Virus record (IMG/VR): IMGVR_UViG_3300016665_000370 | Coordinates: 1-64,000 of that record | DNA: 64,000 nt | Source of the DNA: a virus | Strand: one strand, 5' to 3' | Part shown: positions 1-64,000 of the stretch, piece by piece | How the letters are laid out: each line of letters opens with the position of its first letter | Numbering within the stretch: the stretch's first letter is position 1 | Program-made: the position numbers and the translations under genes | The notes under the pieces: generated by a model | The model's input: only the letters and a program-made list of their open reading frames with translations | The model's database searches: none | Told to the model about the DNA's origin: nothing

Positions 1-407
1 TTAGGGTGGGGTGATTCACTATCTATAAATTTAAAAGACAAAGAATCCAAAGAAGGTTTGCCAAATAATTTATTATCAATTTCGGAGAATTTGTATTTTG
101 AATATTTGATAGTGAAATCAAATTTGCAATCGAAGCATTTTCGGACAAAGTTTACAGATTTATAATTGATAAAGAATCCAGAGTTTTGAGTTCTACTTAT
201 TTGGAATTCATCGGAATTGAGATTAATTCTGGCATAATTGAAGTATTTAGGATCTGAATTAAAGACGAGATAATTATCTTGTATATTGAATCCTGTATTA
301 ATTTTTGTCAATGCGAGTTCAAAAGAAAGAATTAAATTAGATTTGCAAAAGATGCAAGTTTTATTTAATTTTAGAATATCTTTTGTAGATGATATTGGAA
401 CTATCAC
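1..407 (-). CDS. Hypothetical protein with two CxxC motifs; partial, runs off the left edge
   Basis: Not in the ORF track. The minus-strand frame is open from a GTG at 407 to the window edge: MIVPISSTKDILKLNKTCIFCKSNL...RKCFDCKFDF... Confidence 0.55.
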   Translation of the reverse strand, partial: MIVPISSTKDILKLNKTCIFCKSNLILSFELALTKINTGFNIQDNYLVFNSDPKYFNYARINLNSDEFQISRTQNSGFFINYKSVNFVRKCFDCKFDFTIKYSKYKFSEIDNKLFGKPSLDSLSFKFIDSESPHP

Positions 408-455
408 AAAATAATTTCTGAATATGTATGTACTGCGGAGTATATTTGATGAGCC

Positions 456-797
456 ATGTATTTTAAAGACAGCAAAGCATTAGAAATATTAAACAAGAAA
501 GAATCAAAAAATTATATTAAAGCATGTGAAAGTAATTTAGAAGAATGTTTAAATTATAGAATAATAGATTTTGATAAATATTATATAAACAATAAAATAA
601 TGAATGAAAGACATGTCTTTCATTTAAAAGAAAAAATAGAAATATACAATCCTGTATTTTGCAAGACTGATATTATATATAAAAACATTGATAAGATTAA
701 ATATTTTGATTTAGATTTAAAAAACTTAACAAAAGAAGAAGCAATGTTTTTATTAAAATATTTTAGTAAAAATGGAGTATTAGATATTTTTATTTAA
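456..797 (+). CDS. Hypothetical protein
   Basis: 113-aa ORF, no recognisable motif. Confidence 0.6.
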   Translation: MYFKDSKALEILNKKESKNYIKACESNLEECLNYRIIDFDKYYINNKIMNERHVFHLKEKIEIYNPVFCKTDIIYKNIDKIKYFDLDLKNLTKEEAMFLLKYFSKNGVLDIFI

Positions 798-1593
798 CTT
801 CGGAAACTGAAGCTGGAGAATTTAAAACTTTATTTACTTGATTTTCTAAAAGATTTAGTTGACGTAAATATTGCATATATAATTTAAGACCTATTTTTGT
901 ATTTATAGACTCTAATTGGTTTTTTAATTTTTTAATTTGTTCTGGGGATTTATTTGGAGAGGATATTAAGTTATTTAAATCTGCTTTAAACTTATCATGA
1001 GCCTCATTTAATCCAACAGTATTTGTCATTATCTCTTCTGTATCTGATCTGTGAGGTTTATCCCAAACTCCTCTTTTTTCAGAATATCTAATAACTTCTG
1101 AATTTAATAAATTTGATACTTCAAATAAATCAGCTCTAGCTTTTACTATTAATTGACTTACTCTTTCATCTTCGCCAGTATAATTAACATTTATTATACT
1201 CAAATCTGCTAAAATATTTCTTATTTTTGAAGATAAGCCATATGCTTTTAATGAGGAAAATTTCATACCATCTTGAGTATTTATAGTTGAAGCAAATGAT
1301 TTGGCTAAATTTAATGCTTGTTCTAGTTTTCTTTTATCTTCTTTAAATAATTCATCGCTTTCAATTAAATTTGAAATTCTACTTGATGTTAATGCAGAAA
1401 CTGATTTTTCTGCATTGAATAATTTTGCTCTAAATTTAGAAATTAAATCTCTTAATCCTTCAAAATTAACAGTAAGTGGAGATAATTCTTCTCCAGTTGA
1501 TTGGGCATATTTTTTCAAAAAACTTCTATTAGGGTTTTTTGCATTTTTTGCAAACTGATTAGCTTTGTTTAAAATTTCTTTAAATTTGTTCAT
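790..1593 (-). CDS. Hypothetical helical protein (possible internal virion protein)
   Basis: 267-aa ORF with a GGAG RBS upstream; helical, K/L/E-rich. Confidence 0.7.
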   Translation of the reverse strand: MNKFKEILNKANQFAKNAKNPNRSFLKKYAQSTGEELSPLTVNFEGLRDLISKFRAKLFNAEKSVSALTSSRISNLIESDELFKEDKRKLEQALNLAKSFASTINTQDGMKFSSLKAYGLSSKIRNILADLSIINVNYTGEDERVSQLIVKARADLFEVSNLLNSEVIRYSEKRGVWDKPHRSDTEEIMTNTVGLNEAHDKFKADLNNLISSPNKSPEQIKKLKNQLESINTKIGLKLYMQYLRQLNLLENQVNKVLNSPASVSEVK

Positions 1594-1615
1594 ATTTCTC
1601 CGGGTCTATATATTA

Positions 1616-1966
1616 TTATATTAATTTACCATTTTCTAAAAATAATTTATGAATATACATACGATCTACTTGAACAGTAAGTCCAGTTGGACCAAAATTA
1701 TTTTTTAAAATATAAGCTAATCCTAATTTTACATATAAAACAACATCAGCCTTATCTCTATTTTCTGTAATTTGAAAATCATTTAATAAAACCAACAATC
1801 TTCCTCCAGAATTGTATCCATCAATTCCAGAATAGCCATCATTTATATATTCATTAAAAGAATTAAAATCTAAAGTTTCTGTAATAAACAATTGTCTTTG
1901 AATTGTTTCTAAAACTTGAGAACTTATATTAGAGTTTACAAATATAATTCCTTCAGGATAATTCAT
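1616..1966 (-). CDS. Hypothetical protein with tandem DGY motifs
   Basis: 116 aa; contains NDGYSGIDGYNSG; coupled to the upstream gene by overlap. Confidence 0.7.
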   Translation of the reverse strand: MNYPEGIIFVNSNISSQVLETIQRQLFITETLDFNSFNEYINDGYSGIDGYNSGGRLLVLLNDFQITENRDKADVVLYVKLGLAYILKNNFGPTGLTVQVDRMYIHKLFLENGKLI

Positions 1967-2277
1967 TTTACTTTTATATTCTTTAGAGCATTTTTTAAAC
2001 TTATTGTTTCTTGAATAGAAGATTGATTTTTCTTAACATTTGGATTATTAAAAAACTTTAATATATTATCAAGAACAACAAGCATTATATTTTTATAAAA
2101 TATTCCAGTAGAACTGTTAATTCCTTGAAAAGATTTTAATATTGGATTAATCAAAGATTGATAATTTTTGCCAGAATAAAATAATTCTGGATTTTGTTCA
2201 ATAGAATTAACCAAATCATTTAATTTTGCATAAATGTTTTGTAGATTCAATTCTTGTGCAATTTTTGTAAAAATCAT
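1963..2277 (-). CDS. Hypothetical protein with N-terminal KIAQ motif
   Basis: 104 aa, starts MIFTKIAQ. Confidence 0.65.
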   Translation of the reverse strand: MIFTKIAQELNLQNIYAKLNDLVNSIEQNPELFYSGKNYQSLINPILKSFQGINSSTGIFYKNIMLVVLDNILKFFNNPNVKKNQSSIQETISLKNALKNIKVK

Positions 2278-2314
2278 AAAATAATATCTTTTAATTGATT
2301 TTACAATTCGGCGC

Positions 2315-2342
2315 TTGACGGGAATTCATGGCGATTTAGATT
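2315..2342 (+). promoter_or_regulatory. Sigma70-like promoter for the dUTPase operon (probably leaderless)
   Basis: TTGACG-N16-TAGATT in a divergent intergenic gap, 6 nt before the ATG at 2349. Confidence 0.55.
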
Positions 2343-2348
2343 GTATGC

Positions 2349-2831
2349 ATGACGGACCTACCAAAATACAAATTTGCGCTACGAAATGACATTAAAAATT
2401 GCAAAGAATTTTTACCAAAACAATCAGAAAGGGATGCTACAGGATATGATGTTCGATGCGCTGCAAAAGATGGCGTAATCATGAATAACGGAGACATTGT
2501 AAAGATTCCTCTTGGAATCAGAGCATATTGTCCAGATGGATGGTGGCTTGAGCTTAATCCAAGAAGCTCAACGTTTTTAAAACGAGAATTAATTACACTA
2601 GTTGGTATCATTGATCAATCATTTCCAGAAGAGCTACATTTAGTTGGGAAGTTTTTCAGCAATACAAAACCATTTCTTAAAATTGAATTTGGAGATCTAA
2701 TTGGACAGCTAGTTCCAGTAAAACTCCAAAGAATGGAAGTAGAAGAATTTACCAACGAAGAAATGGATGAAGCAATTAAAGAAAGAAATGCTGAAAGAAA
2801 ATCAGGTTTCGGAAGTACAGGAGTACGATGA
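2349..2831 (+). CDS. dut: dUTPase (trimeric)
   Basis: Motifs ATGYDV, PRSS, GIID, GQLV and C-terminal RKSGFGSTG. Confidence 0.95.
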   Translation: MTDLPKYKFALRNDIKNCKEFLPKQSERDATGYDVRCAAKDGVIMNNGDIVKIPLGIRAYCPDGWWLELNPRSSTFLKRELITLVGIIDQSFPEELHLVGKFFSNTKPFLKIEFGDLIGQLVPVKLQRMEVEEFTNEEMDEAIKERNAERKSGFGSTGVR

Positions 2832-3430
2832 ATACAAAAAATTTTGCAGAAAAATTAGATATAGAATATTCTTTCGTAAAAGAAGAATTACAAAAAATAA
2901 ATAATATAAATTCCAAATCAAATTGGATTCAAACTTTTTTAAAAAAGAAATTTTATCCAACAAATCCAAATATAGAAGATATCTGCATAGAAGACATTGC
3001 ACATGCATTATCCATGCAATGTAGATTTTCAGGACATATAAATGAATTTTATTCAGTAGCACAACATTCAGTATATGTATCTTATATATGTAATAGCCAT
3101 CTTTCTGGACTATTGCATGATGCAAGTGAAGCATATCTTGTAGATATTCCAAAACCACTCAAAGTAATGAATGAATTTTCTGAATATAGAAAAATTGAAA
3201 ATAAACTTCAAACAATGATTTATAAGAAGTTTGATCTTCCTGAAACAGAATTAGATAATGTAAAGGATGCTGATTTAAAAATGCTAGCAACAGAAGCAAG
3301 AGATTTATTTTCTGGCTTGCATCCAGAATGGAAATGCCCAACAAATCCATTGCCATTTAAAATAATGCCAGTTGGACCTAAAGAAGCAGAAAAAATGTTT
3401 TTAGATAGGTTTAAAGAATTATATGAATGA
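2828..3430 (+). CDS. HD-domain phosphohydrolase (5'-deoxynucleotidase-like)
   Basis: IEDIAHALS..CRFSGH, YSVAQHS, LLHDASEAY, ADLKMLATE. Confidence 0.9.
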   Translation: MNTKNFAEKLDIEYSFVKEELQKINNINSKSNWIQTFLKKKFYPTNPNIEDICIEDIAHALSMQCRFSGHINEFYSVAQHSVYVSYICNSHLSGLLHDASEAYLVDIPKPLKVMNEFSEYRKIENKLQTMIYKKFDLPETELDNVKDADLKMLATEARDLFSGLHPEWKCPTNPLPFKIMPVGPKEAEKMFLDRFKELYE

Positions 3431-3650
3431 TATGAAGAAATTAAAAAAATATTCTGTTGTTATTGAAGCAAATGTTCCTGCATTATTATTCTATGAGATT
3501 CTTGCAGAATCTCCCGAAGAAGCAGAACAATTAATAAAAACAAAATCTCCAACAAAGATAGAATATAAAATAAAAAAGAAAAAAAGTATCTTTATAAAGA
3601 TTTATGAATTTGGAACTTGCATGTTACATAAATCAAAATCATTACTATGA
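3423..3650 (+). CDS. Hypothetical protein
   Basis: 75-aa ORF with overlapping start/stop junctions inside the operon. Confidence 0.65.
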   Translation: MNDMKKLKKYSVVIEANVPALLFYEILAESPEEAEQLIKTKSPTKIEYKIKKKKSIFIKIYEFGTCMLHKSKSLL

Positions 3651-4111
3651 GCGTACTAATTTATAGCTTATATAAAAAAGAAAATAAAATATATACAAAA
3701 TACAAGATAGACAAAAATACTCCAATTATAGAATTTTCAGGAACTATTTTCTATGGAGAAAAAAAGTACTCAGAAAATGAATTATTGGATTTACCAAAAG
3801 ATAAATATCTTGGACCTTCTGGAAATCTTGATGATTGTATAAGACATTCTTGCAATCCAAATACAAGAATAGAAATTGTAAATACAAGAGCTTTTTTGTA
3901 TTCAATAAAAACAATAAAAGCAAATGAAGAAATAACATTTGATTATTCTACAATTATAAAATCAGACAATACATTTGATTGCAATTGTAAAAATTATAAT
4001 TGTAGAAAAGTTATTTCCAATATTAAAAGTTTTAATAAAGAATTATTAGAAAAATATAAGAATCAAAAAATGATCCCAACATTTATACTGGAGCATTATG
4101 AGCGAAATTAA
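3647..4111 (+). CDS. SET-domain protein-lysine methyltransferase with post-SET Cys cluster
   Basis: RHSCNPN, EEITFDY, post-SET CNCKNYNCRK. Confidence 0.88.
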   Translation: MSVLIYSLYKKENKIYTKYKIDKNTPIIEFSGTIFYGEKKYSENELLDLPKDKYLGPSGNLDDCIRHSCNPNTRIEIVNTRAFLYSIKTIKANEEITFDYSTIIKSDNTFDCNCKNYNCRKVISNIKSFNKELLEKYKNQKMIPTFILEHYERN

Positions 4112-4727
4112 ATATTATGTATTAGATACAGAAACAACAGGATTATCACCAAAGATTCATGAAATTACAGAGTTTTCTATTATTAGATTTTCTGATAAAG
4201 TAAATCTTTATAAATCAGTAAAATGTGATAGACCAGAATCTGCATCTATAGATGCATTAAGAATTACAAATAAGACATTACATGATCTAAAAACAGGAAT
4301 GAGTAAATTAGAAGCATGTAATATTTTAGAAAAATTCTTAAATGAAGATGGAACTACATCCAAAGCAAGATGCATTGTTGGACATAATATTCAATTTGAT
4401 AGAAATTTTTTAATTGCAATGTTTGAAGAATGCGGAAAAGTATTTCCAGCAGATTTATGGCTCGATACTTTACAAATGACAAGAGACATTTTAAAAAATC
4501 AAGGATCAAATACAAAAGGAAGATTAAAGCTAGCAGATGCTTGTACGTCAATGGGCGTTAAATTAATTAATGGAGCCCATCAAGCTACAGTAGATAGCAG
4601 AAATACATTCTTACTATGGAGGAAAATTAAAGAATCAAATTTTGATTATTTAAAATATATAAAGAATATTCCTCATAAGCAAACCCAATTTAACGTTGAT
4701 GAATTGCTAGAAGAGTTAAATGACTAA
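4098..4727 (+). CDS. DEDDh 3'-5' exonuclease (DnaQ-like)
   Basis: LDTETTG, GHNIQFD, AHQATVD. Confidence 0.92.
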   Translation: MSEIKYYVLDTETTGLSPKIHEITEFSIIRFSDKVNLYKSVKCDRPESASIDALRITNKTLHDLKTGMSKLEACNILEKFLNEDGTTSKARCIVGHNIQFDRNFLIAMFEECGKVFPADLWLDTLQMTRDILKNQGSNTKGRLKLADACTSMGVKLINGAHQATVDSRNTFLLWRKIKESNFDYLKYIKNIPHKQTQFNVDELLEELND

Positions 4728-5265
4728 ATTGTTTTTTAAAACAAAAAAAGTAGAAAAAGATAAAGTATTTCTATGTAGAGTAAATGGCGATAATTTTATT
4801 GGAGAAATAATTTCTTATTGCGATTTAGTTTCCATAGAAAAAAACAAACATCTAAAAAGAACTTGGATAGATCTTTTTGGAAGTACAATTAAATTTAATT
4901 TCAAAGCTCCAGTTGAAATAAAGCATGGAGCAATAATAAAGCCAGAATATGGAAATCTATATTCTGGCTTAAGCTTTGATAACGTATTAAAATTAACAGA
5001 AAAGATGTGTATTGTAAAAGATAATGATTTTACACTTTACAACTGCATGTGTATAGACATGAAGATTAGATCATTCTTATTTATGAATGATAAAATTTAT
5101 AAAGTAAGTTCATTATTATTAGGATATGAAAATTTAAAAGAATTTATTAAGAATAAGAATATTTTACATTGGTATTCAAGAAAAACAAATTTATTTAATT
5201 CATCTGAGCAAGATATTTATTTTAGTATTTATCCATTTCCAAATGATTTATTAGGAAAATTTTAA
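4720..5265 (+). CDS. Hypothetical protein
   Basis: 181-aa ORF overlapping the previous stop. Confidence 0.6.
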   Translation: MTKLFFKTKKVEKDKVFLCRVNGDNFIGEIISYCDLVSIEKNKHLKRTWIDLFGSTIKFNFKAPVEIKHGAIIKPEYGNLYSGLSFDNVLKLTEKMCIVKDNDFTLYNCMCIDMKIRSFLFMNDKIYKVSSLLLGYENLKEFIKNKNILHWYSRKTNLFNSSEQDIYFSIYPFPNDLLGKF

Positions 5266-6441
5266 ATATTTGTTTATTATATTCAGCAAATTATTTTGTG
5301 GTTTTGTTTCAACTTGCTGAACCTGTTGAGGTTGTGGTTGAGATTCTTGTTGGGAGCCTTTAATAAATACAGAGACTCCTTTATGCCAACCAATTGGACC
5401 TCCTTTAAATCCAGGAGGATGATAATGGGGTTCAAGGGCAAACATATAATCTTTGCCATTAATTGTTTCAAAAATCTTATCGCCCATATTTTTGGACAAT
5501 AGTTCTTTTGCCCTCTGCGTGACTTCGCTTGGCACTCTGCCCTTGAGCCTGGAGTAGCCATCGATAGATTGTGTAGGAATTGCTGGAGAATTCTGTGGTG
5601 ATTTCTCGCCATCGGTCTTGTCCGGCTCTGGAGAGTTATCAAGCTTATAAGATGTTGAAATTAATTTTTCATAAGATACCAAAGAATGTAATTGAGGATT
5701 TTTTAAGACTTCCTCAATATTCATATTTTGAATTGATCCTTTAATATTTACAGAGCAAGATTTATCAACCAATCTTACGCTATGGCTATAATCATAATAA
5801 GCAGCTTCATGGAATGTTGATTCTGGTTGAATTGGTTTATCATTCATATGCCAGCCATAGATATTTACTCTATCTGGTTTATTGGATAATTTATTTCCAA
5901 TAACAACATCTTTTTTAATTCCAGAGACCAAATCTCCAGGTTTATGATTTAATCTAGCTAATTGCCTTTCAATCATTCTATTATGTTCTTCTAAAGAATC
6001 TGCATGTTGCATTTTTAATTGTATAAAATCTTTGCCTGTATATTTTTTGCCGGACACGGTAGCTCCACCAGACATTGGAGCTGGTTGAGCTTTTGTTTTG
6101 GCTTGGCTATGAATTTGATCAACCATTTTTTTGGTTGGTAAAATACAATTAAATAAATTTGCAATTCTTTGAGATGTTGGACCATCGCAAGATATTCTAA
6201 CATAATCTTGATCAGATCCAATAGACATATAATCAGGAGAAACAAAATAAGTAATAGAAATATCATTTTCTTGAACTTTAATAGGAACAAACTTTCTTAA
6301 AAAAGAAGGAAAGTTTCCTTGTTTAATTTGTTCAATAATAAGATCATTTCTTTTAGGAGAACCTGATTTAAAATTAGATATTAATTGTATAAATTGAGAT
6401 CCTGAAATTGCATCAGATTTTCTACTTGGGAAATTAGGCAT
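5251..6441 (-). CDS. Uncharacterised two-domain protein, paralogue of 7602..8300
   Basis: Shares LPTKKMVDQI, KKDVV, IYGWH, PIQ and H...YYDY.H..RL with 7602..8300; extra C-terminal EPHYHPPG..GP.GWHKGVSVF domain. Confidence 0.8.
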   Translation of the reverse strand: MPNFPSRKSDAISGSQFIQLISNFKSGSPKRNDLIIEQIKQGNFPSFLRKFVPIKVQENDISITYFVSPDYMSIGSDQDYVRISCDGPTSQRIANLFNCILPTKKMVDQIHSQAKTKAQPAPMSGGATVSGKKYTGKDFIQLKMQHADSLEEHNRMIERQLARLNHKPGDLVSGIKKDVVIGNKLSNKPDRVNIYGWHMNDKPIQPESTFHEAAYYDYSHSVRLVDKSCSVNIKGSIQNMNIEEVLKNPQLHSLVSYEKLISTSYKLDNSPEPDKTDGEKSPQNSPAIPTQSIDGYSRLKGRVPSEVTQRAKELLSKNMGDKIFETINGKDYMFALEPHYHPPGFKGGPIGWHKGVSVFIKGSQQESQPQPQQVQQVETKPQNNLLNIINKYLKFS

Positions 6442-6498
6442 ACAAGTATGCTATTATTTTGAACGATTAAATGTGTTTTTTTAGCAAATCATCTGCAT

Positions 6499-7587
6499 TT
6501 AGCTGCCCGCCCAAGGATTATTTGTGGTTGGTTTATTTGGATCTTCTTCTTTTTCTGTTATTTGATATGTTTTTGATCCCCAAGGCATACTTTCAGTTGG
6601 TTTATCTTCAACTTTTTTCTTTTTATCTTGTGGGTCACCCATCGACATTGAAAGTTGAACTAAATCATTTAATTTGCTATATGATCCAAATGTTATTGGC
6701 ATTTTTGATCGTATTAAGTCTTTGTTTAATATTGAATATAATGGAGTATAAAATCTATAAAATTGGGCTAATTGACTACGAAGATTTACTTTTTTTTCTT
6801 TAATATAATTTTCTACTTCACCCAATTTAGAATTAATTCTTGCTGCTTGAACAGCATTTTCTATATTTGATAAAGAAGTTGATACTTGTGCATCATTTAA
6901 TTTATGATAATTTTCTAATAAATAAGTTAAACTATTAAAAGCTTTATTATAAGCAATATTTAAATCACTTAATGGTTTTATTATATTTTGTCTTGCAGGT
7001 TTACTGTACAATGCATTTGGATCAGAGAATGTAATTTCTTCATCATCATCCTTACCTCTCCTTGATAAATTTTCCCAACGCAAAGAGTATCTATTATCTT
7101 CTTCATTTTTTTCTTTAATATATTGATTTACTACTGCAAATGAATGGGCATATATTGCATATTTATCATTACCTAAAACAGATCGGAAAAATCCACCAGC
7201 TTCATTAAATAAAAAGTCTGTATTTTTAACTGATTTATATGTTGGATTGTCTGGATCTTCAGAAAGTGCTATTGAATTTTTATTTTGTAATTCACCTAAT
7301 GTTTGTAAATGTGTTATTGCTGCTTGAAAAAAACCTACAAGACGTTCTGGTATGTTAATATTAGTTTGATACCATCCAAATTTTGGATATTTATGTGGTA
7401 CTTTATCATTCTCTTTTGAGAATTTTGCATCAATTTCATTAATTCTAAGAAGTATTTGATCTTTTACTTGTTCTAAGAGTTTATAATTTCTTTCAAAACT
7501 ATCTCGTGAAATAGTTTCTACTTTTCTTGGCTCATATCCAGGATGAAGTTCTTGAGCTATTTTATACAAAGTTTTTTTACTAAACAT
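6499..7587 (-). CDS. Hypothetical protein with N-terminal KIAQ motif (possible internal virion protein)
   Basis: 362 aa, starts MFSKKTLYKIAQ. Confidence 0.75.
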   Translation of the reverse strand: MFSKKTLYKIAQELHPGYEPRKVETISRDSFERNYKLLEQVKDQILLRINEIDAKFSKENDKVPHKYPKFGWYQTNINIPERLVGFFQAAITHLQTLGELQNKNSIALSEDPDNPTYKSVKNTDFLFNEAGGFFRSVLGNDKYAIYAHSFAVVNQYIKEKNEEDNRYSLRWENLSRRGKDDDEEITFSDPNALYSKPARQNIIKPLSDLNIAYNKAFNSLTYLLENYHKLNDAQVSTSLSNIENAVQAARINSKLGEVENYIKEKKVNLRSQLAQFYRFYTPLYSILNKDLIRSKMPITFGSYSKLNDLVQLSMSMGDPQDKKKKVEDKPTESMPWGSKTYQITEKEEDPNKPTTNNPWAGS

Positions 7588-7601
7588 AAATTAATAATAT
7601 T

Positions 7602-8300
7602 TTAATATCTTAGAAAATTTAATTTACCTTCATCAGATAATAAATAAGAATCATTAGATTTTAGAACTTCTAAAATATCAACTACATTTCCATTTAAAGT
7701 ACAATCTCTTGCAATTAATCTTGTACCATGAGCATAATCATAATAAGTTATTTCATGACTGCTTGCATTTGGAATTGGTCCTTGAATTGGAGAGTTATTT
7801 GTTCCATGCCATCCATAAATAGCAACTCTTTGTTTAGGATTATTTGGAGAAAGTCTATTTGTTAATACTACATCTTTTTTATGTCCTGCCAACAACAATG
7901 ATCTATCTTTATTTTCTAAAAATTTATTTATTTTATTTGAAATATTAATAATTTCTTTCATAGAATACATAGAAGAATCATAAGGCGGACCTTTTGGATA
8001 TTGTGGAATTTTAATATCTGAAGCTTTATAAATTTGATCTACCATTTTTTTAGTAGGTAAGGTACAATAAAATTCATCCATAAATTTCTGAGCAGTTACT
8101 CCAGAAAATGGAATGATAATATCATCAATAGAAACATAATCATTGCTAACTAAATAAGTAATTACATTTCCTTTTTCTTCTATTGTTATTGGTTTAAAAT
8201 TATTTAAAGAACATTTGTTTTTAATTGCAAATTCTAAACATAACTCATCTCTTTTTATATAATTCTCATTTTCTATAGATTTTAAAAATTCTAAACTCAT
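7602..8300 (-). CDS. Uncharacterised protein, paralogue of the N-terminal domain of 5251..6441
   Basis: CTLPTKKMVDQI, AGHKKDVV, VAIYGWH, HEITYYDYAHGTRL. Confidence 0.8.
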   Translation of the reverse strand: MSLEFLKSIENENYIKRDELCLEFAIKNKCSLNNFKPITIEEKGNVITYLVSNDYVSIDDIIIPFSGVTAQKFMDEFYCTLPTKKMVDQIYKASDIKIPQYPKGPPYDSSMYSMKEIINISNKINKFLENKDRSLLLAGHKKDVVLTNRLSPNNPKQRVAIYGWHGTNNSPIQGPIPNASSHEITYYDYAHGTRLIARDCTLNGNVVDILEVLKSNDSYLLSDEGKLNFLRY

Positions 8301-8327
8301 ATTGCCTCGTTATTAAAATATTCTTTT

Positions 8328-9287
8328 ATGTTAAAGATATCAAATAAAATAATAGAAAAGGTAAAACAAGAGCTTGATGATCAAGCTAAGGTTAAACCAA
8401 CTCAACCTGAGTTTTTAAAAAATGATCCATTATTTAAAAAAATAATAAAAGAAAAATTTGATTTAGATATTAGTAATTTTTTAGGAATGGGGCAATATAA
8501 TGTTGCTTATGAAAAAAATAACTTAATATTTAAATTTACAAAAAATAAAAATGATATTTTAAAAACAATTGCTATTTCTTCTTTAAGATATGAATTACCA
8601 GAAGAGTTTCATAAACATATTTTATATGTTGAGGATTTCGGATCTTTTAAATTAAAAGGAGTTGAAATTTATTATATAATAGCAGAAAAATTATTTGAGT
8701 TATCTATGGTTGAAAAATCTTTATTATTAAAAAACGAAGCTTATGCAGATTTAGGATTTTTTACTACAACGATATTGACAGAAGAAAACTTTAATAAAAT
8801 AATAGAAATTATAAATGCTAATGTATCAGTTAATTTGACAGAAATTATTGATGGAGTTAGAAAAGCAGAATTAATGTCAATTATTACCAAAAAATTAGAT
8901 GAGAATAATTTTGGTAAAACTGATTTTGGAAGATTATCAAAAGAAGAATATATACAAAAAATGGTAGATAATTCAAGAACATTCTCAGGAATTATTGTTA
9001 CTTCTTTTATTAAATATGTAAAAGATAAATTTAAAGAAAGATTATTAATTAATAATATACAAAAAGTTGTTGATGATATTGGAAAAATCTATTTAATAGA
9101 TAAAAGATTTCCTAAAAATTATAAACAAAAACAAATAATAAAAGGATTTGGAAAAGAATTATTTGAATTCTTAAATATATTAAAAGAAAAAGGAATTTAC
9201 TTCTCAGATACTCATACAAGCAATATTATGAAAAGAAAAAATGGAGATTTAGTATTATCTGATGTTGGATTATTCGTATTCGTTTAA
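8328..9287 (+). CDS. Protein kinase-like protein with a large insertion
   Basis: Gly-loop LGMGQYNVAY, Lys in IFKF, catalytic loop DTHTSNIM, DFG-equivalent SDVG. Confidence 0.75.
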   Translation: MLKISNKIIEKVKQELDDQAKVKPTQPEFLKNDPLFKKIIKEKFDLDISNFLGMGQYNVAYEKNNLIFKFTKNKNDILKTIAISSLRYELPEEFHKHILYVEDFGSFKLKGVEIYYIIAEKLFELSMVEKSLLLKNEAYADLGFFTTTILTEENFNKIIEIINANVSVNLTEIIDGVRKAELMSIITKKLDENNFGKTDFGRLSKEEYIQKMVDNSRTFSGIIVTSFIKYVKDKFKERLLINNIQKVVDDIGKIYLIDKRFPKNYKQKQIIKGFGKELFEFLNILKEKGIYFSDTHTSNIMKRKNGDLVLSDVGLFVFV

Positions 9288-10303
9288 TAATTAATAAAAT
9301 CAGACATATCATATAAATAATGATTTTTTCCTGGATTAAATATTATTTTTATTTTTTTTAATATTTTATTTGAAATCATATGTATCATATTATAATCATT
9401 ATAATATTTTAATATAAAATCTCTATGAGAATTTAAAATATCACTATATTTTTCTTGATAGAACGGTTTTAATATTTGATTGATCATTATATACATAGGA
9501 GAATTAAATATTTTTTTACAAACATTAATATTTAAATCATATATATGTTTTGTTAATTCTTTTCCAATTGATATTTCATTTCTATAAATTAGTGTATTTA
9601 TAAAAGAATCTTTAAATTCGGTTGCCATACCAAATAAGTTTTTATATTTGTCTTCATATAAGTATAAGAAAAATGAAATATCTTCTTTTAGACTTGCATA
9701 GTTTCCTTCTATTCTATTTTTAGAAAAATTACTAAAATAAAAATTTTGAACTTTTTTAAAATCATCTGTCATCTCAATTGCTTTTGAGAGCAAATTAATA
9801 GTAATTAATTCTTTTGGTAAAGAATTTAATTGATTCATATCAAATTCTATATTTTTAGTTTTTGATTTTAAAATATCAAAATTTGCTTTTGCTTTTAAAA
9901 TAACAAAATAAATATTAATTAATGGAATTGAATTTAATTGGCTTTCATTTAAGTTTTGAATTATTTTTAATAACTTATCAAATGTATTTTTAATAACACT
10001 TTGAAATATATTTAAATTTAAATATTTTGGATCTAATTCACCTTTATCTATATGTTCTGACTTTAATGATTCTTTAAAATCTTTTATGGAATCAAAACTA
10101 TCAGCATTTGAAAATAAAAACAAGAAAATTAAATCTTGTTTATCAAAATCAAAAAATGAATTTGAATGAAAATGAGAATAGCCAAATAATTTGTTTTCTT
10201 TTATATAATTATCACAATAACCTTTAAAAATTTGAAACTTAGATAATTGAGCAAACTTTAATAATTCTCTTTTTATTTTGGTGAAAATCATAAATTTATA
10301 CAA
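9284..10303 (-). CDS. Hypothetical protein with N-terminal KFAQ motif
   Basis: 339 aa; MIFTKIKRELLKFAQ (true start may be 10291). Confidence 0.65.
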   Translation of the reverse strand: MYKFMIFTKIKRELLKFAQLSKFQIFKGYCDNYIKENKLFGYSHFHSNSFFDFDKQDLIFLFLFSNADSFDSIKDFKESLKSEHIDKGELDPKYLNLNIFQSVIKNTFDKLLKIIQNLNESQLNSIPLINIYFVILKAKANFDILKSKTKNIEFDMNQLNSLPKELITINLLSKAIEMTDDFKKVQNFYFSNFSKNRIEGNYASLKEDISFFLYLYEDKYKNLFGMATEFKDSFINTLIYRNEISIGKELTKHIYDLNINVCKKIFNSPMYIMINQILKPFYQEKYSDILNSHRDFILKYYNDYNMIHMISNKILKKIKIIFNPGKNHYLYDMSDFINY

Positions 10304-11063
10304 TTAAATTAGGCATTAAAGTAGGAACCCAAATATCATTAGTTTCACTATTATTTATATAATCTTCTGTCATTAAACAATGACCATCTTTGCCCCAACC
10401 TATTCCCCAAGAATTTCTTACTAAGAAATATCTTTTTCCATTTATATATTTTACTCCAGTAATAATCATTGCATGTCTTCCTACAAAATTATTAGGAAAA
10501 TTAAAAATAGGCAATTCTGATAAATATGTTGAATTAATAAAATCTCTACTAACTCCTGTACCAAAGGTAACTGGATGATTTGATCTTATTGCTTGTTCTA
10601 TATTATCCAACTTATTAGATGTTATTTTATAAAATTCAGAAATTTTATTATCATTAGCTTCTGCATATGCTAATAAACTTGGCTGAGCAAATACTTTATT
10701 TTCATTATAGTTCCAAACTGATTCTCTACAAACTCCTAATCTAGTTAAAGAATCAAATGCATCTCTTATATAGCAGCCATCATCTTCGTTTACTTTTTTT
10801 ATATAAAGCCTTGCATTGTAATAAACAAATAATCTACTTAATTGATGTACATTATTTTTATTTTCAATTCCTTTTAATATTTCCAATGCATCGCAAACAG
10901 AATTAGCAGCGCATGAACTTAAGCTTCCTTGATTGCTTATTGGAGTATACTCTGGTAATATATAATCACCATATCCAGAAGCTGTTTTAAAAAATCCTTC
11001 TACTAAAGAAAAAGATTTATCATTTGGATTTGTTTCAGAAGGTTTATGATTTAGTTTAAACAT
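10296..11063 (-). CDS. C1A papain-like cysteine protease
   Basis: NQGSLSSCAAN (Gln/Cys), LSRLFVYYNAR, GRHAM (His), VRNSWGIGWG (Asn). Confidence 0.92.
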   Translation of the reverse strand: MFKLNHKPSETNPNDKSFSLVEGFFKTASGYGDYILPEYTPISNQGSLSSCAANSVCDALEILKGIENKNNVHQLSRLFVYYNARLYIKKVNEDDGCYIRDAFDSLTRLGVCRESVWNYNENKVFAQPSLLAYAEANDNKISEFYKITSNKLDNIEQAIRSNHPVTFGTGVSRDFINSTYLSELPIFNFPNNFVGRHAMIITGVKYINGKRYFLVRNSWGIGWGKDGHCLMTEDYINNSETNDIWVPTLMPNLIV

Positions 11064-11077
11064 ATTATAATGTTAAA

Positions 11078-11383
11078 CTATTTGCTATAAGTGCAAGTAT
11101 CCATTTGATCCAAGCAATCACCTTTATCTGTTGCAGATATATTGGCTAAACAAGATGGATTTAAATAAACACCAGCATTATGAGTTTCTTCACAGAATTG
11201 TTTAAATGATTTTCCAAGTTTAGTAAAATTTTTGTCATCTTCAATGCATTGATTTCTTTTTAAATTTCTTCCAGCAGCTTCGCACAATTCCGTATCTTTT
11301 ACAACAGGTGTTGGTCTTGGTGGAGTTTTATTATCGCACGCAAAAATAAATATTGACATTAAAAAAAATAATTTTAGATTCAT
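11078..11383 (-). CDS. Cys-rich putative lipoprotein
   Basis: Hydrophobic signal with lipobox-like IFAC; six further Cys. Confidence 0.7.
   Translation of the reverse strand: MNLKLFFLMSIFIFACDNKTPPRPTPVVKDTELCEAAGRNLKRNQCIEDDKNFTKLGKSFKQFCEETHNAGVYLNPSCLANISATDKGDCLDQMDTCTYSK
11353..11380 (+). promoter_or_regulatory. Sigma70-like promoter upstream of the IMPDH/GMPR gene
   Basis: TTGACA-N16-TAGATT at a divergent gene junction. Confidence 0.45.
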
Positions 11384-11414
11384 GTTCTACGATATAACAT
11401 CTTCGGAGTTTTTT

Positions 11415-13301
11415 ATGTCAAAAATTGAAAATAAAGAATATTTAACATTTGGTGATATTTTACTAAAACCTGCTTATTCAGAAATAACAAGCAGATCTCA
11501 AGTTAGTCTAGAAGTTAAAATAAAAGACTTTACTTTTGCAAGTCCATTAATTCCAGCTAATATGAAATCTATTATGTGTTTTGAATTAGCATGTAAAATA
11601 TATGAAAACAAATCTCTTGGAATACATCACAGATTCTCTACAATAGAAGAGCAGATTCAATTCTTTGAATCATTAAAGAACAAATATGGAAATGATGTAT
11701 TTAATTACATTGGTTGTTCTGTTGGTGTAAAAGAACAAGATAAAGAAAATGCTAAACTATTTCTAAATCTTGGTGTAAAAATATTTTGCATAGATATTGC
11801 ACATGGACATTCAAAAGAATGCGGAGAAATGTGTTCTTATTTAAAGAATCTAAATAAAGACATGTTACTTATTGCTGGCAATGTTGCTACAATAGAAGGA
11901 TCAGAATATCTATGGAATAATGGAGCAGATGTAGTTAAAGTTGGTATTGGAGGTGGATGCTTAAAAGGTGATGCCAGAATACTAATGTCAAATGGAACTT
12001 ATAAAAACATTACAGAAATAAAAGAAGGAGATTCTATTATAGATGGTAAAGGCAATCCAACAAAAGTTAATAAATTAATTTATTCTGGAAGAAAAACAGT
12101 AAGCAGCATTAAGCATAATGGATTTCATAAGCCATTATATGCAACTGAAGATCATAAATTTTATGTAAATAATAAAGATTTTGAATGGAAAGAATTATCT
12201 GATTTAAACAAAAATGTTTTAAGTCCTAAAAATATAAACTTTAATCTTAAAGAAGATTTTAATATTCAATTAAATAAATCTAATATAAAATCAAGTTATG
12301 ATATTGGTTATATTTTTGGAGTATCTTTAGGAGATAATTTAATTAAAAATAATAATTCTATTACCTGGGTATTTGATAAAGAAGATGTTGCTTTGAAATT
12401 ATCCAAATCAATTAATAAAGAATTTAACTGCGATGTAAAAATAAAAAATAAAATAGTTAATATTTCTGAAAAACAAATTGTAAAATTACTAAACTTTAAT
12501 AAATTACCAGAAGAATTTCTATGTAGCAATAAAGAATATTTACAAGGTTTATTTGATGGATTGGTTGATAATCAAATCTCTGATGATTTAAATGAATTGT
12601 TTATGTTTTTAAACTTTAAATTAAATGGATATTTTACTTCAGATAATAACAAAGATAATTTTCAACATTATATGATAACTAATAAAATAAATCATATTGA
12701 AGAAGTTGATACTTATGATTTAGAAGTAGAATCAGAAGATCATAGTTTTATAGCAAATAACATTATTGTACATAATTCAATTTGTACTACTAGATTAAAG
12801 GCTGGAGCAGGAGTGCCACAAGTATCTGCTTTGGAAGAAATATATGAATGGAATTCTTTAACAAGTAGTAGGTATTTAGCATTAAGTGATGGAATCAAAG
12901 ATGTAAGAAATAATAGATTTATAATATCTGATGGAGGAATTAGGGATGTAGGTGATTTTGTTAAAGCATTAGCTTTTTCAAATATGGTAATGGCAGGAAA
13001 TATGTTTTCTGGATGCGAAGAAACTCCAGAAGAAGTATTAGAAATAGATGGTCAAAAATATAAAAAGTATGCAGGATCATCTACTCATAAAACTACAAAT
13101 ATAGAAGGTGTAGTTTCTTTAGTTCATGTAAAAGGTAAGTTTAAAGATATTCTTGAAACTTACTCTCAAGGAATAAGATCTGGATTATCTTATGCAGGAG
13201 CAGATAATTTAGAAACATTTAGAAGTAAAGCAAAATTTGTTAGAATAACAAATGAAGCTAAGCAAGAATCTGGAACTCACGATGTAAAGGTAATAGGATG
13301 A
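11415..13301 (+). CDS. guaB: IMP dehydrogenase/GMP reductase family protein (no CBS domain), contains an intein
   Basis: LTFGDILLKP, PANM, IDIAHGHS, AGNVAT, KVGIGGG|SICTTR, SDGGI, GIRSGLSYAGA. Start at 11415 (GGAG RBS) preferred over 11382. IMPDH versus GMP reductase is not resolved. Confidence 0.88.
   Translation: MSKIENKEYLTFGDILLKPAYSEITSRSQVSLEVKIKDFTFASPLIPANMKSIMCFELACKIYENKSLGIHHRFSTIEEQIQFFESLKNKYGNDVFNYIGCSVGVKEQDKENAKLFLNLGVKIFCIDIAHGHSKECGEMCSYLKNLNKDMLLIAGNVATIEGSEYLWNNGADVVKVGIGGGCLKGDARILMSNGTYKNITEIKEGDSIIDGKGNPTKVNKLIYSGRKTVSSIKHNGFHKPLYATEDHKFYVNNKDFEWKELSDLNKNVLSPKNINFNLKEDFNIQLNKSNIKSSYDIGYIFGVSLGDNLIKNNNSITWVFDKEDVALKLSKSINKEFNCDVKIKNKIVNISEKQIVKLLNFNKLPEEFLCSNKEYLQGLFDGLVDNQISDDLNELFMFLNFKLNGYFTSDNNKDNFQHYMITNKINHIEEVDTYDLEVESEDHSFIANNIIVHNSICTTRLKAGAGVPQVSALEEIYEWNSLTSSRYLALSDGIKDVRNNRFIISDGGIRDVGDFVKALAFSNMVMAGNMFSGCEETPEEVLEIDGQKYKKYAGSSTHKTTNIEGVVSLVHVKGKFKDILETYSQGIRSGLSYAGADNLETFRSKAKFVRITNEAKQESGTHDVKVIG
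11958..12776 (+). mobile_element. Intein (273 aa) in IMPDH/GMPR with a decayed LAGLIDADG endonuclease
   Basis: Starts CLKGDARILM, block B TEDH, ends ANNIIVHN followed by +1 Ser; endonuclease remnants GYIFGVSLGD and YLQGLFDGLVD. Confidence 0.93.
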
Positions 13302-13477
13302 CTAAATTTGAAAAATACTTATCTATAGTTTTGTCTAGCTTTTCTTTTTCTGTAATGTGTTTTTTAACCATTAAATTCTTTACAATGGGATTATTTGCTC
13401 TTGGAGCGATTGTTGGTTTAATTACGTTTGGATTGTCATTCTTTGTATTTTACGACTACAAAAAATTAAATGAGTAA
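13298..13477 (+). CDS. Small membrane protein (59 aa)
   Basis: Below the track cutoff. ATGA overlap with the guaB stop; two hydrophobic stretches (MTKFEKYLSIVLSSFSFSVMCFL...LFALGAIVGLITFGLSFFVFY). Confidence 0.6.
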   Translation: MTKFEKYLSIVLSSFSFSVMCFLTIKFFTMGLFALGAIVGLITFGLSFFVFYDYKKLNE

Positions 13478-13478
13478 T

Positions 13479-13506
13479 TTGACATGAATTAAAAAATGTT
13501 TAACCT
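13479..13506 (+). promoter_or_regulatory. Sigma70-like promoter upstream of thyA
   Basis: TTGACA-N16-TAACCT in the intergenic gap. Confidence 0.45.
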
Positions 13507-13520
13507 ATATTTAAGGTTAA

Positions 13521-14363
13521 ATGTACTTACTAAATGATTATGATTCTATTCTTGAGAAAATAGTAAATGAGGGTGAAATTATTCCAAATAGGACTGGAGT
13601 TGATTGTAAGGTTTTATTTGGAGTTCAAGCTAGGTATAATATTTCGGAATATTTTCCATTACCAACAAAAAGAAAATACTATTATAAATCAATTCTTGCA
13701 GAATTAATTTGGATGCTTTCTGGATCAACAAATGTAAATGATTTAGAAAAAATGAATTCCAAAATTTGGACAGCATGGCGAAATAAAGATTTTGAAGAAA
13801 AGAATAATTATTCCGATGGAGAATTTGGTCCTATTTATGGATATCAATTTCGATCATTTGGAGGAGATTATCCAAATAAGAATGGATTTGATCAAGTTAG
13901 TTATGTAATAAATGAATTATCTAAAAATAAACATTCAAGAAGAGCATTAATAAATCTTTGGGATTCTTCTGTAATGTCATCTGATAAAATCATTTTGCCA
14001 TGTTGTCACTTTGCAAGTAATTTTATGATTAATTCAAAAAATGAATTAAATTGTATTTTACATCAAAGATCAGGAGATTGGATTCCTGGAATCCCAGCAA
14101 ATATAATATTCTATTCTGCTCTTACTTATATGATTGCAAATCAATTAAATATAAAACCAGGAACATTAATTCATAATGTTGATAATGCTCATGTTTATGT
14201 AAATCAACTTGATGCAGCAAAAGAATATTTAAACAGACAAGTTAATTATTCTTGTCCAAAATTAAAATTAGAAAATAAAAATATATTTGACTATACTGTT
14301 GACGATTTTATAGTTGATGACTATAAGCATGATGCTTTTATTAAAGTTCCAGTTATGGTTTAA
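13521..14363 (+). CDS. thyA: Thymidylate synthase
   Basis: NRTG, ELIWMLSG, GPIYGYQFR, SRR, LPCCH, HQRSGD, PAN, AHVYVNQ. Confidence 0.96.
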   Translation: MYLLNDYDSILEKIVNEGEIIPNRTGVDCKVLFGVQARYNISEYFPLPTKRKYYYKSILAELIWMLSGSTNVNDLEKMNSKIWTAWRNKDFEEKNNYSDGEFGPIYGYQFRSFGGDYPNKNGFDQVSYVINELSKNKHSRRALINLWDSSVMSSDKIILPCCHFASNFMINSKNELNCILHQRSGDWIPGIPANIIFYSALTYMIANQLNIKPGTLIHNVDNAHVYVNQLDAAKEYLNRQVNYSCPKLKLENKNIFDYTVDDFIVDDYKHDAFIKVPVMV

Positions 14364-14641
14364 TGTCAAAAATAACTATGCTAACAATCCAATCTGCAAA
14401 ATCATCAATCTCAATTGACATCTTAAAAGACAAGATATATATTGAGGGAGAGGTTGAAGATATTGTAGAGCTTATTATAACCAACTTTATAAAAAGCAAA
14501 CATGACTTTCAATCTTTTTATTTATTTGATATTGTAAGATCAAATAATGAAATTAAAATGCTTACATACAGCGATCAAGAAGAAGTTATAAGAATTTCTT
14601 CTTGTTTTAAAAAATACTTAAAAAACATAATATTCATCTAA
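14363..14641 (+). CDS. Hypothetical protein
   Basis: 92 aa, TAATG overlap with thyA. Confidence 0.6.
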   Translation: MSKITMLTIQSAKSSISIDILKDKIYIEGEVEDIVELIITNFIKSKHDFQSFYLFDIVRSNNEIKMLTYSDQEEVIRISSCFKKYLKNIIFI

Positions 14642-14650
14642 GGAGAAAAT

Positions 14651-14950
14651 ATGTTATATGATTTAATTTTTCCAGAGTTTAAACCAATGACAACAGATGA
14701 TGTTATTAATCATTTAGCAAAAGAACTTCTTAAATATGTTTCAAGCGTAAGTATTACATTGTCTAAAAAAGACAATTCTTTTGTTTACGAATGTTCATTT
14801 AATAATGAAAAAGTGTCTGGAGATGAAGTTCAAATAAAAGAATTTCTAATTAAAAGAATAAATGATTTTGAAAAGGAAGCTTTGGCTAAAAAATATGATA
14901 ATAAAGTAGTTACAATTAATGGCGTTAAATATAGGCTAATAAAAGAATGA
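14651..14950 (+). CDS. Hypothetical protein
   Basis: 99 aa, AAGGAG RBS. Confidence 0.7.
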   Translation: MLYDLIFPEFKPMTTDDVINHLAKELLKYVSSVSITLSKKDNSFVYECSFNNEKVSGDEVQIKEFLIKRINDFEKEALAKKYDNKVVTINGVKYRLIKE

Positions 14951-15402
14951 TTAAAATAATAGCAGCAGTTAGTTCAAATGGAGTAATGGGATTTGATAAT
15001 AAACTCCCTTTTGATTATAAATCTGATTTACAGCATTTTAAAAAAATGACTTTAAATTCAAGAATTATAATGGGAAGAAAGACATTTGAATCAATTGGAC
15101 GACCATTACCCAAAAGAGAAAATGTAGTAATATCATCTAAATCTATAGATGGTATTACTACATTCAATAATTTAAAAGATTCTTTAATAGAAGATTGTTG
15201 GCTAATAGGAGGTAGATCTATTTATGAAGAAGGTATGAATTATGCACAAGAAATATATTTGACTATAACGTCAGACTATATTAAAGATAATAATTCTATT
15301 TATTTCCCATTTATTAACCCATTAAAGTTTAAAATAGATAATATAGATTCTGATACATTAAAAGAAGATAATTTAAAAATAGTTAAGTATTGTACTTTTT
15401 AA
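14947..15402 (+). CDS. folA: Dihydrofolate reductase
   Basis: IIAAVSSNGVMG, IMGRKTFESIGRPLPKRENVVIS, IGG. Confidence 0.95.
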   Translation: MIKIIAAVSSNGVMGFDNKLPFDYKSDLQHFKKMTLNSRIIMGRKTFESIGRPLPKRENVVISSKSIDGITTFNNLKDSLIEDCWLIGGRSIYEEGMNYAQEIYLTITSDYIKDNNSIYFPFINPLKFKIDNIDSDTLKEDNLKIVKYCTF

Positions 15403-15895
15403 AATTAAATAAAGTAGCTGGATTTATTATTTTACCATCTTTCCATACTTGCAAATGCAAGTGTGCAGATGTATTTTTGGCATTGCCAGTATTACCTACT
15501 GTTCCTATTGCAGTATCATATCCAACAACATCGCCTACTTTAACATAGGTAGAATCTAAATGAGTGTAAAAGCTTCTATATCCATTAGCATGTTGGATAT
15601 AAACAGCATTTCCGCCTTTTGATTCAAAGGCAACTCTAGTTACTTTACCTGGAGCTATTGGATACATATTTGTACCTTTAGGAGCTTGAATATCAATTCC
15701 TTGGTGACCATTTGGATGAGTTTCATTAACTACACCAAAGTCACCAATATTTTTATATTCTCCTTTAATTGGATTTTGAAAATAAGAATTCTCCAATTCT
15801 TGATTAAAATCATTTGATTGATTTAATTTAGGAATTGAAGAATTTCTTTTACTTAATTCTAATTTTATTTCTTGTATTATTTTATTTAGATCCAT
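15383..15895 (-). CDS. M23 family metallopeptidase
   Basis: HQGIDI, YTHLD, GNTGN, HLHLQV. Confidence 0.93.
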   Translation of the reverse strand: MDLNKIIQEIKLELSKRNSSIPKLNQSNDFNQELENSYFQNPIKGEYKNIGDFGVVNETHPNGHQGIDIQAPKGTNMYPIAPGKVTRVAFESKGGNAVYIQHANGYRSFYTHLDSTYVKVGDVVGYDTAIGTVGNTGNAKNTSAHLHLQVWKDGKIINPATLFNFKKYNT

Positions 15896-15905
15896 AAGAT
15901 AATAC

Positions 15906-16355
15906 TTAGTTTTTATACAAAACTACATTAACTCCTTTATCTAAAAAGAGATTGAGCATTTCTTTTGCAGAAGGTACTACCTCAAAAAGTTTTGCAGAAA
16001 TATGAACAGAAGCTCCTTCGTATTTAGCTTGATTAACTATTTCATTAAAAGCAGTTTTTACAGCATTAGTATTTTCTTTACCAGATTCAAGTCCAACAAA
16101 AGTAACAACCCAAGCTGTGCTTTGAACTAACGTAGTTCTTGTATTTCCAAGTTTAAATTTACTAAGATCTGTTGCCCATAATTTTAGATCTGTTTTTACA
16201 GAATTCCATCTAGTAGAAATAAGTTTAGAAAGATCATTTTCAGTTTTAAAAGAATCTGGATTTTTATCGCAGACATTTAAAATAAAAGCAAGACCTGCAT
16301 TTTCTGGCTGAAGAACATTTTCTTTATTTTCTTTTAGTTTACCTTTAAAATTCAT
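15906..16355 (-). CDS. Putative divergent macro-domain-like protein
   Basis: FILNV, FKLG..T.VQ..WV and ASVHI resemble phage Appr-1-p/macro proteins, but the Gly-rich loops are missing. Confidence 0.4.
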   Translation of the reverse strand: MNFKGKLKENKENVLQPENAGLAFILNVCDKNPDSFKTENDLSKLISTRWNSVKTDLKLWATDLSKFKLGNTRTTLVQSTAWVVTFVGLESGKENTNAVKTAFNEIVNQAKYEGASVHISAKLFEVVPSAKEMLNLFLDKGVNVVLYKN

Positions 16356-17188
16356 ATTTCCTTTATATAGTCAGTAAGTTGTTTTGAATTAATTTCAAAA
16401 TCTATTATATTCTTTTTTGCAAAATTATTTTCATAATAAGTAACCAATCTTTTATTTTCTGCAAAGTAGAAAAAATCATAAATTGAATCTTCAATTCCTT
16501 TATAACAATAAACAAATTTGTTATTGTAGTAAGCATCAATAAAATAAGTATAAGAAAATTCAATTAAGCAATAATCTGAAGAAGCTAATGAATTAAAATA
16601 TTCTGAAGAGTTTATATCAGAATAAGAATATCCAATATCTTTAGATAAACTTTTATTATTTTTTGATATGTGTATTTTTTTATTTTCTTTTTTATTACCT
16701 TTAAAAGTAAAAGGTCTACATGTAGTAAAAAGAGGTTTTTGTCTAAATTCAGTTCCTTCTTCTAATCCATCAGCTATTCCTGGAATTAAATTAACAACAG
16801 AATTGTTTAATAAATTTGTAATATAAAATTTATTAAATTGAAATATAATTGGCACAGTTATATAATTTTGATAAAAATTATCAATTGAATAGTTAATGCA
16901 AGGAATATTTAAATCAAACGCCAATATAGGAAGTCTATAATCGCCATCTGTAATTAATAGATCTGGATCATATTTTTTTATATATTCATATAAAAATTCA
17001 AATTCTTTATTATGAATAAAATTACCATTTTTAGAATAAAAATAATCTAAATTAATATCAGAATCAAAATAATTTGATATACCTTTTGAAAAAATTTTTA
17101 TATCAATAGAAGGATCTTTTACTTTTAAAAATCTACTTAATTGAATATGAGAATGTATATTATTGGTTAGTACGTAAATTATTTTCAT
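16352..17188 (-). CDS. Divergent GT-B glycosyltransferase-like protein
   Basis: MKIIY..., PDLLITDGD, A...NIP.I resemble the N-terminal half of MJ1255-like GT-B proteins. Confidence 0.45.
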   Translation of the reverse strand: MKIIYVLTNNIHSHIQLSRFLKVKDPSIDIKIFSKGISNYFDSDINLDYFYSKNGNFIHNKEFEFLYEYIKKYDPDLLITDGDYRLPILAFDLNIPCINYSIDNFYQNYITVPIIFQFNKFYITNLLNNSVVNLIPGIADGLEEGTEFRQKPLFTTCRPFTFKGNKKENKKIHISKNNKSLSKDIGYSYSDINSSEYFNSLASSDYCLIEFSYTYFIDAYYNNKFVYCYKGIEDSIYDFFYFAENKRLVTYYENNFAKKNIIDFEINSKQLTDYIKEI

Positions 17189-17753
17189 AAGTTTTTATAA
17201 TCTTTTCAAATAAACTTGCAGTTGCTTTTGTATCAGCTTCTGCTGTATGAGCTTTTTCATTTTTTACACCATATTTCTTTAATAGAGAAGACAGTGAATA
17301 AGATTCTTTATATGATTTTGCAATCATGTCTAAGAAAAATTCAAGTTGAAATGAATCTAATGATCTTCTACCAAATGGAAATGTATCTAAAGAATCAAGT
17401 TTTTTCCAAAGAAACTTTAGCATGTTTTTATCAAAATCTACGTTATGTCCGCAAATAATTCTTTCTTCTGCTCCTAGATTATCTTCCATAATCCAGTTTT
17501 CAATATCAATAATAACATTTTTAGGATCAAGATAAGTTTCTTTTCCTATTTTAGTTTTATGAGTAATATCTTCTAATTTATGTCCATTTACTTTTAAAGA
17601 TCCTAGATTTATTTTATCTTCATTTAAAGCTTTTAGTTTCCATGTTTTTTGTTCTTTTGTAGAGAATCTAATAATAGATATTTCAATAGGAGAATTATCA
17701 ACATAATCTAGTCCTGTTGTTTCTGTGTCGCAAATATATAATTCATAATTCAT
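17160..17753 (-). CDS. DEDDh 3'-5' exonuclease (second copy)
   Basis: CDTETTG, GHNVDFD, AHTAEAD. Confidence 0.92.
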   Translation of the reverse strand: MNYELYICDTETTGLDYVDNSPIEISIIRFSTKEQKTWKLKALNEDKINLGSLKVNGHKLEDITHKTKIGKETYLDPKNVIIDIENWIMEDNLGAEERIICGHNVDFDKNMLKFLWKKLDSLDTFPFGRRSLDSFQLEFFLDMIAKSYKESYSLSSLLKKYGVKNEKAHTAEADTKATASLFEKIIKTYENNLRTNQ

Positions 17754-17757
17754 AAAA

Positions 17758-18075
17758 TTACTTCCTTTCTTTTAGTTTTAATATTAAATCATCTTTATTT
17801 TTATTTTGTTTATATTCTTTTAAGCAAAATAAAATACCTTCTGGTTTTCTTAAAAAGAATATTTCTTTTTCTGTTAATTCTGTAGAACAAATCTCTATTG
17901 TTTTTTTAGAATTTTCATAAAACTTCCATTTTTCTTCATTTGTTTTTTGAGAAAAATGTCTTTGTATTCTTACCATAGGTAATTTTTTATTATCTTCTTC
18001 ATTATATAATTCATAGTCATATCGACTTGATACATATTTTCCAATACTTTCAGTTTCTTTAAATTCTCCAGACAT
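17758..18075 (-). CDS. Hypothetical protein
   Basis: 105-aa ORF inside the operon. Confidence 0.65.
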   Translation of the reverse strand: MSGEFKETESIGKYVSSRYDYELYNEEDNKKLPMVRIQRHFSQKTNEEKWKFYENSKKTIEICSTELTEKEIFFLRKPEGILFCLKEYKQNKNKDDLILKLKERK

Positions 18076-19280
18076 TATACCTTAAATGTGTTTGCAAATG
18101 ATATTCCAGTTAAAGCAGAGTATAATAAACCAGAATTTCCAGAACATTCACCAGCAACATATAACCCCTCTACATCTGTTTCAAAATTATTCTTTATATT
18201 TATTTTAGGTACACTTATTTTTAGTGTAGGGTAATATAAATATGCTTTTTCTGTAAAATCTGGTATTATATTATTTAAATTACTAAATAATGGAATAAGC
18301 CAATCAAATTCTTTTAATGGAGATATTTTAGCTTTATTATCCATAAATAAATGAATTTTTTCTTTTAATACTCTATCATTTGCAAGTAAAAATGATAGTT
18401 TTGCTATTCTATCTGCCTCATAAGTTGCATCTTTGCATTCTTTATTAATAATAATATCAAAGCTTACTTTTTCACTTTTCCATCTTTCTTCATTGGATCT
18501 ATAAGAAGAAAGTGCAATATCTAAATGATCTTCTTGTATTGTTGTTCCATTCCAAGATAATTTTCCTATTTCTATATTATCTTTTGTTAATGTACAAACT
18601 GATTTGTTAAATTCTTTTAAAGAAGATTCTCCTAATTCTGCTCGTACCCCATATTTAACTATATTATTTTCTTTTATAATTCCAAAAAAATCAAAAATAT
18701 CTTTTGTAAATCTCCAACCTGATCTACCTATAGATAATAATATTTTCTTTCCAATTATTTTATTGTAATTTGTTGTTACTAAAAATCCATTTGATGTATT
18801 TTCTACTGATGAAATTTCTTCATCAAAGAAATAAGTTAAATTATTATGATCTTCTATAAACTTATTCATTTCTTTTGATAAAACATGAACATTTTTAGGA
18901 TAAGTTTGAAAATAATCATGATATTCAATAGAATAATTATTATCTTTTAAAGAACTTAAACATGTTTTAGATGGTTTTTTTGTTTTTATTTCTTTAAAAT
19001 CAAATAATCTAGAAAATAAATTATTTAAATAATCAAAGCTAGTATTTATTTGATCTTTCGTAATAATAGATTCTAATTTATTTAAATCTGATAAATAAAA
19101 TTTTCCATCACTTGTTGGAAGACAACCTAGCCAACCTTCCATCTGCCTTCTTCTTTTTAATGGAGGTCTGCCTAAATCAACAATTCCTACTTTTAAATTA
19201 GGATTATCTTTGCATACCTTATAAGCCGCAAAAGACCCAGCAACTCCTGTTCCCAAAACTAATAAATCAAATACTTTCAT
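18075..19280 (-). CDS. FAD-dependent oxidoreductase
   Basis: Rossmann LGTGVAG, SDGK, SIGRSG, C-terminal ETDVEGLYVAGE. Confidence 0.85.
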   Translation of the reverse strand: MKVFDLLVLGTGVAGSFAAYKVCKDNPNLKVGIVDLGRPPLKRRRQMEGWLGCLPTSDGKFYLSDLNKLESIITKDQINTSFDYLNNLFSRLFDFKEIKTKKPSKTCLSSLKDNNYSIEYHDYFQTYPKNVHVLSKEMNKFIEDHNNLTYFFDEEISSVENTSNGFLVTTNYNKIIGKKILLSIGRSGWRFTKDIFDFFGIIKENNIVKYGVRAELGESSLKEFNKSVCTLTKDNIEIGKLSWNGTTIQEDHLDIALSSYRSNEERWKSEKVSFDIIINKECKDATYEADRIAKLSFLLANDRVLKEKIHLFMDNKAKISPLKEFDWLIPLFSNLNNIIPDFTEKAYLYYPTLKISVPKINIKNNFETDVEGLYVAGECSGNSGLLYSALTGISFANTFKV

Positions 19281-19359
19281 TAAAATCCTTTATTGTTTTT
19301 AACAAACCTTTATATAACTTTTTTATTGAAAAGATTGAATAAAATGAAAAAAATATATA

Positions 19360-21483
19360 ATGACAAATTACCCTAATAATTTAGATACTACTATAACTCT
19401 TCCAATTGCTACTGATTTAAATTTACCATTATCAACAAATTCTGTAAAAGGAATTATAAAATTAACAAATGACCTAGGAGGAACTGCTGATCTTCCTACT
19501 GTAGTAGGTATTCAAAATAATCCAATAAATGATTCTACTCCAACAAATAATCAAGTTCTTACTTGGGTAGATATTGATGGTTATTGGGCTCCTAGAACAT
19601 TAAATCCAGGAGGAGTTGCAGATGCTGATTCTATCACAAAAGGAGTTTTAAAACTAACTCAAGATTTAGGTGGCACAGCAGACCTTCCCAATGTAGTTGG
19701 ACTACAAGGATATGCAATTTCTACAAATGCTCCAGAAGATGGTTATGCATTAGTTTGGAATTCTGGCACATCTGAATGGGAACCCGCTCCTGTAACAGCA
19801 TCAATTGTTGATGCAGATTCTATTACAAAAGGCGCTGTTAAATTAACTCAAGATTTAGGAGGAACAGCAGATCTTCCTAATGTAGTTGGATTGCAAGGAA
19901 GATCTGTTTCTGCCACAGCACCTACAAATGGTCAGGCTTTAGCTTGGAATAATACTGGCTCGGTTTGGGAACCAACTACAATAACAACATCAGTTCCAGA
20001 TGCAGATGGGTCTACTAAAGGAATTTTACAATTAACAAATGATTTAGGTGGTACTGCATCAAGTCCTACTGTAACTGGTTTACAAGGAAGAGACGTATCT
20101 TCTACTGCTCCAACAAATGGACAAGCTCTAGTTTGGAATAATTCTCTTTCAACTTGGGAACCTACTACAGTAACAACTTCTGTTCCAGATGCAGACGGAT
20201 CTACTAAAGGCATTTTACAATTAACAAATGATTTAGGTGGAACTGCAACAAGTCCTATTGTAACTGGTTTGCAAGGATATGATATCAATGGAACTGCTCC
20301 AAATAATGCAGAAGCTTTAGTATGGGATGGAGTAAATAACTATTGGAAGCCAACAAGCGTAACATCTTTAATACCAGATGCTCAATCAAACATTAAAGGA
20401 TTAATTGAGTTAGATACTGACTTAGGTGGTACTGCTTCATCACCAAATGTAGTTGGATTACAAGGATATGCTGTTGGAAACATAGCGCCATTAGACGAGC
20501 AAGCTTTGGTTTGGAATAATTTTAATGCACAATGGGAACCAAAAACAATAATATTTGATGCATCTACTTCTGTAAAAGGAATTGTTCAATTAACAAATGA
20601 CTTAGGTGGAACTGCTACAAGTCCCACTGTAACTGGTTTACAAGGAAGGGATATATCATCTACTGCACCTACAAATGGTCAGGTTTTGGTTTGGAACAAT
20701 TCTTTATCAATTTGGGAACCTGCTACAATAACAACTTCTGTTCCAGATGCAGATGGATCTACCAAAGGTATTTTACAATTAACAAATGATTTGGGCGGCA
20801 CGGCAGCAAGTCCCATCGTTACTGGTTTGCAAGGATATGATGTTGCAAATACAGCCCCATCAAGTAATTATATACTTGCATGGAATACATCAAATAATAG
20901 ATGGCAACCAACTGATATGTCATCTATACAATATTTAGAACCATTTCAGCAAATATCAGAAATGATAAATGATAGCGGTATTTCTGCAAATGGAGGTTTA
21001 CCTTTTACAAACCAATCATTTACATTAACTGCTGGCTCTAAATACCTAGCTGCCGGTTTTTCAAAACCAATTATTGGTTTAAAGTTTTATTGGGGAGCAC
21101 CTGCTGGTGGACCATTTACAATTAGAGGAAGATTATATGTAACTAGTACTTCATCAGCAGTCGCTGAAGGTACTGTAAGCGTAAATGCTCAAGGAATATA
21201 TACAATTACATTTTCAACTCCATATACACTAACAGGAACTGATTTAAGAAATTATATATATGCTGCAATTTATAACTTAACAGATAGTACAAAATATACT
21301 TCTATTGTTACTACTAATCTAGGAGATCATCCAACAAATGGTAATTTAAATGCTCCAAATATTGGATTTTTATATGCTCCAGGATTATGTTATGTATGTC
21401 CAGTTTATGAAACTACTGAAATAAAACCAACAATAAATACAACTACAGAGATTTATCCAATAGATTTAATATACTCTGTTTAA
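19360..21483 (+). CDS. Repeat-containing fibre/structural protein
   Basis: 707 aa; eight ~63-aa repeats followed by a unique beta-rich C-terminal domain. Confidence 0.75.
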   Translation: MTNYPNNLDTTITLPIATDLNLPLSTNSVKGIIKLTNDLGGTADLPTVVGIQNNPINDSTPTNNQVLTWVDIDGYWAPRTLNPGGVADADSITKGVLKLTQDLGGTADLPNVVGLQGYAISTNAPEDGYALVWNSGTSEWEPAPVTASIVDADSITKGAVKLTQDLGGTADLPNVVGLQGRSVSATAPTNGQALAWNNTGSVWEPTTITTSVPDADGSTKGILQLTNDLGGTASSPTVTGLQGRDVSSTAPTNGQALVWNNSLSTWEPTTVTTSVPDADGSTKGILQLTNDLGGTATSPIVTGLQGYDINGTAPNNAEALVWDGVNNYWKPTSVTSLIPDAQSNIKGLIELDTDLGGTASSPNVVGLQGYAVGNIAPLDEQALVWNNFNAQWEPKTIIFDASTSVKGIVQLTNDLGGTATSPTVTGLQGRDISSTAPTNGQVLVWNNSLSIWEPATITTSVPDADGSTKGILQLTNDLGGTAASPIVTGLQGYDVANTAPSSNYILAWNTSNNRWQPTDMSSIQYLEPFQQISEMINDSGISANGGLPFTNQSFTLTAGSKYLAAGFSKPIIGLKFYWGAPAGGPFTIRGRLYVTSTSSAVAEGTVSVNAQGIYTITFSTPYTLTGTDLRNYIYAAIYNLTDSTKYTSIVTTNLGDHPTNGNLNAPNIGFLYAPGLCYVCPVYETTEIKPTINTTTEIYPIDLIYSV
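19447..20910 (+). repeat. Eight intragenic tandem repeats of about 190 bp
   Basis: KG..xLxxDLGGTA..P.V.G(L/I)Q...P....L.W....W.P; DLGGTA occurs 8 times; boundaries approximate. Confidence 0.9.
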
Positions 21484-22166
21484 ATATGAGATAATCTTTG
21501 TACTTCTAAGATGCAATCCACTTTCCTATCATCAGATCCAGAAGAATCTAATTTAATAGATAATTCATTTGATATTATAGATACAGTAATTGACCAAGTT
21601 GTTGCAGTAACTAAATCTACATTAAAAACATCATCAATTGTAAGCGTACCAGAATCTTGGCTTATAATTACTTTATATTCAAAGTAAGCTCTTTGCTTTA
21701 CTCCAGAAGTAGTTACTGCAAGTAATTTTATATTAACTAAACAAGACTCATCATCATTTATAGAAAATCTTGTACTTCCAGGTAAAAAAGCTTCCACTTC
21801 AGCTCCAGCAGAAGCTGATCCTGTTAATTTATATTTTTCTAAATATTCTAATTGACTCCAATTAGTTCCATCACTTATATAAATTCTTTCATTATTTGCA
21901 CCATCATCTCTTAAATAAAGAGATCCAGATGATTCTACTGTAACTGGAGCACCTGTGCCAGCAGAAATAGTAACTCCACTTGTACCTATTACAAATGGAT
22001 TATCTGTAGATGGAGATGGAGTTGATGGATTATTAATTCTATTTTCAAGAATATCTAATCTTGCTCTAACATTACCATATATTTTTTTAGGATTAACTCC
22101 TAGTTCTTTTTCTATAGCAAGAACTGCATCTCTAACAGCATTTATTGAATCAATAACATCAGCCAT
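21480..22166 (-). CDS. Putative virion structural/fibre-associated protein
   Basis: N-terminal INAVRDAVLAIEKELG and VRARLDILE helix, GSLYLR motif; convergent with the fibre gene. Confidence 0.6.
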   Translation of the reverse strand: MADVIDSINAVRDAVLAIEKELGVNPKKIYGNVRARLDILENRINNPSTPSPSTDNPFVIGTSGVTISAGTGAPVTVESSGSLYLRDDGANNERIYISDGTNWSQLEYLEKYKLTGSASAGAEVEAFLPGSTRFSINDDESCLVNIKLLAVTTSGVKQRAYFEYKVIISQDSGTLTIDDVFNVDLVTATTWSITVSIISNELSIKLDSSGSDDRKVDCILEVQRLSHI

Positions 22167-22725
22167 AAATTAATTTTTGAATAATAGTATCAACTGTCAT
22201 AATTCTTTCTTGCATATTAGAAGTATTTATATGAATATAATTCAATCCTTCAAATTCAAATAAACATTTAATCATTGCATCAATAGTCAATACACCTTCC
22301 CAATTTAAATCTTCTCTAACTCCATCTTGAGCAAGTGTTTCTTTAGAAGGTCTAACAAAAAATAAAATAGAATCTTTTTCTTTTAATCTATTTATATAAT
22401 CTTTGTATTCTTTTGATTCTTTAATTGTATTTAAAATTCTAGCATGATTTGCCGTATAAGCCAAACAATCTATAGATCTATCTGAAACAAAACTTTTATT
22501 TGATTCTAATATTTTATCTTCTTCTTTAATTTGTCTAAAGAATATTGTTTCTTGAAAATCATCTGCTAAATGAATATCAGTTCTAAGCGTTTTAAGATTT
22601 AACTCTCTTTCTGATAATACTGATCTTGCAACTTCTGTTAGTAATGGTAATTTATAAGTTTTAGAAATATATCTTGCTAATGTTGTTTTTCCAGATGAAT
22701 GACTTCCAGCTAAATAAATTTTCAT
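22159..22725 (-). CDS. P-loop nucleotide kinase/ATPase (NadR/AAA_28-like)
   Basis: GSHSSGKTT, EVAR, SDRSIDCLAY, DGVR. Confidence 0.8.
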   Translation of the reverse strand: MKIYLAGSHSSGKTTLARYISKTYKLPLLTEVARSVLSERELNLKTLRTDIHLADDFQETIFFRQIKEEDKILESNKSFVSDRSIDCLAYTANHARILNTIKESKEYKDYINRLKEKDSILFFVRPSKETLAQDGVREDLNWEGVLTIDAMIKCLFEFEGLNYIHINTSNMQERIMTVDTIIQKLIYG

Positions 22726-22727
22726 AA

Positions 22728-22889
22728 TTATCCTTTAATTTCTTTAATAATTTTATCAAAATCTTCCATAGATATAATTGCAGAATTAACAATTAATTTC
22801 TTATCTATTACGGCAGAAACAGTAACAGATATTTTATCATTTGTTTTTTTAAATTCAACAAAACTACCATCTTTATATGCTATTTTCAT
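22728..22889 (-). CDS. Small hypothetical protein (53 aa)
   Basis: Not in the track; MKIAYKDGSFVEFKK...; fills the gap in a co-oriented operon. Confidence 0.55.
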   Translation of the reverse strand: MKIAYKDGSFVEFKKTNDKISVTVSAVIDKKLIVNSAIISMEDFDKIIKEIKG

Positions 22890-23034
22890 GCTTCTCTTTA
22901 TTTATAATTGCAACAATAGAATCATCATTTTTAATGATACAATCTTCTGAACATTCTTGAGCAAATTTTAATGCATCTTCTAAATAATAAAACTTGGTTT
23001 TTGTTGCTTTATTTTTTTCTTTAACTACATACAT
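22873..23034 (-). CDS. Small hypothetical protein (53 aa)
   Basis: Not in the track; MYVVKEKIKAT...; starts immediately after the map stop. Confidence 0.5.
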   Translation of the reverse strand: MYVVKEKNKATKTKFYYLEDALKFAQECSEDCIIKNDDSIVAIINKEKHENSI

Positions 23035-23814
23035 TTATTTACCTTCTGTTATTATTTCTACTTTGTCCTTATGTATATAAATAGTATGCTCAAAATGAGC
23101 GGAAAGATCTTTTGTATAAACAGTCCAACCATCTTTATCTGTATAAGTATCATTAGAAAAACCTAAACATAATAATGGTTCAATTGCTAATGTCATTCCT
23201 TCTTGGAATCTAATTCCATTATCTTGTTTATCTCTATTAGAGACAAATGGTTTTGCATGAGGTTCATTATTTGAAATAAAATGTCCTCCATATTTCTCTA
23301 TTACTTGAAGATAATTATCTTTTGCAATTTTATATATTGTTTGACCTATAATGCCAAGTTTTTTTTCAATTGCTATTTTTGATATTGATTCATATAAAGC
23401 TTGTCTTGTTATTTTTACAAGATTTTCTGCTTTTTTATTTTCACCTATAATAATAGTTATAGCAGAATCGGCAATAGCTCCATCATAAGTTGCACCTAAA
23501 TCAAAGCTAACAATATCTCCATCATTAAAGTTTATTTCTTTAGGAATTCCATGTACTAGCTGTTTGTTTATAGAAATACAAACAGCTTCAGGAAATCCAT
23601 GATAGCCTTTAAATGTTGGAGTACATTTATTATCAAGTATAATTTCTTCTGCTATTTTTGAACATTGCAAAGCGTTATGTTTTGTTGCATTATTCTTTAA
23701 ATAAGATAAGGCTTGAGAAACAACTTTTCCTGCTATTCTTTGTTTCTCAAGCCATTCTTTATTTTGAATAATACATAAGAGGTTATTAAAACTATCTTTT
23801 GTATTAACTTTCAT
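23035..23814 (-). CDS. map: Methionine aminopeptidase type I
   Basis: CISIN..LVHGIP, SFDLG, DSAIT, GGH, H, LAIEP, DGWTV, SAHFEHTI. Confidence 0.95.
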   Translation of the reverse strand: MKVNTKDSFNNLLCIIQNKEWLEKQRIAGKVVSQALSYLKNNATKHNALQCSKIAEEIILDNKCTPTFKGYHGFPEAVCISINKQLVHGIPKEINFNDGDIVSFDLGATYDGAIADSAITIIIGENKKAENLVKITRQALYESISKIAIEKKLGIIGQTIYKIAKDNYLQVIEKYGGHFISNNEPHAKPFVSNRDKQDNGIRFQEGMTLAIEPLLCLGFSNDTYTDKDGWTVYTKDLSAHFEHTIYIHKDKVEIITEGK

Positions 23815-23983
23815 TTTTTTCTAAAAACTTATCTAATATACTTTCATTTATTTGTTTATCCAAATCAGCTAAAACTTTTATTAGTTTAAAACTAACTTTT
23901 TTTTCTGTTCTTGGATTTTCTATTTGTAATAAAATATAATTTCTTATATTTATTAAATCAGATATTTCACTTATCTTGATCAT
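23804..23983 (-). CDS. Small hypothetical protein (59 aa)
   Basis: Not in the track; MIKISEISDLINIRNYI...; overlaps both neighbours in the operon. Confidence 0.5.
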   Translation of the reverse strand: MIKISEISDLINIRNYILLQIENPRTEKKVSFKLIKVLADLDKQINESILDKFLEKNES

Positions 23984-24188
23984 TTAACTTTATATTTCCT
24001 TCTGCATCTATAATGTGATTTGTTGTCATTCCATGAGCTAGATATATATTTAATACTTTATTTCTATATTTAAGCTCAGAGCATTCTAGATTTACTCTTG
24101 CTACTTCTAACTGAAGTTCAGCAATTTTTTTCTCTAGAGTTGCAACATCAATTAGTGCTCTTTCTTTATCAGATATTTTTGAATCCAT
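23967..24188 (-). CDS. Small coiled-coil protein
   Basis: 73 aa with heptad pattern; AAGG RBS. Confidence 0.7.
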   Translation of the reverse strand: MDSKISDKERALIDVATLEKKIAELQLEVARVNLECSELKYRNKVLNIYLAHGMTTNHIIDAEGNIKLNDQDK

Positions 24189-24197
24189 ATTTTTCCT

Positions 24198-25475
24198 TTA
24201 TAATAGTTCAGCAGCTTCGGTTGCTAATCTAGATCTTTCACCTTTCATTAAGGTAACATGACCAAATAACTTAGAACCTTTGAATGACTTTATAACTTTA
24301 GTTAATCCGTTATTCATGATGTTTAAATTTTTTGAGTCAATTTGATTAGCGTCACCAGTAAGGATAATCTTAGTACCAACACCTGCTCTTGTCAATAATG
24401 TTTTTATTTCATGTTCTGAGAAGTTTTGAGCTTCATCTACAATAATTAATGAATTTGGTATAGATCTTCCTCTGGCAAATGTAATCAAATCCATTTCTAT
24501 TTTGCCTTTATGAATATACATATCTAAATCTTTTTTCCATGTTGGATTCTTTTTTGATGAATTAAATAAAACTTCAAATGAATCCATGATTGCAGCAAAA
24601 TGTGGTTGTTTCTTTTCTTCTAGATCTCCTGGTAAAAATCCAATATCATTTCCAACAACTTCTACTGGTCTATAAATAATTAACTTATCATAAGCTTTTT
24701 GGTTTAAAACTGCTTCTAAGCCACATGCTAATACACATAAGCTTTTACCAGATCCAGCTACACCTAATGCTGTAACAAGCTCTACGCTTTTATCTAAACA
24801 AAGATCCATTAAACATAGCTGATCTTTGTTTTTAGGAGAAATGTCCCAAGGCTTATGACTACGAATTAGTTTTAATTTGCCATTTGGCATTTTTCTTGAT
24901 AATCCATAATTCTTTTCTACATTGTCATTAAATATAATAAAAGAATTATTTTCTAAACCTAATGTATCTTCAACAAAGCCATCAGTTTGCAAAGTTACTC
25001 CAAGCTCATAATCATTTGAATAAGTCATATGATTATAAAGATCTAGAAATGATATTTTATTATTTGGAGATTCTGCAATCATTCCAAATGCTTTAGATTT
25101 TAGTCTTAAATTAATATCAGCAGTTACAATTGTAACTTCTTTATTAGATAGCTTTTGTATTTTAAAAGCACAACAAAGTATTTTGTTGTCTCCATAAGAC
25201 ATATCTTCTAGAAGATTTTCTTCAAAATCAAAATCTATTTTAATTTTAGAATTTGTTTTGATATCTACATTTAGTTCATCTGAACTATTAAAAACATCAT
25301 CTAATAATCTTATTGCTGCTCTTGCATTTTTAGATACATCGCTTTGATATTTTTTTAATTTATCTAGCTCTTCTAAAACTACATAAGGTATTACGATTTG
25401 AGAATTATTAAATGAATAAACAATTGTAGGATCTTCAACTAAAGCCGATGTGTCAAGTACATAGATTCTATTCAT
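24198..25475 (-). CDS. phoH: PIN-domain PhoH family ATPase (PhoH2/YlaK-like)
   Basis: YVLDTS and VLEELD (PIN); GVAGSGKS, IGFLPG, RGRS, DEAQN, GDANQID, ERSRLA. Confidence 0.93.
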   Translation of the reverse strand: MNRIYVLDTSALVEDPTIVYSFNNSQIVIPYVVLEELDKLKKYQSDVSKNARAAIRLLDDVFNSSDELNVDIKTNSKIKIDFDFEENLLEDMSYGDNKILCCAFKIQKLSNKEVTIVTADINLRLKSKAFGMIAESPNNKISFLDLYNHMTYSNDYELGVTLQTDGFVEDTLGLENNSFIIFNDNVEKNYGLSRKMPNGKLKLIRSHKPWDISPKNKDQLCLMDLCLDKSVELVTALGVAGSGKSLCVLACGLEAVLNQKAYDKLIIYRPVEVVGNDIGFLPGDLEEKKQPHFAAIMDSFEVLFNSSKKNPTWKKDLDMYIHKGKIEMDLITFARGRSIPNSLIIVDEAQNFSEHEIKTLLTRAGVGTKIILTGDANQIDSKNLNIMNNGLTKVIKSFKGSKLFGHVTLMKGERSRLATEAAELL

Positions 25476-25611
25476 TCATTTCCTTTTTAAAGACAAAAAG
25501 CTCCTAACAATTAGTTTGCTTTTATTGTTAGAAACTTTTTGTGTATAAGACATTTCACTTTCACTAATTAACCAATCTTATTAATTAAGGAATTATTTTA
25601 TATATATGACC

Positions 25612-25953
25612 TTAAAGTAATTTGGTTTCATATTCTACAGTTACTTCTATGTACACTTGATTTTTTCTGTCAAGTTCTGAAAGATCTTTTTTTATCTTAT
25701 AAAAAGGTTTTTTCATTCTTGCTATTTCTTGGTTTTCAAAAAAAACAATATAATCATCTTCATCTGCAATTTTTAAATTATTTTTTGATAGCAAGTTTTT
25801 TATTTTTATTTTATTTTCAACTGTATTTTCTTCAAACAAAGAATCAGTTTTAAACTCTAATACTTCCAGTATTGTTTTTAAGAATTTATTTTTTTCTTCT
25901 TGTTCAAACTCTTCTTTGTTTGAAGAAATATTTAACAAATATACTTGTTTCAT
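25612..25953 (-). CDS. Hypothetical protein
   Basis: 113 aa, TAATG overlap with the nrdJ C-terminal ORF. Confidence 0.7.
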   Translation of the reverse strand: MKQVYLLNISSNKEEFEQEEKNKFLKTILEVLEFKTDSLFEENTVENKIKIKNLLSKNNLKIADEDDYIVFFENQEIARMKKPFYKIKKDLSELDRKNQVYIEVTVEYETKLL

Positions 25954-26948
25954 TAATTACATTTTGAATAACCGCAAGATTTGCAAGTCAAACATCCTTC
26001 TTGATAAATCAAAGAATCTTCAGATCCACATGATGGACATTTCTTTTCAGAAGATGATTTTTCTCCATCTTTAATATAAGACTTTAAGACTCTTGCTATT
26101 ACTTTAGAGAAAGATGTCATTTCTGCATACTTATCTTTTGTTAGTTGTTCTGCAATATAATGAACTGGAACTCCATGTCTTAGATTTAATGAAATCATTC
26201 TAGTAAATGCTTCATATGTTTTATTTTCAAATACATTTGCAATATCTTTAATAGTTAATTGATCTTCATCAGATCCAGAAACTAAATTATATATTCCATT
26301 TGTTTTTACTATTTTTCCTACTTTGTTTTTTGATGGAATGTCAACAAATTTTGCTAAACCTCCAAATACTTCATATGGTTTGCCATTTAATAGACCAACA
26401 AAAATTGTCCAAGATTCTCCATCTATTTTTACTTTTTTAATATCGCAATCTAATGATTGAGGTCTCTTTGGCGCCATAACTGGATTAATATCTGTTGGTC
26501 TTCCATCTTTTTCTTTCTTTGGTTCATTTGAAATAAGAACTCCGCTTCTAGAACCATCTCTGTAAATAGTAAATCCTTTACATCCAGCTTCCCACGCTTT
26601 CATATATACTTCAGATACTAGATCTTCTGTTACATTGTTTGGTAAATTACAATTATGAACTACAATTCCATTTGCAGTATATGAATGACCTTCTGGTACT
26701 GTAAAATCTCCAACTAATTCATTATTTAATATTTCTTTTTCTTTTAATTTTGAAAAAGTATCTTTTGAAGAATATGGTCCAATATCAATCTTGCACCATG
26801 ATGCAAGCGCATAAATATCTTTATTATTTACTTTTGTTCCAGACTCTTTTAAATAAACTAAGAATTTGCTTGCAAAAGATTTATCTGTTCGTAATTCAAT
26901 TGGTAATCTAATTTCTTGTTCTGCATACATTATATATTTTTCAAACAT
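25953..26948 (-). CDS. nrdJ: Class II ribonucleotide reductase, C-terminal part (split-intein C half + RNR C-terminus + TSCPD-like/Zn-ribbon domain)
   Basis: ...SYTANGIVVHN|CNLP, AWEAGCKGFTIYRDGSR, KRP..L, PYEVF, ISLNLRHG, CPSC...YQEGCLTCKSCGYSKC. Confidence 0.92.
   Translation of the reverse strand: MFEKYIMYAEQEIRLPIELRTDKSFASKFLVYLKESGTKVNNKDIYALASWCKIDIGPYSSKDTFSKLKEKEILNNELVGDFTVPEGHSYTANGIVVHNCNLPNNVTEDLVSEVYMKAWEAGCKGFTIYRDGSRSGVLISNEPKKEKDGRPTDINPVMAPKRPQSLDCDIKKVKIDGESWTIFVGLLNGKPYEVFGGLAKFVDIPSKNKVGKIVKTNGIYNLVSGSDEDQLTIKDIANVFENKTYEAFTRMISLNLRHGVPVHYIAEQLTKDKYAEMTSFSKVIARVLKSYIKDGEKSSSEKKCPSCGSEDSLIYQEGCLTCKSCGYSKCN
26652..26948 (-). mobile_element. Split intein C-fragment (up to 99 aa)
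   Basis: Block F/G VGDFTVPEGHSYTANGIVVHN followed by +1 Cys. Confidence 0.88.
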
Positions 26949-28126
26949 TTTACATCCTTTATTAAAAAATTTTCTATATCATCTGAAAAGATTTTATCTT
27001 CTGATAAAATCAAGAAGTTATTATAAATTTCTCGTGCAGCATTAAATTTGCAAATATTGATTTCTTTATTAATTAATTTTTTTGGTTTTATTTCTAAAAC
27101 ATTTTCTATTCCATTTAGATCTAAATAACTTACGTCTGGATAATAATATCTAAACCTTTTATTATAAAAAAACTTAATTCTTTTAGATTCAAAAACATCT
27201 AAAATAATTTTTTTACCAAGCAATTCATCCAATTTTTGGAATACTATTAGTTCCCATGAAGATCTATAAAATAATTTGCCATTTTTATTTTTAAAAAAAT
27301 ACCATCCTTTTTTAGATTTTTTGTATCCATTTTCTAAGCAATATAAACTATTTGTATTAAATCTATCAGAGATATACTCTGAATACATTAAATGTATTTT
27401 TTCATCTTGAATATTATCATTTTCTTTAATTAGATTTAAATTTTTTAAATGAGTTTTTTTCCATTTTATTTTATCATGATTAAAAAATTTTATTTCTTTT
27501 TTGTATTTTTTAATTAAATTATTTTTTTCATTTTCTTTAAAAGTATTCCATTTTTCATTTTCTATATTATAGTATAGACATACTGTTTTGATAGTAGCAT
27601 TTTTATAAGATATTTTTACATTTTCAATTGTACCATGTTTTTTTAATCTTCCATTTTTTATTTTTTCAACATGATTTGTTTTTTTATAAAAAAATGAATT
27701 AAATTTAGATTTTAATTCTTCATATGTTAAAGTATTTAGATCATCATTATTTATAATATTGTTATTTAACAATTCTTTTTTTAAGAAATTTATTCTTGCT
27801 TTTTTGCCAGATTTTGAATAAAAATTATGAACGTCTCCATATTTTTGTTTTATTGTTTTATTTTTTTTATTTATACTTTTTTTTGTGGATTCTGATTGAA
27901 AGCAAGAAAACAAACGTTCCATTTCTAAAATATTATTTTCATCAAATTGCACATTTTTATTTTTTAAAAATGTTATTAAAAATTTTTTTCTAACAATTCC
28001 AGATTTACGTAAACAATCATAAGAACAAGTGTCATTTAAATGAGATGATCTTTTACTATTAAAAATAAACTCTTTATTACATATATTGCATAATTTTTTC
28101 ATAGTATGATGCTCATTTAATGACAC
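26930..28126 (-). CDS. Free-standing putative homing endonuclease (N-terminal Zn finger, C-terminal TnsA-like PD-(D/E)XK domain)
   Basis: CNIC...CSYDC; FYRSSWE, YYYPD, LEIKPK; very basic; lies between the two nrdJ halves. Confidence 0.75.
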   Translation of the reverse strand: MSLNEHHTMKKLCNICNKEFIFNSKRSSHLNDTCSYDCLRKSGIVRKKFLITFLKNKNVQFDENNILEMERLFSCFQSESTKKSINKKNKTIKQKYGDVHNFYSKSGKKARINFLKKELLNNNIINNDDLNTLTYEELKSKFNSFFYKKTNHVEKIKNGRLKKHGTIENVKISYKNATIKTVCLYYNIENEKWNTFKENEKNNLIKKYKKEIKFFNHDKIKWKKTHLKNLNLIKENDNIQDEKIHLMYSEYISDRFNTNSLYCLENGYKKSKKGWYFFKNKNGKLFYRSSWELIVFQKLDELLGKKIILDVFESKRIKFFYNKRFRYYYPDVSYLDLNGIENVLEIKPKKLINKEINICKFNAAREIYNNFLILSEDKIFSDDIENFLIKDVKCLKNI

Positions 28127-28134
28127 TTTTTATT

Positions 28135-31100
28135 TTATGATATTTTTAGCTTATCACCGGTATTAATATCTTCTATGTACTTCCATTTATATGTATTTTC
28201 TTTTTCATCAAAAACATAAAATTGTTCTTTAGTAGTTACTTTTAATGATAAACCATTTTCTAATGTAACTTTGACAATTTTCTTCTCTCCCATGTTATGA
28301 AAATGACTTGGACTTACATAATTACCATCATGGTTCTTTAAAAGAATATTTTTATTATTTTCCAATGAATCCATAGAATTCATTTTATCAATATTAAAAA
28401 TTTCATCTAAATACATTAGCCCATTGTTTGTTTCAATTAATGAATCTTTTGTAACACAAGTTTTGCTTATGCTATGATCTATATATTTCTGAGCTATTGC
28501 TTGAATTTCTACTGACTTTAACCAATTAACATCATTTGATGTACCACCATAATAAGGAGATTTTGTTAAATCTTTTTCTCCTGTAATGTCCATCCATTCT
28601 TTTACCTTATGATGATAAACATCAAACTCTTGCCATCTATCTCCTAATGCATCTACGAAATCTACTCTTTCATTTTCCATAGATGGATTAATCTTCTTTC
28701 TTCTCTTATAAGATAGCAAATATGCTGGCTCTATTCCTGATGTTGTTTGAGTTAATGTAGAAACTGATCCTGTTGGCGCTGTTGTTAATAATGCTATGTT
28801 TCTTCTACCATAAGCATAATAAAGATCTTTTAGTTCTTTATCTTCTGATAGTAACAAAGAAATATATGGATTGTTTTCTTCAAGTTCTCTTTCAAATAAT
28901 GGGAATGTTCCTCTTTCTTTAGCTAATATACAAGTAGACTTGTATGCATTTAGTGCTAGTGTTTTGTAGATTTCTCCAGTCATTTTAACAGATTCATCTG
29001 AACCATATACAATTCCTAACATCGCTAAACAATCACCCAATGCTGTAATTCCATTTCCTGTTCTTCTTCCATTTACGCAAGAATCCAAGAACTTTGTCCA
29101 CATATTAATCTCAATTTGTTTTATTTCTTGTGGCTCTGGATCTTCTTCTAGTTTCCTAAGTATCTTATTTGTTTTCTCTATTTCTAGATCAATCAAATCA
29201 TCCATTAACCTTTGTGCTTTTTGTACTACCTCTCCAAAGAGTTTAAAATCAAAATAAGCATCTTTTGTAAATGGATTTTTTACGAATGTACTTAAGTTTG
29301 TTACTAACAATCTACAACTATCTAGACCGAGAGGAATTTCACCGCATGGATTAGTTGATGTTGTTTTAAAATTTGGATTCTTTACAGCATAACAATCTGC
29401 TGGAGAGTTATTTACTATACTATCCCAGAATAATATTCCTGGCTCGGCTGATAACCAAGCACACTTAATTATTTGATCCCAAATTTCTTTTGCATTTACT
29501 TCTTTTGTTACTAATGCTTCTGATATTGGCTTGTCTGTTGGATAATGTAAGGTAAACTTTGAATTTGATTTTACAGCCCTCATAAAATCATCTGTAATTC
29601 TAACAGAAATATTCGCTCCTGTAACTTTTCTTAAATCTTTTTTGATATTAATAAAAGTTTCAATTTCTGGATGTCTAATGTCAATAGATAACATTAGTGC
29701 TCCACGTCTACCACTATTATGAACATAAAGACCATTTCCAAAGAATAAATGCTCAGATTCCAAAACTAAATCATATACATCTTCCTCTCCGCTTACTTCT
29801 TCTATTGAAGTAACTTTATCTAAAAACAAAAATGTATCTTTATCAGAACCTAATTCTTCTTTTAATCTACTAAGAGTAGAATAACTTAGCTTATTTTCAT
29901 TACCTGCAATATAAAAATGTCTGCTTGCTATAGATCCAAAATCTTTTACTGTATAAATTGATTTTGAAAAATCTCTTCGCTTATTAACTAAAGCTAAATT
30001 CTTTATCTTAATACTTTCATTTAAATATTCTTTAAATATACTTTGATTTTTCTTACCATTAATTGATAAGGTATATAGATCACTCCATTTACCTTTTCTT
30101 TGCTGCCTATGAATTGTTGAAATAACTCCAAAGGCAGAAAGTACATTCTGCATTGTTTGTAGGAATTTTTCATTTATAGATGCAACTCTATAATATTTCT
30201 TTTTTACAGAGACATTTCCGTCTGCATCAAAGAATCCAGAAATAAATGAGAATAAAACTTCTTTCTTTGCAGAAAGTAAAGATTCTGGAAATACAATATC
30301 TTTTGATTTTTGCTTTAAAAGATTATTATGTTCTAGAAACTTAATAACTTCTTTTGAATGAATAACTACATCTGTAGAGTTATCGTTTTCTTTAGTTTTA
30401 ATGGTTGGACTTGTATTAAATACAACTTGAATGTTATTAATTAGCTTATCTTTAATTTCTGACCATTCATTAGATGTACATACAGAAATAGAATCTTTAT
30501 AAACACATCCATCTCCATACATTTGACCAAGAACATATGCTAATTCAATAGTTAGAGTAGTTGGTTGAGATATATCTTTCTTTCCAGAATAATCAATGGT
30601 TTTTAGATTAATTTCTGAACCTTCCCATCCATTGCCTATAATCTGAGAAACTTTAGATCCTACATGAATATCTTTTATTTGTTTTTCAGAATCAACGCAA
30701 TGTAAAACATGATCTTTGCTAGCAAATAGTTCTTTACCATGTTTTGTTTTTACTTTTACTAAAGATTTTTTATTCTTTAGTACTTTAAGTACATTTACCC
30801 ATTTCTTAGCTGTCCAAACCTTGTCATTTGGATTTACTTGAGAAATTGGTTTTAGTCCATTTAATGTAAGAACTAATGTATCTCCACGTAGACATTGAGC
30901 TACTTCTCTTGTAGTATTAGAGAATCTTTCCATAAAGATTCCAATACCATCGGTTGTTTTAGCTGCGTTATTTGTTACCATACCTTTTGGTCGAATGGTA
31001 GAAATATCAACACCTACTCCACATCTACGTTTCATTAGCTGAGCAAGCTCTTGATCAGTAGTTAGAATTCCACCATAAGAATCATAGGGAGGATTTACTA

Positions 31101-31410
31101 CAAAACAATTTCCTAGTGATTGAACATAAATATTGTTTCCAATACCAAACATTGGACTACCTTGTGGAACAATATATTTAAACTTATCTAGTAGATTGAA
31201 GATTTCATCTTCGCTCATTCCATTTTCGTATTTAGCTTCTATTCTAGCAAATTCTTTTGCCATTCTTTTATGCATATCTCTTGGAGTTAATTCTAGATAT
31301 TCTCCATTTTTATTTTGAAGCGCATATTTATCCACGAATACTTTTGCTGCTAATTCATCATTGTTAAAATATTTTAAAGACTCGCTATATACTTGATCGT
31401 ACTTATACAT
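28135..31410 (-). CDS. nrdJ: Class II (B12-dependent) ribonucleotide reductase, N-terminal part; contains a cis intein and a split-intein N half
   Basis: FVDKYAL, SLGNCFV, GRRGALM, HPEIETFI, GANISV, AEPGILF, TNPCGEI, SCRL, RRTGNG, TTAPTGSVS, TSGIEP, DHSISKT. Confidence 0.94.
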   Translation of the reverse strand: MYKYDQVYSESLKYFNNDELAAKVFVDKYALQNKNGEYLELTPRDMHKRMAKEFARIEAKYENGMSEDEIFNLLDKFKYIVPQGSPMFGIGNNIYVQSLGNCFVVNPPYDSYGGILTTDQELAQLMKRRCGVGVDISTIRPKGMVTNNAAKTTDGIGIFMERFSNTTREVAQCLRGDTLVLTLNGLKPISQVNPNDKVWTAKKWVNVLKVLKNKKSLVKVKTKHGKELFASKDHVLHCVDSEKQIKDIHVGSKVSQIIGNGWEGSEINLKTIDYSGKKDISQPTTLTIELAYVLGQMYGDGCVYKDSISVCTSNEWSEIKDKLINNIQVVFNTSPTIKTKENDNSTDVVIHSKEVIKFLEHNNLLKQKSKDIVFPESLLSAKKEVLFSFISGFFDADGNVSVKKKYYRVASINEKFLQTMQNVLSAFGVISTIHRQQRKGKWSDLYTLSINGKKNQSIFKEYLNESIKIKNLALVNKRRDFSKSIYTVKDFGSIASRHFYIAGNENKLSYSTLSRLKEELGSDKDTFLFLDKVTSIEEVSGEEDVYDLVLESEHLFFGNGLYVHNSGRRGALMLSIDIRHPEIETFINIKKDLRKVTGANISVRITDDFMRAVKSNSKFTLHYPTDKPISEALVTKEVNAKEIWDQIIKCAWLSAEPGILFWDSIVNNSPADCYAVKNPNFKTTSTNPCGEIPLGLDSCRLLVTNLSTFVKNPFTKDAYFDFKLFGEVVQKAQRLMDDLIDLEIEKTNKILRKLEEDPEPQEIKQIEINMWTKFLDSCVNGRRTGNGITALGDCLAMLGIVYGSDESVKMTGEIYKTLALNAYKSTCILAKERGTFPLFERELEENNPYISLLLSEDKELKDLYYAYGRRNIALLTTAPTGSVSTLTQTTSGIEPAYLLSYKRRKKINPSMENERVDFVDALGDRWQEFDVYHHKVKEWMDITGEKDLTKSPYYGGTSNDVNWLKSVEIQAIAQKYIDHSISKTCVTKDSLIETNNGLMYLDEIFNIDKMNSMDSLENNKNILLKNHDGNYVSPSHFHNMGEKKIVKVTLENGLSLKVTTKEQFYVFDEKENTYKWKYIEDINTGDKLKIS
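28138..28458 (-). mobile_element. Split intein N-fragment (107 aa)
   Basis: ISKT|CVTKDSLIETNNG...IVKVTLENGLSLKVTTKEQF...WKYIEDINTGDKLKIS then stop. Confidence 0.88.
29716..30894 (-). mobile_element. Intein (393 aa) with LAGLIDADG homing endonuclease in nrdJ
   Basis: EVAQ|CLRGDT...SKDH...LGQMYGDG...FISGFFDADG...GLYVHN|SGRRGA. Confidence 0.95.
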
Positions 31411-31424
31411 TATTCCTCATTTGT

Positions 31425-31461
31425 AAAAAATAAAGAATCTATTTTTTAGATAGATTCTTTA
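31425..31461 (-). terminator. Putative intrinsic terminator/hairpin between the sigma gene and nrdJ
   Basis: 12-bp inverted repeat TAAAGAATCTAT/ATAGATTCTTTA followed by a T-run on the minus strand. Confidence 0.55.
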
Positions 31462-31484
31462 CGTGGTTAATTTATATTTCACTA

Positions 31485-32111
31485 TTACTGACTAATTTCT
31501 TTTAGTTTTTTTAATGCACAATTTAATTTATAATTAATTTTAGACTTATCTATTCCTGATTTTTTACTATATTCTTCAAATGATAATTTGTCTTTATTTA
31601 TACCATAAAGGTTTTCTATAATATCTTTGTCTTCTTTTGATAATTCATTTATTTTTTCATTCAACCATTTATAATTTATTTTTTTAATAAATTTATATTC
31701 TGGTGAATTGTTAGCATCTTCTAGGTTTAAAGGAATTTGATCTATTTTGGGAGGTGTTTTTTTAGCTACTGCAATTGGGATTCTTACTGTTGAATAAGCA
31801 TTTGCTGATCTATAAATTCTTGTATCTATATATTTATGCAGCCACCAAAAAATAGATCCTTTTGAAGAATCAAAGTTTTTTAAACCCATTACCAAAGCTT
31901 CATATGCATCTTGATTTAAATCTTCATAATTTGAAAATTTCTTATATTGAGAAGTTTTTGATAAGACCATATACTTGAATTTATCAACCATTAATTTTTC
32001 ATGGGAATTTAAAATTATTTTATCTTTTAAAGATTTAGTTTCATTGTATTTGTTTTTTAATTCAATTAATTTAGATAATAAATCGTTTGCTTCTTTTTCA
32101 GATATAGACAT
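31485..32111 (-). CDS. Phage sigma70-family RNA polymerase sigma factor
   Basis: YEDLNQDAYEAL...FDSSKG (region 2), TVRIP, C-terminal HTH (LSKEDKDIIENLYG). Confidence 0.85.
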   Translation of the reverse strand: MSISEKEANDLLSKLIELKNKYNETKSLKDKIILNSHEKLMVDKFKYMVLSKTSQYKKFSNYEDLNQDAYEALVMGLKNFDSSKGSIFWWLHKYIDTRIYRSANAYSTVRIPIAVAKKTPPKIDQIPLNLEDANNSPEYKFIKKINYKWLNEKINELSKEDKDIIENLYGINKDKLSFEEYSKKSGIDKSKINYKLNCALKKLKEISQ

Positions 32112-32117
32112 AATACC

Positions 32118-32303
32118 TTAACTGTAATTTGAAGACGCCCAACCGCCTCCTTTTAGTATAAATCCGGTACCCTTACTAATCAAGCGCCTCACGGCAGTTT
32201 CTAAATTATTTTTTTTACATTCTGGACAAAATTCAATTGTCTCAGAAATTTTATGTTCAATTTCCATTACTCCATGAATAGAACATTCATACTCATAAAT
32301 CAT
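32118..32303 (-). CDS. FmdB-like zinc-ribbon protein
   Basis: IYEYECSIHG, CPEC, RRLIS..GFILKGGGW. Confidence 0.85.
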   Translation of the reverse strand: MIYEYECSIHGVMEIEHKISETIEFCPECKKNNLETAVRRLISKGTGFILKGGGWASSNYS

Positions 32304-32629
32304 GACTTCCTCCTAAACATTTTTCCAAAATCTCTACGTATTTGTTCTTTTTGAACAGTATTAGATTGATATTTAGATTCTCCTACAAGATTTGCTAAGT
32401 AATTTTCATTTCTTTCAGATTCTCTCTTAATCTTGTTTACTTCTTCTTTCATTTTTTCTTTAAACTCATCTGGATTTAGTTCCATTCTAGCTCCACCTTC
32501 ACAATTAATTAATCTACGTACTGCTTCTGCATTACAAGCAGGACAGAACTTTGGTGGATTATCTTTAATTGAATATTCAGCTTCCCATTCATGATTACAT
32601 GCATCACATTTATGTAAATACGTTATCAT
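32300..32629 (-). CDS. FmdB-like zinc-ribbon protein with helical extension
   Basis: TYLHKCDACNHEWE, CPAC, VRRLI. Confidence 0.8.
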   Translation of the reverse strand: MITYLHKCDACNHEWEAEYSIKDNPPKFCPACNAEAVRRLINCEGGARMELNPDEFKEKMKEEVNKIKRESERNENYLANLVGESKYQSNTVQKEQIRRDFGKMFRRKS

Positions 32630-32638
32630 TTTCTCCTA

Positions 32639-34024
32639 TTAAAATCCTTGTAAATCTTCCATATATTCTGACAAATCATTTGCATCAATAAAGCTTTCTT
32701 CAAACTCAAGCTTATTATCTAATAATGTACCGCAAGATAAATTCTTTAATAAAGAACCTTTTCCTAATTGACCTTCTCGATTCTTTATAATAAAATACTC
32801 CATATCCGTATATTGAGATTCATTTTGTCTTGTATGTATTTGTACAGCTATATTTGCATTGGTTACAATCAAACTAGATCTACCAATTCTATGCATACCG
32901 ATTTTTTCTTCTGTATCTTTTGTTGGTTTTACTCTATTAAGCTGAACTGCACTTAATACAATTAATTTATGAACTCGACCAAACTCATGAACTCCTTCGG
33001 ATATCTTTCCTAGTTTTAACCAATCATCCATTCCTTTATCATTCTCATAATCCATTAGACCTAAATAGTCAATAGATACTACTCTTGGTAAGAAAGAAGA
33101 TTTAGTTTCTTCATATATTGATTCTATAACCTCAACTGTAACTCCTCTAGGAGCATCTACAATTTCAAACTGATATGGATATCTTTTTATAAAGTCTAAT
33201 GCTTTTTTTACTCTTAATTGCTCTTCTTTATTTAAAGAAGCATTCTTTAGTTTCTTTGTTTCTACATTAGCCAATCTTGCAAGAACTCGATGAAAACAAG
33301 GTTCCAATGGCATTTCTAATGAAAAGTATAAAACATTAGAACCTTCTGTAAAATCAACAGAATCTATTGTATTATTCTGTAACCACATCTGTATTGACAT
33401 GTTCATCAATAACATTGACTTACCAGAATTTGATTCTCCACATATTAATACAAATTCTCCATCTTGAAGTCCATTTGTATATTCATCAAATGCAGAATAA
33501 CCTGTTTTCACACTATCATTTAATTCTTTACCATTCTTTCTTGCTTCTAGTTTTGCATTATATTTTTCTGTAAAAGTAGAAATAGAATCTTTTAATGATT
33601 TCTTTTCAAATGCTTTTTTTCTATTTAAACTATTTACTTCATTAACTACTGATTTTATCTTTGGTAAAGAACTTAGTGCATCTGTAGAATTTAATAGTTC
33701 TTCTTTTAATGCTTCTAATTTATTAGAAGCATATCTTTGTTTTATCTTTTCAAGATCATGCTTAAATTCTTTTTCATTGTATTGAATTGTTTCTAATTTG
33801 TTCCAAGTCTTTTCTATTGTTTCAACTAACTTTTCATTTTTTATTCTTTCTTTTAATACTCTTAATGTAGGAACATCTTTGTTAGCAGAAATATATTTTA
33901 AAACAGTACTTGCAAAGGAGAAGTATTCTGTTTCAAAAAAGTTTACATTACATTCATACAAAAAATCTTGAGCTAAGTTCTTATTAGAACATATTGCTTT
34001 TAAAATATTTAAATCTAAATTCAT
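32639..34024 (-). CDS. dnaB: DnaB-like replicative helicase
   Basis: GESNSGKS, YFSLEM, IDYLGLM, SAVQLNR, IKNREG. Confidence 0.92.
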   Translation of the reverse strand: MNLDLNILKAICSNKNLAQDFLYECNVNFFETEYFSFASTVLKYISANKDVPTLRVLKERIKNEKLVETIEKTWNKLETIQYNEKEFKHDLEKIKQRYASNKLEALKEELLNSTDALSSLPKIKSVVNEVNSLNRKKAFEKKSLKDSISTFTEKYNAKLEARKNGKELNDSVKTGYSAFDEYTNGLQDGEFVLICGESNSGKSMLLMNMSIQMWLQNNTIDSVDFTEGSNVLYFSLEMPLEPCFHRVLARLANVETKKLKNASLNKEEQLRVKKALDFIKRYPYQFEIVDAPRGVTVEVIESIYEETKSSFLPRVVSIDYLGLMDYENDKGMDDWLKLGKISEGVHEFGRVHKLIVLSAVQLNRVKPTKDTEEKIGMHRIGRSSLIVTNANIAVQIHTRQNESQYTDMEYFIIKNREGQLGKGSLLKNLSCGTLLDNKLEFEESFIDANDLSEYMEDLQGF

Positions 34025-34722
34025 TTACCTCTAAAGTCCTGACCTAATACTGGAATTGATTCTACATATCCAGAAAATAAAGAAGATAAACTGCTTTTTA
34101 ATTGACCAGAAAATGCATTTAATACATTTGGACTATTTGTAGCCATTAATGTTGGTATTTTGTTTTGAGATCTTGTTCTAAAGATGTTTTCTAATGTTCT
34201 TGCATATAAATCACTTGCACTTTCTGATCCTATAAATCTTCCATCAAATTCATCTATTACAAGAAAATCTACTGTCGTAAGCTCTTTTCTAATTATAAAC
34301 TTTTCATCAATATTTGAATTAAATACACTTACAATATCACTCAATGTAGTGTATAAACATGTGTAATCTTTTACACATGCAGCTTTCAATATATTGCATA
34401 AAACAGTACTTTTACCTACACCATGAGATCCGCATAAACAAATAGATTTTCCTTTTGTATAAGATTCTTTTAAATCAGCAACATATTCATCATGTTTTTT
34501 AAGTAAGTTTTTTTCTCCTTTAAAATCTTTCATCCAAAGATCCCAATATTCTACAGGAATGTTTGAATTATAAAATCTATTAATGGAAATAATCTTGATT
34601 GATTTTATTTTTTCACTAATATCATTCTGATTTTTTATTTCTTGTATTTTTAATTCTAATTTTTTTATTGGAATATTGTTTAGGGATTTTGAGTGCTGAA
34701 ATGTTTGGAGTTCCATATGCAT
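34021..34722 (-). CDS. DnaC/IstB-like AAA+ helicase loader
   Basis: GSHGVGKS, FLVIDE, R.QNKIPT..ATN, GQDFR; adjacent to dnaB. Confidence 0.88.
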   Translation of the reverse strand: MHMELQTFQHSKSLNNIPIKKLELKIQEIKNQNDISEKIKSIKIISINRFYNSNIPVEYWDLWMKDFKGEKNLLKKHDEYVADLKESYTKGKSICLCGSHGVGKSTVLCNILKAACVKDYTCLYTTLSDIVSVFNSNIDEKFIIRKELTTVDFLVIDEFDGRFIGSESASDLYARTLENIFRTRSQNKIPTLMATNSPNVLNAFSGQLKSSLSSLFSGYVESIPVLGQDFRGK

Positions 34723-35038
34723 TCTCTTTTTCTAAAATAACATCATCTTCAACTGTAGAAAACTCATCTTCATTTTTTTCAAAAGTAGAAAATAAATCTT
34801 TAATTTTCTTTTTTTCTATTTTTATTTCTTTTATTTTTTCATTTGCAACTTTTGTTGCATGTTCATGAATTAAATCTTCGTTTACTTTTTTAGTAACTTT
34901 TATAAAAAGTATTTTTGATAAATTTATATTTTCATAAACACAATCTTGATTTTCAATTATTAAAGGATTGATACTTATAACCTTTCCTTCAATTGAACTT
35001 GATTCAAATGTTATTTTTATATTGTCATTTAAATTCAT
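34622..35038 (-). CDS. Hypothetical protein
   Basis: 138-aa ORF in the replication operon; long 3' overlap with the next gene. Confidence 0.55.
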   Translation of the reverse strand: MNLNDNIKITFESSSIEGKVISINPLIIENQDCVYENINLSKILFIKVTKKVNEDLIHEHATKVANEKIKEIKIEKKKIKDLFSTFEKNEDEFSTVEDDVILEKENAYGTPNISALKIPKQYSNKKIRIKNTRNKKSE

Positions 35039-35580
35039 ACAACCCTTGAAATAAATGATAAATCAATTCCTAGATTTTTAATTGATTTTGATTGTTCATT
35101 ATCTGACTGCATAATAAATGCTAGATCTCCATATGTCAAAATAGATTCATTTATGTCTTTTATTTTTTCAATCAATTCTTTTGGCAATGACATAGATCTA
35201 TCTATCGTTGCAAAAATTTGATTTGAATAATATTTTGATTTAAATTCTCTTATATTATCTTCTTTTGTAAGAAAACTAATAGATGTAAACTTTCTTTTTA
35301 ATTTTGTTGTTTTTGTAGCAAATAACCAATCTATATAAGTTTTTAGAACTTCTGGATCACTTGAAAGATTAATATATAATTTGTTAATATTAAACATTTC
35401 AAATGATTTTGATGGTTGAGGCGCATTGAACTTAAATTCATAATCACATGAATATTTTTCTTTATACTTTTTACAAAAATATCCAAGAATTCCAGTCTTA
35501 GACCAAAACTTATGTTCTACAGTTTCGATTTCTTTAAATTTTTCAAATAGTTTTTCATAATGAATATTTGGTGCTTCCAT
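35035..35580 (-). CDS. Hypothetical protein in the replication module
   Basis: 181-aa ORF upstream of the loader and helicase genes. Confidence 0.7.
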   Translation of the reverse strand: MEAPNIHYEKLFEKFKEIETVEHKFWSKTGILGYFCKKYKEKYSCDYEFKFNAPQPSKSFEMFNINKLYINLSSDPEVLKTYIDWLFATKTTKLKRKFTSISFLTKEDNIREFKSKYYSNQIFATIDRSMSLPKELIEKIKDINESILTYGDLAFIMQSDNEQSKSIKNLGIDLSFISRVV

Positions 35581-35583
35581 AAT

Positions 35584-35606
35584 AAAAAAAGGGAGCTAAA
35601 CTCCCT
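35584..35606 (-). terminator. Intrinsic terminator after the SF2 helicase gene
   Basis: Minus strand AGGGAG-TTTAG-CTCCCT followed by a T-run. Confidence 0.7.
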
Positions 35607-35613
35607 ATCCTCC

Positions 35614-38283
35614 TTAATTTCCTAATATTTTAAATCCTGGTTCTTGTATATAAGTTTCATATCTTATTTTTGAATGATTATCCAAAAATCTAACATTATC
35701 CATAAAGTCTACAATTGCTGCTTTTGTTTTATCTTTGTAAGCTCTAATAACTCGACCTATTCTTTGCAATGTTCTTACTTTAGATTTTCCTCCTCCACAT
35801 AAAACTAATGCAGATAATTTTGGCAAATCCATTCCAATGTCAAATATTGTACTAGCAATTATACAATCTATTTCTCCATCATTTAATTTTTGCTTTATTA
35901 TATTTCTTTTTTCCAAAGAATCATTTCCATACAAAAGCTCGCAATTAATTCCTTCATTTATAAATTCATTGTATAACTTTTTACCATGCTCTATGGTTTT
36001 AAATAAAACTAATGGTTTATATTTCTTTTCTATAAGATATTTTGTATTCCTAACTATTAATGCGTTTCTTATGTCATTATTTACAATATATTCTTTATAT
36101 ACTTCTTGAAATGTTCTTGCATGAATTGTTTGATGCGGAACATTTACAAATTTAATAACTGGTTGAGCTAATACTTTCTTTTCTATTAATTCAGATGCAG
36201 ATACATTGCATATTATTTTACCAAGCATAGCTTCTGTTAATAAATCACTTCCATCATCTCTAAATGGCGTTCCTGATAATCCATAAATTCTCTCTGGATC
36301 TATATATTTATAGATTTGTTGTAACGTATCGCAAGTACATGCATGACACTCATCTATAATATGAACCTTAGCTTCTTTTAAACATTGTAGGATTTTAAAT
36401 TTATCTTTTATAGATGGTGGTAATTCTTTTATAGATTCATCATCCATTACAAGAGATTCTTTCTTTACTTCTAATGCTGAACCTAATGTCCACACAGATG
36501 CTATTGTTATTCTTTTTGGATTACAAATTCCATTTCCTATCCAACCTATTTCTTCTTTAAATAACTTTGAATATAGATCATGAAATTGTTGCAATAAATC
36601 TAATCCTATTACATAAATAATTGTAGGTTTATTAAATTCTTTTACAATTTGAGCAGATACAAATGTATTATGATTTATAAAACCATTTGAAACAAAGCTA
36701 TGTGTTTCTGGTATACAGAAATCGTAATTATCAGAAATTACTTTTTCTATTTTAGAAACTTTTAAGAAAATTTTATCTTTTATAGTAGATTTAATTTCAT
36801 TTACTTTTTCACCCTCTTCGCAATTATCTAAATATTTTTCTAAATTTGCTTTAGATGGGTTTCTATAACTACCCCAAGATTTAATTGTTTTTGTGTTTTC
36901 AAATCCAGGTTTTAGTTTTGTACTTTTAATATTTTTTCTTTGGAATGGAACACAATTAACATTTAAATTAAAATTTTTATTTGTAAAATTTACTTTTTTA
37001 ATTTTATGACCATTTGGATCTAAACCAATTTCATTCATAAACTTTGGAATAAATTCATTATATATTGTTAATATAAAACAATCATTTCTGCTTGTTTTTT
37101 TCATTCTTTTTGAGGCTACAATTCCAAAGTTTAATAAAATTGTTTGAATTTGATCTATTAATTTTTCATTAGATAGTCCTAGACATATAGATCTTGACTC
37201 TACCCATCCATCTGTTTCATAAATTCCTCTTATAAACATAGCAAGAGGTTCTTTCTTTAACATTCTTATATTCTTTGGAATTTCTTTATTTATAGATTTG
37301 CAGTATTTAAATCCATAATCATATAATTCTTTTCTATAGGATGTAGAATATATATTTAAAGATTTTGCCTTTGATTTTGTATTATATAATTTGTATTTTA
37401 TATTTAATTTATTTAAATAATTAACTCCAAAATCTAAAATATGTTTATCCATATTTGTTAGAGTAACAACTCCTTTAGTAGTTAGACCTCCATCTCCTAT
37501 TAATAAACCATACCAATAAGCAGTATCTAAATCTAGATCATTAGATCCAAACATTTGTGTATTATATGATATTGCAACATAATCTTTTTCTGAAATTTCA
37601 GAAAGTTTTTTCCAAGCTAATTTACCATCAGTATTAATTATTTTAATTCTATGATTTGGAGTTCCAGTTATTGAATAACCATATTTTGTAGTAATCTTAA
37701 TAGACTCAGATACTCCATCATAATAAAAATGTGATGAAGTATCTTTATTATTATTTGTTAAAGGAGTTGCAAGCTTAAGATTAAGCTCTGTACTTTCTTT
37801 TTCTTTTACATTTAAATTATAAATTTCTTTTAATTCTTCAAAAGAAAGAATTCCTTTTTCTGTAATATTAAGAGAATCTTTGGAAATACACTTACCGCTT
37901 CCTGTAGCCGCACGTACAATTCCTATTGTATTTTCTTTGCAAGCTTCAACTATTCTTTGTTGATAATCTCTTGCAGAAAATCCAATATCATTTAAAATGA
38001 GTTCTGGTTCTATTTTTGGTTTTTTTCTTTTATCTTCTATTTCATAAGCAATAGAATTTTCATCTAAGTATTTTTTTACTTTATCTAATAATCCAATACC
38101 AAATTCATTTTTTTTATTTAAAAGGCGTACAATTCCATCCCAACCATTTTTGTATGCTTGTGTATATTCTACGCCTTGTTTTTTATAAGATAATAGTTTT
38201 GATATTTTTAATATTATGGATTTATCTTCTGTTATTAATTTAGCAACTTTGCTATTTTTTATTAATATTTTTAAATCACTCAT
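35614..38283 (-). CDS. Superfamily 2 DExH helicase (UvsW/XPB-like), contains an intein
   Basis: RDYQ, ATGSGK|T, IIDECH, GLSGTP, FDIGMDLP, QRIGRVIR. Confidence 0.93.
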   Translation of the reverse strand: MSDLKILIKNSKVAKLITEDKSIILKISKLLSYKKQGVEYTQAYKNGWDGIVRLLNKKNEFGIGLLDKVKKYLDENSIAYEIEDKRKKPKIEPELILNDIGFSARDYQQRIVEACKENTIGIVRAATGSGKCISKDSLNITEKGILSFEELKEIYNLNVKEKESTELNLKLATPLTNNNKDTSSHFYYDGVSESIKITTKYGYSITGTPNHRIKIINTDGKLAWKKLSEISEKDYVAISYNTQMFGSNDLDLDTAYWYGLLIGDGGLTTKGVVTLTNMDKHILDFGVNYLNKLNIKYKLYNTKSKAKSLNIYSTSYRKELYDYGFKYCKSINKEIPKNIRMLKKEPLAMFIRGIYETDGWVESRSICLGLSNEKLIDQIQTILLNFGIVASKRMKKTSRNDCFILTIYNEFIPKFMNEIGLDPNGHKIKKVNFTNKNFNLNVNCVPFQRKNIKSTKLKPGFENTKTIKSWGSYRNPSKANLEKYLDNCEEGEKVNEIKSTIKDKIFLKVSKIEKVISDNYDFCIPETHSFVSNGFINHNTFVSAQIVKEFNKPTIIYVIGLDLLQQFHDLYSKLFKEEIGWIGNGICNPKRITIASVWTLGSALEVKKESLVMDDESIKELPPSIKDKFKILQCLKEAKVHIIDECHACTCDTLQQIYKYIDPERIYGLSGTPFRDDGSDLLTEAMLGKIICNVSASELIEKKVLAQPVIKFVNVPHQTIHARTFQEVYKEYIVNNDIRNALIVRNTKYLIEKKYKPLVLFKTIEHGKKLYNEFINEGINCELLYGNDSLEKRNIIKQKLNDGEIDCIIASTIFDIGMDLPKLSALVLCGGGKSKVRTLQRIGRVIRAYKDKTKAAIVDFMDNVRFLDNHSKIRYETYIQEPGFKILGN
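36667..37890 (-). mobile_element. Intein (408 aa) with LAGLIDADG endonuclease in the helicase Walker A motif
   Basis: GSGK|CISKDS...TPNH...YGLLIGDG...FIRGIYETDG...GFINHN|T. Confidence 0.95.
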
Positions 38284-38290
38284 CTACTAT

Positions 38291-38318
38291 ATTATAGTAG
38301 ATAATATCAAAAAGTCAA
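38291..38318 (-). promoter_or_regulatory. Sigma70-like promoter of the helicase gene, overlapped by a 9-bp inverted repeat
   Basis: TTGACT-N16-TATAAT, 7 nt before the ATG; palindrome ATCTACTAT-N3-ATAGTAGAT at 38282-38302. Confidence 0.6.
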
Positions 38319-38557
38319 TAAAACAAAATAATATTTTGGAATTTTTCTTTTTGTATAATATTACCTTCGCCTAATTTATCATAATAATATTTTATTTGTT
38401 CTATTGTTCCTGTTAATATAAAATTTTCTACATCTATTAAATCTTGTTTGTCTTTGTTTTTTAAAATAAGATTTGCAGCAATATAATGTGCCAAATCATA
38501 TTGCTTAAGCTTTATGATAGAATTTTTTATATAAATAGAAGAACAAAATTTATTCAT
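38315..38557 (-). CDS. Hypothetical protein
   Basis: 80-aa ORF inside the operon. Confidence 0.6.
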   Translation of the reverse strand: MNKFCSSIYIKNSIIKLKQYDLAHYIAANLILKNKDKQDLIDVENFILTGTIEQIKYYYDKLGEGNIIQKEKFQNIILFY

Positions 38558-38767
38558 TTAGTCTTTAGGTTTTGGTTTATCTAACAGATTATATCCAATA
38601 CCTTCGACTTCAGAAACAAGAAGTTCAAACACATGAGCTTCATTTGCAGACATACTTCTTGTTAGTTCTAATACATGCTTTCCACATTTTGTTAATACAC
38701 CAGATTTAGTAACTCCGCTTTTCATAAATACATTTACATCTTTATTTAATAGACTATCAAAATTCAT
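38558..38767 (-). CDS. Small protein, possible Sm/Hfq-like fold
   Basis: LLNKDVNVFMKSGVTKSGVL...VLEL resembles an Sm1 motif. Confidence 0.45.
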   Translation of the reverse strand: MNFDSLLNKDVNVFMKSGVTKSGVLTKCGKHVLELTRSMSANEAHVFELLVSEVEGIGYNLLDKPKPKD

Positions 38768-40062
38768 TATTTTCTCCTATCAATTACATTACCTACTAAT
38801 TTACCAAATGCAGAGTTTTTCTGTGCTATTTGGTTTTTAATTTTCTGAGCAGCAGAAACATTCTCTTCTTTTCCAATATCAAAAGAAAGATTTAATGATC
38901 GCTTTTCTTCTTTCTCTTTTACTTTTTGCATTTGTAGATTTACTTCTTTCTTTAAAGAATTTAATCTTGATTCTGGAAGGCTTAGTCCAGAAAAGAAAGA
39001 ATAAACTTTTACTACATCTTCTTTTGATTCTGTTGTATATATTCCTTTAAAGATTCCAGTAGGATTTGAACATTGTTCATTAATCATTGCCATAGCATAA
39101 TTTACGCTAGATGAAGGAATTTTATCCATTACGGATTTATTTCCTGCAATAATAACTCCAACATATTTTGCATCTTTAATATCAAAACCTTCTGCTAACA
39201 TATTTGTTGTAAGATTAGAGATAACAGCTTCTGCAATTGCAGTTGGCTGCTCATAATCTTTTACAGAAAATTCTCCATAGATAGATAGACCTTCTCCATC
39301 GGTTAAGATCCTTGCCCATTCTGTAGGATCAAGAGGTTTAACGCTAGAAGGCATACTGGATAGAGTATTAAATACATCTACTGTATTTGCAATAGTTTTA
39401 TTTGCTTCTGTAAAGAAATTTAATTGACTTACATCACTTAGTAAAACTTCTATCTTTGCATTATCTACAACAATAAGATTAGAAATCTTTTTATTTTGAA
39501 GAAGTTTTGTTAACTTTGATATTGTTTCCAATGAATTAGATTTTGTTTGAACATCATCTGATTCCATAGGAAGAACAGTCATTACAATTAATGGCTTTTC
39601 TTGTTCTAGTAAACAATCAACAAGAGTTAATGCTGATCCAGCTCCAGAACCTCCTCCTAAGCTAAAACAAAGAATATTTATTTGAGAACTATCTAGTTTT
39701 GATAATAGAACTTTTATATTTTCTTTGTTTACTTCTGCTGCTTCTGATCCTATTGATAAATCTTTTGCTGCTCCACCTAAACCATAATTTAAAAGAAGTT
39801 TATTATCTTCTGGCAAATCAATAAATTTAAGATCTTGAGGAGCAGTATTCATGCAAACTGCATTGTATCCAAGCTTGTAAAAAGATTCTACTATTTTTGA
39901 TCCTGCTTGACCTGATCCAACAAATCCTAATTTAATAGACTTTTCTTTCTTTGTTTTATCAAGTTTAGATTTAAGCATATTTAGTTTTTCAATATCTATT
40001 GCGGAATCTAAATCATTTAATATAGTTTCTTTTGGTTTTTCTTCTACTGAATTCTTAATCAT
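38767..40062 (-). CDS. Tubulin/FtsZ family GTPase (PhuZ/TubZ-like role possible)
   Basis: VGSGQAGSKI, GGAAKD, signature LGGGSGAG, VLP, VDN, LDPTE. Confidence 0.9.
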   Translation of the reverse strand: MIKNSVEEKPKETILNDLDSAIDIEKLNMLKSKLDKTKKEKSIKLGFVGSGQAGSKIVESFYKLGYNAVCMNTAPQDLKFIDLPEDNKLLLNYGLGGAAKDLSIGSEAAEVNKENIKVLLSKLDSSQINILCFSLGGGSGAGSALTLVDCLLEQEKPLIVMTVLPMESDDVQTKSNSLETISKLTKLLQNKKISNLIVVDNAKIEVLLSDVSQLNFFTEANKTIANTVDVFNTLSSMPSSVKPLDPTEWARILTDGEGLSIYGEFSVKDYEQPTAIAEAVISNLTTNMLAEGFDIKDAKYVGVIIAGNKSVMDKIPSSSVNYAMAMINEQCSNPTGIFKGIYTTESKEDVVKVYSFFSGLSLPESRLNSLKKEVNLQMQKVKEKEEKRSLNLSFDIGKEENVSAAQKIKNQIAQKNSAFGKLVGNVIDRRK

Positions 40063-40931
40063 TTAAACCACCATTTGTTATTTAAATACCATTGAGCGAA
40101 TGACGTAAGACCTGAACTTAAATTAAATTCAGGTTGCCAACCAATACTTTTTAGTTTTGAATTATCAAGAATAATTTTATTTGTATTGTTGGACTGCACA
40201 ACCAAGTCTTTTACTTCTAATATTTTTTCCAATTCAGTCAATACATCATGAAAAGAATGAGCATCTCCAGATAAATTAAATACTTCATTTGTTAGATTAG
40301 AGTCTATAATTTGAACTATTCCGTTTACCGCATCAGCTACGTATCCATAATTTGAGATTTTATTTTCTGTTTGAAAATATTTTTGATTAGAAGTGAAACA
40401 TTGAAAAGCTTTTAGCAATTCTGAGTTTTTGCTCTGCCTTGGTCCAAAATAATTAGATACTCTAATTATGTTATAGTTTATTTTATTTATTTTACAATAA
40501 TCTTTTACTAAATTTTCACACAAAAGTTTAGATATTCCTTCTGATGAACTTGGATTTAAAGTTGAATTCTCATTTAAGAATGAATTTGATTGTCCATAAA
40601 CTTCATCAGAAGAAATATAAATAAACTTTTTATTTTTAGATCTTTCTAGTAATTTTGTTGTTATTTCTAAATTTTTAGAAAGATTAGAATCAAATGCTCC
40701 ATGAATGATAATATCAGGATTATCTGATAAAAATATAATATTTAGCAAATGATCATCAGAGCAATTACCAATATAAAAAGAATGATTTTTGTTTTGATAA
40801 ACATTGCTTAATATATTGTTTGAAATAGAATCAATACTAGATATATTGTAATCTAATTTTTGAAAAATAGACTTTCTTATAAAATTAGAAAATAAGAAGC
40901 CACAAGATCCAGTAATAAATATTTTTTTCAT
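40059..40931 (-). CDS. NAD-dependent epimerase/dehydratase (RfbB-like), atypical active site
   Basis: ITGSCGF, YISSDEVYG, R.SNYFGPRQ, Y..D, LDNSKLKSIGWQP; YxxxK replaced by EGISK. Confidence 0.85.
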   Translation of the reverse strand: MKKIFITGSCGFLFSNFIRKSIFQKLDYNISSIDSISNNILSNVYQNKNHSFYIGNCSDDHLLNIIFLSDNPDIIIHGAFDSNLSKNLEITTKLLERSKNKKFIYISSDEVYGQSNSFLNENSTLNPSSSEGISKLLCENLVKDYCKINKINYNIIRVSNYFGPRQSKNSELLKAFQCFTSNQKYFQTENKISNYGYVADAVNGIVQIIDSNLTNEVFNLSGDAHSFHDVLTELEKILEVKDLVVQSNNTNKIILDNSKLKSIGWQPEFNLSSGLTSFAQWYLNNKWWFK

Positions 40932-41755
40932 TTGTTTAAATATAAATTGTATTTTGAATTTGTCATATACTTTATTTTATCAGTATGATAAGTTTTTCCC
41001 CATTTGTTTAATAAATTATAAACATTATGATTCATAAACATTTTATTTACAGGATTCTTTTTTAAAGAAGCACTTTCTTCATGAAATATTTTTGTAGATC
41101 CACAATAAATAACTTTTTTATTTTGTTTATATTTTACACTTAAGCAAGCATCTACATCATCAAATGCCCAAATGAAAGATTCATCCATACCTTTATTTCC
41201 AGATTTATTTGTATGGATATTTTCATAACATTCTTTTCTTATCATAAGAACTGCTCCTGTAACAACTTGAAATTCTCTATCATAAGAAAAATCTTTTGAA
41301 TCTTTTTGCCTTAAACCAAAATGAATAGGCATTCGCAATTGTTCATTAAATACAACTCCTCCATGTTGAATTAAATCAGTATCTTTAAATAATAATTTAC
41401 ATCCAACAATTCCTACATCTTTATTTTTAAAATAAGACATCATTTTTATTAGATCATCTTTTTGTTTAAAAACAATATCATTATTTAAAAGCAAAATTAA
41501 ATCTCCATCTTTTGGTTTGGAGATATTAAATAAATAATTCATTCCTTGAGAGAAATTATCATTATTATGAGGATACTTTATTAAGTTAATATTTTTATCA
41601 TTCCAAGATTCTATTAATTCAATAGATCCATCTGTAGAATTATTATCTTTTATATGCCAAAGATAATCAAAGTTTTTATTTAATTCATTAAATGAATGAT
41701 AAAGTTCATTCATTTTATCTTTGCCATTCCAATTTAAAGTAAATATATGTATCAT
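40928..41755 (-). CDS. Glycosyltransferase family 2
   Basis: LNWNG, DNNSTDGS, NFSQGMN, LLLNND, VTGAVLMIR, DDVD, HEESAS; start at the Met at 41755 preferred. Confidence 0.92.
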   Translation of the reverse strand: MIHIFTLNWNGKDKMNELYHSFNELNKNFDYLWHIKDNNSTDGSIELIESWNDKNINLIKYPHNNDNFSQGMNYLFNISKPKDGDLILLLNNDIVFKQKDDLIKMMSYFKNKDVGIVGCKLLFKDTDLIQHGGVVFNEQLRMPIHFGLRQKDSKDFSYDREFQVVTGAVLMIRKECYENIHTNKSGNKGMDESFIWAFDDVDACLSVKYKQNKKVIYCGSTKIFHEESASLKKNPVNKMFMNHNVYNLLNKWGKTYHTDKIKYMTNSKYNLYLNK

Positions 41756-41756
41756 G

Positions 41757-42710
41757 TTAAAAAGATAATCCAAAGTTAATTCCAAAATCTATATTTTTAT
41801 TAAAATAGATCCCAGTGCCCAATCCAATATAACTATTTTGGAAATATTTGCTAATAGTTTTTAAATTAAAAAATACAGGTACAATAACTACTTTATAATC
41901 TTGAAAGTTTGTTCCTATTCCAAAATTTAATAAAGCATAAGTTGGATTATTTCTAAATTGACCATATTGTATAAAATTTGCATAAACATTTAAAGAATTA
42001 TTAAATCCATTTGTTCCATAATTGGTAGAAGCTGCTAAAAATAGTTTTGGATAAAAATGAAATTTACTTTCTGGTAAAGATTGAATTGTTTCTGATTTAT
42101 CCAATAGAATTTCATAATCTTTATTATTTGAATTAATTGTAAATTTATTATAAACTATTGTATTATTATCTTTATCTTTTGCAATTACATTTGTTATTTT
42201 ATAATCTCTTTTATAAACTTCATATTCCCAAGGATTATTTCTCCAATAAGAAAATCCAACTTTTGAAGTTGGAATTGTTTGATTTATAAATTGCTCTCCA
42301 ATTGTAATATATTGAGTTTCTTTTTTTAATTCTTCTGGCTTAACTTCTACTTTATCATTTGGTTTAGGAATTGAAACTTGAGTTGGAATATTTGTTTGAT
42401 TTTGATAATAAGAAACAACTTGAACTTTATTTAAAGATTCAACTTTCCCATCAAGAGATTTTAAATCTTTTTCAATTTTAGATAAATCTACTTTTGATTC
42501 TTTTATTAATTTATCTAGATCTTCTTTGGATACGCTAGAGCTTGAAGATCTTAATATATTATCTCCAATTTGTTTTTGTTTTATTTCTAGATTTTGTATA
42601 TAACTTAATTGTTTTTTATTTTCATTGCATGATTGAATTGAAAAGATAGCAAACAATAAAATTAAAAATACATTAATTGCTAAAATAATATTTATTTTTT
42701 TATCATTCAT
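41757..42710 (-). CDS. Membrane-anchored hypothetical protein
   Basis: N-terminal transmembrane segment, then coiled coil and beta-rich C-terminus ending in Phe. Confidence 0.7.
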   Translation of the reverse strand: MNDKKINIILAINVFLILLFAIFSIQSCNENKKQLSYIQNLEIKQKQIGDNILRSSSSSVSKEDLDKLIKESKVDLSKIEKDLKSLDGKVESLNKVQVVSYYQNQTNIPTQVSIPKPNDKVEVKPEELKKETQYITIGEQFINQTIPTSKVGFSYWRNNPWEYEVYKRDYKITNVIAKDKDNNTIVYNKFTINSNNKDYEILLDKSETIQSLPESKFHFYPKLFLAASTNYGTNGFNNSLNVYANFIQYGQFRNNPTYALLNFGIGTNFQDYKVVIVPVFFNLKTISKYFQNSYIGLGTGIYFNKNIDFGINFGLSF

Positions 42711-43519
42711 AAAACCTCTTGCAATGGAGAAATAAAAGAGCAAGTTTTATCTGGATGTCTTAAAGAATATAAAACTTTGTTTCCTTCTATATCTTTTTCT
42801 TTAAAGAATATTTGAAGCTTATCAGAAAAATTACCTTTTATTTTTTTACCATCAAATTCTTGATCATAACATCCATTGTTTTTGTAAGATTCTATAGATA
42901 ATTCTCTTGCAGCATCGCAAATCTTTTTAAAATTAGCTCTTGAAATATCTCTACCAATAGACTGAGGATGAATTCTTGCTTTAAAGAATAGCTCAGATTT
43001 TAAATAAGGTCCAACCGAACAAAATCCATCTCTTCCTTGAATTAATCTACCTATTGGAGCAACTTTCTTTATATGTTTATATAATGTTTCAAATTTCTCT
43101 TCATAATCTTCTGTAATTGAATCCCAAACCATTAAATTCATTTCTCTTTGGAATTCTTCTTTATTTAAAACTAAAACAACTCCATAGTGCAAAGAATCAA
43201 GAAAGTATAATGTATCGTCCTCAGAAATTATTTTTAAACAATTATTTGTTTCAATTTTAGATTCTTTTGTATCAAAGAATCCAGAATTTCTTTGTTCAAA
43301 TAATATATATTTATCTTTTGATATTTGAATATATGTTTTTTTACCTTTTGATCCAACATCAATAAAATGCATTTCATCGGGAAGATTATCAAATCCATTT
43401 CTGTATCTTGATCTTGGATATGTATATATATATTTTATTCTTTTGCCAAGAAATTTCTCTTTAATTAAATTTGCAATTACTTTTACTTCTGGTCCTTCTG
43501 ATGGAAATAATTGATCCAT
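42707..43519 (-). CDS. Fpg/Nei DNA glycosylase-like protein with atypical N-terminus
   Basis: EGPEV, GSKGK, H2TH-like SVGPYLKSELFFKARIHP. Confidence 0.8.
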   Translation of the reverse strand: MDQLFPSEGPEVKVIANLIKEKFLGKRIKYIYTYPRSRYRNGFDNLPDEMHFIDVGSKGKKTYIQISKDKYILFEQRNSGFFDTKESKIETNNCLKIISEDDTLYFLDSLHYGVVLVLNKEEFQREMNLMVWDSITEDYEEKFETLYKHIKKVAPIGRLIQGRDGFCSVGPYLKSELFFKARIHPQSIGRDISRANFKKICDAARELSIESYKNNGCYDQEFDGKKIKGNFSDKLQIFFKEKDIEGNKVLYSLRHPDKTCSFISPLQEVL

Positions 43520-44160
43520 TTATCCTCAAATTTCTGTTTAGATTCTAAATATAATTTATATGTATTTAATTGTTTTGATGTTTGTTTTCCAAAATGAAAT
43601 ACAGGAACATCTTGAATAATAAAATTAATATTCTTTTCTTTTATTCTAAATCCAAGATCTGTATCTTCAAAATATGCAAAGAATCTTTCATCAAAGAAAG
43701 TTTTTTCTTTAATTGATTCCCAATTTTTTCTAGAACTGCAAATGCACCAGCCGGACATGTAGATGTAAGGATAGCTTTCTATTTTAGAACTTTCCTTGAT
43801 AAAGTTAAACTTTGAATCTAGGTATCCTACGGTCGGTCCAACGAATCCTTTGTCAGCGAATTCTATAAGTTTATCTGTCCAATTTTCCTTGTTTGCATTT
43901 ACTCTGATATCATTGTTCAGCGTAATTAAAATATCAGAATTTGAATTCTCAAATCCTATATTTACAGCTTTTCCAAATCCATAGTTATTATCTAGCTTAA
44001 TATATTTTACATTAAATTCTTTTACAATAGATTCAGTATTGTCTGAACTATTATTGTCTACAACAATAATTTCATGATCTTTTAAATGAGATAAATCTTG
44101 CAAACAAGATTTTGTAAAATGTGATTTGTTAAATACAGGAATTGTAATACTTGCTTTCAT
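43483..44160 (-). CDS. Glycosyltransferase family 2
   Basis: IPVFN, VVDNNSSD, GFGKAVNIG, LNND, SGWC, YFEDTD, HFG. Confidence 0.92.
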   Translation of the reverse strand: MKASITIPVFNKSHFTKSCLQDLSHLKDHEIIVVDNNSSDNTESIVKEFNVKYIKLDNNYGFGKAVNIGFENSNSDILITLNNDIRVNANKENWTDKLIEFADKGFVGPTVGYLDSKFNFIKESSKIESYPYIYMSGWCICSSRKNWESIKEKTFFDERFFAYFEDTDLGFRIKEKNINFIIQDVPVFHFGKQTSKQLNTYKLYLESKQKFEDKWINYFHQKDQK

Positions 44161-45284
44161 TTAATTAAACTTTCTATATCTTTAAATATTTTTGACCAAG
44201 AATATCTTTCTATTATTGGATTAAAATCTATTTTTGACAAAATAGAATTATAATTACTATAAGCATTTCTTAATTTTTCTACAGCATCATTTACATCGGG
44301 TTCAAATACATATGTATTTTGTTTTTGTTGCCAATATAACATTTTTGGATTTGCTCGAATCATTTTTCCATTGATTAATAATGAATTTGAATCATTACAA
44401 AAATCTAATTGACCACCATAATTAGAACATATTAATAATTTTTTACTTACTAATGTCTCTAATGCTGGCATTAAAAATGATTCTGCATTTGACATACTAA
44501 AAATTACATGACAAGATCTATAAAAATCAGAAATATCTTCTATAAATTTATCAATTACTATGATTTCTGCATGATTTTTATATTTTATTTTAAAGTCTTT
44601 TAATAATTGATTAAAGTTTACTTCAAATGGCTGATTTGTAATTTTTGTACTAACTTTAAATACTAAACATACATCATCTTTATTTGTAAATGCTTTTCCC
44701 CATGATTCTAATATTCCTGGTATATTTTTTCTTAAATGAGGTTGAGCTATATTTGCTCCAAATATAAACTTATTTGAAATATTTAATTTTTCTTTTCTAT
44801 TTATAAAAGATTCTGAATATCCATGAGGAATTACAGTAATTTTATTTTCAGGAATATTGGAATCAATAAAAACTTCTTTTGCATTATTTGATGGAGCAAG
44901 AATCTTATCTACAAATAAATGATTCTTTGCAAATCCTTCTGGCAAGGCATTCTTTCCAGCAAACTCATAACACCAAATTCCAAATCTATTTCTAGATCCT
45001 CTAGAAAAGTAATTTGGGAAATTAGACATTGCTGTATAACTTAATTGTACATCATAATTTTTTAATAACTTACTTGTGCATTCAATGTATTCATGTTTTG
45101 TCATTTTTGAACTTGAAAAATAACCTTTTAGATTTTCTTTCAAATCTTCTGGAAAATGATCAATTCCATTTGTAGAAAATAAATCAATATCATAATTATT
45201 ATTTTTAAATTCTCTTGATAATGATTGAGCTACAATGCTCCATGAATGTAAAGATCCTAAAAAACCTTGCCATAAAACTTTCAT
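44157..45284 (-). CDS. Glycosyltransferase family 4 (GT-B)
   Basis: LAPS, VIPHG, RKNI, ESFLMPALE, NYGG.LDF. Confidence 0.9.
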   Translation of the reverse strand: MKVLWQGFLGSLHSWSIVAQSLSREFKNNNYDIDLFSTNGIDHFPEDLKENLKGYFSSSKMTKHEYIECTSKLLKNYDVQLSYTAMSNFPNYFSRGSRNRFGIWCYEFAGKNALPEGFAKNHLFVDKILAPSNNAKEVFIDSNIPENKITVIPHGYSESFINRKEKLNISNKFIFGANIAQPHLRKNIPGILESWGKAFTNKDDVCLVFKVSTKITNQPFEVNFNQLLKDFKIKYKNHAEIIVIDKFIEDISDFYRSCHVIFSMSNAESFLMPALETLVSKKLLICSNYGGQLDFCNDSNSLLINGKMIRANPKMLYWQQKQNTYVFEPDVNDAVEKLRNAYSNYNSILSKIDFNPIIERYSWSKIFKDIESLIK

Positions 45285-45297
45285 GGCATTATTTATA

Positions 45298-48200
45298 TCA
45301 TATAAATAAATTTTCTGTCAAAGCTTCATCAATTAATGTTGGCTCATTATTAAATCCAGATTTCTTTAAAAATACACTTATTTGTACTTTTGTTGATAAT
45401 GTTGGTAATGTTGGATCTTTTAATATATTTGTAAAATTTAATCTCAATAAACCCGTTAGTTGATCTATATATACTCCCATTTTAGGATCAACAATGATTC
45501 CACTATATCCATCTGTATATCCATCTAATAATGGACTAAATGATTGCATTGATATATCAAATCTAACTTGATTATTTAATAGCGCATTTGATTGTACATA
45601 TGTACAATCTCCAAACTTCATTGCTTTAAATCCTGATATTGTTTTTCCATTAGCATATTCATAAACAAAGTTACTAAATAAATTAATTGTCTTTTCTGTA
45701 CCAAAGAAATTATCTGGGACTTCTAATACAATTGTTCCAACTTCAAAGTCAACTTTAAAATGATTTTTGTTTTTATCTAATATTTGATTACCAACAATTA
45801 AGTTTCCTGGAACATAATAATTTACTACTCCAGGATCAAAAGATAAACCTAATGGATAGGTTAATACTTCTGGACAATTATCTGTACATGATACATCAGA
45901 ATATCCTGATGTCTCTATAATTGAGTTTGGTACATATACTAGTTTTGAATTTACTGCAATAAAATAATCTTTCCAATGCAATCTTGGATCTGCAAAACTT
46001 GATACAGGATTTGCTGAAAAATCTCTATCTTGTAAAGAAACATTATCTTCAAATATATTTACCAAACTATGTAACAATGATCTATCTGTATAATAATCAT
46101 CATGTCTATCTACAAAATTTTCTAATCTTATTCTAAGAACTGAAAATGTAGTTCCTATTTTAGAATAAGGATTTGTTGTTGGTGCTGGATAAGATAAAGA
46201 AGGAAAACTTGTTATTTCATTTCTTGTTAAATAAGATTCTATTAAATATCCATCATCTGCATCTATTAAAAAGTCTCCATTAACATTGCATCTCAATAAA
46301 GACAATAATACATTTTCATCTATGTATTTCTTTCTTACTGTAACTGCTGAACCATTTAATCCAACAATTTTAAATTGACCATTGTTTTCTGGATTTAATG
46401 GATCTGAAATTACTATACTATAATCTTCTACAGAAAAGTATAATGAAAAGTCTATATTTGCAGATTCAAACAAATAATCTGTATTATTAATTGGAGTTAA
46501 TTCTCCATCTGTATCGCTACTAATTATATTATTTACTAAAGAGCTATCAATAACTTCAAAGCTCAATCCAGTTGTTGCTGTAGATGGATTGGTTAAGAAC
46601 TTCCATCCATTTGTACATGTTGTTGTAATTGTATCTGTAACAATATAAGAGTCTAAAGGAGGGCTGATATTTAAATTATAATCTAAATATTTAGATAACT
46701 CAGCATAATCAGATTCATCTACAATACAATCTCCATTCCAGTCACCATAAGTCATGGTTAGTTTCTGAGCATCTCCAACTCTATAGAATGTATTTGGATT
46801 TGCCAAATCTGGAGTAAACTTAGATCCTATTAATTCTCCATTAACAAATGCTGATAGCAATTCAGATAAATATCCATCTTTTCTTGGATCAGTATTATCT
46901 TCTAATAATGGAACAATAATTTCATTATTTATAATTGTAAAATACTTTAAACTTAAATTATAATTTGTAGTTGATTCAAACTTTTTGTTTTTATCAGAAA
47001 TAACTCCTAATTTTAAACTTGTTGCAAAAGAATCTAAGTTTGAAGTTTCAACTGAAGATAATAAACTAATTTGTGGAACTTTCTTTTGTTTAGAAGCAGA
47101 TGTTGTTCCTGTTCTTTTATCTTCTACAGAATCAGATAATTCTGTAATTGATTGAACTATTGCTGTATAAGTATCATTTCCTTTAAAAGATAAATTATCT
47201 AAACAATAATCTATTGTTGTTCCATTATTATCTTTTATTTTTTCTATTTCTATTCCAAATCCATTTTCATAAATTTTTGCAGAACTGATTTTTGAAGAAT
47301 CGGAATAAATTTCAAACCATAGATCTTCTGATTGAATATCTGTCCAGTAATTTCCATTAAATACAGTTAATCTTGAATTCTCTACTAGATCCGATCCTGT
47401 ATAAAGTTTAATGTCACATTTAGTTGCTGAACCAGATCTTTTTAAAGTAAAAGCATAATATTTATTTGCTTCTACTTTATTTGTAGCTAACCCTGTATTA
47501 GAGAATACAAAGTCAATTGGTTGTGGAGTATTTGATAATTCAAATCCTTTATCTAATAAAGAATTGTAATTTAAAGTTATTTGAGCTAATGGAGTTGGAA
47601 TTGGATCAAATTCTATTTCTAAATTAGGAGCTAAATCTGTTGGGCAAGATATTGTAGATTGTAATGGATAAACAGTAAATACTAAATCTCCTTCCCAAGC
47701 TAAATCATTTTCAAATCCAGGATCATTATTTTCTACGGATAATAATAATCTTATTTTTTGAATATTATTTGTTGGAGATTTAAATTTCTGACCAATCTCT
47801 GTAGTAATATCATTCTTAGCCAATTCTCTTACATTTTCTTCTGTAGTATATATTTGTAATGAATCAATATCATAATTTGGCAAAGCTGCTTGAATTAATT
47901 CATTTAGTGTTCCTGATGTTATTGGAAAAAAATCTCTCCAAAATAAATTTGGTTGAATGTTTTGTTTTAAAACCAAACAATCTCTTGATAAAGAAGCATT
48001 TAAAGCTTCATATATTCTTACTTTACCACCAAGATTTAAAGATAATACTAGAGCAGAAATATCATTAATTAAAATAGATAATATATTTTTATAATGTAAT
48101 TTGGTAAATTGAGATTCATTTTTATGAAATGTAAATGTTTCATAAACTAAATCATTATTAAAGTTTAATCCAAATACGACTATTTTTACAGTTCTTAGTC

Positions 48201-48489
48201 CAAATACTTCTGAGTTTGATAATTCTATTTCTAATTGATTTCCATAATCAGAATCAGATGGTTGAGTTTGTACATTTAGCGGAGTTCCATCTAAATTGCC
48301 AACTACTAATTCAGAATCAAATAATACTTTTTTTTCTAAGTTATCTGGTAAAATACCTTGACCTACATGATTGTAGGTCAAGCCAGATAATACTGTATTT
48401 GTATAATTTTGTTCTATAGATAAATCATCATTATCTACTTGCTGACCATTTAACCAAATATTTTGTTTAGTTGTTATATCTTTTCGCAT
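45298..48489 (-). CDS. Large putative virion structural protein with dockerin/EF-hand-like motifs
   Basis: 1063 aa, acidic and beta-rich, in the baseplate operon; GDWNGDCIVDESD and NVNGDFLIDADD. Confidence 0.65.
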   Translation of the reverse strand: MRKDITTKQNIWLNGQQVDNDDLSIEQNYTNTVLSGLTYNHVGQGILPDNLEKKVLFDSELVVGNLDGTPLNVQTQPSDSDYGNQLEIELSNSEVFGLRTVKIVVFGLNFNNDLVYETFTFHKNESQFTKLHYKNILSILINDISALVLSLNLGGKVRIYEALNASLSRDCLVLKQNIQPNLFWRDFFPITSGTLNELIQAALPNYDIDSLQIYTTEENVRELAKNDITTEIGQKFKSPTNNIQKIRLLLSVENNDPGFENDLAWEGDLVFTVYPLQSTISCPTDLAPNLEIEFDPIPTPLAQITLNYNSLLDKGFELSNTPQPIDFVFSNTGLATNKVEANKYYAFTLKRSGSATKCDIKLYTGSDLVENSRLTVFNGNYWTDIQSEDLWFEIYSDSSKISSAKIYENGFGIEIEKIKDNNGTTIDYCLDNLSFKGNDTYTAIVQSITELSDSVEDKRTGTTSASKQKKVPQISLLSSVETSNLDSFATSLKLGVISDKNKKFESTTNYNLSLKYFTIINNEIIVPLLEDNTDPRKDGYLSELLSAFVNGELIGSKFTPDLANPNTFYRVGDAQKLTMTYGDWNGDCIVDESDYAELSKYLDYNLNISPPLDSYIVTDTITTTCTNGWKFLTNPSTATTGLSFEVIDSSLVNNIISSDTDGELTPINNTDYLFESANIDFSLYFSVEDYSIVISDPLNPENNGQFKIVGLNGSAVTVRKKYIDENVLLSLLRCNVNGDFLIDADDGYLIESYLTRNEITSFPSLSYPAPTTNPYSKIGTTFSVLRIRLENFVDRHDDYYTDRSLLHSLVNIFEDNVSLQDRDFSANPVSSFADPRLHWKDYFIAVNSKLVYVPNSIIETSGYSDVSCTDNCPEVLTYPLGLSFDPGVVNYYVPGNLIVGNQILDKNKNHFKVDFEVGTIVLEVPDNFFGTEKTINLFSNFVYEYANGKTISGFKAMKFGDCTYVQSNALLNNQVRFDISMQSFSPLLDGYTDGYSGIIVDPKMGVYIDQLTGLLRLNFTNILKDPTLPTLSTKVQISVFLKKSGFNNEPTLIDEALTENLFI

Positions 48490-48497
48490 ATTAGCTC

Positions 48498-51400
48498 TCA
48501 GAAGTAATTTAAGAATATCCTTGAATTAGCTGGCTTGAGTATCTTTAATAATCTTTCCAGTATTTTCTTGCTTTGAGGATTATCTTTTAATATATTAAAA
48601 GAGTCGAATATATCTAACGTAAACTCATATATTCCTGACTTTTTATTTACTATACTTGCAAAATCTTCAAAAAGCTCATAACTTATATTTGAATCCAACA
48701 AATATGTTGTATACAAATCTTTTACTACTGGTAAAGAACTATTGCCTAGATAATTTATATCTATAGATTCATTTAGATATTTAAATGGCTCTCTATATTT
48801 ATTTGATATTCTTAGATTATCTATTAAAACATTTCCATAATTTTTATTTGTATAATCACTTCCTATTGTAAAATAATTTAATGTATCTTTAAATACAATT
48901 GGCTCAAGAATTGAATAACCATCATATCCATCTCCTACATATGTAGATCCATAAATATATGGTTGATCTCTAAATACATCATTTTCATATGACAAAGAAT
49001 TATACTTATATCCATCAATAAATAACAATAAGTTTTCATTTATTGAATTAAACTTATAGCTAGCTTTAATTCTATGCCATGAATTTCTTTCCCATACAAT
49101 TGGTGCTCTTATAGAATAATTCTTATCAGATGCTTTTATCTCAAAGTTTAATAAATTATCTTCATCTTTGTAGATAGAAATTCTATCTCCATTAGATCCT
49201 TTTGGAATATAATTTACAACTACTTTTGTATTGTTTGATGGGAGTTCTTTTCCTAAAATAATTACTTGAGAATTTGTTTTTATAATTTCTTTTGGCTTAT
49301 AAGATACAACAACACTTACATTATCATTAGGAAGAGATTTGTTTAAATAAATTGTTTTTCCATCAGACGCAATAACTCCATCATCAAAATAATCAATTAC
49401 AGAATAATTGTTTGCTTTTACATAAAGTATTTGACTTGCTTCTTGAGAAATAACTACTTTATTTGAAGTACTAGATGTAACAATTTCATTTATAGAATCA
49501 TTTCTATAATAATCTATTCTTCCACCTGAAAAGTAATTAATATCTGAATTTAATGTTTTTACAGATAATATTTCTTTTGCCTTGGAAGATAACTCTAAAG
49601 TCTTTTTAGATAATGAAGTTACTTCTTCTGATATTGCTGAACTTGAATCAAAATAATATCTTTTATTATAATCATATACAGTATCAAATATAGGACTTAC
49701 CCAAAATTCTATTGTTCCTTCTTTTTTAGAATCTAAATATCCTAAATTCTCTACTTGTATATTTCTATTATTTAAATATACAGCATTTTCAAATTCTTCA
49801 TTTAAACTTGAATTTGCATAAATTATATTATTATCTTTTATTGCTGCATAATACAAAGATTCATTTTCAAATGGAAATGAATTAAATGTAGATTTAAAAA
49901 TTAAATTCTTTGTATTTTTGGTTCCTTTGATTAAATTAAAGTTTTTTGTAACAGAATCAATATCAGAAGTAGATTCCCCTGCTCTTACATCCGAAAGAAC
50001 AGTATTATATATACACAATTCATTTATAATTGAATTACAATGGTTTTCTGAATTAATATCAGAACCTATGAATAATTCTTTTGGTAATTCAAAATTAATA
50101 GAAATATAAGATGGATATAAAAATTCATAATATCCTTTTCTTAATAAATATTGCTGACCTGGATAGTCCAAAGGTTCAAAATTAAAGAAACCATTCTGAG
50201 TTCCAGATGGAACCTCAGCATGTCTCACAACTTTGTAATATCCATCCGTAAAATCATCTATAGGCAAAGTATAGCCTGTTGAGTATGGATCAATCTCTAG
50301 AATGTTATAGTTTACTCCTGTAATTCTATAGAATCCAGCCACTTCAACAGGCTCTTCAATTAACAAAGAATCTCCAACATTTGAAATTGAAAATTTATTT
50401 TCTAAATCAATTACTGTATTGCTTGAATTCTTTTCTAATTTAGTACCTTGATTAACAACATAACTATATTTTAATACTGGAGTAAAATAACTTATCTCAG
50501 GTTCAAATATTGATTCTGATTCTATGCACTTAACAGAACAAAATGGTTTTGATGTATTTATTGCATATCCATCAATTGTTATTTGATTTACTGAAAAGAA
50601 TAAATTTGTTGTTTCTAATTCTCCATAATCTGTAAAAGATAGTATTTCTGATGTATTTATGTAATTAACATTTCCAAATACTTCTATATTTACTGGATAT
50701 GTAAAATCAATGTTTGATCCATTTAGTATTACTTTTACTTTTCTACCAGATTGTGAATTGATTGGATTATCTGTATCTACAGATCCATCAAACTTAGTTC
50801 CAAATAAACCTGATAATGTAGTATTTGTTGAATTAAAAGAATAACTATCTAATAGTATTTTCTTTATTATTACATCTTCTGTAGATATTGGTTTTGGTAA
50901 TTGTGTTTTTATTATATTGGATAAGTTATCTGACCATTGATAGTATTTTCCTTTTACTATTTCATGATTTAATCCAAGACTTTCGGCAAATAATAATTCG
51001 TTTGAATTTAAACCATTTTTAACTATAATTTGATATCTATCAAATTCATAATCAGATACTTCTGCTCTTGGACTTCTTAGTTCAATTTCATTTGTTGAGT
51101 AAATGAAAAATTCATAATTTGTACCAGTTACAGGTAAAGTACTATCTAATGTTAATGTATTTCCAGATATTGAAACTATTGTATAGTAATTATCAAATTG
51201 ACTATCGTTAATTCTTATTAAATCACCAACAGAAGCAATTGTGTCAAAATCAGATAATAAAGAAGTAACTACATCTGTAGAATTTGTAGATAAATCTGAT
51301 TCTGTATAATAATGAGAAAGCTTATAGAAATAATTATTGTTATTTAAGTAATATCTTCCATAACCATCAAATATAGTTTTATTTACGCTAAATTCTAAAT

Positions 51401-54400
51401 CGGTTAATGATACTGGCATTGCAGTATCTAAAGTAAGATCTTGTCCTGAAATGTTTGTTATTTCATAACCAGCAGAATCAAACAAATCATTGAATATATA
51501 AATTCTATCTCCTATAGATACATTATAGGCAGCAAAGTTAATTAAAGAAGAAACTATATTTGATCCAGAAGTTGTTTCAAGATCTATAGATCCAACAATA
51601 TCTTTTCCAGAAACTCCTATAAATGATTCTTTGGATATTGTTCTAAATTCTTGATGAATGTAATTTCTTATATTATCTGAGTACTTAGATATATTAGAAA
51701 CTTCTTGCCCATCTATAAATAGATGAAGTTCATCTTTCTTGGACTTGGAGCCTACTCTCCATGCAAGGTATATTTGATGAGCTTCTCCCGAAATCCAATC
51801 AGAAACATCTTTTGATATTGAATATCTTTTACCTTTAGTATCTATTATTTCAAAAACAAGATAACCAGACTTATCCTTATATAAGGAAAATCTACTTTTA
51901 TCTTTTTTCATATCAATAAAGTATTTTTTACTATCAGCAATAAATCCATACAATTCATTTTTTGCTGTAGAACTACTTGTAATTGATATTTTACTATTTG
52001 TAGATGTTGTGCTTGCTGGATATCCATCTATTATTCTAAAATCATAAAAATCAGAATTTAATTTTACTTTAAAAGTATTTGTTGCTGTAGAATATCCATC
52101 TATAATTCTTAGATACCATCTTTCAAATAAATTAGATTCATCATTATCCAAGTAAAAATAAAGTCCATCTTTATTAAAGTTAGGAGATCCTTTAATTACA
52201 TTAGATAATGTAAATATATTTGATTCTGGATGTAATTCTGTTGATCCAATAAATATCTTATCTGAAGATATAGCTAAATTATCTTCTAATACTTCTACTT
52301 GAATTTCTTTTTGATTATCAATTCCATTCCATTGAGGAATTGCCCAAAATCCTAAAGATCCTTCTTCTATATTTAAATTATTAAATGTATCAAACTTAAT
52401 TGATCCATTATCAATTAAAACTCCATTACCATGTTTAGCTGGTAATATTTCAAAAGTACCATTTGTTTCTATAGATTTTGGCTTTAATAGACTTTGACCT
52501 AATGACCAAAAATTAAATGCAGATTCCTTTACATCTGGTTCTGTATGTACAATTTGTTTTACTATATTTTTTATAGCTGGAATCGTTGGACCTAATATAA
52601 AAGAACTTAAAGCTGCATAAATTGCATCTCTATATCTTTCTCTATTAAAAGATGGATCTATATTAGAGATTTCATCTACATTAATTAATGTAGAGAAGTT
52701 TTTAGATAAAGCATCTCTTAATGCTCCAACTTTATAGCTAACATAATATTGAGAATTTGTTGGAATTGTAAGGCTTTCTCTAAAGTCTAATGAATTAGAT
52801 CCAAACTCATAATTTACTAATATTTCATCTGCAAGATAATTGTAATCTATATATAAATCTCCTCTAGAATAATCAACTACAACTCTAGATAAATTATTTA
52901 TTGTAAATAATAAATCTATTTTTACTGTTTCTATTGTAGTTGTATCTAAGAATATTTTATTTGAGTTTTCTTCTATTGTATAAGAAAGAACATCTATATC
53001 TGTATTTAGCAAAACTGATGTTGCTGTAAATTCATAAGTAATATTTGAAGAGTTGTAATATATTTCTTTTGGAATCTCAACAAAATATCCATCAATAGAA
53101 TATTCGCTAACTAAAAATAATGTTTTGGAAAATGAATTTGTTTCTATTGATTTATTTGAATAGTTAGAATAATTTGCAAAATTTATTGGATTTGTTGAAT
53201 TTATGAAATCTTCATATTCATACAATCCATATATACTTGATACTTCATTCTTTACTTTATTAATAAAATTAGAATTTTCTACATATCCTACTTTTGAATT
53301 AATTAATAAATAAGGATTGCTATTTATAGAATCTTCTTTTGAATTAGGTAAATTATTTATTTCAATAGAATCTTCATTAATAGAAACTACATCTACTTTA
53401 ATTAATTCTGTTGAAGGTTGAATATAATTCAAAGAATTAACATACAATGGATTTTTATTTATTGTAGTTAAATTTGAATATTTGTAATTAGCTTCTCCAA
53501 AGTTTTCTATTGTAAGAGAATTTACTCCTACATACAATAAAGAATTTTCATAGTCAACAACATATTCTCCAACATTCTGAATTGAATCTATGCTATTATA
53601 ATTTCTTTCTGTAACAAAGATATTATTATCTAAAGCAAGACTTGTATTTTTAAAGCTTGCTATTCTATCATTTGTTGATGAAATTATATATTTGTTTAAT
53701 AATTCAAACTTAGCAACAATAATTGTATTTGCATTTGTTGAATAATTTGTAGGAATTAGTTTTTCTGTTGCTAATTTGAAATCTACAATTTCTTGAGTAT
53801 TTAATATTCTTGGAGGTGTATTGTATCTAAAATATACTTTGTTTCCATCAAATCTAGATAACTGATAAACTTCACCAGAAGTTTCATTATATATTCTAAA
53901 TACGTTTGTTATTGGATAGTTTTTTGTATTTAAAACATTTAAAGCTGTTAATCTATTATTTATTCTTTCATTTAAAGATTCTTCATGTAGATTTGCTTTA
54001 TAATCTTCTCCATTAACAAATACAAATTCAAAATTATAGTTTACATAAATTGTTTTATCAATTGCTTTTCCTTTTGGAAGAATAGCTAGATCATATGTAT
54101 TTGAATCATATACATAATCTATTTCAGACTGGAAGGTCTGTTTATATGTGTAAGAGACTACTGGTGGTTCTGGACCCGAACCTATATTTGATGAGCTTGC
54201 TCCATAAACATAAATATTTCCATTCTCATAATTAATAGAATATTGTCCGGGAGCAAATGGCAACTCTTCATATCTAAATTTTATTTCATATAAAAATGCT
54301 GGATGAGTTGTATTTGAATTTAAATTAATAAATGTTAATCCATTTGATTCTGGAGTATTATTATCTCCATCAATTATATTTGCATTCTTTAAAAAGAAAT

Positions 54401-55463
54401 TTGTAGATATTGGAGGTAATACTTCTCTTACTACATTTTTCCTAGAAAAAATATCTACATTAGAAATTATCTTTCCGATATTTTTATAATAATATTCTAC
54501 ATCAACTTTTACAATTTGTGCAATATCAAAGTTTTCATCTTTTAAGATTTCTTCATTTAATTTTATTTGATTTGATTCTAATGTAAAATAAGTTGATGCA
54601 AAATCAGAATCATATTTTGAATCTAATATTTGATATCCATATTTTTCTATATTGTAATTATAAATTGGATTTATTGTTGATAATGTAAATACAATTGATT
54701 TTACTTTTATAATATTTTGTTTTGATAAGTTTAAATTAAAATTCAATATATTAAAGAAACCAGAAGAATCTATAGAATTAGGAGTAAGTATTTCTGTTTT
54801 ATATGTTTCTTGTAATGAAACTAATTTGTATTTTGATGAATCAAAAATATAAGTATCTGTTGAAAATGTATTTGTTGGTCTTGGAGCAACTCTTATAATT
54901 TCATAAGCACTACCTTCATTTAATTTATCAAAAGGTCCAGAACCTCTTGTTTTTAATTCATCTGTAACTGTATAAGAAATATAATTTTCATTTTTTACAT
55001 TCTTAATAGCATCTAATGCTACATCTAAATTCTTAGAAATAGAATTTATAATTGTAGATGTAACCGTATTATCTTCTAAACTATAAACTCCATCTTCTAA
55101 TGATTGATTTATTAATTGCTTAAATATATTTTCTTTTTCTATTGGTCCAAGAATATCAAATCTATTACCTACATTATCCTGTAATAAAATAGCTTTGTTA
55201 TCTTTTGAAATAAATGGATATGAAATTGTCTTTAAGGCTTTTACATAATAAGTAATAAATGGAGTTAATGGTTGGCATTTTACAAATAAAAGATTATCCT
55301 TAATTTTTACATTAAGAACTTCAGAATCAGGAATAGAAGAATTGCTTGATACTATATTAATATTTGCAGTCTTTATTCCTAATGTTAAGTTATGAGAAAA
55401 TTCTAATATTAAGTCTTGACTTGATTTTACTTCAACATTGATTAGCCTTAAATTTTCCATCAT
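48498..55463 (-). CDS. Giant baseplate/tail-associated protein with LamG/ConA-like domains
   Basis: 2321 aa directly after the baseplate J gene; RERYRDAI...GPT (wedge-like), EGSLGFW/EGTIEFW, LFIDG, IDNLRIS, C-terminal KPANSR. Confidence 0.7.
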   Translation of the reverse strand: MMENLRLINVEVKSSQDLILEFSHNLTLGIKTANINIVSSNSSIPDSEVLNVKIKDNLLFVKCQPLTPFITYYVKALKTISYPFISKDNKAILLQDNVGNRFDILGPIEKENIFKQLINQSLEDGVYSLEDNTVTSTIINSISKNLDVALDAIKNVKNENYISYTVTDELKTRGSGPFDKLNEGSAYEIIRVAPRPTNTFSTDTYIFDSSKYKLVSLQETYKTEILTPNSIDSSGFFNILNFNLNLSKQNIIKVKSIVFTLSTINPIYNYNIEKYGYQILDSKYDSDFASTYFTLESNQIKLNEEILKDENFDIAQIVKVDVEYYYKNIGKIISNVDIFSRKNVVREVLPPISTNFFLKNANIIDGDNNTPESNGLTFINLNSNTTHPAFLYEIKFRYEELPFAPGQYSINYENGNIYVYGASSSNIGSGPEPPVVSYTYKQTFQSEIDYVYDSNTYDLAILPKGKAIDKTIYVNYNFEFVFVNGEDYKANLHEESLNERINNRLTALNVLNTKNYPITNVFRIYNETSGEVYQLSRFDGNKVYFRYNTPPRILNTQEIVDFKLATEKLIPTNYSTNANTIIVAKFELLNKYIISSTNDRIASFKNTSLALDNNIFVTERNYNSIDSIQNVGEYVVDYENSLLYVGVNSLTIENFGEANYKYSNLTTINKNPLYVNSLNYIQPSTELIKVDVVSINEDSIEINNLPNSKEDSINSNPYLLINSKVGYVENSNFINKVKNEVSSIYGLYEYEDFINSTNPINFANYSNYSNKSIETNSFSKTLFLVSEYSIDGYFVEIPKEIYYNSSNITYEFTATSVLLNTDIDVLSYTIEENSNKIFLDTTTIETVKIDLLFTINNLSRVVVDYSRGDLYIDYNYLADEILVNYEFGSNSLDFRESLTIPTNSQYYVSYKVGALRDALSKNFSTLINVDEISNIDPSFNRERYRDAIYAALSSFILGPTIPAIKNIVKQIVHTEPDVKESAFNFWSLGQSLLKPKSIETNGTFEILPAKHGNGVLIDNGSIKFDTFNNLNIEEGSLGFWAIPQWNGIDNQKEIQVEVLEDNLAISSDKIFIGSTELHPESNIFTLSNVIKGSPNFNKDGLYFYLDNDESNLFERWYLRIIDGYSTATNTFKVKLNSDFYDFRIIDGYPASTTSTNSKISITSSSTAKNELYGFIADSKKYFIDMKKDKSRFSLYKDKSGYLVFEIIDTKGKRYSISKDVSDWISGEAHQIYLAWRVGSKSKKDELHLFIDGQEVSNISKYSDNIRNYIHQEFRTISKESFIGVSGKDIVGSIDLETTSGSNIVSSLINFAAYNVSIGDRIYIFNDLFDSAGYEITNISGQDLTLDTAMPVSLTDLEFSVNKTIFDGYGRYYLNNNNYFYKLSHYYTESDLSTNSTDVVTSLLSDFDTIASVGDLIRINDSQFDNYYTIVSISGNTLTLDSTLPVTGTNYEFFIYSTNEIELRSPRAEVSDYEFDRYQIIVKNGLNSNELLFAESLGLNHEIVKGKYYQWSDNLSNIIKTQLPKPISTEDVIIKKILLDSYSFNSTNTTLSGLFGTKFDGSVDTDNPINSQSGRKVKVILNGSNIDFTYPVNIEVFGNVNYINTSEILSFTDYGELETTNLFFSVNQITIDGYAINTSKPFCSVKCIESESIFEPEISYFTPVLKYSYVVNQGTKLEKNSSNTVIDLENKFSISNVGDSLLIEEPVEVAGFYRITGVNYNILEIDPYSTGYTLPIDDFTDGYYKVVRHAEVPSGTQNGFFNFEPLDYPGQQYLLRKGYYEFLYPSYISINFELPKELFIGSDINSENHCNSIINELCIYNTVLSDVRAGESTSDIDSVTKNFNLIKGTKNTKNLIFKSTFNSFPFENESLYYAAIKDNNIIYANSSLNEEFENAVYLNNRNIQVENLGYLDSKKEGTIEFWVSPIFDTVYDYNKRYYFDSSSAISEEVTSLSKKTLELSSKAKEILSVKTLNSDINYFSGGRIDYYRNDSINEIVTSSTSNKVVISQEASQILYVKANNYSVIDYFDDGVIASDGKTIYLNKSLPNDNVSVVVSYKPKEIIKTNSQVIILGKELPSNNTKVVVNYIPKGSNGDRISIYKDEDNLLNFEIKASDKNYSIRAPIVWERNSWHRIKASYKFNSINENLLLFIDGYKYNSLSYENDVFRDQPYIYGSTYVGDGYDGYSILEPIVFKDTLNYFTIGSDYTNKNYGNVLIDNLRISNKYREPFKYLNESIDINYLGNSSLPVVKDLYTTYLLDSNISYELFEDFASIVNKKSGIYEFTLDIFDSFNILKDNPQSKKILERLLKILKPANSRIFLNYF

Positions 55464-58400
55464 CTAAATTCTGTGTTAATAGTTAGTTCATCTAACTCAA
55501 AATATTCATTATTTTGAGCAACTAACTTAACAACAGAACCACTAACTCCAGATTTATTGAAGTAAATTAATCTTGCTCTATCTACTCCTTCAACAGATTC
55601 AGCAGCTAATTGTAAATCTACATCTTCTAATGTTCTTCCTAATTCTAATGTATTTACTAAGTTTGTTATTGCATTACTAACGTTTTGCTTTATTGTAGAT
55701 TCTGTTAATCCATTTGTTAATGTAACTAGTATTAATAGTTCAATAGATACTTGTAACTTAGATGCTTCTTTTACTAACACATCTGCATTAATTGGTCTTG
55801 TTGATTCTATTCTAAATGTAACATCTCCAATAAGTTTATTATAATTGTATCTTAATGTAATTCTTTCATTTTGTTTTGGTCCTATATAATCATAAAATAC
55901 TTTGTATCTAGATGAAGAATTTGGTTGATTAAACAAACTAATACTTAATCTAGTAGATTGTGAACTTCTAAATCCAGAACTAGATATTTTGTTTATATAT
56001 ACAAAATTTTTATTTGTATATAATGTTCCATTTCTTGTAAAATTAATTGATTCAGAATCATTTTCTACAACAAAATAAAATGTTCCTAATAATTTATCTC
56101 CTATTGTAGTAGATTCATTTAATTGAAGATCTAATCTACTTAATGATTCATCATATACAAAATTATCAAAATACTTATTATCTAGCAAACCAGTATTAAA
56201 CAGATTGTAAGAATAATCTTTTGATAATACAATATCTCCATCTGTAGTTACCTTCTCTAATGAAACTACTTTTACTAATTTTATAGAAGAGCTTATTGTA
56301 GAACTAGATGTTAATCCAAGATATTTTCTTATAGCTTCTGCAAAGTTTACTTTTCCATTAGAATAAATACTAGAGAAAACTATATCTTTTGCTTTGTACA
56401 ATGTTGTTCCGCTTATTGTAATAGATCCTGGATTTACAACATTATCTGATAATGTACATGCTAGCTTACTTGATGAGTTTTTAATTAAATTATAAGAATA
56501 TAAAACAAATAACACATAATCATTTACAGTATAAGATCCAGATAATATAATTTTGTTATTATCTTTATCTATTGTATAAGAAGTAAGTTCTTTATTATCT
56601 TTTATTCTATTTAAAAATAAATTATTTGAGTTTATATTTGATACATCTTTTTTTATTTTAATAAAATTTCCAAATATAGAATATGCAGTAATATCATAAA
56701 TTCCTTTATTTAATCCAGATATTGATAATTTATAATTACCTACACTTGGAATGTCTATTACTGTAAAAGATGCTCCAAATAATGCATAACTAGAATAATC
56801 TGTTAGTGCGCCATCACTTCCAGAAAACAATACATATCCATCATCTTCTCTAAATACACTATATTCTATGGAAGTATCATTAACAAAGCTATTTAGTGGT
56901 AAATAATAATTTGTTCCATCAAATTTGATTTGATCAAATCTATATAATAATAAATCATTTGAATAATTTATATTTTGAAATCTTGATAATTCTTTTGGAT
57001 AATATACAATAATAACATTATCTCCAATGGCTGGAGTATTATATCCAGTAAGAACAGCTTGATATTTTTGACTTACAATATCTAATGTACCTTCATTATC
57101 AGAATTCCAAAATTCTACATTATCAGTGATTCTAAATATACTAACAATATCAACTGAATTTAATGTTGTAACATCTAATTCTGCATACAAATCTCCATTT
57201 GTATTTTGTTGAATTGTTGCATTTTGAGTTCTGATATTATTTGTAATGGATTGGCTTTGTCCGCCAGCAAACGAATTTAAAAATCCATTTGCTAATTTAC
57301 TTGTTGGTAAACTTGTAATATTTCCATTAAAACTAGAAGATGCACTTGCTATATAAGCTACATCAAGATTTATCTTTGGTTCTAGCGTGTCTATATTGTT
57401 GAATGGAATTGTAATTGTAAAATTAGATGCAGTTCCTGAAATATTATCAACTGTAAATACATTCTGTTCATTTGTTTTTACAGTTACATAATTGTTTTCT
57501 GCTGCTGTTGTATCTGTTGGTAAAATAATTGTTACATTATAATAAACATCTCCATTAAATAATGTATTTGTATATTCAAACAAACCATCATTTTTATTTG
57601 ATTTAAATAATTCTGTATTTAAATATCTTAGACTTACAGAATAAATTGATTCTGGTAAAGTATCTACATTAGATAGAATTACTTGTAATCTATCTACATA
57701 TCTACCAGAAGTTATTTTAGTAACAATACCACTGTATTGTCTATATTTATTACAATAGAGTATTGTATTGATTGGAAGACTAGAAGAACCAACAAAGAAT
57801 GAAGATGTATTATCTAATTCAAAAGATATTGTTTCTTTTGATAAAGAGCTGTATCCCCAATCAATACTATCATCAACAATTCTTTTATTATTTGTATTTT
57901 CTAATCCATCAAAATCTAAATGAGAGTCATAAGAAACTATCCAGCTATAATCTACTTGCAAAACATCTGTTGCTGTAGGTAATGTATTTCCAGATATTTT
58001 TATTCTTCCATTATTATTTATAGATCCATAACCATCTACATTTTGATTTGTAATTACATATCTTTCTCCAGTATTTGTATTAAATACTCTTGTAACATTT
58101 GTTACTGGATAATGAAGTAATTGTATAATAGATCTGTCAGATGTTACTTTTGAATTTTCATTTGTTATTAATATAGATTGTTCTATTTTAGATATTCTTG
58201 ATACATCAGTAAATGTTAATTGATCTTGTCCACTTACTTGATTCTTTATTCTATCTTCTGAGAAATCTTTAATTGTATTAGATACCCATTTTAGTTTATC
58301 AAATCCCCAAGGACTTCCTGAATAATATCCTGTATCTTTTAGCAATTCATAGTTGCCAGATATTCTTCCATATTGATCAACAGATTTTTCTTTAAAGTTA

Positions 58401-59449
58401 GATCCAGATAATGATCCTGTAATTTGTACAATATTTTCTACAGGTTGAGTTGGTAAAACTCCGTTTCTAATATTATCTACTCTTTTCTTTGAAACTGTTT
58501 TATTTTCATCTGCTAAGATTTGTCCAATTACATAATTATTTAATGAATTTGTTGGATCATTTTCATTTGATTTATCCAAATAAATAAATGAATCAGTTGC
58601 TTCTATTAAATTAGATCCAAGAATAATAATATCTACTTTACCTCCATCACCTTCTTTAACAATAGATAAATTACCTTCAGAGTCTTTATTTACTACAGTA
58701 CCATCTCTTGTCATTAAAGGATCATTTGGTTCTACTACATAAGTATCAACTACTCCAGAAACACTAGATGCAGAATTAAAATATCCTAAATTAGTTCCTA
58801 CACTTGATCCGCTAAATGTAGATAAAACTCTATCTCTAAATGCAGCATCATTTTCAGAATCTAATCCTCCATTAAATGAATTTACATTGATAACATTACT
58901 AGCTCCAACTATATTTGTTCTTGCAAGACTATATTTAGCAATGTTACCAGATGTTCCTGTTGTATTTGCACTTACAGAAACTTCTACTGCAAACTCATCT
59001 GTTATTCTAAGTGCATCTAAATCAGCTCTATATTTAGTTGCTATTCCTCTATAAAAATTAGAATTTGAATTACTTACAACACTACTTGTATTAATTGAAA
59101 ATGGAATTCCATTTGTAGAGAAAACTAAATCTCCTCGATTAATTGCAACATTTCCTTCTATAGACTGAAATGTAATAATAGCAATTCCTGAAGCAGATGT
59201 TGCAGTTTGTCTAGATAATCCAAAGTTTCTTGCTAGCTTATCTAAATCAGATCCAATAACAAGTCTTAATGATTGTTTTGAAGATATATTTGCAAGCTCA
59301 TCATATAATAAAGATAATTGACTTGCTAATGGACCAATAAATATATCTCTTGTTACAGTTCCTGGCTTTGTATCTAATTCAGGTTTTACCAATCTGTAAA
59401 AATCTATTAGATTAGAAATTATTTCGTTGGTATTTCTTATGTTAACCAT
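55460..59449 (-). CDS. Baseplate J/gp6-like wedge protein with a large insertion
   Basis: DTKPGTVTRD, LDKLARNFGL.R..AT.ASG, G.SGN, GG.D.E.DAAFRDR, GGKVDI, C-terminal V.GVD. Confidence 0.85.
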   Translation of the reverse strand: MVNIRNTNEIISNLIDFYRLVKPELDTKPGTVTRDIFIGPLASQLSLLYDELANISSKQSLRLVIGSDLDKLARNFGLSRQTATSASGIAIITFQSIEGNVAINRGDLVFSTNGIPFSINTSSVVSNSNSNFYRGIATKYRADLDALRITDEFAVEVSVSANTTGTSGNIAKYSLARTNIVGASNVINVNSFNGGLDSENDAAFRDRVLSTFSGSSVGTNLGYFNSASSVSGVVDTYVVEPNDPLMTRDGTVVNKDSEGNLSIVKEGDGGKVDIIILGSNLIEATDSFIYLDKSNENDPTNSLNNYVIGQILADENKTVSKKRVDNIRNGVLPTQPVENIVQITGSLSGSNFKEKSVDQYGRISGNYELLKDTGYYSGSPWGFDKLKWVSNTIKDFSEDRIKNQVSGQDQLTFTDVSRISKIEQSILITNENSKVTSDRSIIQLLHYPVTNVTRVFNTNTGERYVITNQNVDGYGSINNNGRIKISGNTLPTATDVLQVDYSWIVSYDSHLDFDGLENTNNKRIVDDSIDWGYSSLSKETISFELDNTSSFFVGSSSLPINTILYCNKYRQYSGIVTKITSGRYVDRLQVILSNVDTLPESIYSVSLRYLNTELFKSNKNDGLFEYTNTLFNGDVYYNVTIILPTDTTAAENNYVTVKTNEQNVFTVDNISGTASNFTITIPFNNIDTLEPKINLDVAYIASASSSFNGNITSLPTSKLANGFLNSFAGGQSQSITNNIRTQNATIQQNTNGDLYAELDVTTLNSVDIVSIFRITDNVEFWNSDNEGTLDIVSQKYQAVLTGYNTPAIGDNVIIVYYPKELSRFQNINYSNDLLLYRFDQIKFDGTNYYLPLNSFVNDTSIEYSVFREDDGYVLFSGSDGALTDYSSYALFGASFTVIDIPSVGNYKLSISGLNKGIYDITAYSIFGNFIKIKKDVSNINSNNLFLNRIKDNKELTSYTIDKDNNKIILSGSYTVNDYVLFVLYSYNLIKNSSSKLACTLSDNVVNPGSITISGTTLYKAKDIVFSSIYSNGKVNFAEAIRKYLGLTSSSTISSSIKLVKVVSLEKVTTDGDIVLSKDYSYNLFNTGLLDNKYFDNFVYDESLSRLDLQLNESTTIGDKLLGTFYFVVENDSESINFTRNGTLYTNKNFVYINKISSSGFRSSQSTRLSISLFNQPNSSSRYKVFYDYIGPKQNERITLRYNYNKLIGDVTFRIESTRPINADVLVKEASKLQVSIELLILVTLTNGLTESTIKQNVSNAITNLVNTLELGRTLEDVDLQLAAESVEGVDRARLIYFNKSGVSGSVVKLVAQNNEYFELDELTINTEFR

Positions 59450-59461
59450 ATTTTAATATGA

Positions 59462-59893
59462 TTATATTGTGCTTAATCTAAATGCTGTTGTAATTGGTTT
59501 AAATCCTTTTGTTATTACTGTAATATAAATTTCATAAACTCTTGGATCAAATTGACTTCTTACTACATCAACAGATTTTATACTAGCAATTTGTTCATCA
59601 GCAGACATTTTTTGATTTGATTTAATTTGATAAATCTGTAAATCTTTTAGATTTTCAAGAGCTTTTGTAATTTGATTCTTAGAAATTGAATTTAATAAAG
59701 TTTCAGATTCTGGAGATCCAATAATACTTTTAGATAAAAATGATCCATACCATGGATTTAATTTATCAAAACCAACAGGAGTTAAACATATCTTTAATAC
59801 ATCTTGAATTAATTTCTCAGAATCAGTAATAGTTTTAATATCTCCATTTTCTATTACCAAATCTCCATTTTTTATTTTTAAATCAAAAGACAT
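59462..59893 (-). CDS. Baseplate wedge gp25/GPW-like protein
   Basis: MSFDLKI.NGDL, KLIQD..KI.LT..G...PWYGS, DPR; immediately upstream of baseplate J. Confidence 0.75.
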   Translation of the reverse strand: MSFDLKIKNGDLVIENGDIKTITDSEKLIQDVLKICLTPVGFDKLNPWYGSFLSKSIIGSPESETLLNSISKNQITKALENLKDLQIYQIKSNQKMSADEQIASIKSVDVVRSQFDPRVYEIYITVITKGFKPITTAFRLSTI

Positions 59894-59894
59894 A

Positions 59895-61508
59895 TTATAT
59901 CCTTATTCCAAACTGTTTTCTTTCTGTATATATAGTTTGCATTATATTATATACTTGAAAAACATTTTTCTGAATTTCTGCCAAAGACTCTTCTAATGTT
60001 GGTCTTGGTTCTCCAGATAATTTAAGTATTTTTATACATCTATCATAAGCATCATCATCTAATAATCCTAATAAGTATCTTCTTTCAACAAGATATAATC
60101 CTGCTAATATAGCTACAATATCGCACAATCCTAATCCACTAAATTCTCCCATAATAAGTTCTATATTTTTAAAAGCTTCGGATGCTTTTGTATCAAAAGA
60201 TAACTTTGTTCTTATTAATGATTGATATGTTGATCTAGATATGTCTCCAAATGCTTTTGTAATAATATCAATTCCTGGTGCAATAAAATCTGTAATAGAT
60301 TTTGATATTCCTTCATTTTGAACTTTTGATGTTTGTGGTGTAATTTTATTTAATGTATCTTTTATTCTAAATCTTTGGATTTCATTATCTAATTCTGAAT
60401 TGTATTTATTTTCAAATAATCCAATGTCATAACTCCTTATACCAGATTCAATTCCTTTTGTTCCGCAAATTGGTAAATACCATGTAATACCATATACAAG
60501 ATCAATATCGTTTTGAGCTGATATTAATTCATCTACCATAGAACTAATTAAATTTAAAAACTTTAAAAACATTTGTCTTTCTACAATCCCATAAGATGTA
60601 GGATCTTGTATTTTGCTAATAATTTCATCATCTTTAATTTCATCATTTGCAGAAACAAAGTCTATAATATCCTGTGCATATGCTCCAACTTCTCCTTGCC
60701 TATTGGCTGCTAAATATCTAGATTCTATTACTTTTTGTAATAAAGGTATTTTAGCAGTTATTGTTGGATTTATTTGTAATTGAGATTGTTTCCATGTAAA
60801 AGGAACTGCTGGCTTTTTTATTGCGGCTAAATCTAATCTTGGATCAACAATTAATGGAAAAATATAATGATATCTTTTTGCCGTCAATTTTATATTGTTT
60901 GTAGAATATTCTAACAATGATCTATTTAATGGATCTGCTAGTTTTACCAAATAAGATTGATTATCAATATCAAAATCAAATATTTCTTGGTATTTATCTA
61001 CATGATCATTAAAGTTTCTTATATTGTATGAACTTAATATAAAAGATGATGTAATTATATTTTGATATCCAAACCATTCTTGTACTTTTGAATTATAATA
61101 AGATTCTCTTTTTACAGAAAAATCATAATATCCTGATCTTGGTGAATTTATTATTTCTAATTTTTTTGATATTTTTCTAGTTTTAGTAGTAAATATATTA
61201 TCAAATAAATATTTTACACCATCATGTCCTGGATTATAAAAATCATTACCAGTACCAACTACAGGAAATCCAACTAATCTAAGAAATGCATGTGCTCTGC
61301 TTTCTTGATAAGAATCGCTAACCTGTAGTTTATTTGTAACTCCACCAAAATCAGAAACTTTTAATAAATTTAGTTTTTTTAAATTATCAGGAGAAGAAAT
61401 ATTTACATACCCTCTTATTTCATCAATTTCTGAAACAACAGAGTTGTAAAACTCATTGATATCAATTTTGAAATTCTGATTATTCTTATAATTAGACTGA
61501 TTTGTCAT
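59895..61508 (-). CDS. Hypothetical protein in the baseplate operon
   Basis: 537-aa ORF tightly coupled to the structural genes. Confidence 0.7.
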   Translation of the reverse strand: MTNQSNYKNNQNFKIDINEFYNSVVSEIDEIRGYVNISSPDNLKKLNLLKVSDFGGVTNKLQVSDSYQESRAHAFLRLVGFPVVGTGNDFYNPGHDGVKYLFDNIFTTKTRKISKKLEIINSPRSGYYDFSVKRESYYNSKVQEWFGYQNIITSSFILSSYNIRNFNDHVDKYQEIFDFDIDNQSYLVKLADPLNRSLLEYSTNNIKLTAKRYHYIFPLIVDPRLDLAAIKKPAVPFTWKQSQLQINPTITAKIPLLQKVIESRYLAANRQGEVGAYAQDIIDFVSANDEIKDDEIISKIQDPTSYGIVERQMFLKFLNLISSMVDELISAQNDIDLVYGITWYLPICGTKGIESGIRSYDIGLFENKYNSELDNEIQRFRIKDTLNKITPQTSKVQNEGISKSITDFIAPGIDIITKAFGDISRSTYQSLIRTKLSFDTKASEAFKNIELIMGEFSGLGLCDIVAILAGLYLVERRYLLGLLDDDAYDRCIKILKLSGEPRPTLEESLAEIQKNVFQVYNIMQTIYTERKQFGIRI

Positions 61509-61510
61509 AA

Positions 61511-63700
61511 TTAAATATCAGAAATATCTCTTCTTGGCTGTCCATCAGAATCAATGCCTTCGCCAATTCCTGTTCCTGCAACAGAAGCTACGAATCTATA
61601 TTCTAATTTCTTTATCTCTGAAGTTGCATCTTGATCTAGATCTTCTGGTAATGTAACTAATGTTAAAGATTGGTTTGAATATGATAAATCTATTAAACCT
61701 ATTCCTCCAGTAGAAGAAGATATTTCTCCTATAAAGAATTGTGTTCCATCATATACAAATTTACCTATCTCTCCTAAAGTTAAATTGGCTGTTAACTTAT
61801 CTGCAACTTTTTGAGCTACACTTGCAGTTAGGTTTTGAGTTATTGGTTGATTATTCCCATCTCTTAAATCTACAATTACTTTTATTTTCTGTGTTGTAAA
61901 TTGTACAGATGGATCTAATCTAAATGTACTCTTAGATGCATCTATTCCAATATCAAATAACTCTTCCAAAGATTGATTACATTTGTTTTCTAAATCAGTT
62001 AAACATGTTGTAGTTGTTGCTTGAAATGTAGCTAATGTAGTTTCATTAAGATCTGACCTTAATGTATCTAATGCTGTTTGCAAACATTGTTGAGTAAAAT
62101 CTAAATCTGGAAATCTATCTGATCCAAGCAATTCTGTTAATAAATCTAATCTTAAATTAAAGTTTCCAGCAATAACAGTATTAACAAAATCTACATCATT
62201 TCTTAAATCTGGATTACATGCAGATGCAACTAAATCTTTTGAGAATAATACTTCAAAGTTTGGCTTTAATGTATATTCCATATTGTCATATCTATAGCCA
62301 TCTGTACTTTCTAGTACTGGATTTTGCTCAAACTCTGTAGGGAAAAATATGAAATTCTCTAACGTTGCGGGAGTAGTTGTTTGAGTATAACCATCCGTAT
62401 CAAACCCAAACAATTGTGTAGTGCCATCTGCTTCAAATCCTAAGCCGCCTGCCAAAGACAAAACTCCATTTGCAGCTCCGGTTGTTGAATTATTCCATAA
62501 TATTAAGTTTGTTGTAGGTGGATTTAATACAATACAATCTTTAAAGATTATAAATCTTGGAACTCCATAATCAGGTCCAATTCTTCCATAATTTTGAGGA
62601 TTATAGAATAGTTTTAAATCAACTGTATAAGCAGCTTGTTTGGGATTTGTGCTAGCAGTATATACAACATCTGTTGGGAAAAATACTGGCTTTGGATTTA
62701 TAAAGCTAGGGATATCATATGCATCAACTATATTGATAAATCTTTCATTTACTTCTTGAGCATTATCATATAATTGAAATGATTGTTTTCTTATTTCATA
62801 AGATAGATTGTTACTGCCTCCTGGTATATTTGGGAAAGGAAGTATTACATTTGATTCTGCAATAACTGAATTATAATATTGTAATGATCCGGTTTGTCTT
62901 GATGTTGTTTTTAATACATAATCTGGACAAACATCTGAGTTACAACATTCATCAAGATATTGTTGTTCTGTTAATGTAGCTGGATCTGATTTTGTACATG
63001 GAGGAATTCTAAACTTAATATTTAAAATATCTTTTATTGTTTTAAACAAAATTGCAAATGCAGATAATAATACAAATAAGTTTTGAAATATACAAAGCAA
63101 TGCTGCAATCTTTTTAGAAATTGCAATAATAGATTCATTGTCTGCCTTTTGTATTGCTTTATTTAATGCTCTTATGTTTCTTAAAATAACATCAATAAGT
63201 TTTTGAATTTGATTAATTATATAAGCAATAAGTTCAAGCAATAATAATAACAAAGATATAATCATAACAATTAAAGCAAATATAGGAAACATAGCTAAAA
63301 AGTCTGGTAAACAAACTCTAAATAATTTTCTTATTGCTCTTAATAGTTTTACTGGATTCTTTAATGCACAAATTATTTCTATAATACAAACAATTAAGTT
63401 TAATATAGGTAAAAAGAATTTATATAACATTAAGAATGGGAAAAACTTATCCAATAACTTCATGATACCATCAAAGATATCTTTTGCAAAGTTTGGATTT
63501 AATGCTGGTTGTAAAATACCAGAAGGTAATACTAATTTTAATCTGTTAAAGATACTTAATAAATCTTCAGGAAACCCATTTGGAAATGGAAATTTATTTA
63601 AAGGTAAACTTATAGAGAATGGTTGACCAAATCCTGGTATAAAATTAATAGGTGGTGGATCTGGAAGATTTATATCAATATCATTAACATCACAAGGCAT
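61511..63700 (-). CDS. Putative virion protein with long hydrophobic helices
   Basis: 729 aa; Pro-rich N-terminus, hydrophobic/amphipathic region at about aa 72-228, DGY motifs. Confidence 0.7.
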   Translation of the reverse strand: MPCDVNDIDINLPDPPPINFIPGFGQPFSISLPLNKFPFPNGFPEDLLSIFNRLKLVLPSGILQPALNPNFAKDIFDGIMKLLDKFFPFLMLYKFFLPILNLIVCIIEIICALKNPVKLLRAIRKLFRVCLPDFLAMFPIFALIVMIISLLLLLLELIAYIINQIQKLIDVILRNIRALNKAIQKADNESIIAISKKIAALLCIFQNLFVLLSAFAILFKTIKDILNIKFRIPPCTKSDPATLTEQQYLDECCNSDVCPDYVLKTTSRQTGSLQYYNSVIAESNVILPFPNIPGGSNNLSYEIRKQSFQLYDNAQEVNERFINIVDAYDIPSFINPKPVFFPTDVVYTASTNPKQAAYTVDLKLFYNPQNYGRIGPDYGVPRFIIFKDCIVLNPPTTNLILWNNSTTGAANGVLSLAGGLGFEADGTTQLFGFDTDGYTQTTTPATLENFIFFPTEFEQNPVLESTDGYRYDNMEYTLKPNFEVLFSKDLVASACNPDLRNDVDFVNTVIAGNFNLRLDLLTELLGSDRFPDLDFTQQCLQTALDTLRSDLNETTLATFQATTTTCLTDLENKCNQSLEELFDIGIDASKSTFRLDPSVQFTTQKIKVIVDLRDGNNQPITQNLTASVAQKVADKLTANLTLGEIGKFVYDGTQFFIGEISSSTGGIGLIDLSYSNQSLTLVTLPEDLDQDATSEIKKLEYRFVASVAGTGIGEGIDSDGQPRRDISDI

Positions 63701-63703
63701 ATT

Positions 63704-64000
63704 TTAATCCTTTAAATTTTCTATTTTTGTAATTAATACATCTGTTAGCTTAGAAGCTATAAGATCTATATCTTTTGATGATATATTACAATTTAAGTCA
63801 CTACATAATTGTATAACAATTTCTGTTAGATCTTGTTTTGTATTCTCAAAAATATCCTTTTCAATAAAATCTTCATCTGAACTTTCTTTTAATTCTTCTT
63901 CACTTACAGAACCTAATGAATTTAATATTGAGTTAGCTAATTTTACTTTACCTAACATCTTTAATTCTTGAGCTTCTATATACAATCTATTATACAAGTT
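63704..64000 (-). CDS. Hypothetical protein, probably truncated at the window edge
   Basis: The frame stays open to position 64000 (the track start is a TTG at 63997). Confidence 0.6.
   Translation of the reverse strand, partial: NLYNRLYIEAQELKMLGKVKLANSILNSLGSVSEEELKESSDEDFIEKDIFENTKQDLTEIVIQLCSDLNCNISSKDIDLIASKLTDVLITKIENLKD

Follow-up and report, generated by a model that had tools for sequence, protein, structure and literature searches.

Layout of the locus

The window analysed here, a stretch of 64,000 nucleotides (positions 1 to 64,000 of the viral record IMGVR_UViG_3300016665_000370), derives from an uncultured freshwater phage and carries a split nrdJ gene laid out as three minus-strand open reading frames (ORFs), no two of them in the same frame. 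ORF1 (28135-31410, 1091 aa) ends in ...HSISKT/CVTKDS...GDKLKIS (a slash marks an intein boundary), with its stop codon at 28135-28137, 107 aa into an intein. ORF2 (26930-28126) encodes 398 aa from a GTG start or 390 aa from an ATG at 28102, the start used for it in the public gene call P0001. ORF3 (25953-26948, 331 aa) reads M...GIVVHN/CNLPNN..., such that its first 99 residues are intein (...VVHN/CNLP) and the rest is the remainder of the enzyme; it overlaps ORF2 by 19 nt and has an AGGA box 6 nt upstream of its ATG. A sequence-only reading had described an nrdJ gene that stops 107 aa into an intein after ISKT, a 398-aa ORF, and a third ORF completing both intein and enzyme, all of which the ORF list bears out (the stop to the base), and its coordinates for the N- and C-terminal intein halves (IntN, 28138-28458; IntC, 26652-26948) are exact. 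The features, all on the minus strand, are as follows.

28135-31410, minus: N-terminal nrdJ gene, 1091 aa (N-extein, cis intein, N-extein, IntN, stop); ORF list, Pfam PF00317, PF02867, PF14528 and PF14890
30895-31410, minus: N-extein part 1, residues 1-172, ending ...EVAQ; PF02867 match at 30895-31110, aligns to intein-free relatives (e.g., P0025)
29716-30894, minus: complete intein of the cis-splicing type with a LAGLIDADG endonuclease domain, residues 173-565, C...VHN/S; LAGLIDADG_3 (E 4e-21) and Intein_splicing (Pfam)
28459-29715, minus: N-extein part 2, residues 566-984, with NPCGEI and TAPTGS, ending HSISKT; PF02867 positions 74-495, T. maritima NrdJ alignment up to ISKT598
28138-28458, minus: IntN, 107 aa, Cys1, block B TTKEQF (Glu at the usual His position); PF14890 positions 12-96
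26930-28126, minus: candidate free-standing homing endonuclease gene with a CxxC...CxxxC zinc finger, a helical region and a C-terminal nuclease; ORF list, context in relatives
26975-27298, minus: putative PD-(D/E)xK nuclease domain, residues about 277-384, with E292, P330-D331 and E345-x-K347; invariant columns, PF08722 in relatives, TnsA fold match
25953-26948, minus: C-terminal nrdJ gene, 331 aa (IntC, then C-extein); ORF list, Pfam, AGGA box
26757-26948, minus: N-terminal extension of IntC, residues 1-64, predicted small helical domain; alignment, structure model (pLDDT about 90, 4 helices)
26652-26756, minus: IntC core, residues 65-99, blocks F and G, ending in an invariant His-Asn; hhalign to the C-terminus of the cis intein, probability 91%
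25953-26651, minus: C-extein, 232 aa, starting CNLP, with the end of the reductase barrel, TSCPD domain, zinc ribbon and stop; PF02867 positions 492-523, PF12637

Contigs from runs of two other studies confirm that the three-ORF layout is real and not an artefact of assembly. The junction between the IntN stop and the nuclease start is matched without a difference by two contigs (X4 record 26, 28046-28531; X2 record 12, 27767-30840) and that between the nuclease stop and the IntC start in a third (X3 record 16, 26840-26990), while run X1, the possible source run, contributed short low-identity pieces only.

Host enzyme and insertion site

The host gene is assigned by sequence to the class II ribonucleotide reductases (RNR; NrdJ), closest to the B12-dependent enzymes. 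The ORF1 barrel matched PF02867 (E 2e-73) and includes the thiyl-Cys loop NPCGEI, and the best solved relative of ORF1 was the T. maritima NrdJ (E 5e-37); a search of PDB sequences with the C-extein alone returned no match. It is the single RNR large-subunit gene in the 94-kb record, itself a 22%-complete fragment, so that another RNR gene may lie elsewhere in the genome. The insertion lies between the Thr and Cys of a conserved motif, HSISKT-CNLP, near the end of the barrel (between T598 and I599 in T. maritima NrdJ numbering). The insert was absent from all of the 80 closest viral NrdJ C-exteins, which read HSISKT-CNLP or SIS[NS]T-[TC]NLP, and SKT-C-NLP occurs exactly in 37 intein-free phage NrdJ genes, in line with the SISKT-CNLP that joining the exteins had been expected to give. 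As intein-free relatives carry this motif or a near variant of it, splicing would restore the native sequence. Because ORF1 also contains the complete LAGLIDADG intein at residues 173-565 (missing from P0025, L005, and L063), a full-length enzyme would need one cis and one trans splicing event, as had been proposed.

The intein halves

Both halves were recognized by the intein profile PF14890, at positions 12-96 on IntN and 114-155 on IntC, and every related locus retains the residues expected of a splicing element: Cys1, the block F Asp, the terminal His-Asn, and Cys or Thr as the +1 nucleophile. D81, H98, and N99 of IntC are invariant in the alignment of relatives. The block B Thr-x-x-His is absent from the IntN of the window, which reads T-T-K-E; most relatives read T-x-N-E, and T-x-[DN]-H was found only in L002, L004, L005, L062, L069, L071, and P0025. 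The block B His is a catalytic, near-universal residue treated as near-essential in textbooks. With Glu in its place, the splicing chemistry may be slow, conditional, or absent.

The long C-terminal fragment pointed out from the sequence alone is real and conserved, with IntC lengths of 95-115 aa across the family and an extension in which R14, P16, and R20 are invariant within a recognizable N.DIY.LA.W pattern. Fold searches with the 64-aa extension returned nothing above Z 3.6 or a Foldseek E of 0.9. An origin of the extension as a LAGLIDADG fossil is unsupported, given that the hhalign match to the cis LAGLIDADG intein was confined to the 35-aa core. Since the extension persists in an allele that lacks the nuclease gene (L114), the 64-aa helical domain most likely belongs to the intein, with a role in fragment association or folding, and not to the nuclease. 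Across loci, net charge followed no consistent pattern in IntN or in either part of IntC (extension and core), and so provides no evidence of charge complementarity. A tentative reading, to which we give a rather low probability, is that the block B T-x-x-Glu and the helical domain together define a mechanistically distinct subclass of split intein, in which the domain drives fragment capture or activates the N-terminal junction in place of the His. If so, splicing, and hence reductase activity, could be conditional, and the family would supply orthogonal protein ligation with both Cys+1 and Thr+1 variants.

The middle gene

At the level of the family, the evidence supports the middle gene as encoding a TnsA-like PD-(D/E)xK nuclease and a candidate homing endonuclease. 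PF08722 (TnsA) was matched by 6 of 17 relatives (best E 1.4e-7) and was the sole Pfam nuclease family matched; the catalytic-type residues E292, P330-D331, and E345-x-K347 are invariant in the alignment of relatives; and the top fold match was TnsA (1t0f; Z 8.6, rmsd 3.1, 103 aligned residues), with I-Bth0305I (3r3p, Z 7.8) and Vsr (1cw0, Z 7.2) within about 1.4 of that score. The earlier assignment to a TnsA-like PD-(D/E)xK enzyme thus stands for the family, while the protein in the window itself misses the Pfam model (no PF08722 match at E up to 1). No Pfam Vsr match was obtained for any of the 17 relatives, and the invariant E...PD...ExK differs from a Vsr-type active site (Asp, His, Asp; no Lys). 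A Tn7-like TnsB/TnsC context is absent, with nrdJ halves flanking the nuclease gene in every locus, and every full-length nuclease relative with readable flanks lies between a matching IntN and IntC. More distant relatives of the nuclease domain (L007-L059 and L075-L112) occur alone among other phage genes and not in fractured genes.

Related loci, selection, and mobility

The same three-gene layout at the same motif recurs in 15 or more diverged loci from viruses or metagenomes, far beyond chance; identities are 34-62% for the exteins, 27-42% for IntN and IntC, and 31-41% for the nuclease. IntN sequences 30-62% identical were present in 15+ loci and six proteins, C-terminal in all, and seven closer N-fragments all end in IntN; the C-exteins of related loci are 34-57% identical. 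Spacers, overlaps, and frames vary between the 15+ diverged loci, each with its own start codons. Purifying selection is strong on every part of the cassette, with dN/dS of 0.05-0.08 for IntN, 0.12-0.13 for the nuclease, and 0.17 for IntC.

The family occupies two insertion points one residue apart, with Cys or Thr at +1, and includes a split allele (L114) that lacks the nuclease gene and retains the extended IntC intact. A few locus pairs give signs of mobility in the mismatch between cassette and host gene. The cassettes of L063 and L064 are 74-76% identical against only 61% for their C-exteins, and L060 and L064, with insertion points one residue apart, share 72% identity in the C-extein against only 41-44% in the cassettes. 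Together with the presence/absence polymorphism of the insert, this disagreement lends indirect support to homing. A tree of the nuclease domain plus IntC lacked resolution at depth, and the number of insertion-point shifts is consequently not readable from it. Searches for a contiguous allele gave only split or unrelated matches: IntN against proteins of 600-1910 aa gave 7 matches, all split, IntC against proteins >580 aa gave no match, and the IntC profile run over viral contigs recovered split relatives or unrelated inteins at other sites; those of the searches that were word-based are weak evidence of absence.

Comparison with known systems

Fractured genes were described from the GOS metagenomes as NrdJ-1 and -2, NrdA-1 to -7, gp41-1, and IMPDH-1 (Dassa, London, Stoddard, Schueler-Furman, and Pietrokovski 2009, PMC2677866). 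The locus described here shares with them a short spacer before the nuclease gene, frames that overlap at the IntC start, an IntN of about 105 aa, and the existence of a nuclease-less allele (their gp41-7; L114 here). It differs in the insertion site, which in the published NrdA and NrdJ cases is the thiyl-radical Cys and here is HSISKT/CNLP near the barrel end, in agreement with the suggestion that the site was unlike the known ones; in the nuclease, GIY-YIG or Vsr-like there and of the canonical PD-(D/E)xK, TnsA-like type here; in IntC, 33-54 aa there and 95-115 aa with a conserved helical domain here; in block B, where most members have Glu in place of His; and in a +1 residue that is Cys or Thr at two adjacent points. 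Nucleases of the Vsr-like type, besides those in the published fractured genes, also occur at fracture sites elsewhere in the related loci L002 and L006.

With TnsA, the endonuclease subunit of Tn7 (PDB 1f1z and 1t0f; PF08722), the middle gene product shares a predicted restriction-endonuclease-like fold and a triad of Glu, Asp, and x-Lys, whereas the TnsA C-terminal domain, the TnsB/TnsC partners, and transposon ends are absent; the domain instead shares its polypeptide with a zinc finger and a helical region, in a setting of the homing type. I-Bth0305I and its Vsr-like (EDxHD) kin (PMC3239194) have a similarly modular organization, an N-terminal DNA-binding part followed by a C-terminal catalytic domain of restriction-enzyme fold, but the invariant residues here are E...PD...ExK, with a Lys and no catalytic His. 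The NrdA-a/MobE/NrdA-b arrangement of Aeromonas phage Aeh1 (PMC3045599) is likewise reported to be a phage RNR large subunit interrupted by a free-standing homing endonuclease gene; Aeh1 has no intein and its enzyme reportedly assembles non-covalently from two polypeptides, in contrast to the intein halves with intact nucleophiles at both breaks of the present gene.

Discussion

The locus is probably a mobile fractured-gene cassette, made up of IntN, a free-standing nuclease gene, and IntC, set into a phage class II RNR gene. Each of the three genes can be translated by itself, is conserved, and shows purifying selection; empty alleles are common. Under this model, the intein halves would bring the two reductase polypeptides together, Cys1, the terminal His-Asn, and Cys+1 would perform protein trans-splicing to yield a seamless NrdJ, and the upstream LAGLIDADG intein would splice in cis. 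The product of the middle gene would act as a modular homing endonuclease, its zinc finger and helices recognizing DNA and its TnsA-like PD-(D/E)xK domain cleaving, in co-infecting phages, nrdJ alleles that lack the intein, at the motif or close to it; repair of the cut allele may then copy the whole cassette in. Layouts of the fractured-gene kind go back to 2009 in the literature; the insertion site, the type of nuclease, and two features of the intein appear to be new, in that literature on TnsA-like homing endonucleases with split inteins and on fractured-gene surveys, in a search that reached few subscription journals and no curated intein lists, held no description of this cassette.

The strongest competing explanation, though an unlikely one, is that the intein halves only dock, holding the reductase pieces together non-covalently in the manner of the two-piece NrdA of Aeh1, splicing having been disabled by the loss of the block B His. 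The T-x-x-E in place of T-x-x-H in the window and most relatives would fit such a loss, the extra 64-aa domain of IntC could act as a clasp, and split RNRs that do not splice are reported to exist (PMC3045599). Against this, a clasp would have no need of Cys1, the block F Asp, the His-Asn, and the +1 Cys or Thr, all invariant at ~30% identity, one clade of the family retains the canonical TxDH, and a conserved barrel motif would be an awkward place to retain some 200 foreign residues.

The remaining explanations are far less probable. That nrdJ is now a pseudogene, formed when a contiguous intein with an embedded endonuclease was frameshifted, seems highly improbable: the three ORFs do lie in three frames and the nuclease gene does sit where the endonuclease domain of an intein would be, but decay of this kind is at odds with a layout that recurs in 15+ diverged loci with start codons of its own and with spacers and overlaps that vary, with strong purifying selection on all parts, with the ribosome-binding site ahead of ORF3, with the split allele without a nuclease gene, and with the lack of a contiguous relative in the IntN and IntC searches. 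Slightly less probable still is rejoining at the level of RNA or translation, whether through an intron of group I or II that houses the nuclease gene or through a programmed frameshift or bypass. Endonuclease-encoding introns are frequent in phage RNR genes (PMC3653736), but the check for an RNA intron produced no Rfam intron match even at E up to 1, the intein blocks at both ORF ends would be redundant with an intron, and spacer lengths and frames differ between loci. A chimeric or mis-assembled contig as the source of the stop and the frame changes, a concern in a metagenome-derived viral contig, can be considered the least probable of all, as both junctions are identical in contigs from other samples and studies and the layout is repeated in many independent assemblies.

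If the locus is a mobile cassette of this kind, it bears on both protein chemistry and the evolution of homing elements. Protein-ligation tools are built from natural split inteins, and any family orthogonal to the others has its use; the present one is widespread, subject to selection, and available in Cys+1 and Thr+1 forms. With the block B His missing from most members, nature provides a case in which to see how the first step of splicing may be activated without it. The canonical PD-(D/E)xK, TnsA-like enzyme would join a short list of free-standing homing endonuclease types in fractured genes, and the full, nuclease-less, and empty alleles may represent stages in the life cycle of the element.

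A fractured nrdJ with an intervening nuclease gene

The minus strand of the window at 25953-31410 holds three ORFs, each in a different frame. The coordinates in the sequence-only reading, which had proposed a split intein with a TnsA-like nuclease between its halves, agreed exactly with the ORF list.

Features of the fractured nrdJ region (a slash in motifs marks a splice junction)
28135-31410, minus: ORF1, 1091 aa, N-terminal part of a class II ribonucleotide reductase (PF00317, PF02867; E 2e-73)
ORF1 residues 173-565, minus: complete LAGLIDADG intein (PF14528, E 4e-21)
End of ORF1, minus: N-terminal intein half (IntN), 107 residues after ...HSISKT, CVTKDS...GDKLKIS, then a TAA stop
26930-28126, minus: ORF2, the nuclease gene, 398 codons counted from GTG
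25953-26948, minus: ORF3, 99 residues of the C-terminal intein half (IntC) to ...GIVVHN, then CNLPNN... and the reductase end

ORF2 could alternatively start at an ATG at 28102 (390 codons), the start chosen in the public gene call P0001. It overlaps ORF3 by 19 nt, and an AGGA box lies 6 nt ahead of the ORF3 ATG. By Pfam, the reductase end encoded by ORF3 comprises PF02867 positions 492-523, TSCPD and a zinc ribbon.

The split-intein cassette (IntN, nuclease gene and IntC) is real and conserved. Both junctions, from IntN stop to ORF2 start and from ORF2 stop to ORF3 start, are identical in contigs from the runs of two other studies, and among related loci gathered over viral and metagenome sequences with a profile of ORF2 relatives, every locus with a full-length ORF2 relative and readable flanks has NrdJ-N and IntN upstream and IntC and NrdJ-C downstream. 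At least 15 distinct sequences have this three-gene layout, with identities to the window of 34-62% for the exteins, 27-42% for the intein halves and 31-41% for the nuclease; seven closer N-fragment proteins (IntN 46-62% identical) all terminate in IntN. Among the closer pairs, dN/dS (Nei-Gojobori) was 0.05-0.08 for IntN, 0.12-0.13 for ORF2 and 0.17 for IntC, and no intron was matched in Rfam, even at E up to 1. Given the identical independent contigs, the recurring layout, the low dN/dS and the lack of an Rfam intron, an assembly artefact, a pseudogene and a rejoining of the halves at the RNA level are each unlikely.

Insertion site

The break aligns after T598 of Thermotoga maritima NrdJ (ISKT598). 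When viral contigs were scanned with the start of the C-extein, the site was uninterrupted in all 80 of the best 80 loci taken, a majority reading HSISKT-CNLP and the remainder SIS[NSV]T-[TCVI]NLP; these motifs indicate that the reductase itself supplies the +1 Cys, that splicing would leave no scar and that alleles lacking the insert are common. Relatives have two site variants offset by one residue: the window type, HSISKT/C...HN/CNLP, and HSIS[SNK]/C...HN/T-x-NLP, in which the +1 nucleophile is the motif's own Thr.

Intein chemistry and the IntC extension

All relatives keep Cys1, a block F Asp, the terminal His-Asn and a +1 nucleophile. Block B has Glu in place of the canonical His, without a gap in the alignment (T-T-K-E-Q-F in the window, T-x-N-E-[KR]-F in most relatives), while T-x-[DN]-H-K-F is kept in the clade of loci L002, L004 and L005 (support 100/99) and in the public homologue P0025. 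Trans-splicing is likely; the main reason for caution is that block B lacks its His.

IntC is 95-115 aa long in all relatives. In profile comparison only residues 65-99, equivalent to the usual 35-aa IntC, align to the gene's own complete intein. The first 64 residues are conserved (R14, P16 and R20 invariant; N.DIY.LA.W) and are predicted to form a small four-helix domain (pLDDT about 90), for which structural searches gave no significant match. The extension is intact in L114 (4455-5276), a split allele without a nuclease gene, in which the IntN ORF ends at 4805 and the IntC ORF starts at 4977 after about 170 non-coding bases; the domain is thus assigned to the intein rather than the nuclease, with a putative role in fragment association or folding. 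Searches with IntN and IntC over proteins, and with an IntC profile over viral contigs, found no contiguous relative of this intein.

The nuclease

Full-length members of the ORF2 family fall into about 43 clusters at E < 1e-30, and about 2,500 proteins share just the C-terminal 110 residues. In the predicted structure, an alpha/beta nuclease domain is joined to a long helical region and a CxxC...CxxxC zinc finger; the invariant residues E292, P330-D331 and E345-x-K347 make up a canonical PD-(D/E)xK site. PF08722 (TnsA N-terminal) matches six of 17 relatives (best E 1.4e-7) and Vsr none of the 17. TnsA is the top solved fold match (Z 8.6, rmsd 3.1, 103 residues), though fold alone cannot discriminate the nuclease type since I-Bth0305I (Z 7.8) and Vsr (Z 7.2) score closely. 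Some of the matches among predicted viral structures are phage proteins annotated as TnsA-N-domain, NUMOD3 and homing endonuclease.

The distant relatives that share the nuclease domain alone are short genes standing on their own amid other phage genes. In many short phage contigs (L016, L024, L026, L028, L030, L042, L058 and others), genes of about 160 aa that encode only the TnsA-like nuclease domain occupy the same conserved position, flanked by a roughly 150-aa gene on one side and a gene starting ...MTKKLEEEFNLP on the other, and may be free-standing homing endonucleases.

Comparison with published fractured genes

Dassa et al. 2009 (PMC2677866) described this layout as the 'fractured gene', with nucleases of GIY-YIG or Vsr-like type. 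The present cassette family departs from theirs in five ways: its insertion point is different, its nuclease is of another family, its IntC is long and carries an extra domain, block B has Glu, and Cys+1 and Thr+1 forms occur as a pair. Known fractured NrdA/NrdJ genes break at or beside the thiyl-radical Cys (PMC2677866), whereas the window nrdJ breaks at HSISKT/CNLP. No description of such a cassette was found in the searchable literature, coverage of which is incomplete.

Other inteins and fractures

The contiguous LAGLIDADG intein in the window (29716-30894) lies at EVAQ/C...HN/SGRRGA. Its first 11 residues (CLRGDTLVLTL) resemble the extein residues after it (SGRRGALMLSI; window 28459-28500, 29680-29715) so closely that BLAST places the two on one and the same segment of intein-free relatives. 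In L002 (1754-3720) and L006 (476-2530) this position appears to be taken by a split intein that encloses a Vsr-like nuclease gene, in which case related genes would carry the contiguous and the fractured form at a single site. The related viral nrdJ of L006 (476-7925) is in four pieces, with three split inteins and a free-standing nuclease gene between the halves of each (1350-2399, Vsr/DUF559-like; 3749-5131, no Pfam match; 5938-6936, TnsA-like); L002 has two fractures of this kind. Two further intein-splicing-domain matches in the window, at 36667-37836 (minus) in an 889-aa ORF and 11997-12776 (plus) in a 682-aa ORF, make this an intein-rich phage genome.

Mobility

Between L063 and L064 the cassette is 74-76% identical versus 61% for the C-extein, while between L060 and L064, which differ in site variant, the C-exteins are 72% identical versus 41-44% for the cassettes. 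These identity contrasts are indirect signs of movement, and the split-intein cassette is probably mobile.

Follow-up and report, generated by a model that had tools for sequence, protein, structure and literature searches.

In an uncultured freshwater giant phage of the myovirus type, the tail proteins that face outward carry a short linear motif, the tripeptide Asp-Gly-Tyr (DGY), on their variable surface loops. The motif is positively selected and free in position. The proteins displaying it are the outer baseplate giants, the extension of baseplate J, the fibres, the sheath region upstream of its conserved C-terminal core, and large proteins encoded before the sheath. On outer tail, baseplate and fibre proteins, in this phage and in the whole clade to which it belongs, DGY occurs at about ten times the frequency expected by chance. 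The fact that the tripeptide is exact, ordered and free in position points to a reader acting in trans, and DGY is probably read or modified by some such partner. Should such a reader exist, DGY would amount to a tag of three residues, simple and portable, marking the exposed surface of a virus tail, and to a new surface chemistry for widespread environmental giant phages.

Distribution of DGY among tail proteins

We recounted the motif on the translated ORFs of the window (the whole 64,000-nt stretch of DNA that was analyzed) and compared it with an expectation computed from the composition of each protein. This gave 22 DGY against 2.98 expected (Poisson p = 1.4e-12), which reproduced exactly the total and the per-protein tally of the initial annotation; its rough expectation of 1–2 was slightly too low, but the excess that it reported was borne out. 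The tandem forms DGYDGY, DGYTDGY, and DGYSGIDGY are likewise present in the window proteins, as had been described. Among all 8000 tripeptides in the window ORFs, DGY ranked first, with a runner-up at p = 1e-5. Over the whole 93,977-bp contig, there were 35 DGY against 4.38 expected (p = 4e-20), a count also well above the 9.3 predicted by a first-order (dipeptide) expectation.

The 2321-aa outer baseplate protein (48498..55463, minus strand) carries nine of these sites, at residues 791, 1122, 1146, 1366, 1631, 1740, 2150, 2178, and 2181. The protein is built from successive beta-sandwich/CBM-like domains that bear LamG-like (ConA-like) signatures, one of which Pfam Laminin_G_3 matches at residues 2081–2182. 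Four sites (538, 746, 989, and 993) are found in the 1063-aa baseplate protein (45298..48489, minus strand), which has dockerin-like Ca-loop segments and in fold is matched best by a chain of the phi812 baseplate (E = 1e-7). The 1329-aa baseplate wedge protein (55460..59449, minus strand; phrog_6, with PF04865 at residues 2–281) is gp6/Baseplate_J-like in its N-terminal third and otherwise a long extension, and both of its sites (472 and 870) lie beyond the conserved core. Two sites each were also observed in a 729-aa baseplate-module protein (61511..63700, minus strand; residues 436 and 467), homologues of which occur in 64 of 79 related loci; in the 707-aa fibre with DUF5907 repeats (19360..21483, plus strand; residues 73 and 127, within N-terminal repeats of the type ..LxW......WxP); and in a 116-aa ORF (1616..1966, minus strand), where they form DGYSGIDGY at residues 43 and 49 and where the homologue in a relative has one DGY only. 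Carriers beyond the window are a 523-aa protein (five sites), a 1938-aa protein (six), a 260-aa protein (one), and the tail sheath (one). The single DGY of a 396-aa ORF (5251..6441, minus strand; residue 294) is probably a chance occurrence, because the relative just mentioned has NGF at this position. The tail block also holds several small unassigned ORFs, some of which bear DGY.

Two inner baseplate parts encoded at 59462..61508 (minus strand), one a 143-aa sheath initiator of the gp25-like type and the other a protein of 537 aa, contain no DGY, and the same is true of the tape measure and of the 1625- and 641-aa baseplate-region proteins. The initial assignment of the motif to structural proteins thus holds for outer tail, baseplate and fibre proteins but not for virion proteins generally. 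Its companion claim, that enzyme and replication proteins lack the motif, is true of this contig; in a complete 448-kb relative, however, the 647 ORFs outside the tail block carry 13 DGY against 14.1 expected, which is the chance rate and shows no avoidance of the motif by off-target proteins. The tail block of that relative carries 45 DGY against 3.8 expected, and none of its ORFs longer than 330 aa outside the tail block contains DGY.

The clade consists of freshwater phages of roughly 350–510 kb. Across the 79 related loci, which span 25–48% GC, we counted 1029 DGY against 92 expected, and the enrichment holds down to 26% identity. The 2321-aa family, with 120 full-length homologues at about 40% identity, has a mean of 6.9 DGY per protein against 0.5 expected, and 150 representatives of the 1063-aa family have 307 against 21 (14.5-fold). 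A 70%-identical relative has 24 against 4.1, and sites have been both gained and lost between genomes this similar. Copy number per protein ranges from 2 to 16. Two lineages (L031 and L058) have lost most DGY from their baseplate giants, yet they retain the glycosyltransferase gene downstream; the sole lineage lacking enrichment (L060) is represented by a truncated contig and has no close relatives. No excess of DGY was seen in the tail proteins of T4 or of Bacillus phage G, the latter being the nearest in the phage collection by baseplate-J similarity.

Exactness and placement of the motif

The signal lies at the level of the protein: the sense-strand pattern GAYGGNTAY occurred in frame 0 in 35 of 35 cases in the contig and never in frames 1 or 2, and codon use at the motif matches the background. 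The residues themselves are specified closely. Tyr follows DG 5 times as often as expected and Phe 0.8 times, while Asp precedes GY 5.7 times as often as expected, Glu 0.2 and Asn 0.6 times. Within the 2321-aa family, the observed/expected (O/E) ratio was 13.6 for DGY, 1.3 for DGF, 0.64 for NGY, and 0.23 for EGY; the permutations GDY, YGD, DYG, GYD, and YDG fell between 0.6 and 1.8, DSY (0.29) and DNY (0.26) were under-represented, and DGT, DGV, and DGI were enriched about 2-fold. This pattern, with DGY at an O/E of 8–14 and its conservative substitutes not enriched, is as expected of an enzyme sequon, as is the exclusion of Lys and Pro directly after the motif. The surroundings of the motif are acidic and poor in Lys, with Asp depleted at position -2 (0.3) and only 1.4-fold enriched at -4.

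We also mapped the sites onto alignments and AF2 models. The alignment of the 2321-aa family contains 3 near-invariant DGY columns and 80 sporadic ones, compared with 6–29 for control tripeptides, and some homologues carry (DGYx)n tandem arrays, such as DGYDRIDGYYDGYTDGYADGY. When 78 DGY columns were placed on the model of the 2321-aa protein (pLDDT 83.7), which is all-beta and has its DGY sites in loops and where strands end, 34 fell in insertions, 22 in loops, 16 at strand/loop edges, and 5 within strands; the 56 columns in insertions or loops, the sporadic columns and the variable flanks together display the independence of position, repeated gain and accessible location expected of a sequon. 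Asp often closes a strand and Gly-Tyr opens a loop, mostly of 4 or more residues. In this family, the flanks of the sites show more variation and more gaps (p about 1e-10), and conserved N-terminal cores are nearly free of DGY, which is absent at residues 1–300, almost absent up to residue 700, and absent again at 1800–2100. The model of the 1063-aa protein (pLDDT 88) has residues 989/993 in a long loop with pLDDT down to 53, residue 538 at a helix N-cap, and residue 746 in a dockerin-like loop/helix. As judged from the alignments, the sites are dispensable for the fold, because DGY-poor lineages substitute even the near-invariant ones, which become DAT, DN-, DGR, or DGF. BLAST revealed no repeated domain or paralogy among the carriers that would account for DGY; together with recurrent gain at new positions, this upholds the earlier view of a short linear motif common to unrelated structural proteins.

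Three familiar motif classes were considered and rejected. A type I' two-residue beta-hairpin turn (Asn/Asp-Gly) does not fit, since NGY and DGF are not enriched and the loops are mostly not tight. A DxDxDG, dockerin or EF-hand-like calcium loop has Asp/Asn at -2/-4, which was found in a minority of sites only, and Asp is depleted at -2; this minority is represented by residue 746 of the 1063-aa protein and by DVNGDGYID in homologues. The Bacteroidota O-glycosylation sequon D-(S/T)-(A/I/L/V/M/T) has Ser or Thr where DGY has Gly, and DSY is under-represented. The LamG/ConA-like core motif 'phi-phi-D-G' fits site 2150, where DGY-poor lineages keep D-G and replace Tyr with Phe, Glu or Arg, and perhaps sites 1061 and 1122, so that, of the roughly 7 sites in each protein, it accounts for no more than 3.

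A candidate glycosyltransferase reader and competing explanations

A GT4-type (GT-B) glycosyltransferase gene (44157..45284, minus strand; phrog_2170, PF00534) starts 13 nt downstream of the stop of the 1063-aa gene, and its product is a candidate reader of DGY. It is followed by overlapping reading frames (40059..44160), all on the minus strand, for a GT2 (43483–44160), an Fpg/Nei-like protein (42707–43519), a virus-only 328-aa protein (41757–42743), a second GT2 (40928–41785), and a dTDP-glucose-4,6-dehydratase-like enzyme (40059–40931). A terminator-like hairpin (45268..45288, minus strand), a match to the consensus only, with a 9-bp stem and then a T run, overlaps the GT4 start codon and sits between the structural genes and this cassette. 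With a threshold of E<=1e-5, 63 of the 79 loci have a GT4 homologue. Almost every locus of sufficient reach, those of the most distant relatives included, has a glycosyltransferase gene, usually the GT4 homologue, directly or almost directly downstream of its 1063-aa homologue, with cassette synteny maintained in nearly all relatives, down to 26–29% identity. In Bacillus phage G, the annotation of the 41 kb that we examined includes no glycosyltransferase. Within the clade, the motif and the glycosyltransferase occur together in nearly every far-reaching locus, DGY-poor ones included; co-occurrence cannot discriminate between explanations, because the cassette is near-universal in such loci. 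The cassette transferases are also too divergent for an acceptor to be assigned to them.

Our best guess for the mechanism, and the likeliest of those considered, is tentatively that DGY serves as a tyrosine glycosylation sequon. While tail proteins are assembling or once they have folded, one of the phage's own cytoplasmic glycosyltransferases would recognize Asp-Gly-Tyr on their exposed loops and add a sugar to the tyrosine hydroxyl. The first candidate for this step is the GT4, whose gene almost always comes after the two DGY-richest genes; the two GT2 enzymes may then extend the glycan, the 4,6-dehydratase-like enzyme may supply the nucleotide sugar, and the outcome would be a glycan coat around the tail periphery. 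Somewhat more doubtful is the broader proposal that DGY is the sequon of an undescribed, phage-encoded Tyr O-glycosylation system that coats the outer tail across the whole clade. The exact excess, its seat at the protein level, recurrent gain, exposure, dispensability for the fold, exclusion of Lys and Pro, cassette synteny and contrast with Bacillus phage G would all argue for glycosylation. Against it, the Fpg/Nei-like protein hints at a DNA-directed role, and the cassette could serve another acceptor; lineages with DGY-poor baseplate giants retain the cassette; the terminator-like hairpin lies between the GT4 and the structural genes; and the 647 non-tail ORFs of the complete relative bear no imprint of avoidance from a promiscuous cytoplasmic enzyme. 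To our knowledge, no comparable Tyr O-glycosylation sequon has been described in bacteria or phages. A tyrosine glycosyltransferase as reader would represent a new type of protein glycosylation and explain why sugar-transferase genes are kept among the tail genes of these phages. It would be the first case in which a sequon directs Tyr glycosylation on structural proteins that belong to the virus itself, and would offer a compact tool, a transferase that tags proteins at a three-residue site.

The lack of avoidance and the loss of DGY from some baseplate giants fit the main rival, adhesion without covalent change, which we regard as rather unlikely. Here the loops themselves would be the functional surface, either as an RGD-like ligand for a host surface receptor or as minimal sugar-binding units in which the Tyr ring stacks on a sugar, Asp hydrogen-bonds its hydroxyls and Gly gives flexibility; dozens of copies multiplied by tail symmetry would let the phage attach polyvalently and reversibly to the envelope or capsule of its host. 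If the motif matters only where it is displayed, it need not be avoided elsewhere, and its loss is expected after a receptor switch. The fact that DGY is restricted to outer tail proteins composed of CBM/LamG/beta-sandwich domains, its location in loops and insertions, and tandem arrays that would increase avidity also agree with adhesion. However, sugar-binding loops normally accept Trp/Phe and Asn/Glu, and only the ordered D-G-Y is enriched; one exact motif over hundreds of phages, 25–48% GC and probably different hosts is a poor fit to a single receptor; and the conserved adjoining cassette is left unexplained.

The arguments for a trans-acting reader (exactness, flank exclusion, loops, replaceable sites) apply equally to another modification of DGY, whether Tyr phosphorylation, sulfation, nucleotidylation or oxidative cross-linking, or isoaspartate chemistry at Asp-Gly, by a host enzyme or by one whose gene lies in another part of the roughly 450-kb genome. 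Tyrosine sulfation favors acidic, Lys-poor contexts, as seen around DGY, and there is a weak kinase-like match at 8328–9287 (phrog_15752, E = 2e-5). That match spans about 30 residues and is unsupported by NCBIfam, we identified no credible sulfotransferase, oxidase or tyrosine kinase, and no synteny ties such an enzyme to the tail genes; we consider this reading improbable. Only a small chance is likewise given to a docking or assembly tag, in which the loops would be bound by another phage protein, such as a fibre, a chaperone or a decoration protein, able to fit onto many different tail proteins. An exact, exposed motif common to unrelated tail proteins would suit this, and the small tail-block ORFs could be relevant, but positions and copy number that vary freely among close relatives, as well as tandem arrays, are unlike a stoichiometric assembly interface, and no candidate binder was identified. 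It is similarly improbable that DGY has no reader and is a lineage-specific structural habit, propagated by inheritance and by duplication through slippage, of ending a beta-strand and starting a loop. The strand-ending Asp and loop-opening Gly-Tyr, the one near-invariant site that is an ordinary LamG core motif, the capacity of slippage to produce tandem copies, and the 2-fold enrichment of DGT, DGV, and DGI predicted for turns are compatible with such a habit. Turn propensity, though, predicts NGY and DGF too; the effect is absent from T4 and Bacillus phage G tails, unrelated residues can replace the sites, the codons bear no copy-paste sign, and the enrichment persists over the range of GC and identity given above.

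Relation to known systems

Glycans are reportedly present on the capsid and tail-tube subunits of mycobacteriophages, and we know of no exact tripeptide sequon reported for this glycosylation. As here, the glycosyltransferase genes are phage-encoded and lie beside virion structural genes, and the presumed target is the exposed virion surface, which would be modified in the cytoplasm; unlike here, where a sequence motif points to a putative system, the glycans have been shown experimentally. The precedent is glycosylation of virions by phage-encoded transferases (Freeman et al., 2023, Cell Host Microbe, as cited in PMC12582341, ref. 80). The candidate targets in our phage are outer baseplate, fibre and sheath-associated proteins.

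The Bacteroidota general protein O-glycosylation sequon, given as (D)(S/T)(A/I/L/V/M/T) in PMC8550257, resembles DGY in having three residues with Asp first and in marking many unrelated proteins for one glycosylation system. Its acceptor is the Ser/Thr at position 2 and its targets are described as exported, whereas DGY has Gly at position 2 and its sole hydroxyl on the Tyr at position 3, in carriers presumably assembled in the cytoplasm. The toxin/effector enzymes Afp18, PaTox, and YeGT, which carry out tyrosine O-glycosylation (PMC4518317, PMC11152714), demonstrate that the hydroxyl of a tyrosine can serve as acceptor for glycosyltransferases of bacteria and for those associated with phage tails. 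These are GT-A toxin domains that hit one tyrosine of eukaryotic Rho GTPases, not structural proteins of the producer, and we found no sequence relation between them and the cassette.

RGD-type adhesion tripeptides occur on loops of unrelated proteins, viral capsid proteins included; RGD has a known receptor family, the integrins, and usually occurs once per protein. We know of no receptor for DGY. If DGY is an adhesion motif, it would be a bacterial-virus counterpart of RGD. Each would be a tripeptide of exact order that unrelated proteins display on exposed, flexible loops and that one partner reads; unlike RGD, DGY recurs 2–16 times per protein and forms tandem arrays.

DGY is enriched at the protein level across the clade

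Translation of the window's ORFs reproduced exactly the 22 Asp-Gly-Tyr (DGY) motifs claimed in the initial annotation, in proteins of 2321 aa (48498-55463, - strand), 1063 aa (45298-48489, -), 1329 aa (55460-59449, -), 729 aa, 707 aa, 116 aa and 396 aa, and the tandem forms DGYDGY, DGYTDGY and DGYSGIDGY that it listed were likewise present. The claimed enrichment also survived correction for composition: 2.98 motifs were expected in the window from each protein's own composition (Poisson p = 1.4e-12), and the next-ranked of the 8000 tripeptides reached p = 1e-5. Over the whole record, a single 93,977-bp contig of 26.6% GC, we counted 35 DGY against 4.38 expected (p = 4e-20) or 9.3 from a dipeptide-based expectation, the carriers beyond the window being a 523-aa protein (5), a 1938-aa protein (6), a 260-aa protein (1) and the 918-aa tail sheath (1). 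WEP ranks second in enrichment among the window's tripeptides and is accounted for by repeats of the form ..vLtW......W.P in the N-terminal part of the fibre (19360-21483, +). Searching the literature for "DGY motif" together with phage retrieved no paper.

The signal belongs to the protein rather than to the DNA. Across the contig, all 35 sense-strand occurrences of GAYGGNTAY were in frame 0, with none in the other two frames and two on the antisense strand, and the synonymous codons used for Asp, Gly and Tyr inside DGY matched background use in both this genome and its relative, which together rule out restriction, uptake, a recombination site or a mobile-element footprint as the cause. All three residues are specified: Tyr was 5.0-fold over-represented after DG (Phe, 0.8), Asp was 5.7-fold over-represented before GY (Glu, 0.2; Asn, 0.6), and Gly alone was enriched between D and Y. 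Lys (0.1) and Pro (0.3) were excluded from the two positions that follow; beyond this we found no longer consensus, the flanks being nearly without information. A relaxed all-against-all BLAST of the carriers gave weak matches, with DGY aligned in three short ones, and revealed no shared domain able to explain the sites, so that internal repeats and paralogous domains were rejected. A repeated domain or a DNA signal cannot produce this pattern. Nor is it a compositional artefact, since the enrichment persists over 25 to 48% GC.

The closest record, IMGVR_UViG_3300016469_000571, is collinear with this contig at about 70% protein identity, and DGY is its top tripeptide too (24 vs. 4.1 expected). 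CheckV rated this 94-kb record about 22% complete, from which both contigs look like fragments of giant phages; collinear relatives rated 91-100% complete span 361-481 kb. Freshwater metagenomes of at least two studies contain reads matching the window. At least 120 full-length homologues (about 40% identity) of the 2321-aa protein were recovered, several of them from contigs measuring 350-511 kb; the family mean is 6.9 DGY against 0.5 expected, and among 150 representatives of the 1063-aa family DGY was again the top tripeptide (307 vs. 21 expected, 14.5-fold). In total, 79 IMG/VR loci (25-48% GC) held 1029 DGY where 92 were expected. An alignment search for relatives free of the glycosyltransferase cassette that follows the 1063-aa gene recovered the clade already described together with five deeper members (25-29% identical to the query sequence) that have both features and 8-18 DGY each against 1.0-1.7 expected; it yielded no more distant relatives without the cassette, and P0155 alone gave no match. 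DGY is about as old as the clade. It is not a general property of myovirus tails: the tail module of Bacillus phage G, the nearest by baseplate-J similarity within the phage collection, held 2 motifs vs. 2.46 expected and T4 held 11 vs. 4.8, and in neither was DGY among the top tripeptides of the tail proteins.

Separately, a bacterial genome scan for (DGYx)3 gave at least 120 matches, which were low-complexity D/G/Y-rich stretches or non-coding repeats and were uninformative. Five of the records (L174, L202, L210, L221 and L240) are Bdellovibrionota/Oligoflexia MAGs with ORFs of 350-800 aa carrying long D/G/Y-rich stretches, one example from a predatory bacterium reading DGYDDGYSDGY...DGYNDGYPDGY.

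DGY sites lie on outer tail proteins and are repeatedly gained

In one complete relative (447,763 bp, 693 ORFs), the 46 ORFs of the tail block held 45 DGY against 3.8 expected (p = 2e-32). The other 647 held 13 against 14.1 expected, with none in any protein longer than 330 aa; this chance rate indicates neither enrichment nor avoidance of DGY outside the tail. Large head and replication proteins were without DGY; the Pfam families Gp23 and Phage_capsid gave no match to capsid genes of this genome. Within the tail, DGY was missing from the tape measure, as from the 1625-, 641- and 537-aa proteins, in this genome and in each of the two relatives examined. DGY is limited to the outer tail.

Within each carrier the motif avoids the conserved core. 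In the 2321-aa family, whose window member has a Laminin_G_3 domain, DGY is absent from residues 1-300 and almost absent up to residue 700; the N-terminal Baseplate_J/gp6-like domain (280 residues) of the 1329-aa protein, encoded next to a gp25-like sheath initiator (59462-59893), has none; and the single sheath motif, at residue 417, precedes the conserved C-terminal domains of that protein. The 707-aa carrier is a DUF5907 fibre.

Mapping onto predicted secondary structure agreed with the exposed loops that the initial annotation had raised. For the 2321-aa protein, AlphaFold modelled residues 1040-1800 (50064-52346, -) as an all-beta domain chain (pLDDT 83.7), with weak structural matches to multi-domain beta-rich proteins, including CBM-containing enzymes and phage tail proteins. 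Among 78 DGY alignment columns in this region, 34 fall in insertions that the model lacks, 22 are predicted to be wholly loop and 16 to span a strand/loop edge, where the strand usually ends at Asp; only 5 fall inside strands and 1 in a helix, in a model that is 47% strand overall. The flanks of sporadic sites were less conserved (0.46 vs. 0.59) and more gapped (0.27 vs. 0.13; both p about 1e-10). In the 1063-aa model (pLDDT 88; best structural match, a baseplate chain of phage phi812), sites 989 and 993 are placed in a loop of 20 residues with pLDDT as low as 53, site 538 forms a helix cap and site 746 lies within a dockerin-like calcium loop. We also observed weak similarity over some 130 residues (BLAST E = 2e-6 and 1e-3) among the 1063-aa protein (residues 606-749 of 45298-48489), the baseplate-J extension (residues 838-964 of 55460-59449) and the sheath (residues 412-592 of L002:3091-5847); this shared domain may be a common decoration module on the tail exterior.

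In the 120-homologue alignment, DGY was near-invariant at reference residues 1122, 2150 and 2178 and moderately conserved at a few others, while 80 further columns held it at under 50% occupancy; control tripeptides, with expected frequency equal to or higher than that of DGY, had 6-29 such columns. With the conserved sites removed, DGY remained at 6.9 times expectation in this family. Many of the extra sites fall in lineage-specific insertions and build arrays, DGYVDGYFDGY and DGYDRIDGYYDGYTDGYADGY being examples. Comparing this genome with the relative at 70% identity gave 24 sites that could be matched, of which 17 were kept; others were gained or lost, as in DADDGY vs. DGYDGY and SDG-ALTDY vs. 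TDGYILDDGY. The motif is exact, ordered and free of fixed position, it sits on probably exposed loops, and it has been gained repeatedly. Three lineages have DGY-poor baseplate giants in which the near-invariant sites read DAT, DN-, DGR or DGF, and DGY is therefore dispensable for folding. Two of these genomes, G007 and G008, are only apparently DGY-poor, as their remaining tail proteins still contain numerous DGY.

Among the clade members seen, L060 alone (IMGVR_UViG_3300001847_000873, 30 kb) lacked a DGY excess over its 30-kb baseplate region, with 3 pattern matches vs. 3 for the control on a contig cut inside the 1063-aa homologue; we found no close relatives of it in IMG/VR or the metagenome collection. 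Phylogenetic profiling named no gene co-lost with DGY, G007 and G008 keeping the motif elsewhere and the L060 contig being cut. An M23-family peptidoglycan endopeptidase (15383-15895, -) has NGY here and DGY in the relative's homologue, inside the conserved H..G....Y.HL active-site motif, and is an example of chance DGY.

A neighbouring glycosyltransferase cassette and possible partners of DGY

A cassette at 40059-45284 (-) begins 13 nucleotides after the 1063-aa gene, with overlapping frames, and encodes in order a GT4 (44157-45284), a GT2, an Fpg/Nei-like protein, a 328-aa protein whose look-alikes come from viruses only and indicate no function, a second GT2 and a dTDP-glucose-4,6-dehydratase-like enzyme. 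It is closed by a TubZ/PhuZ-type tubulin (38767-40062, -), which is kept at this place in several relatives and fits a giant phage. Nearly all loci that extend far enough have the GT4 homologue after the 1063-aa homologue, and the cassettes of the deeper relatives are even larger. This conserved synteny is the only link between DGY and an enzyme, and it does not discriminate, because among related loci we found no genome that has DGY or the cassette and plainly lacks its counterpart, and the cassette also accompanies baseplate proteins poor in DGY. The cassette enzymes are too divergent for acceptor assignment. DNA hydroxymethylation, which would hint at DNA glycosylation by the cassette, found no support, since the ThyA homologue passes the thymidylate-synthase cut-off, though DNA may still be an acceptor. 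A terminator-like hairpin with a T run (45268-45288, -) overlaps the GT4 start codon directly after the last baseplate gene; this predicted hairpin could uncouple transcription of the cassette from that of the structural genes, or attenuate it.

The data establish the statistics, evolution and location of DGY; a partner that recognises it and the chemistry involved are our inference, a trans-acting reader being the economical explanation. Our leading candidate, a tentative one, is that DGY would serve as a sequon at which the neighbouring transferases glycosylate the tyrosine. Mycobacteriophages offer a known case of phage enzymes glycosylating the virion (ref. 80 in PMC12582341), and a three-residue O-glycosylation signal is known in Bacteroidota according to PMC8550257. 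An RGD-like or sugar-binding adhesion motif, which would suit exposed loops of the outer tail and would leave the synteny with the cassette aside, seems to us rather doubtful, if still worth weighing.

We consider three further readings improbable. Some other modification of the tyrosine or of Asp-Gly would also call for an exact tripeptide, and we regard this reading as unlikely. To the same low degree we credit a docking tag for another phage protein, which would fit sites shared by unrelated tail proteins. Equally improbable is a structural habit with no reader, to which the predicted loop positions would be congenial; ordinary turn propensity cannot produce the pattern because NGY and DGF are flat.

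Other genes in the window

A 319-aa ORF (8328-9287, +) has a short weak match to the phage protein-kinase family phrog_15752 (E = 2e-5, about 30 residues), for which NCBIfam offered no support. Inteins interrupt three genes, at 35614-38283 (-), 28135-31410 (-) and 11382-13301 (+): those in a UvsW-type helicase and a ribonucleotide reductase each contain a LAGLIDADG domain, and an IMP-dehydrogenase/GMP-reductase-like gene carries the N- and C-terminal splicing regions of an intein.
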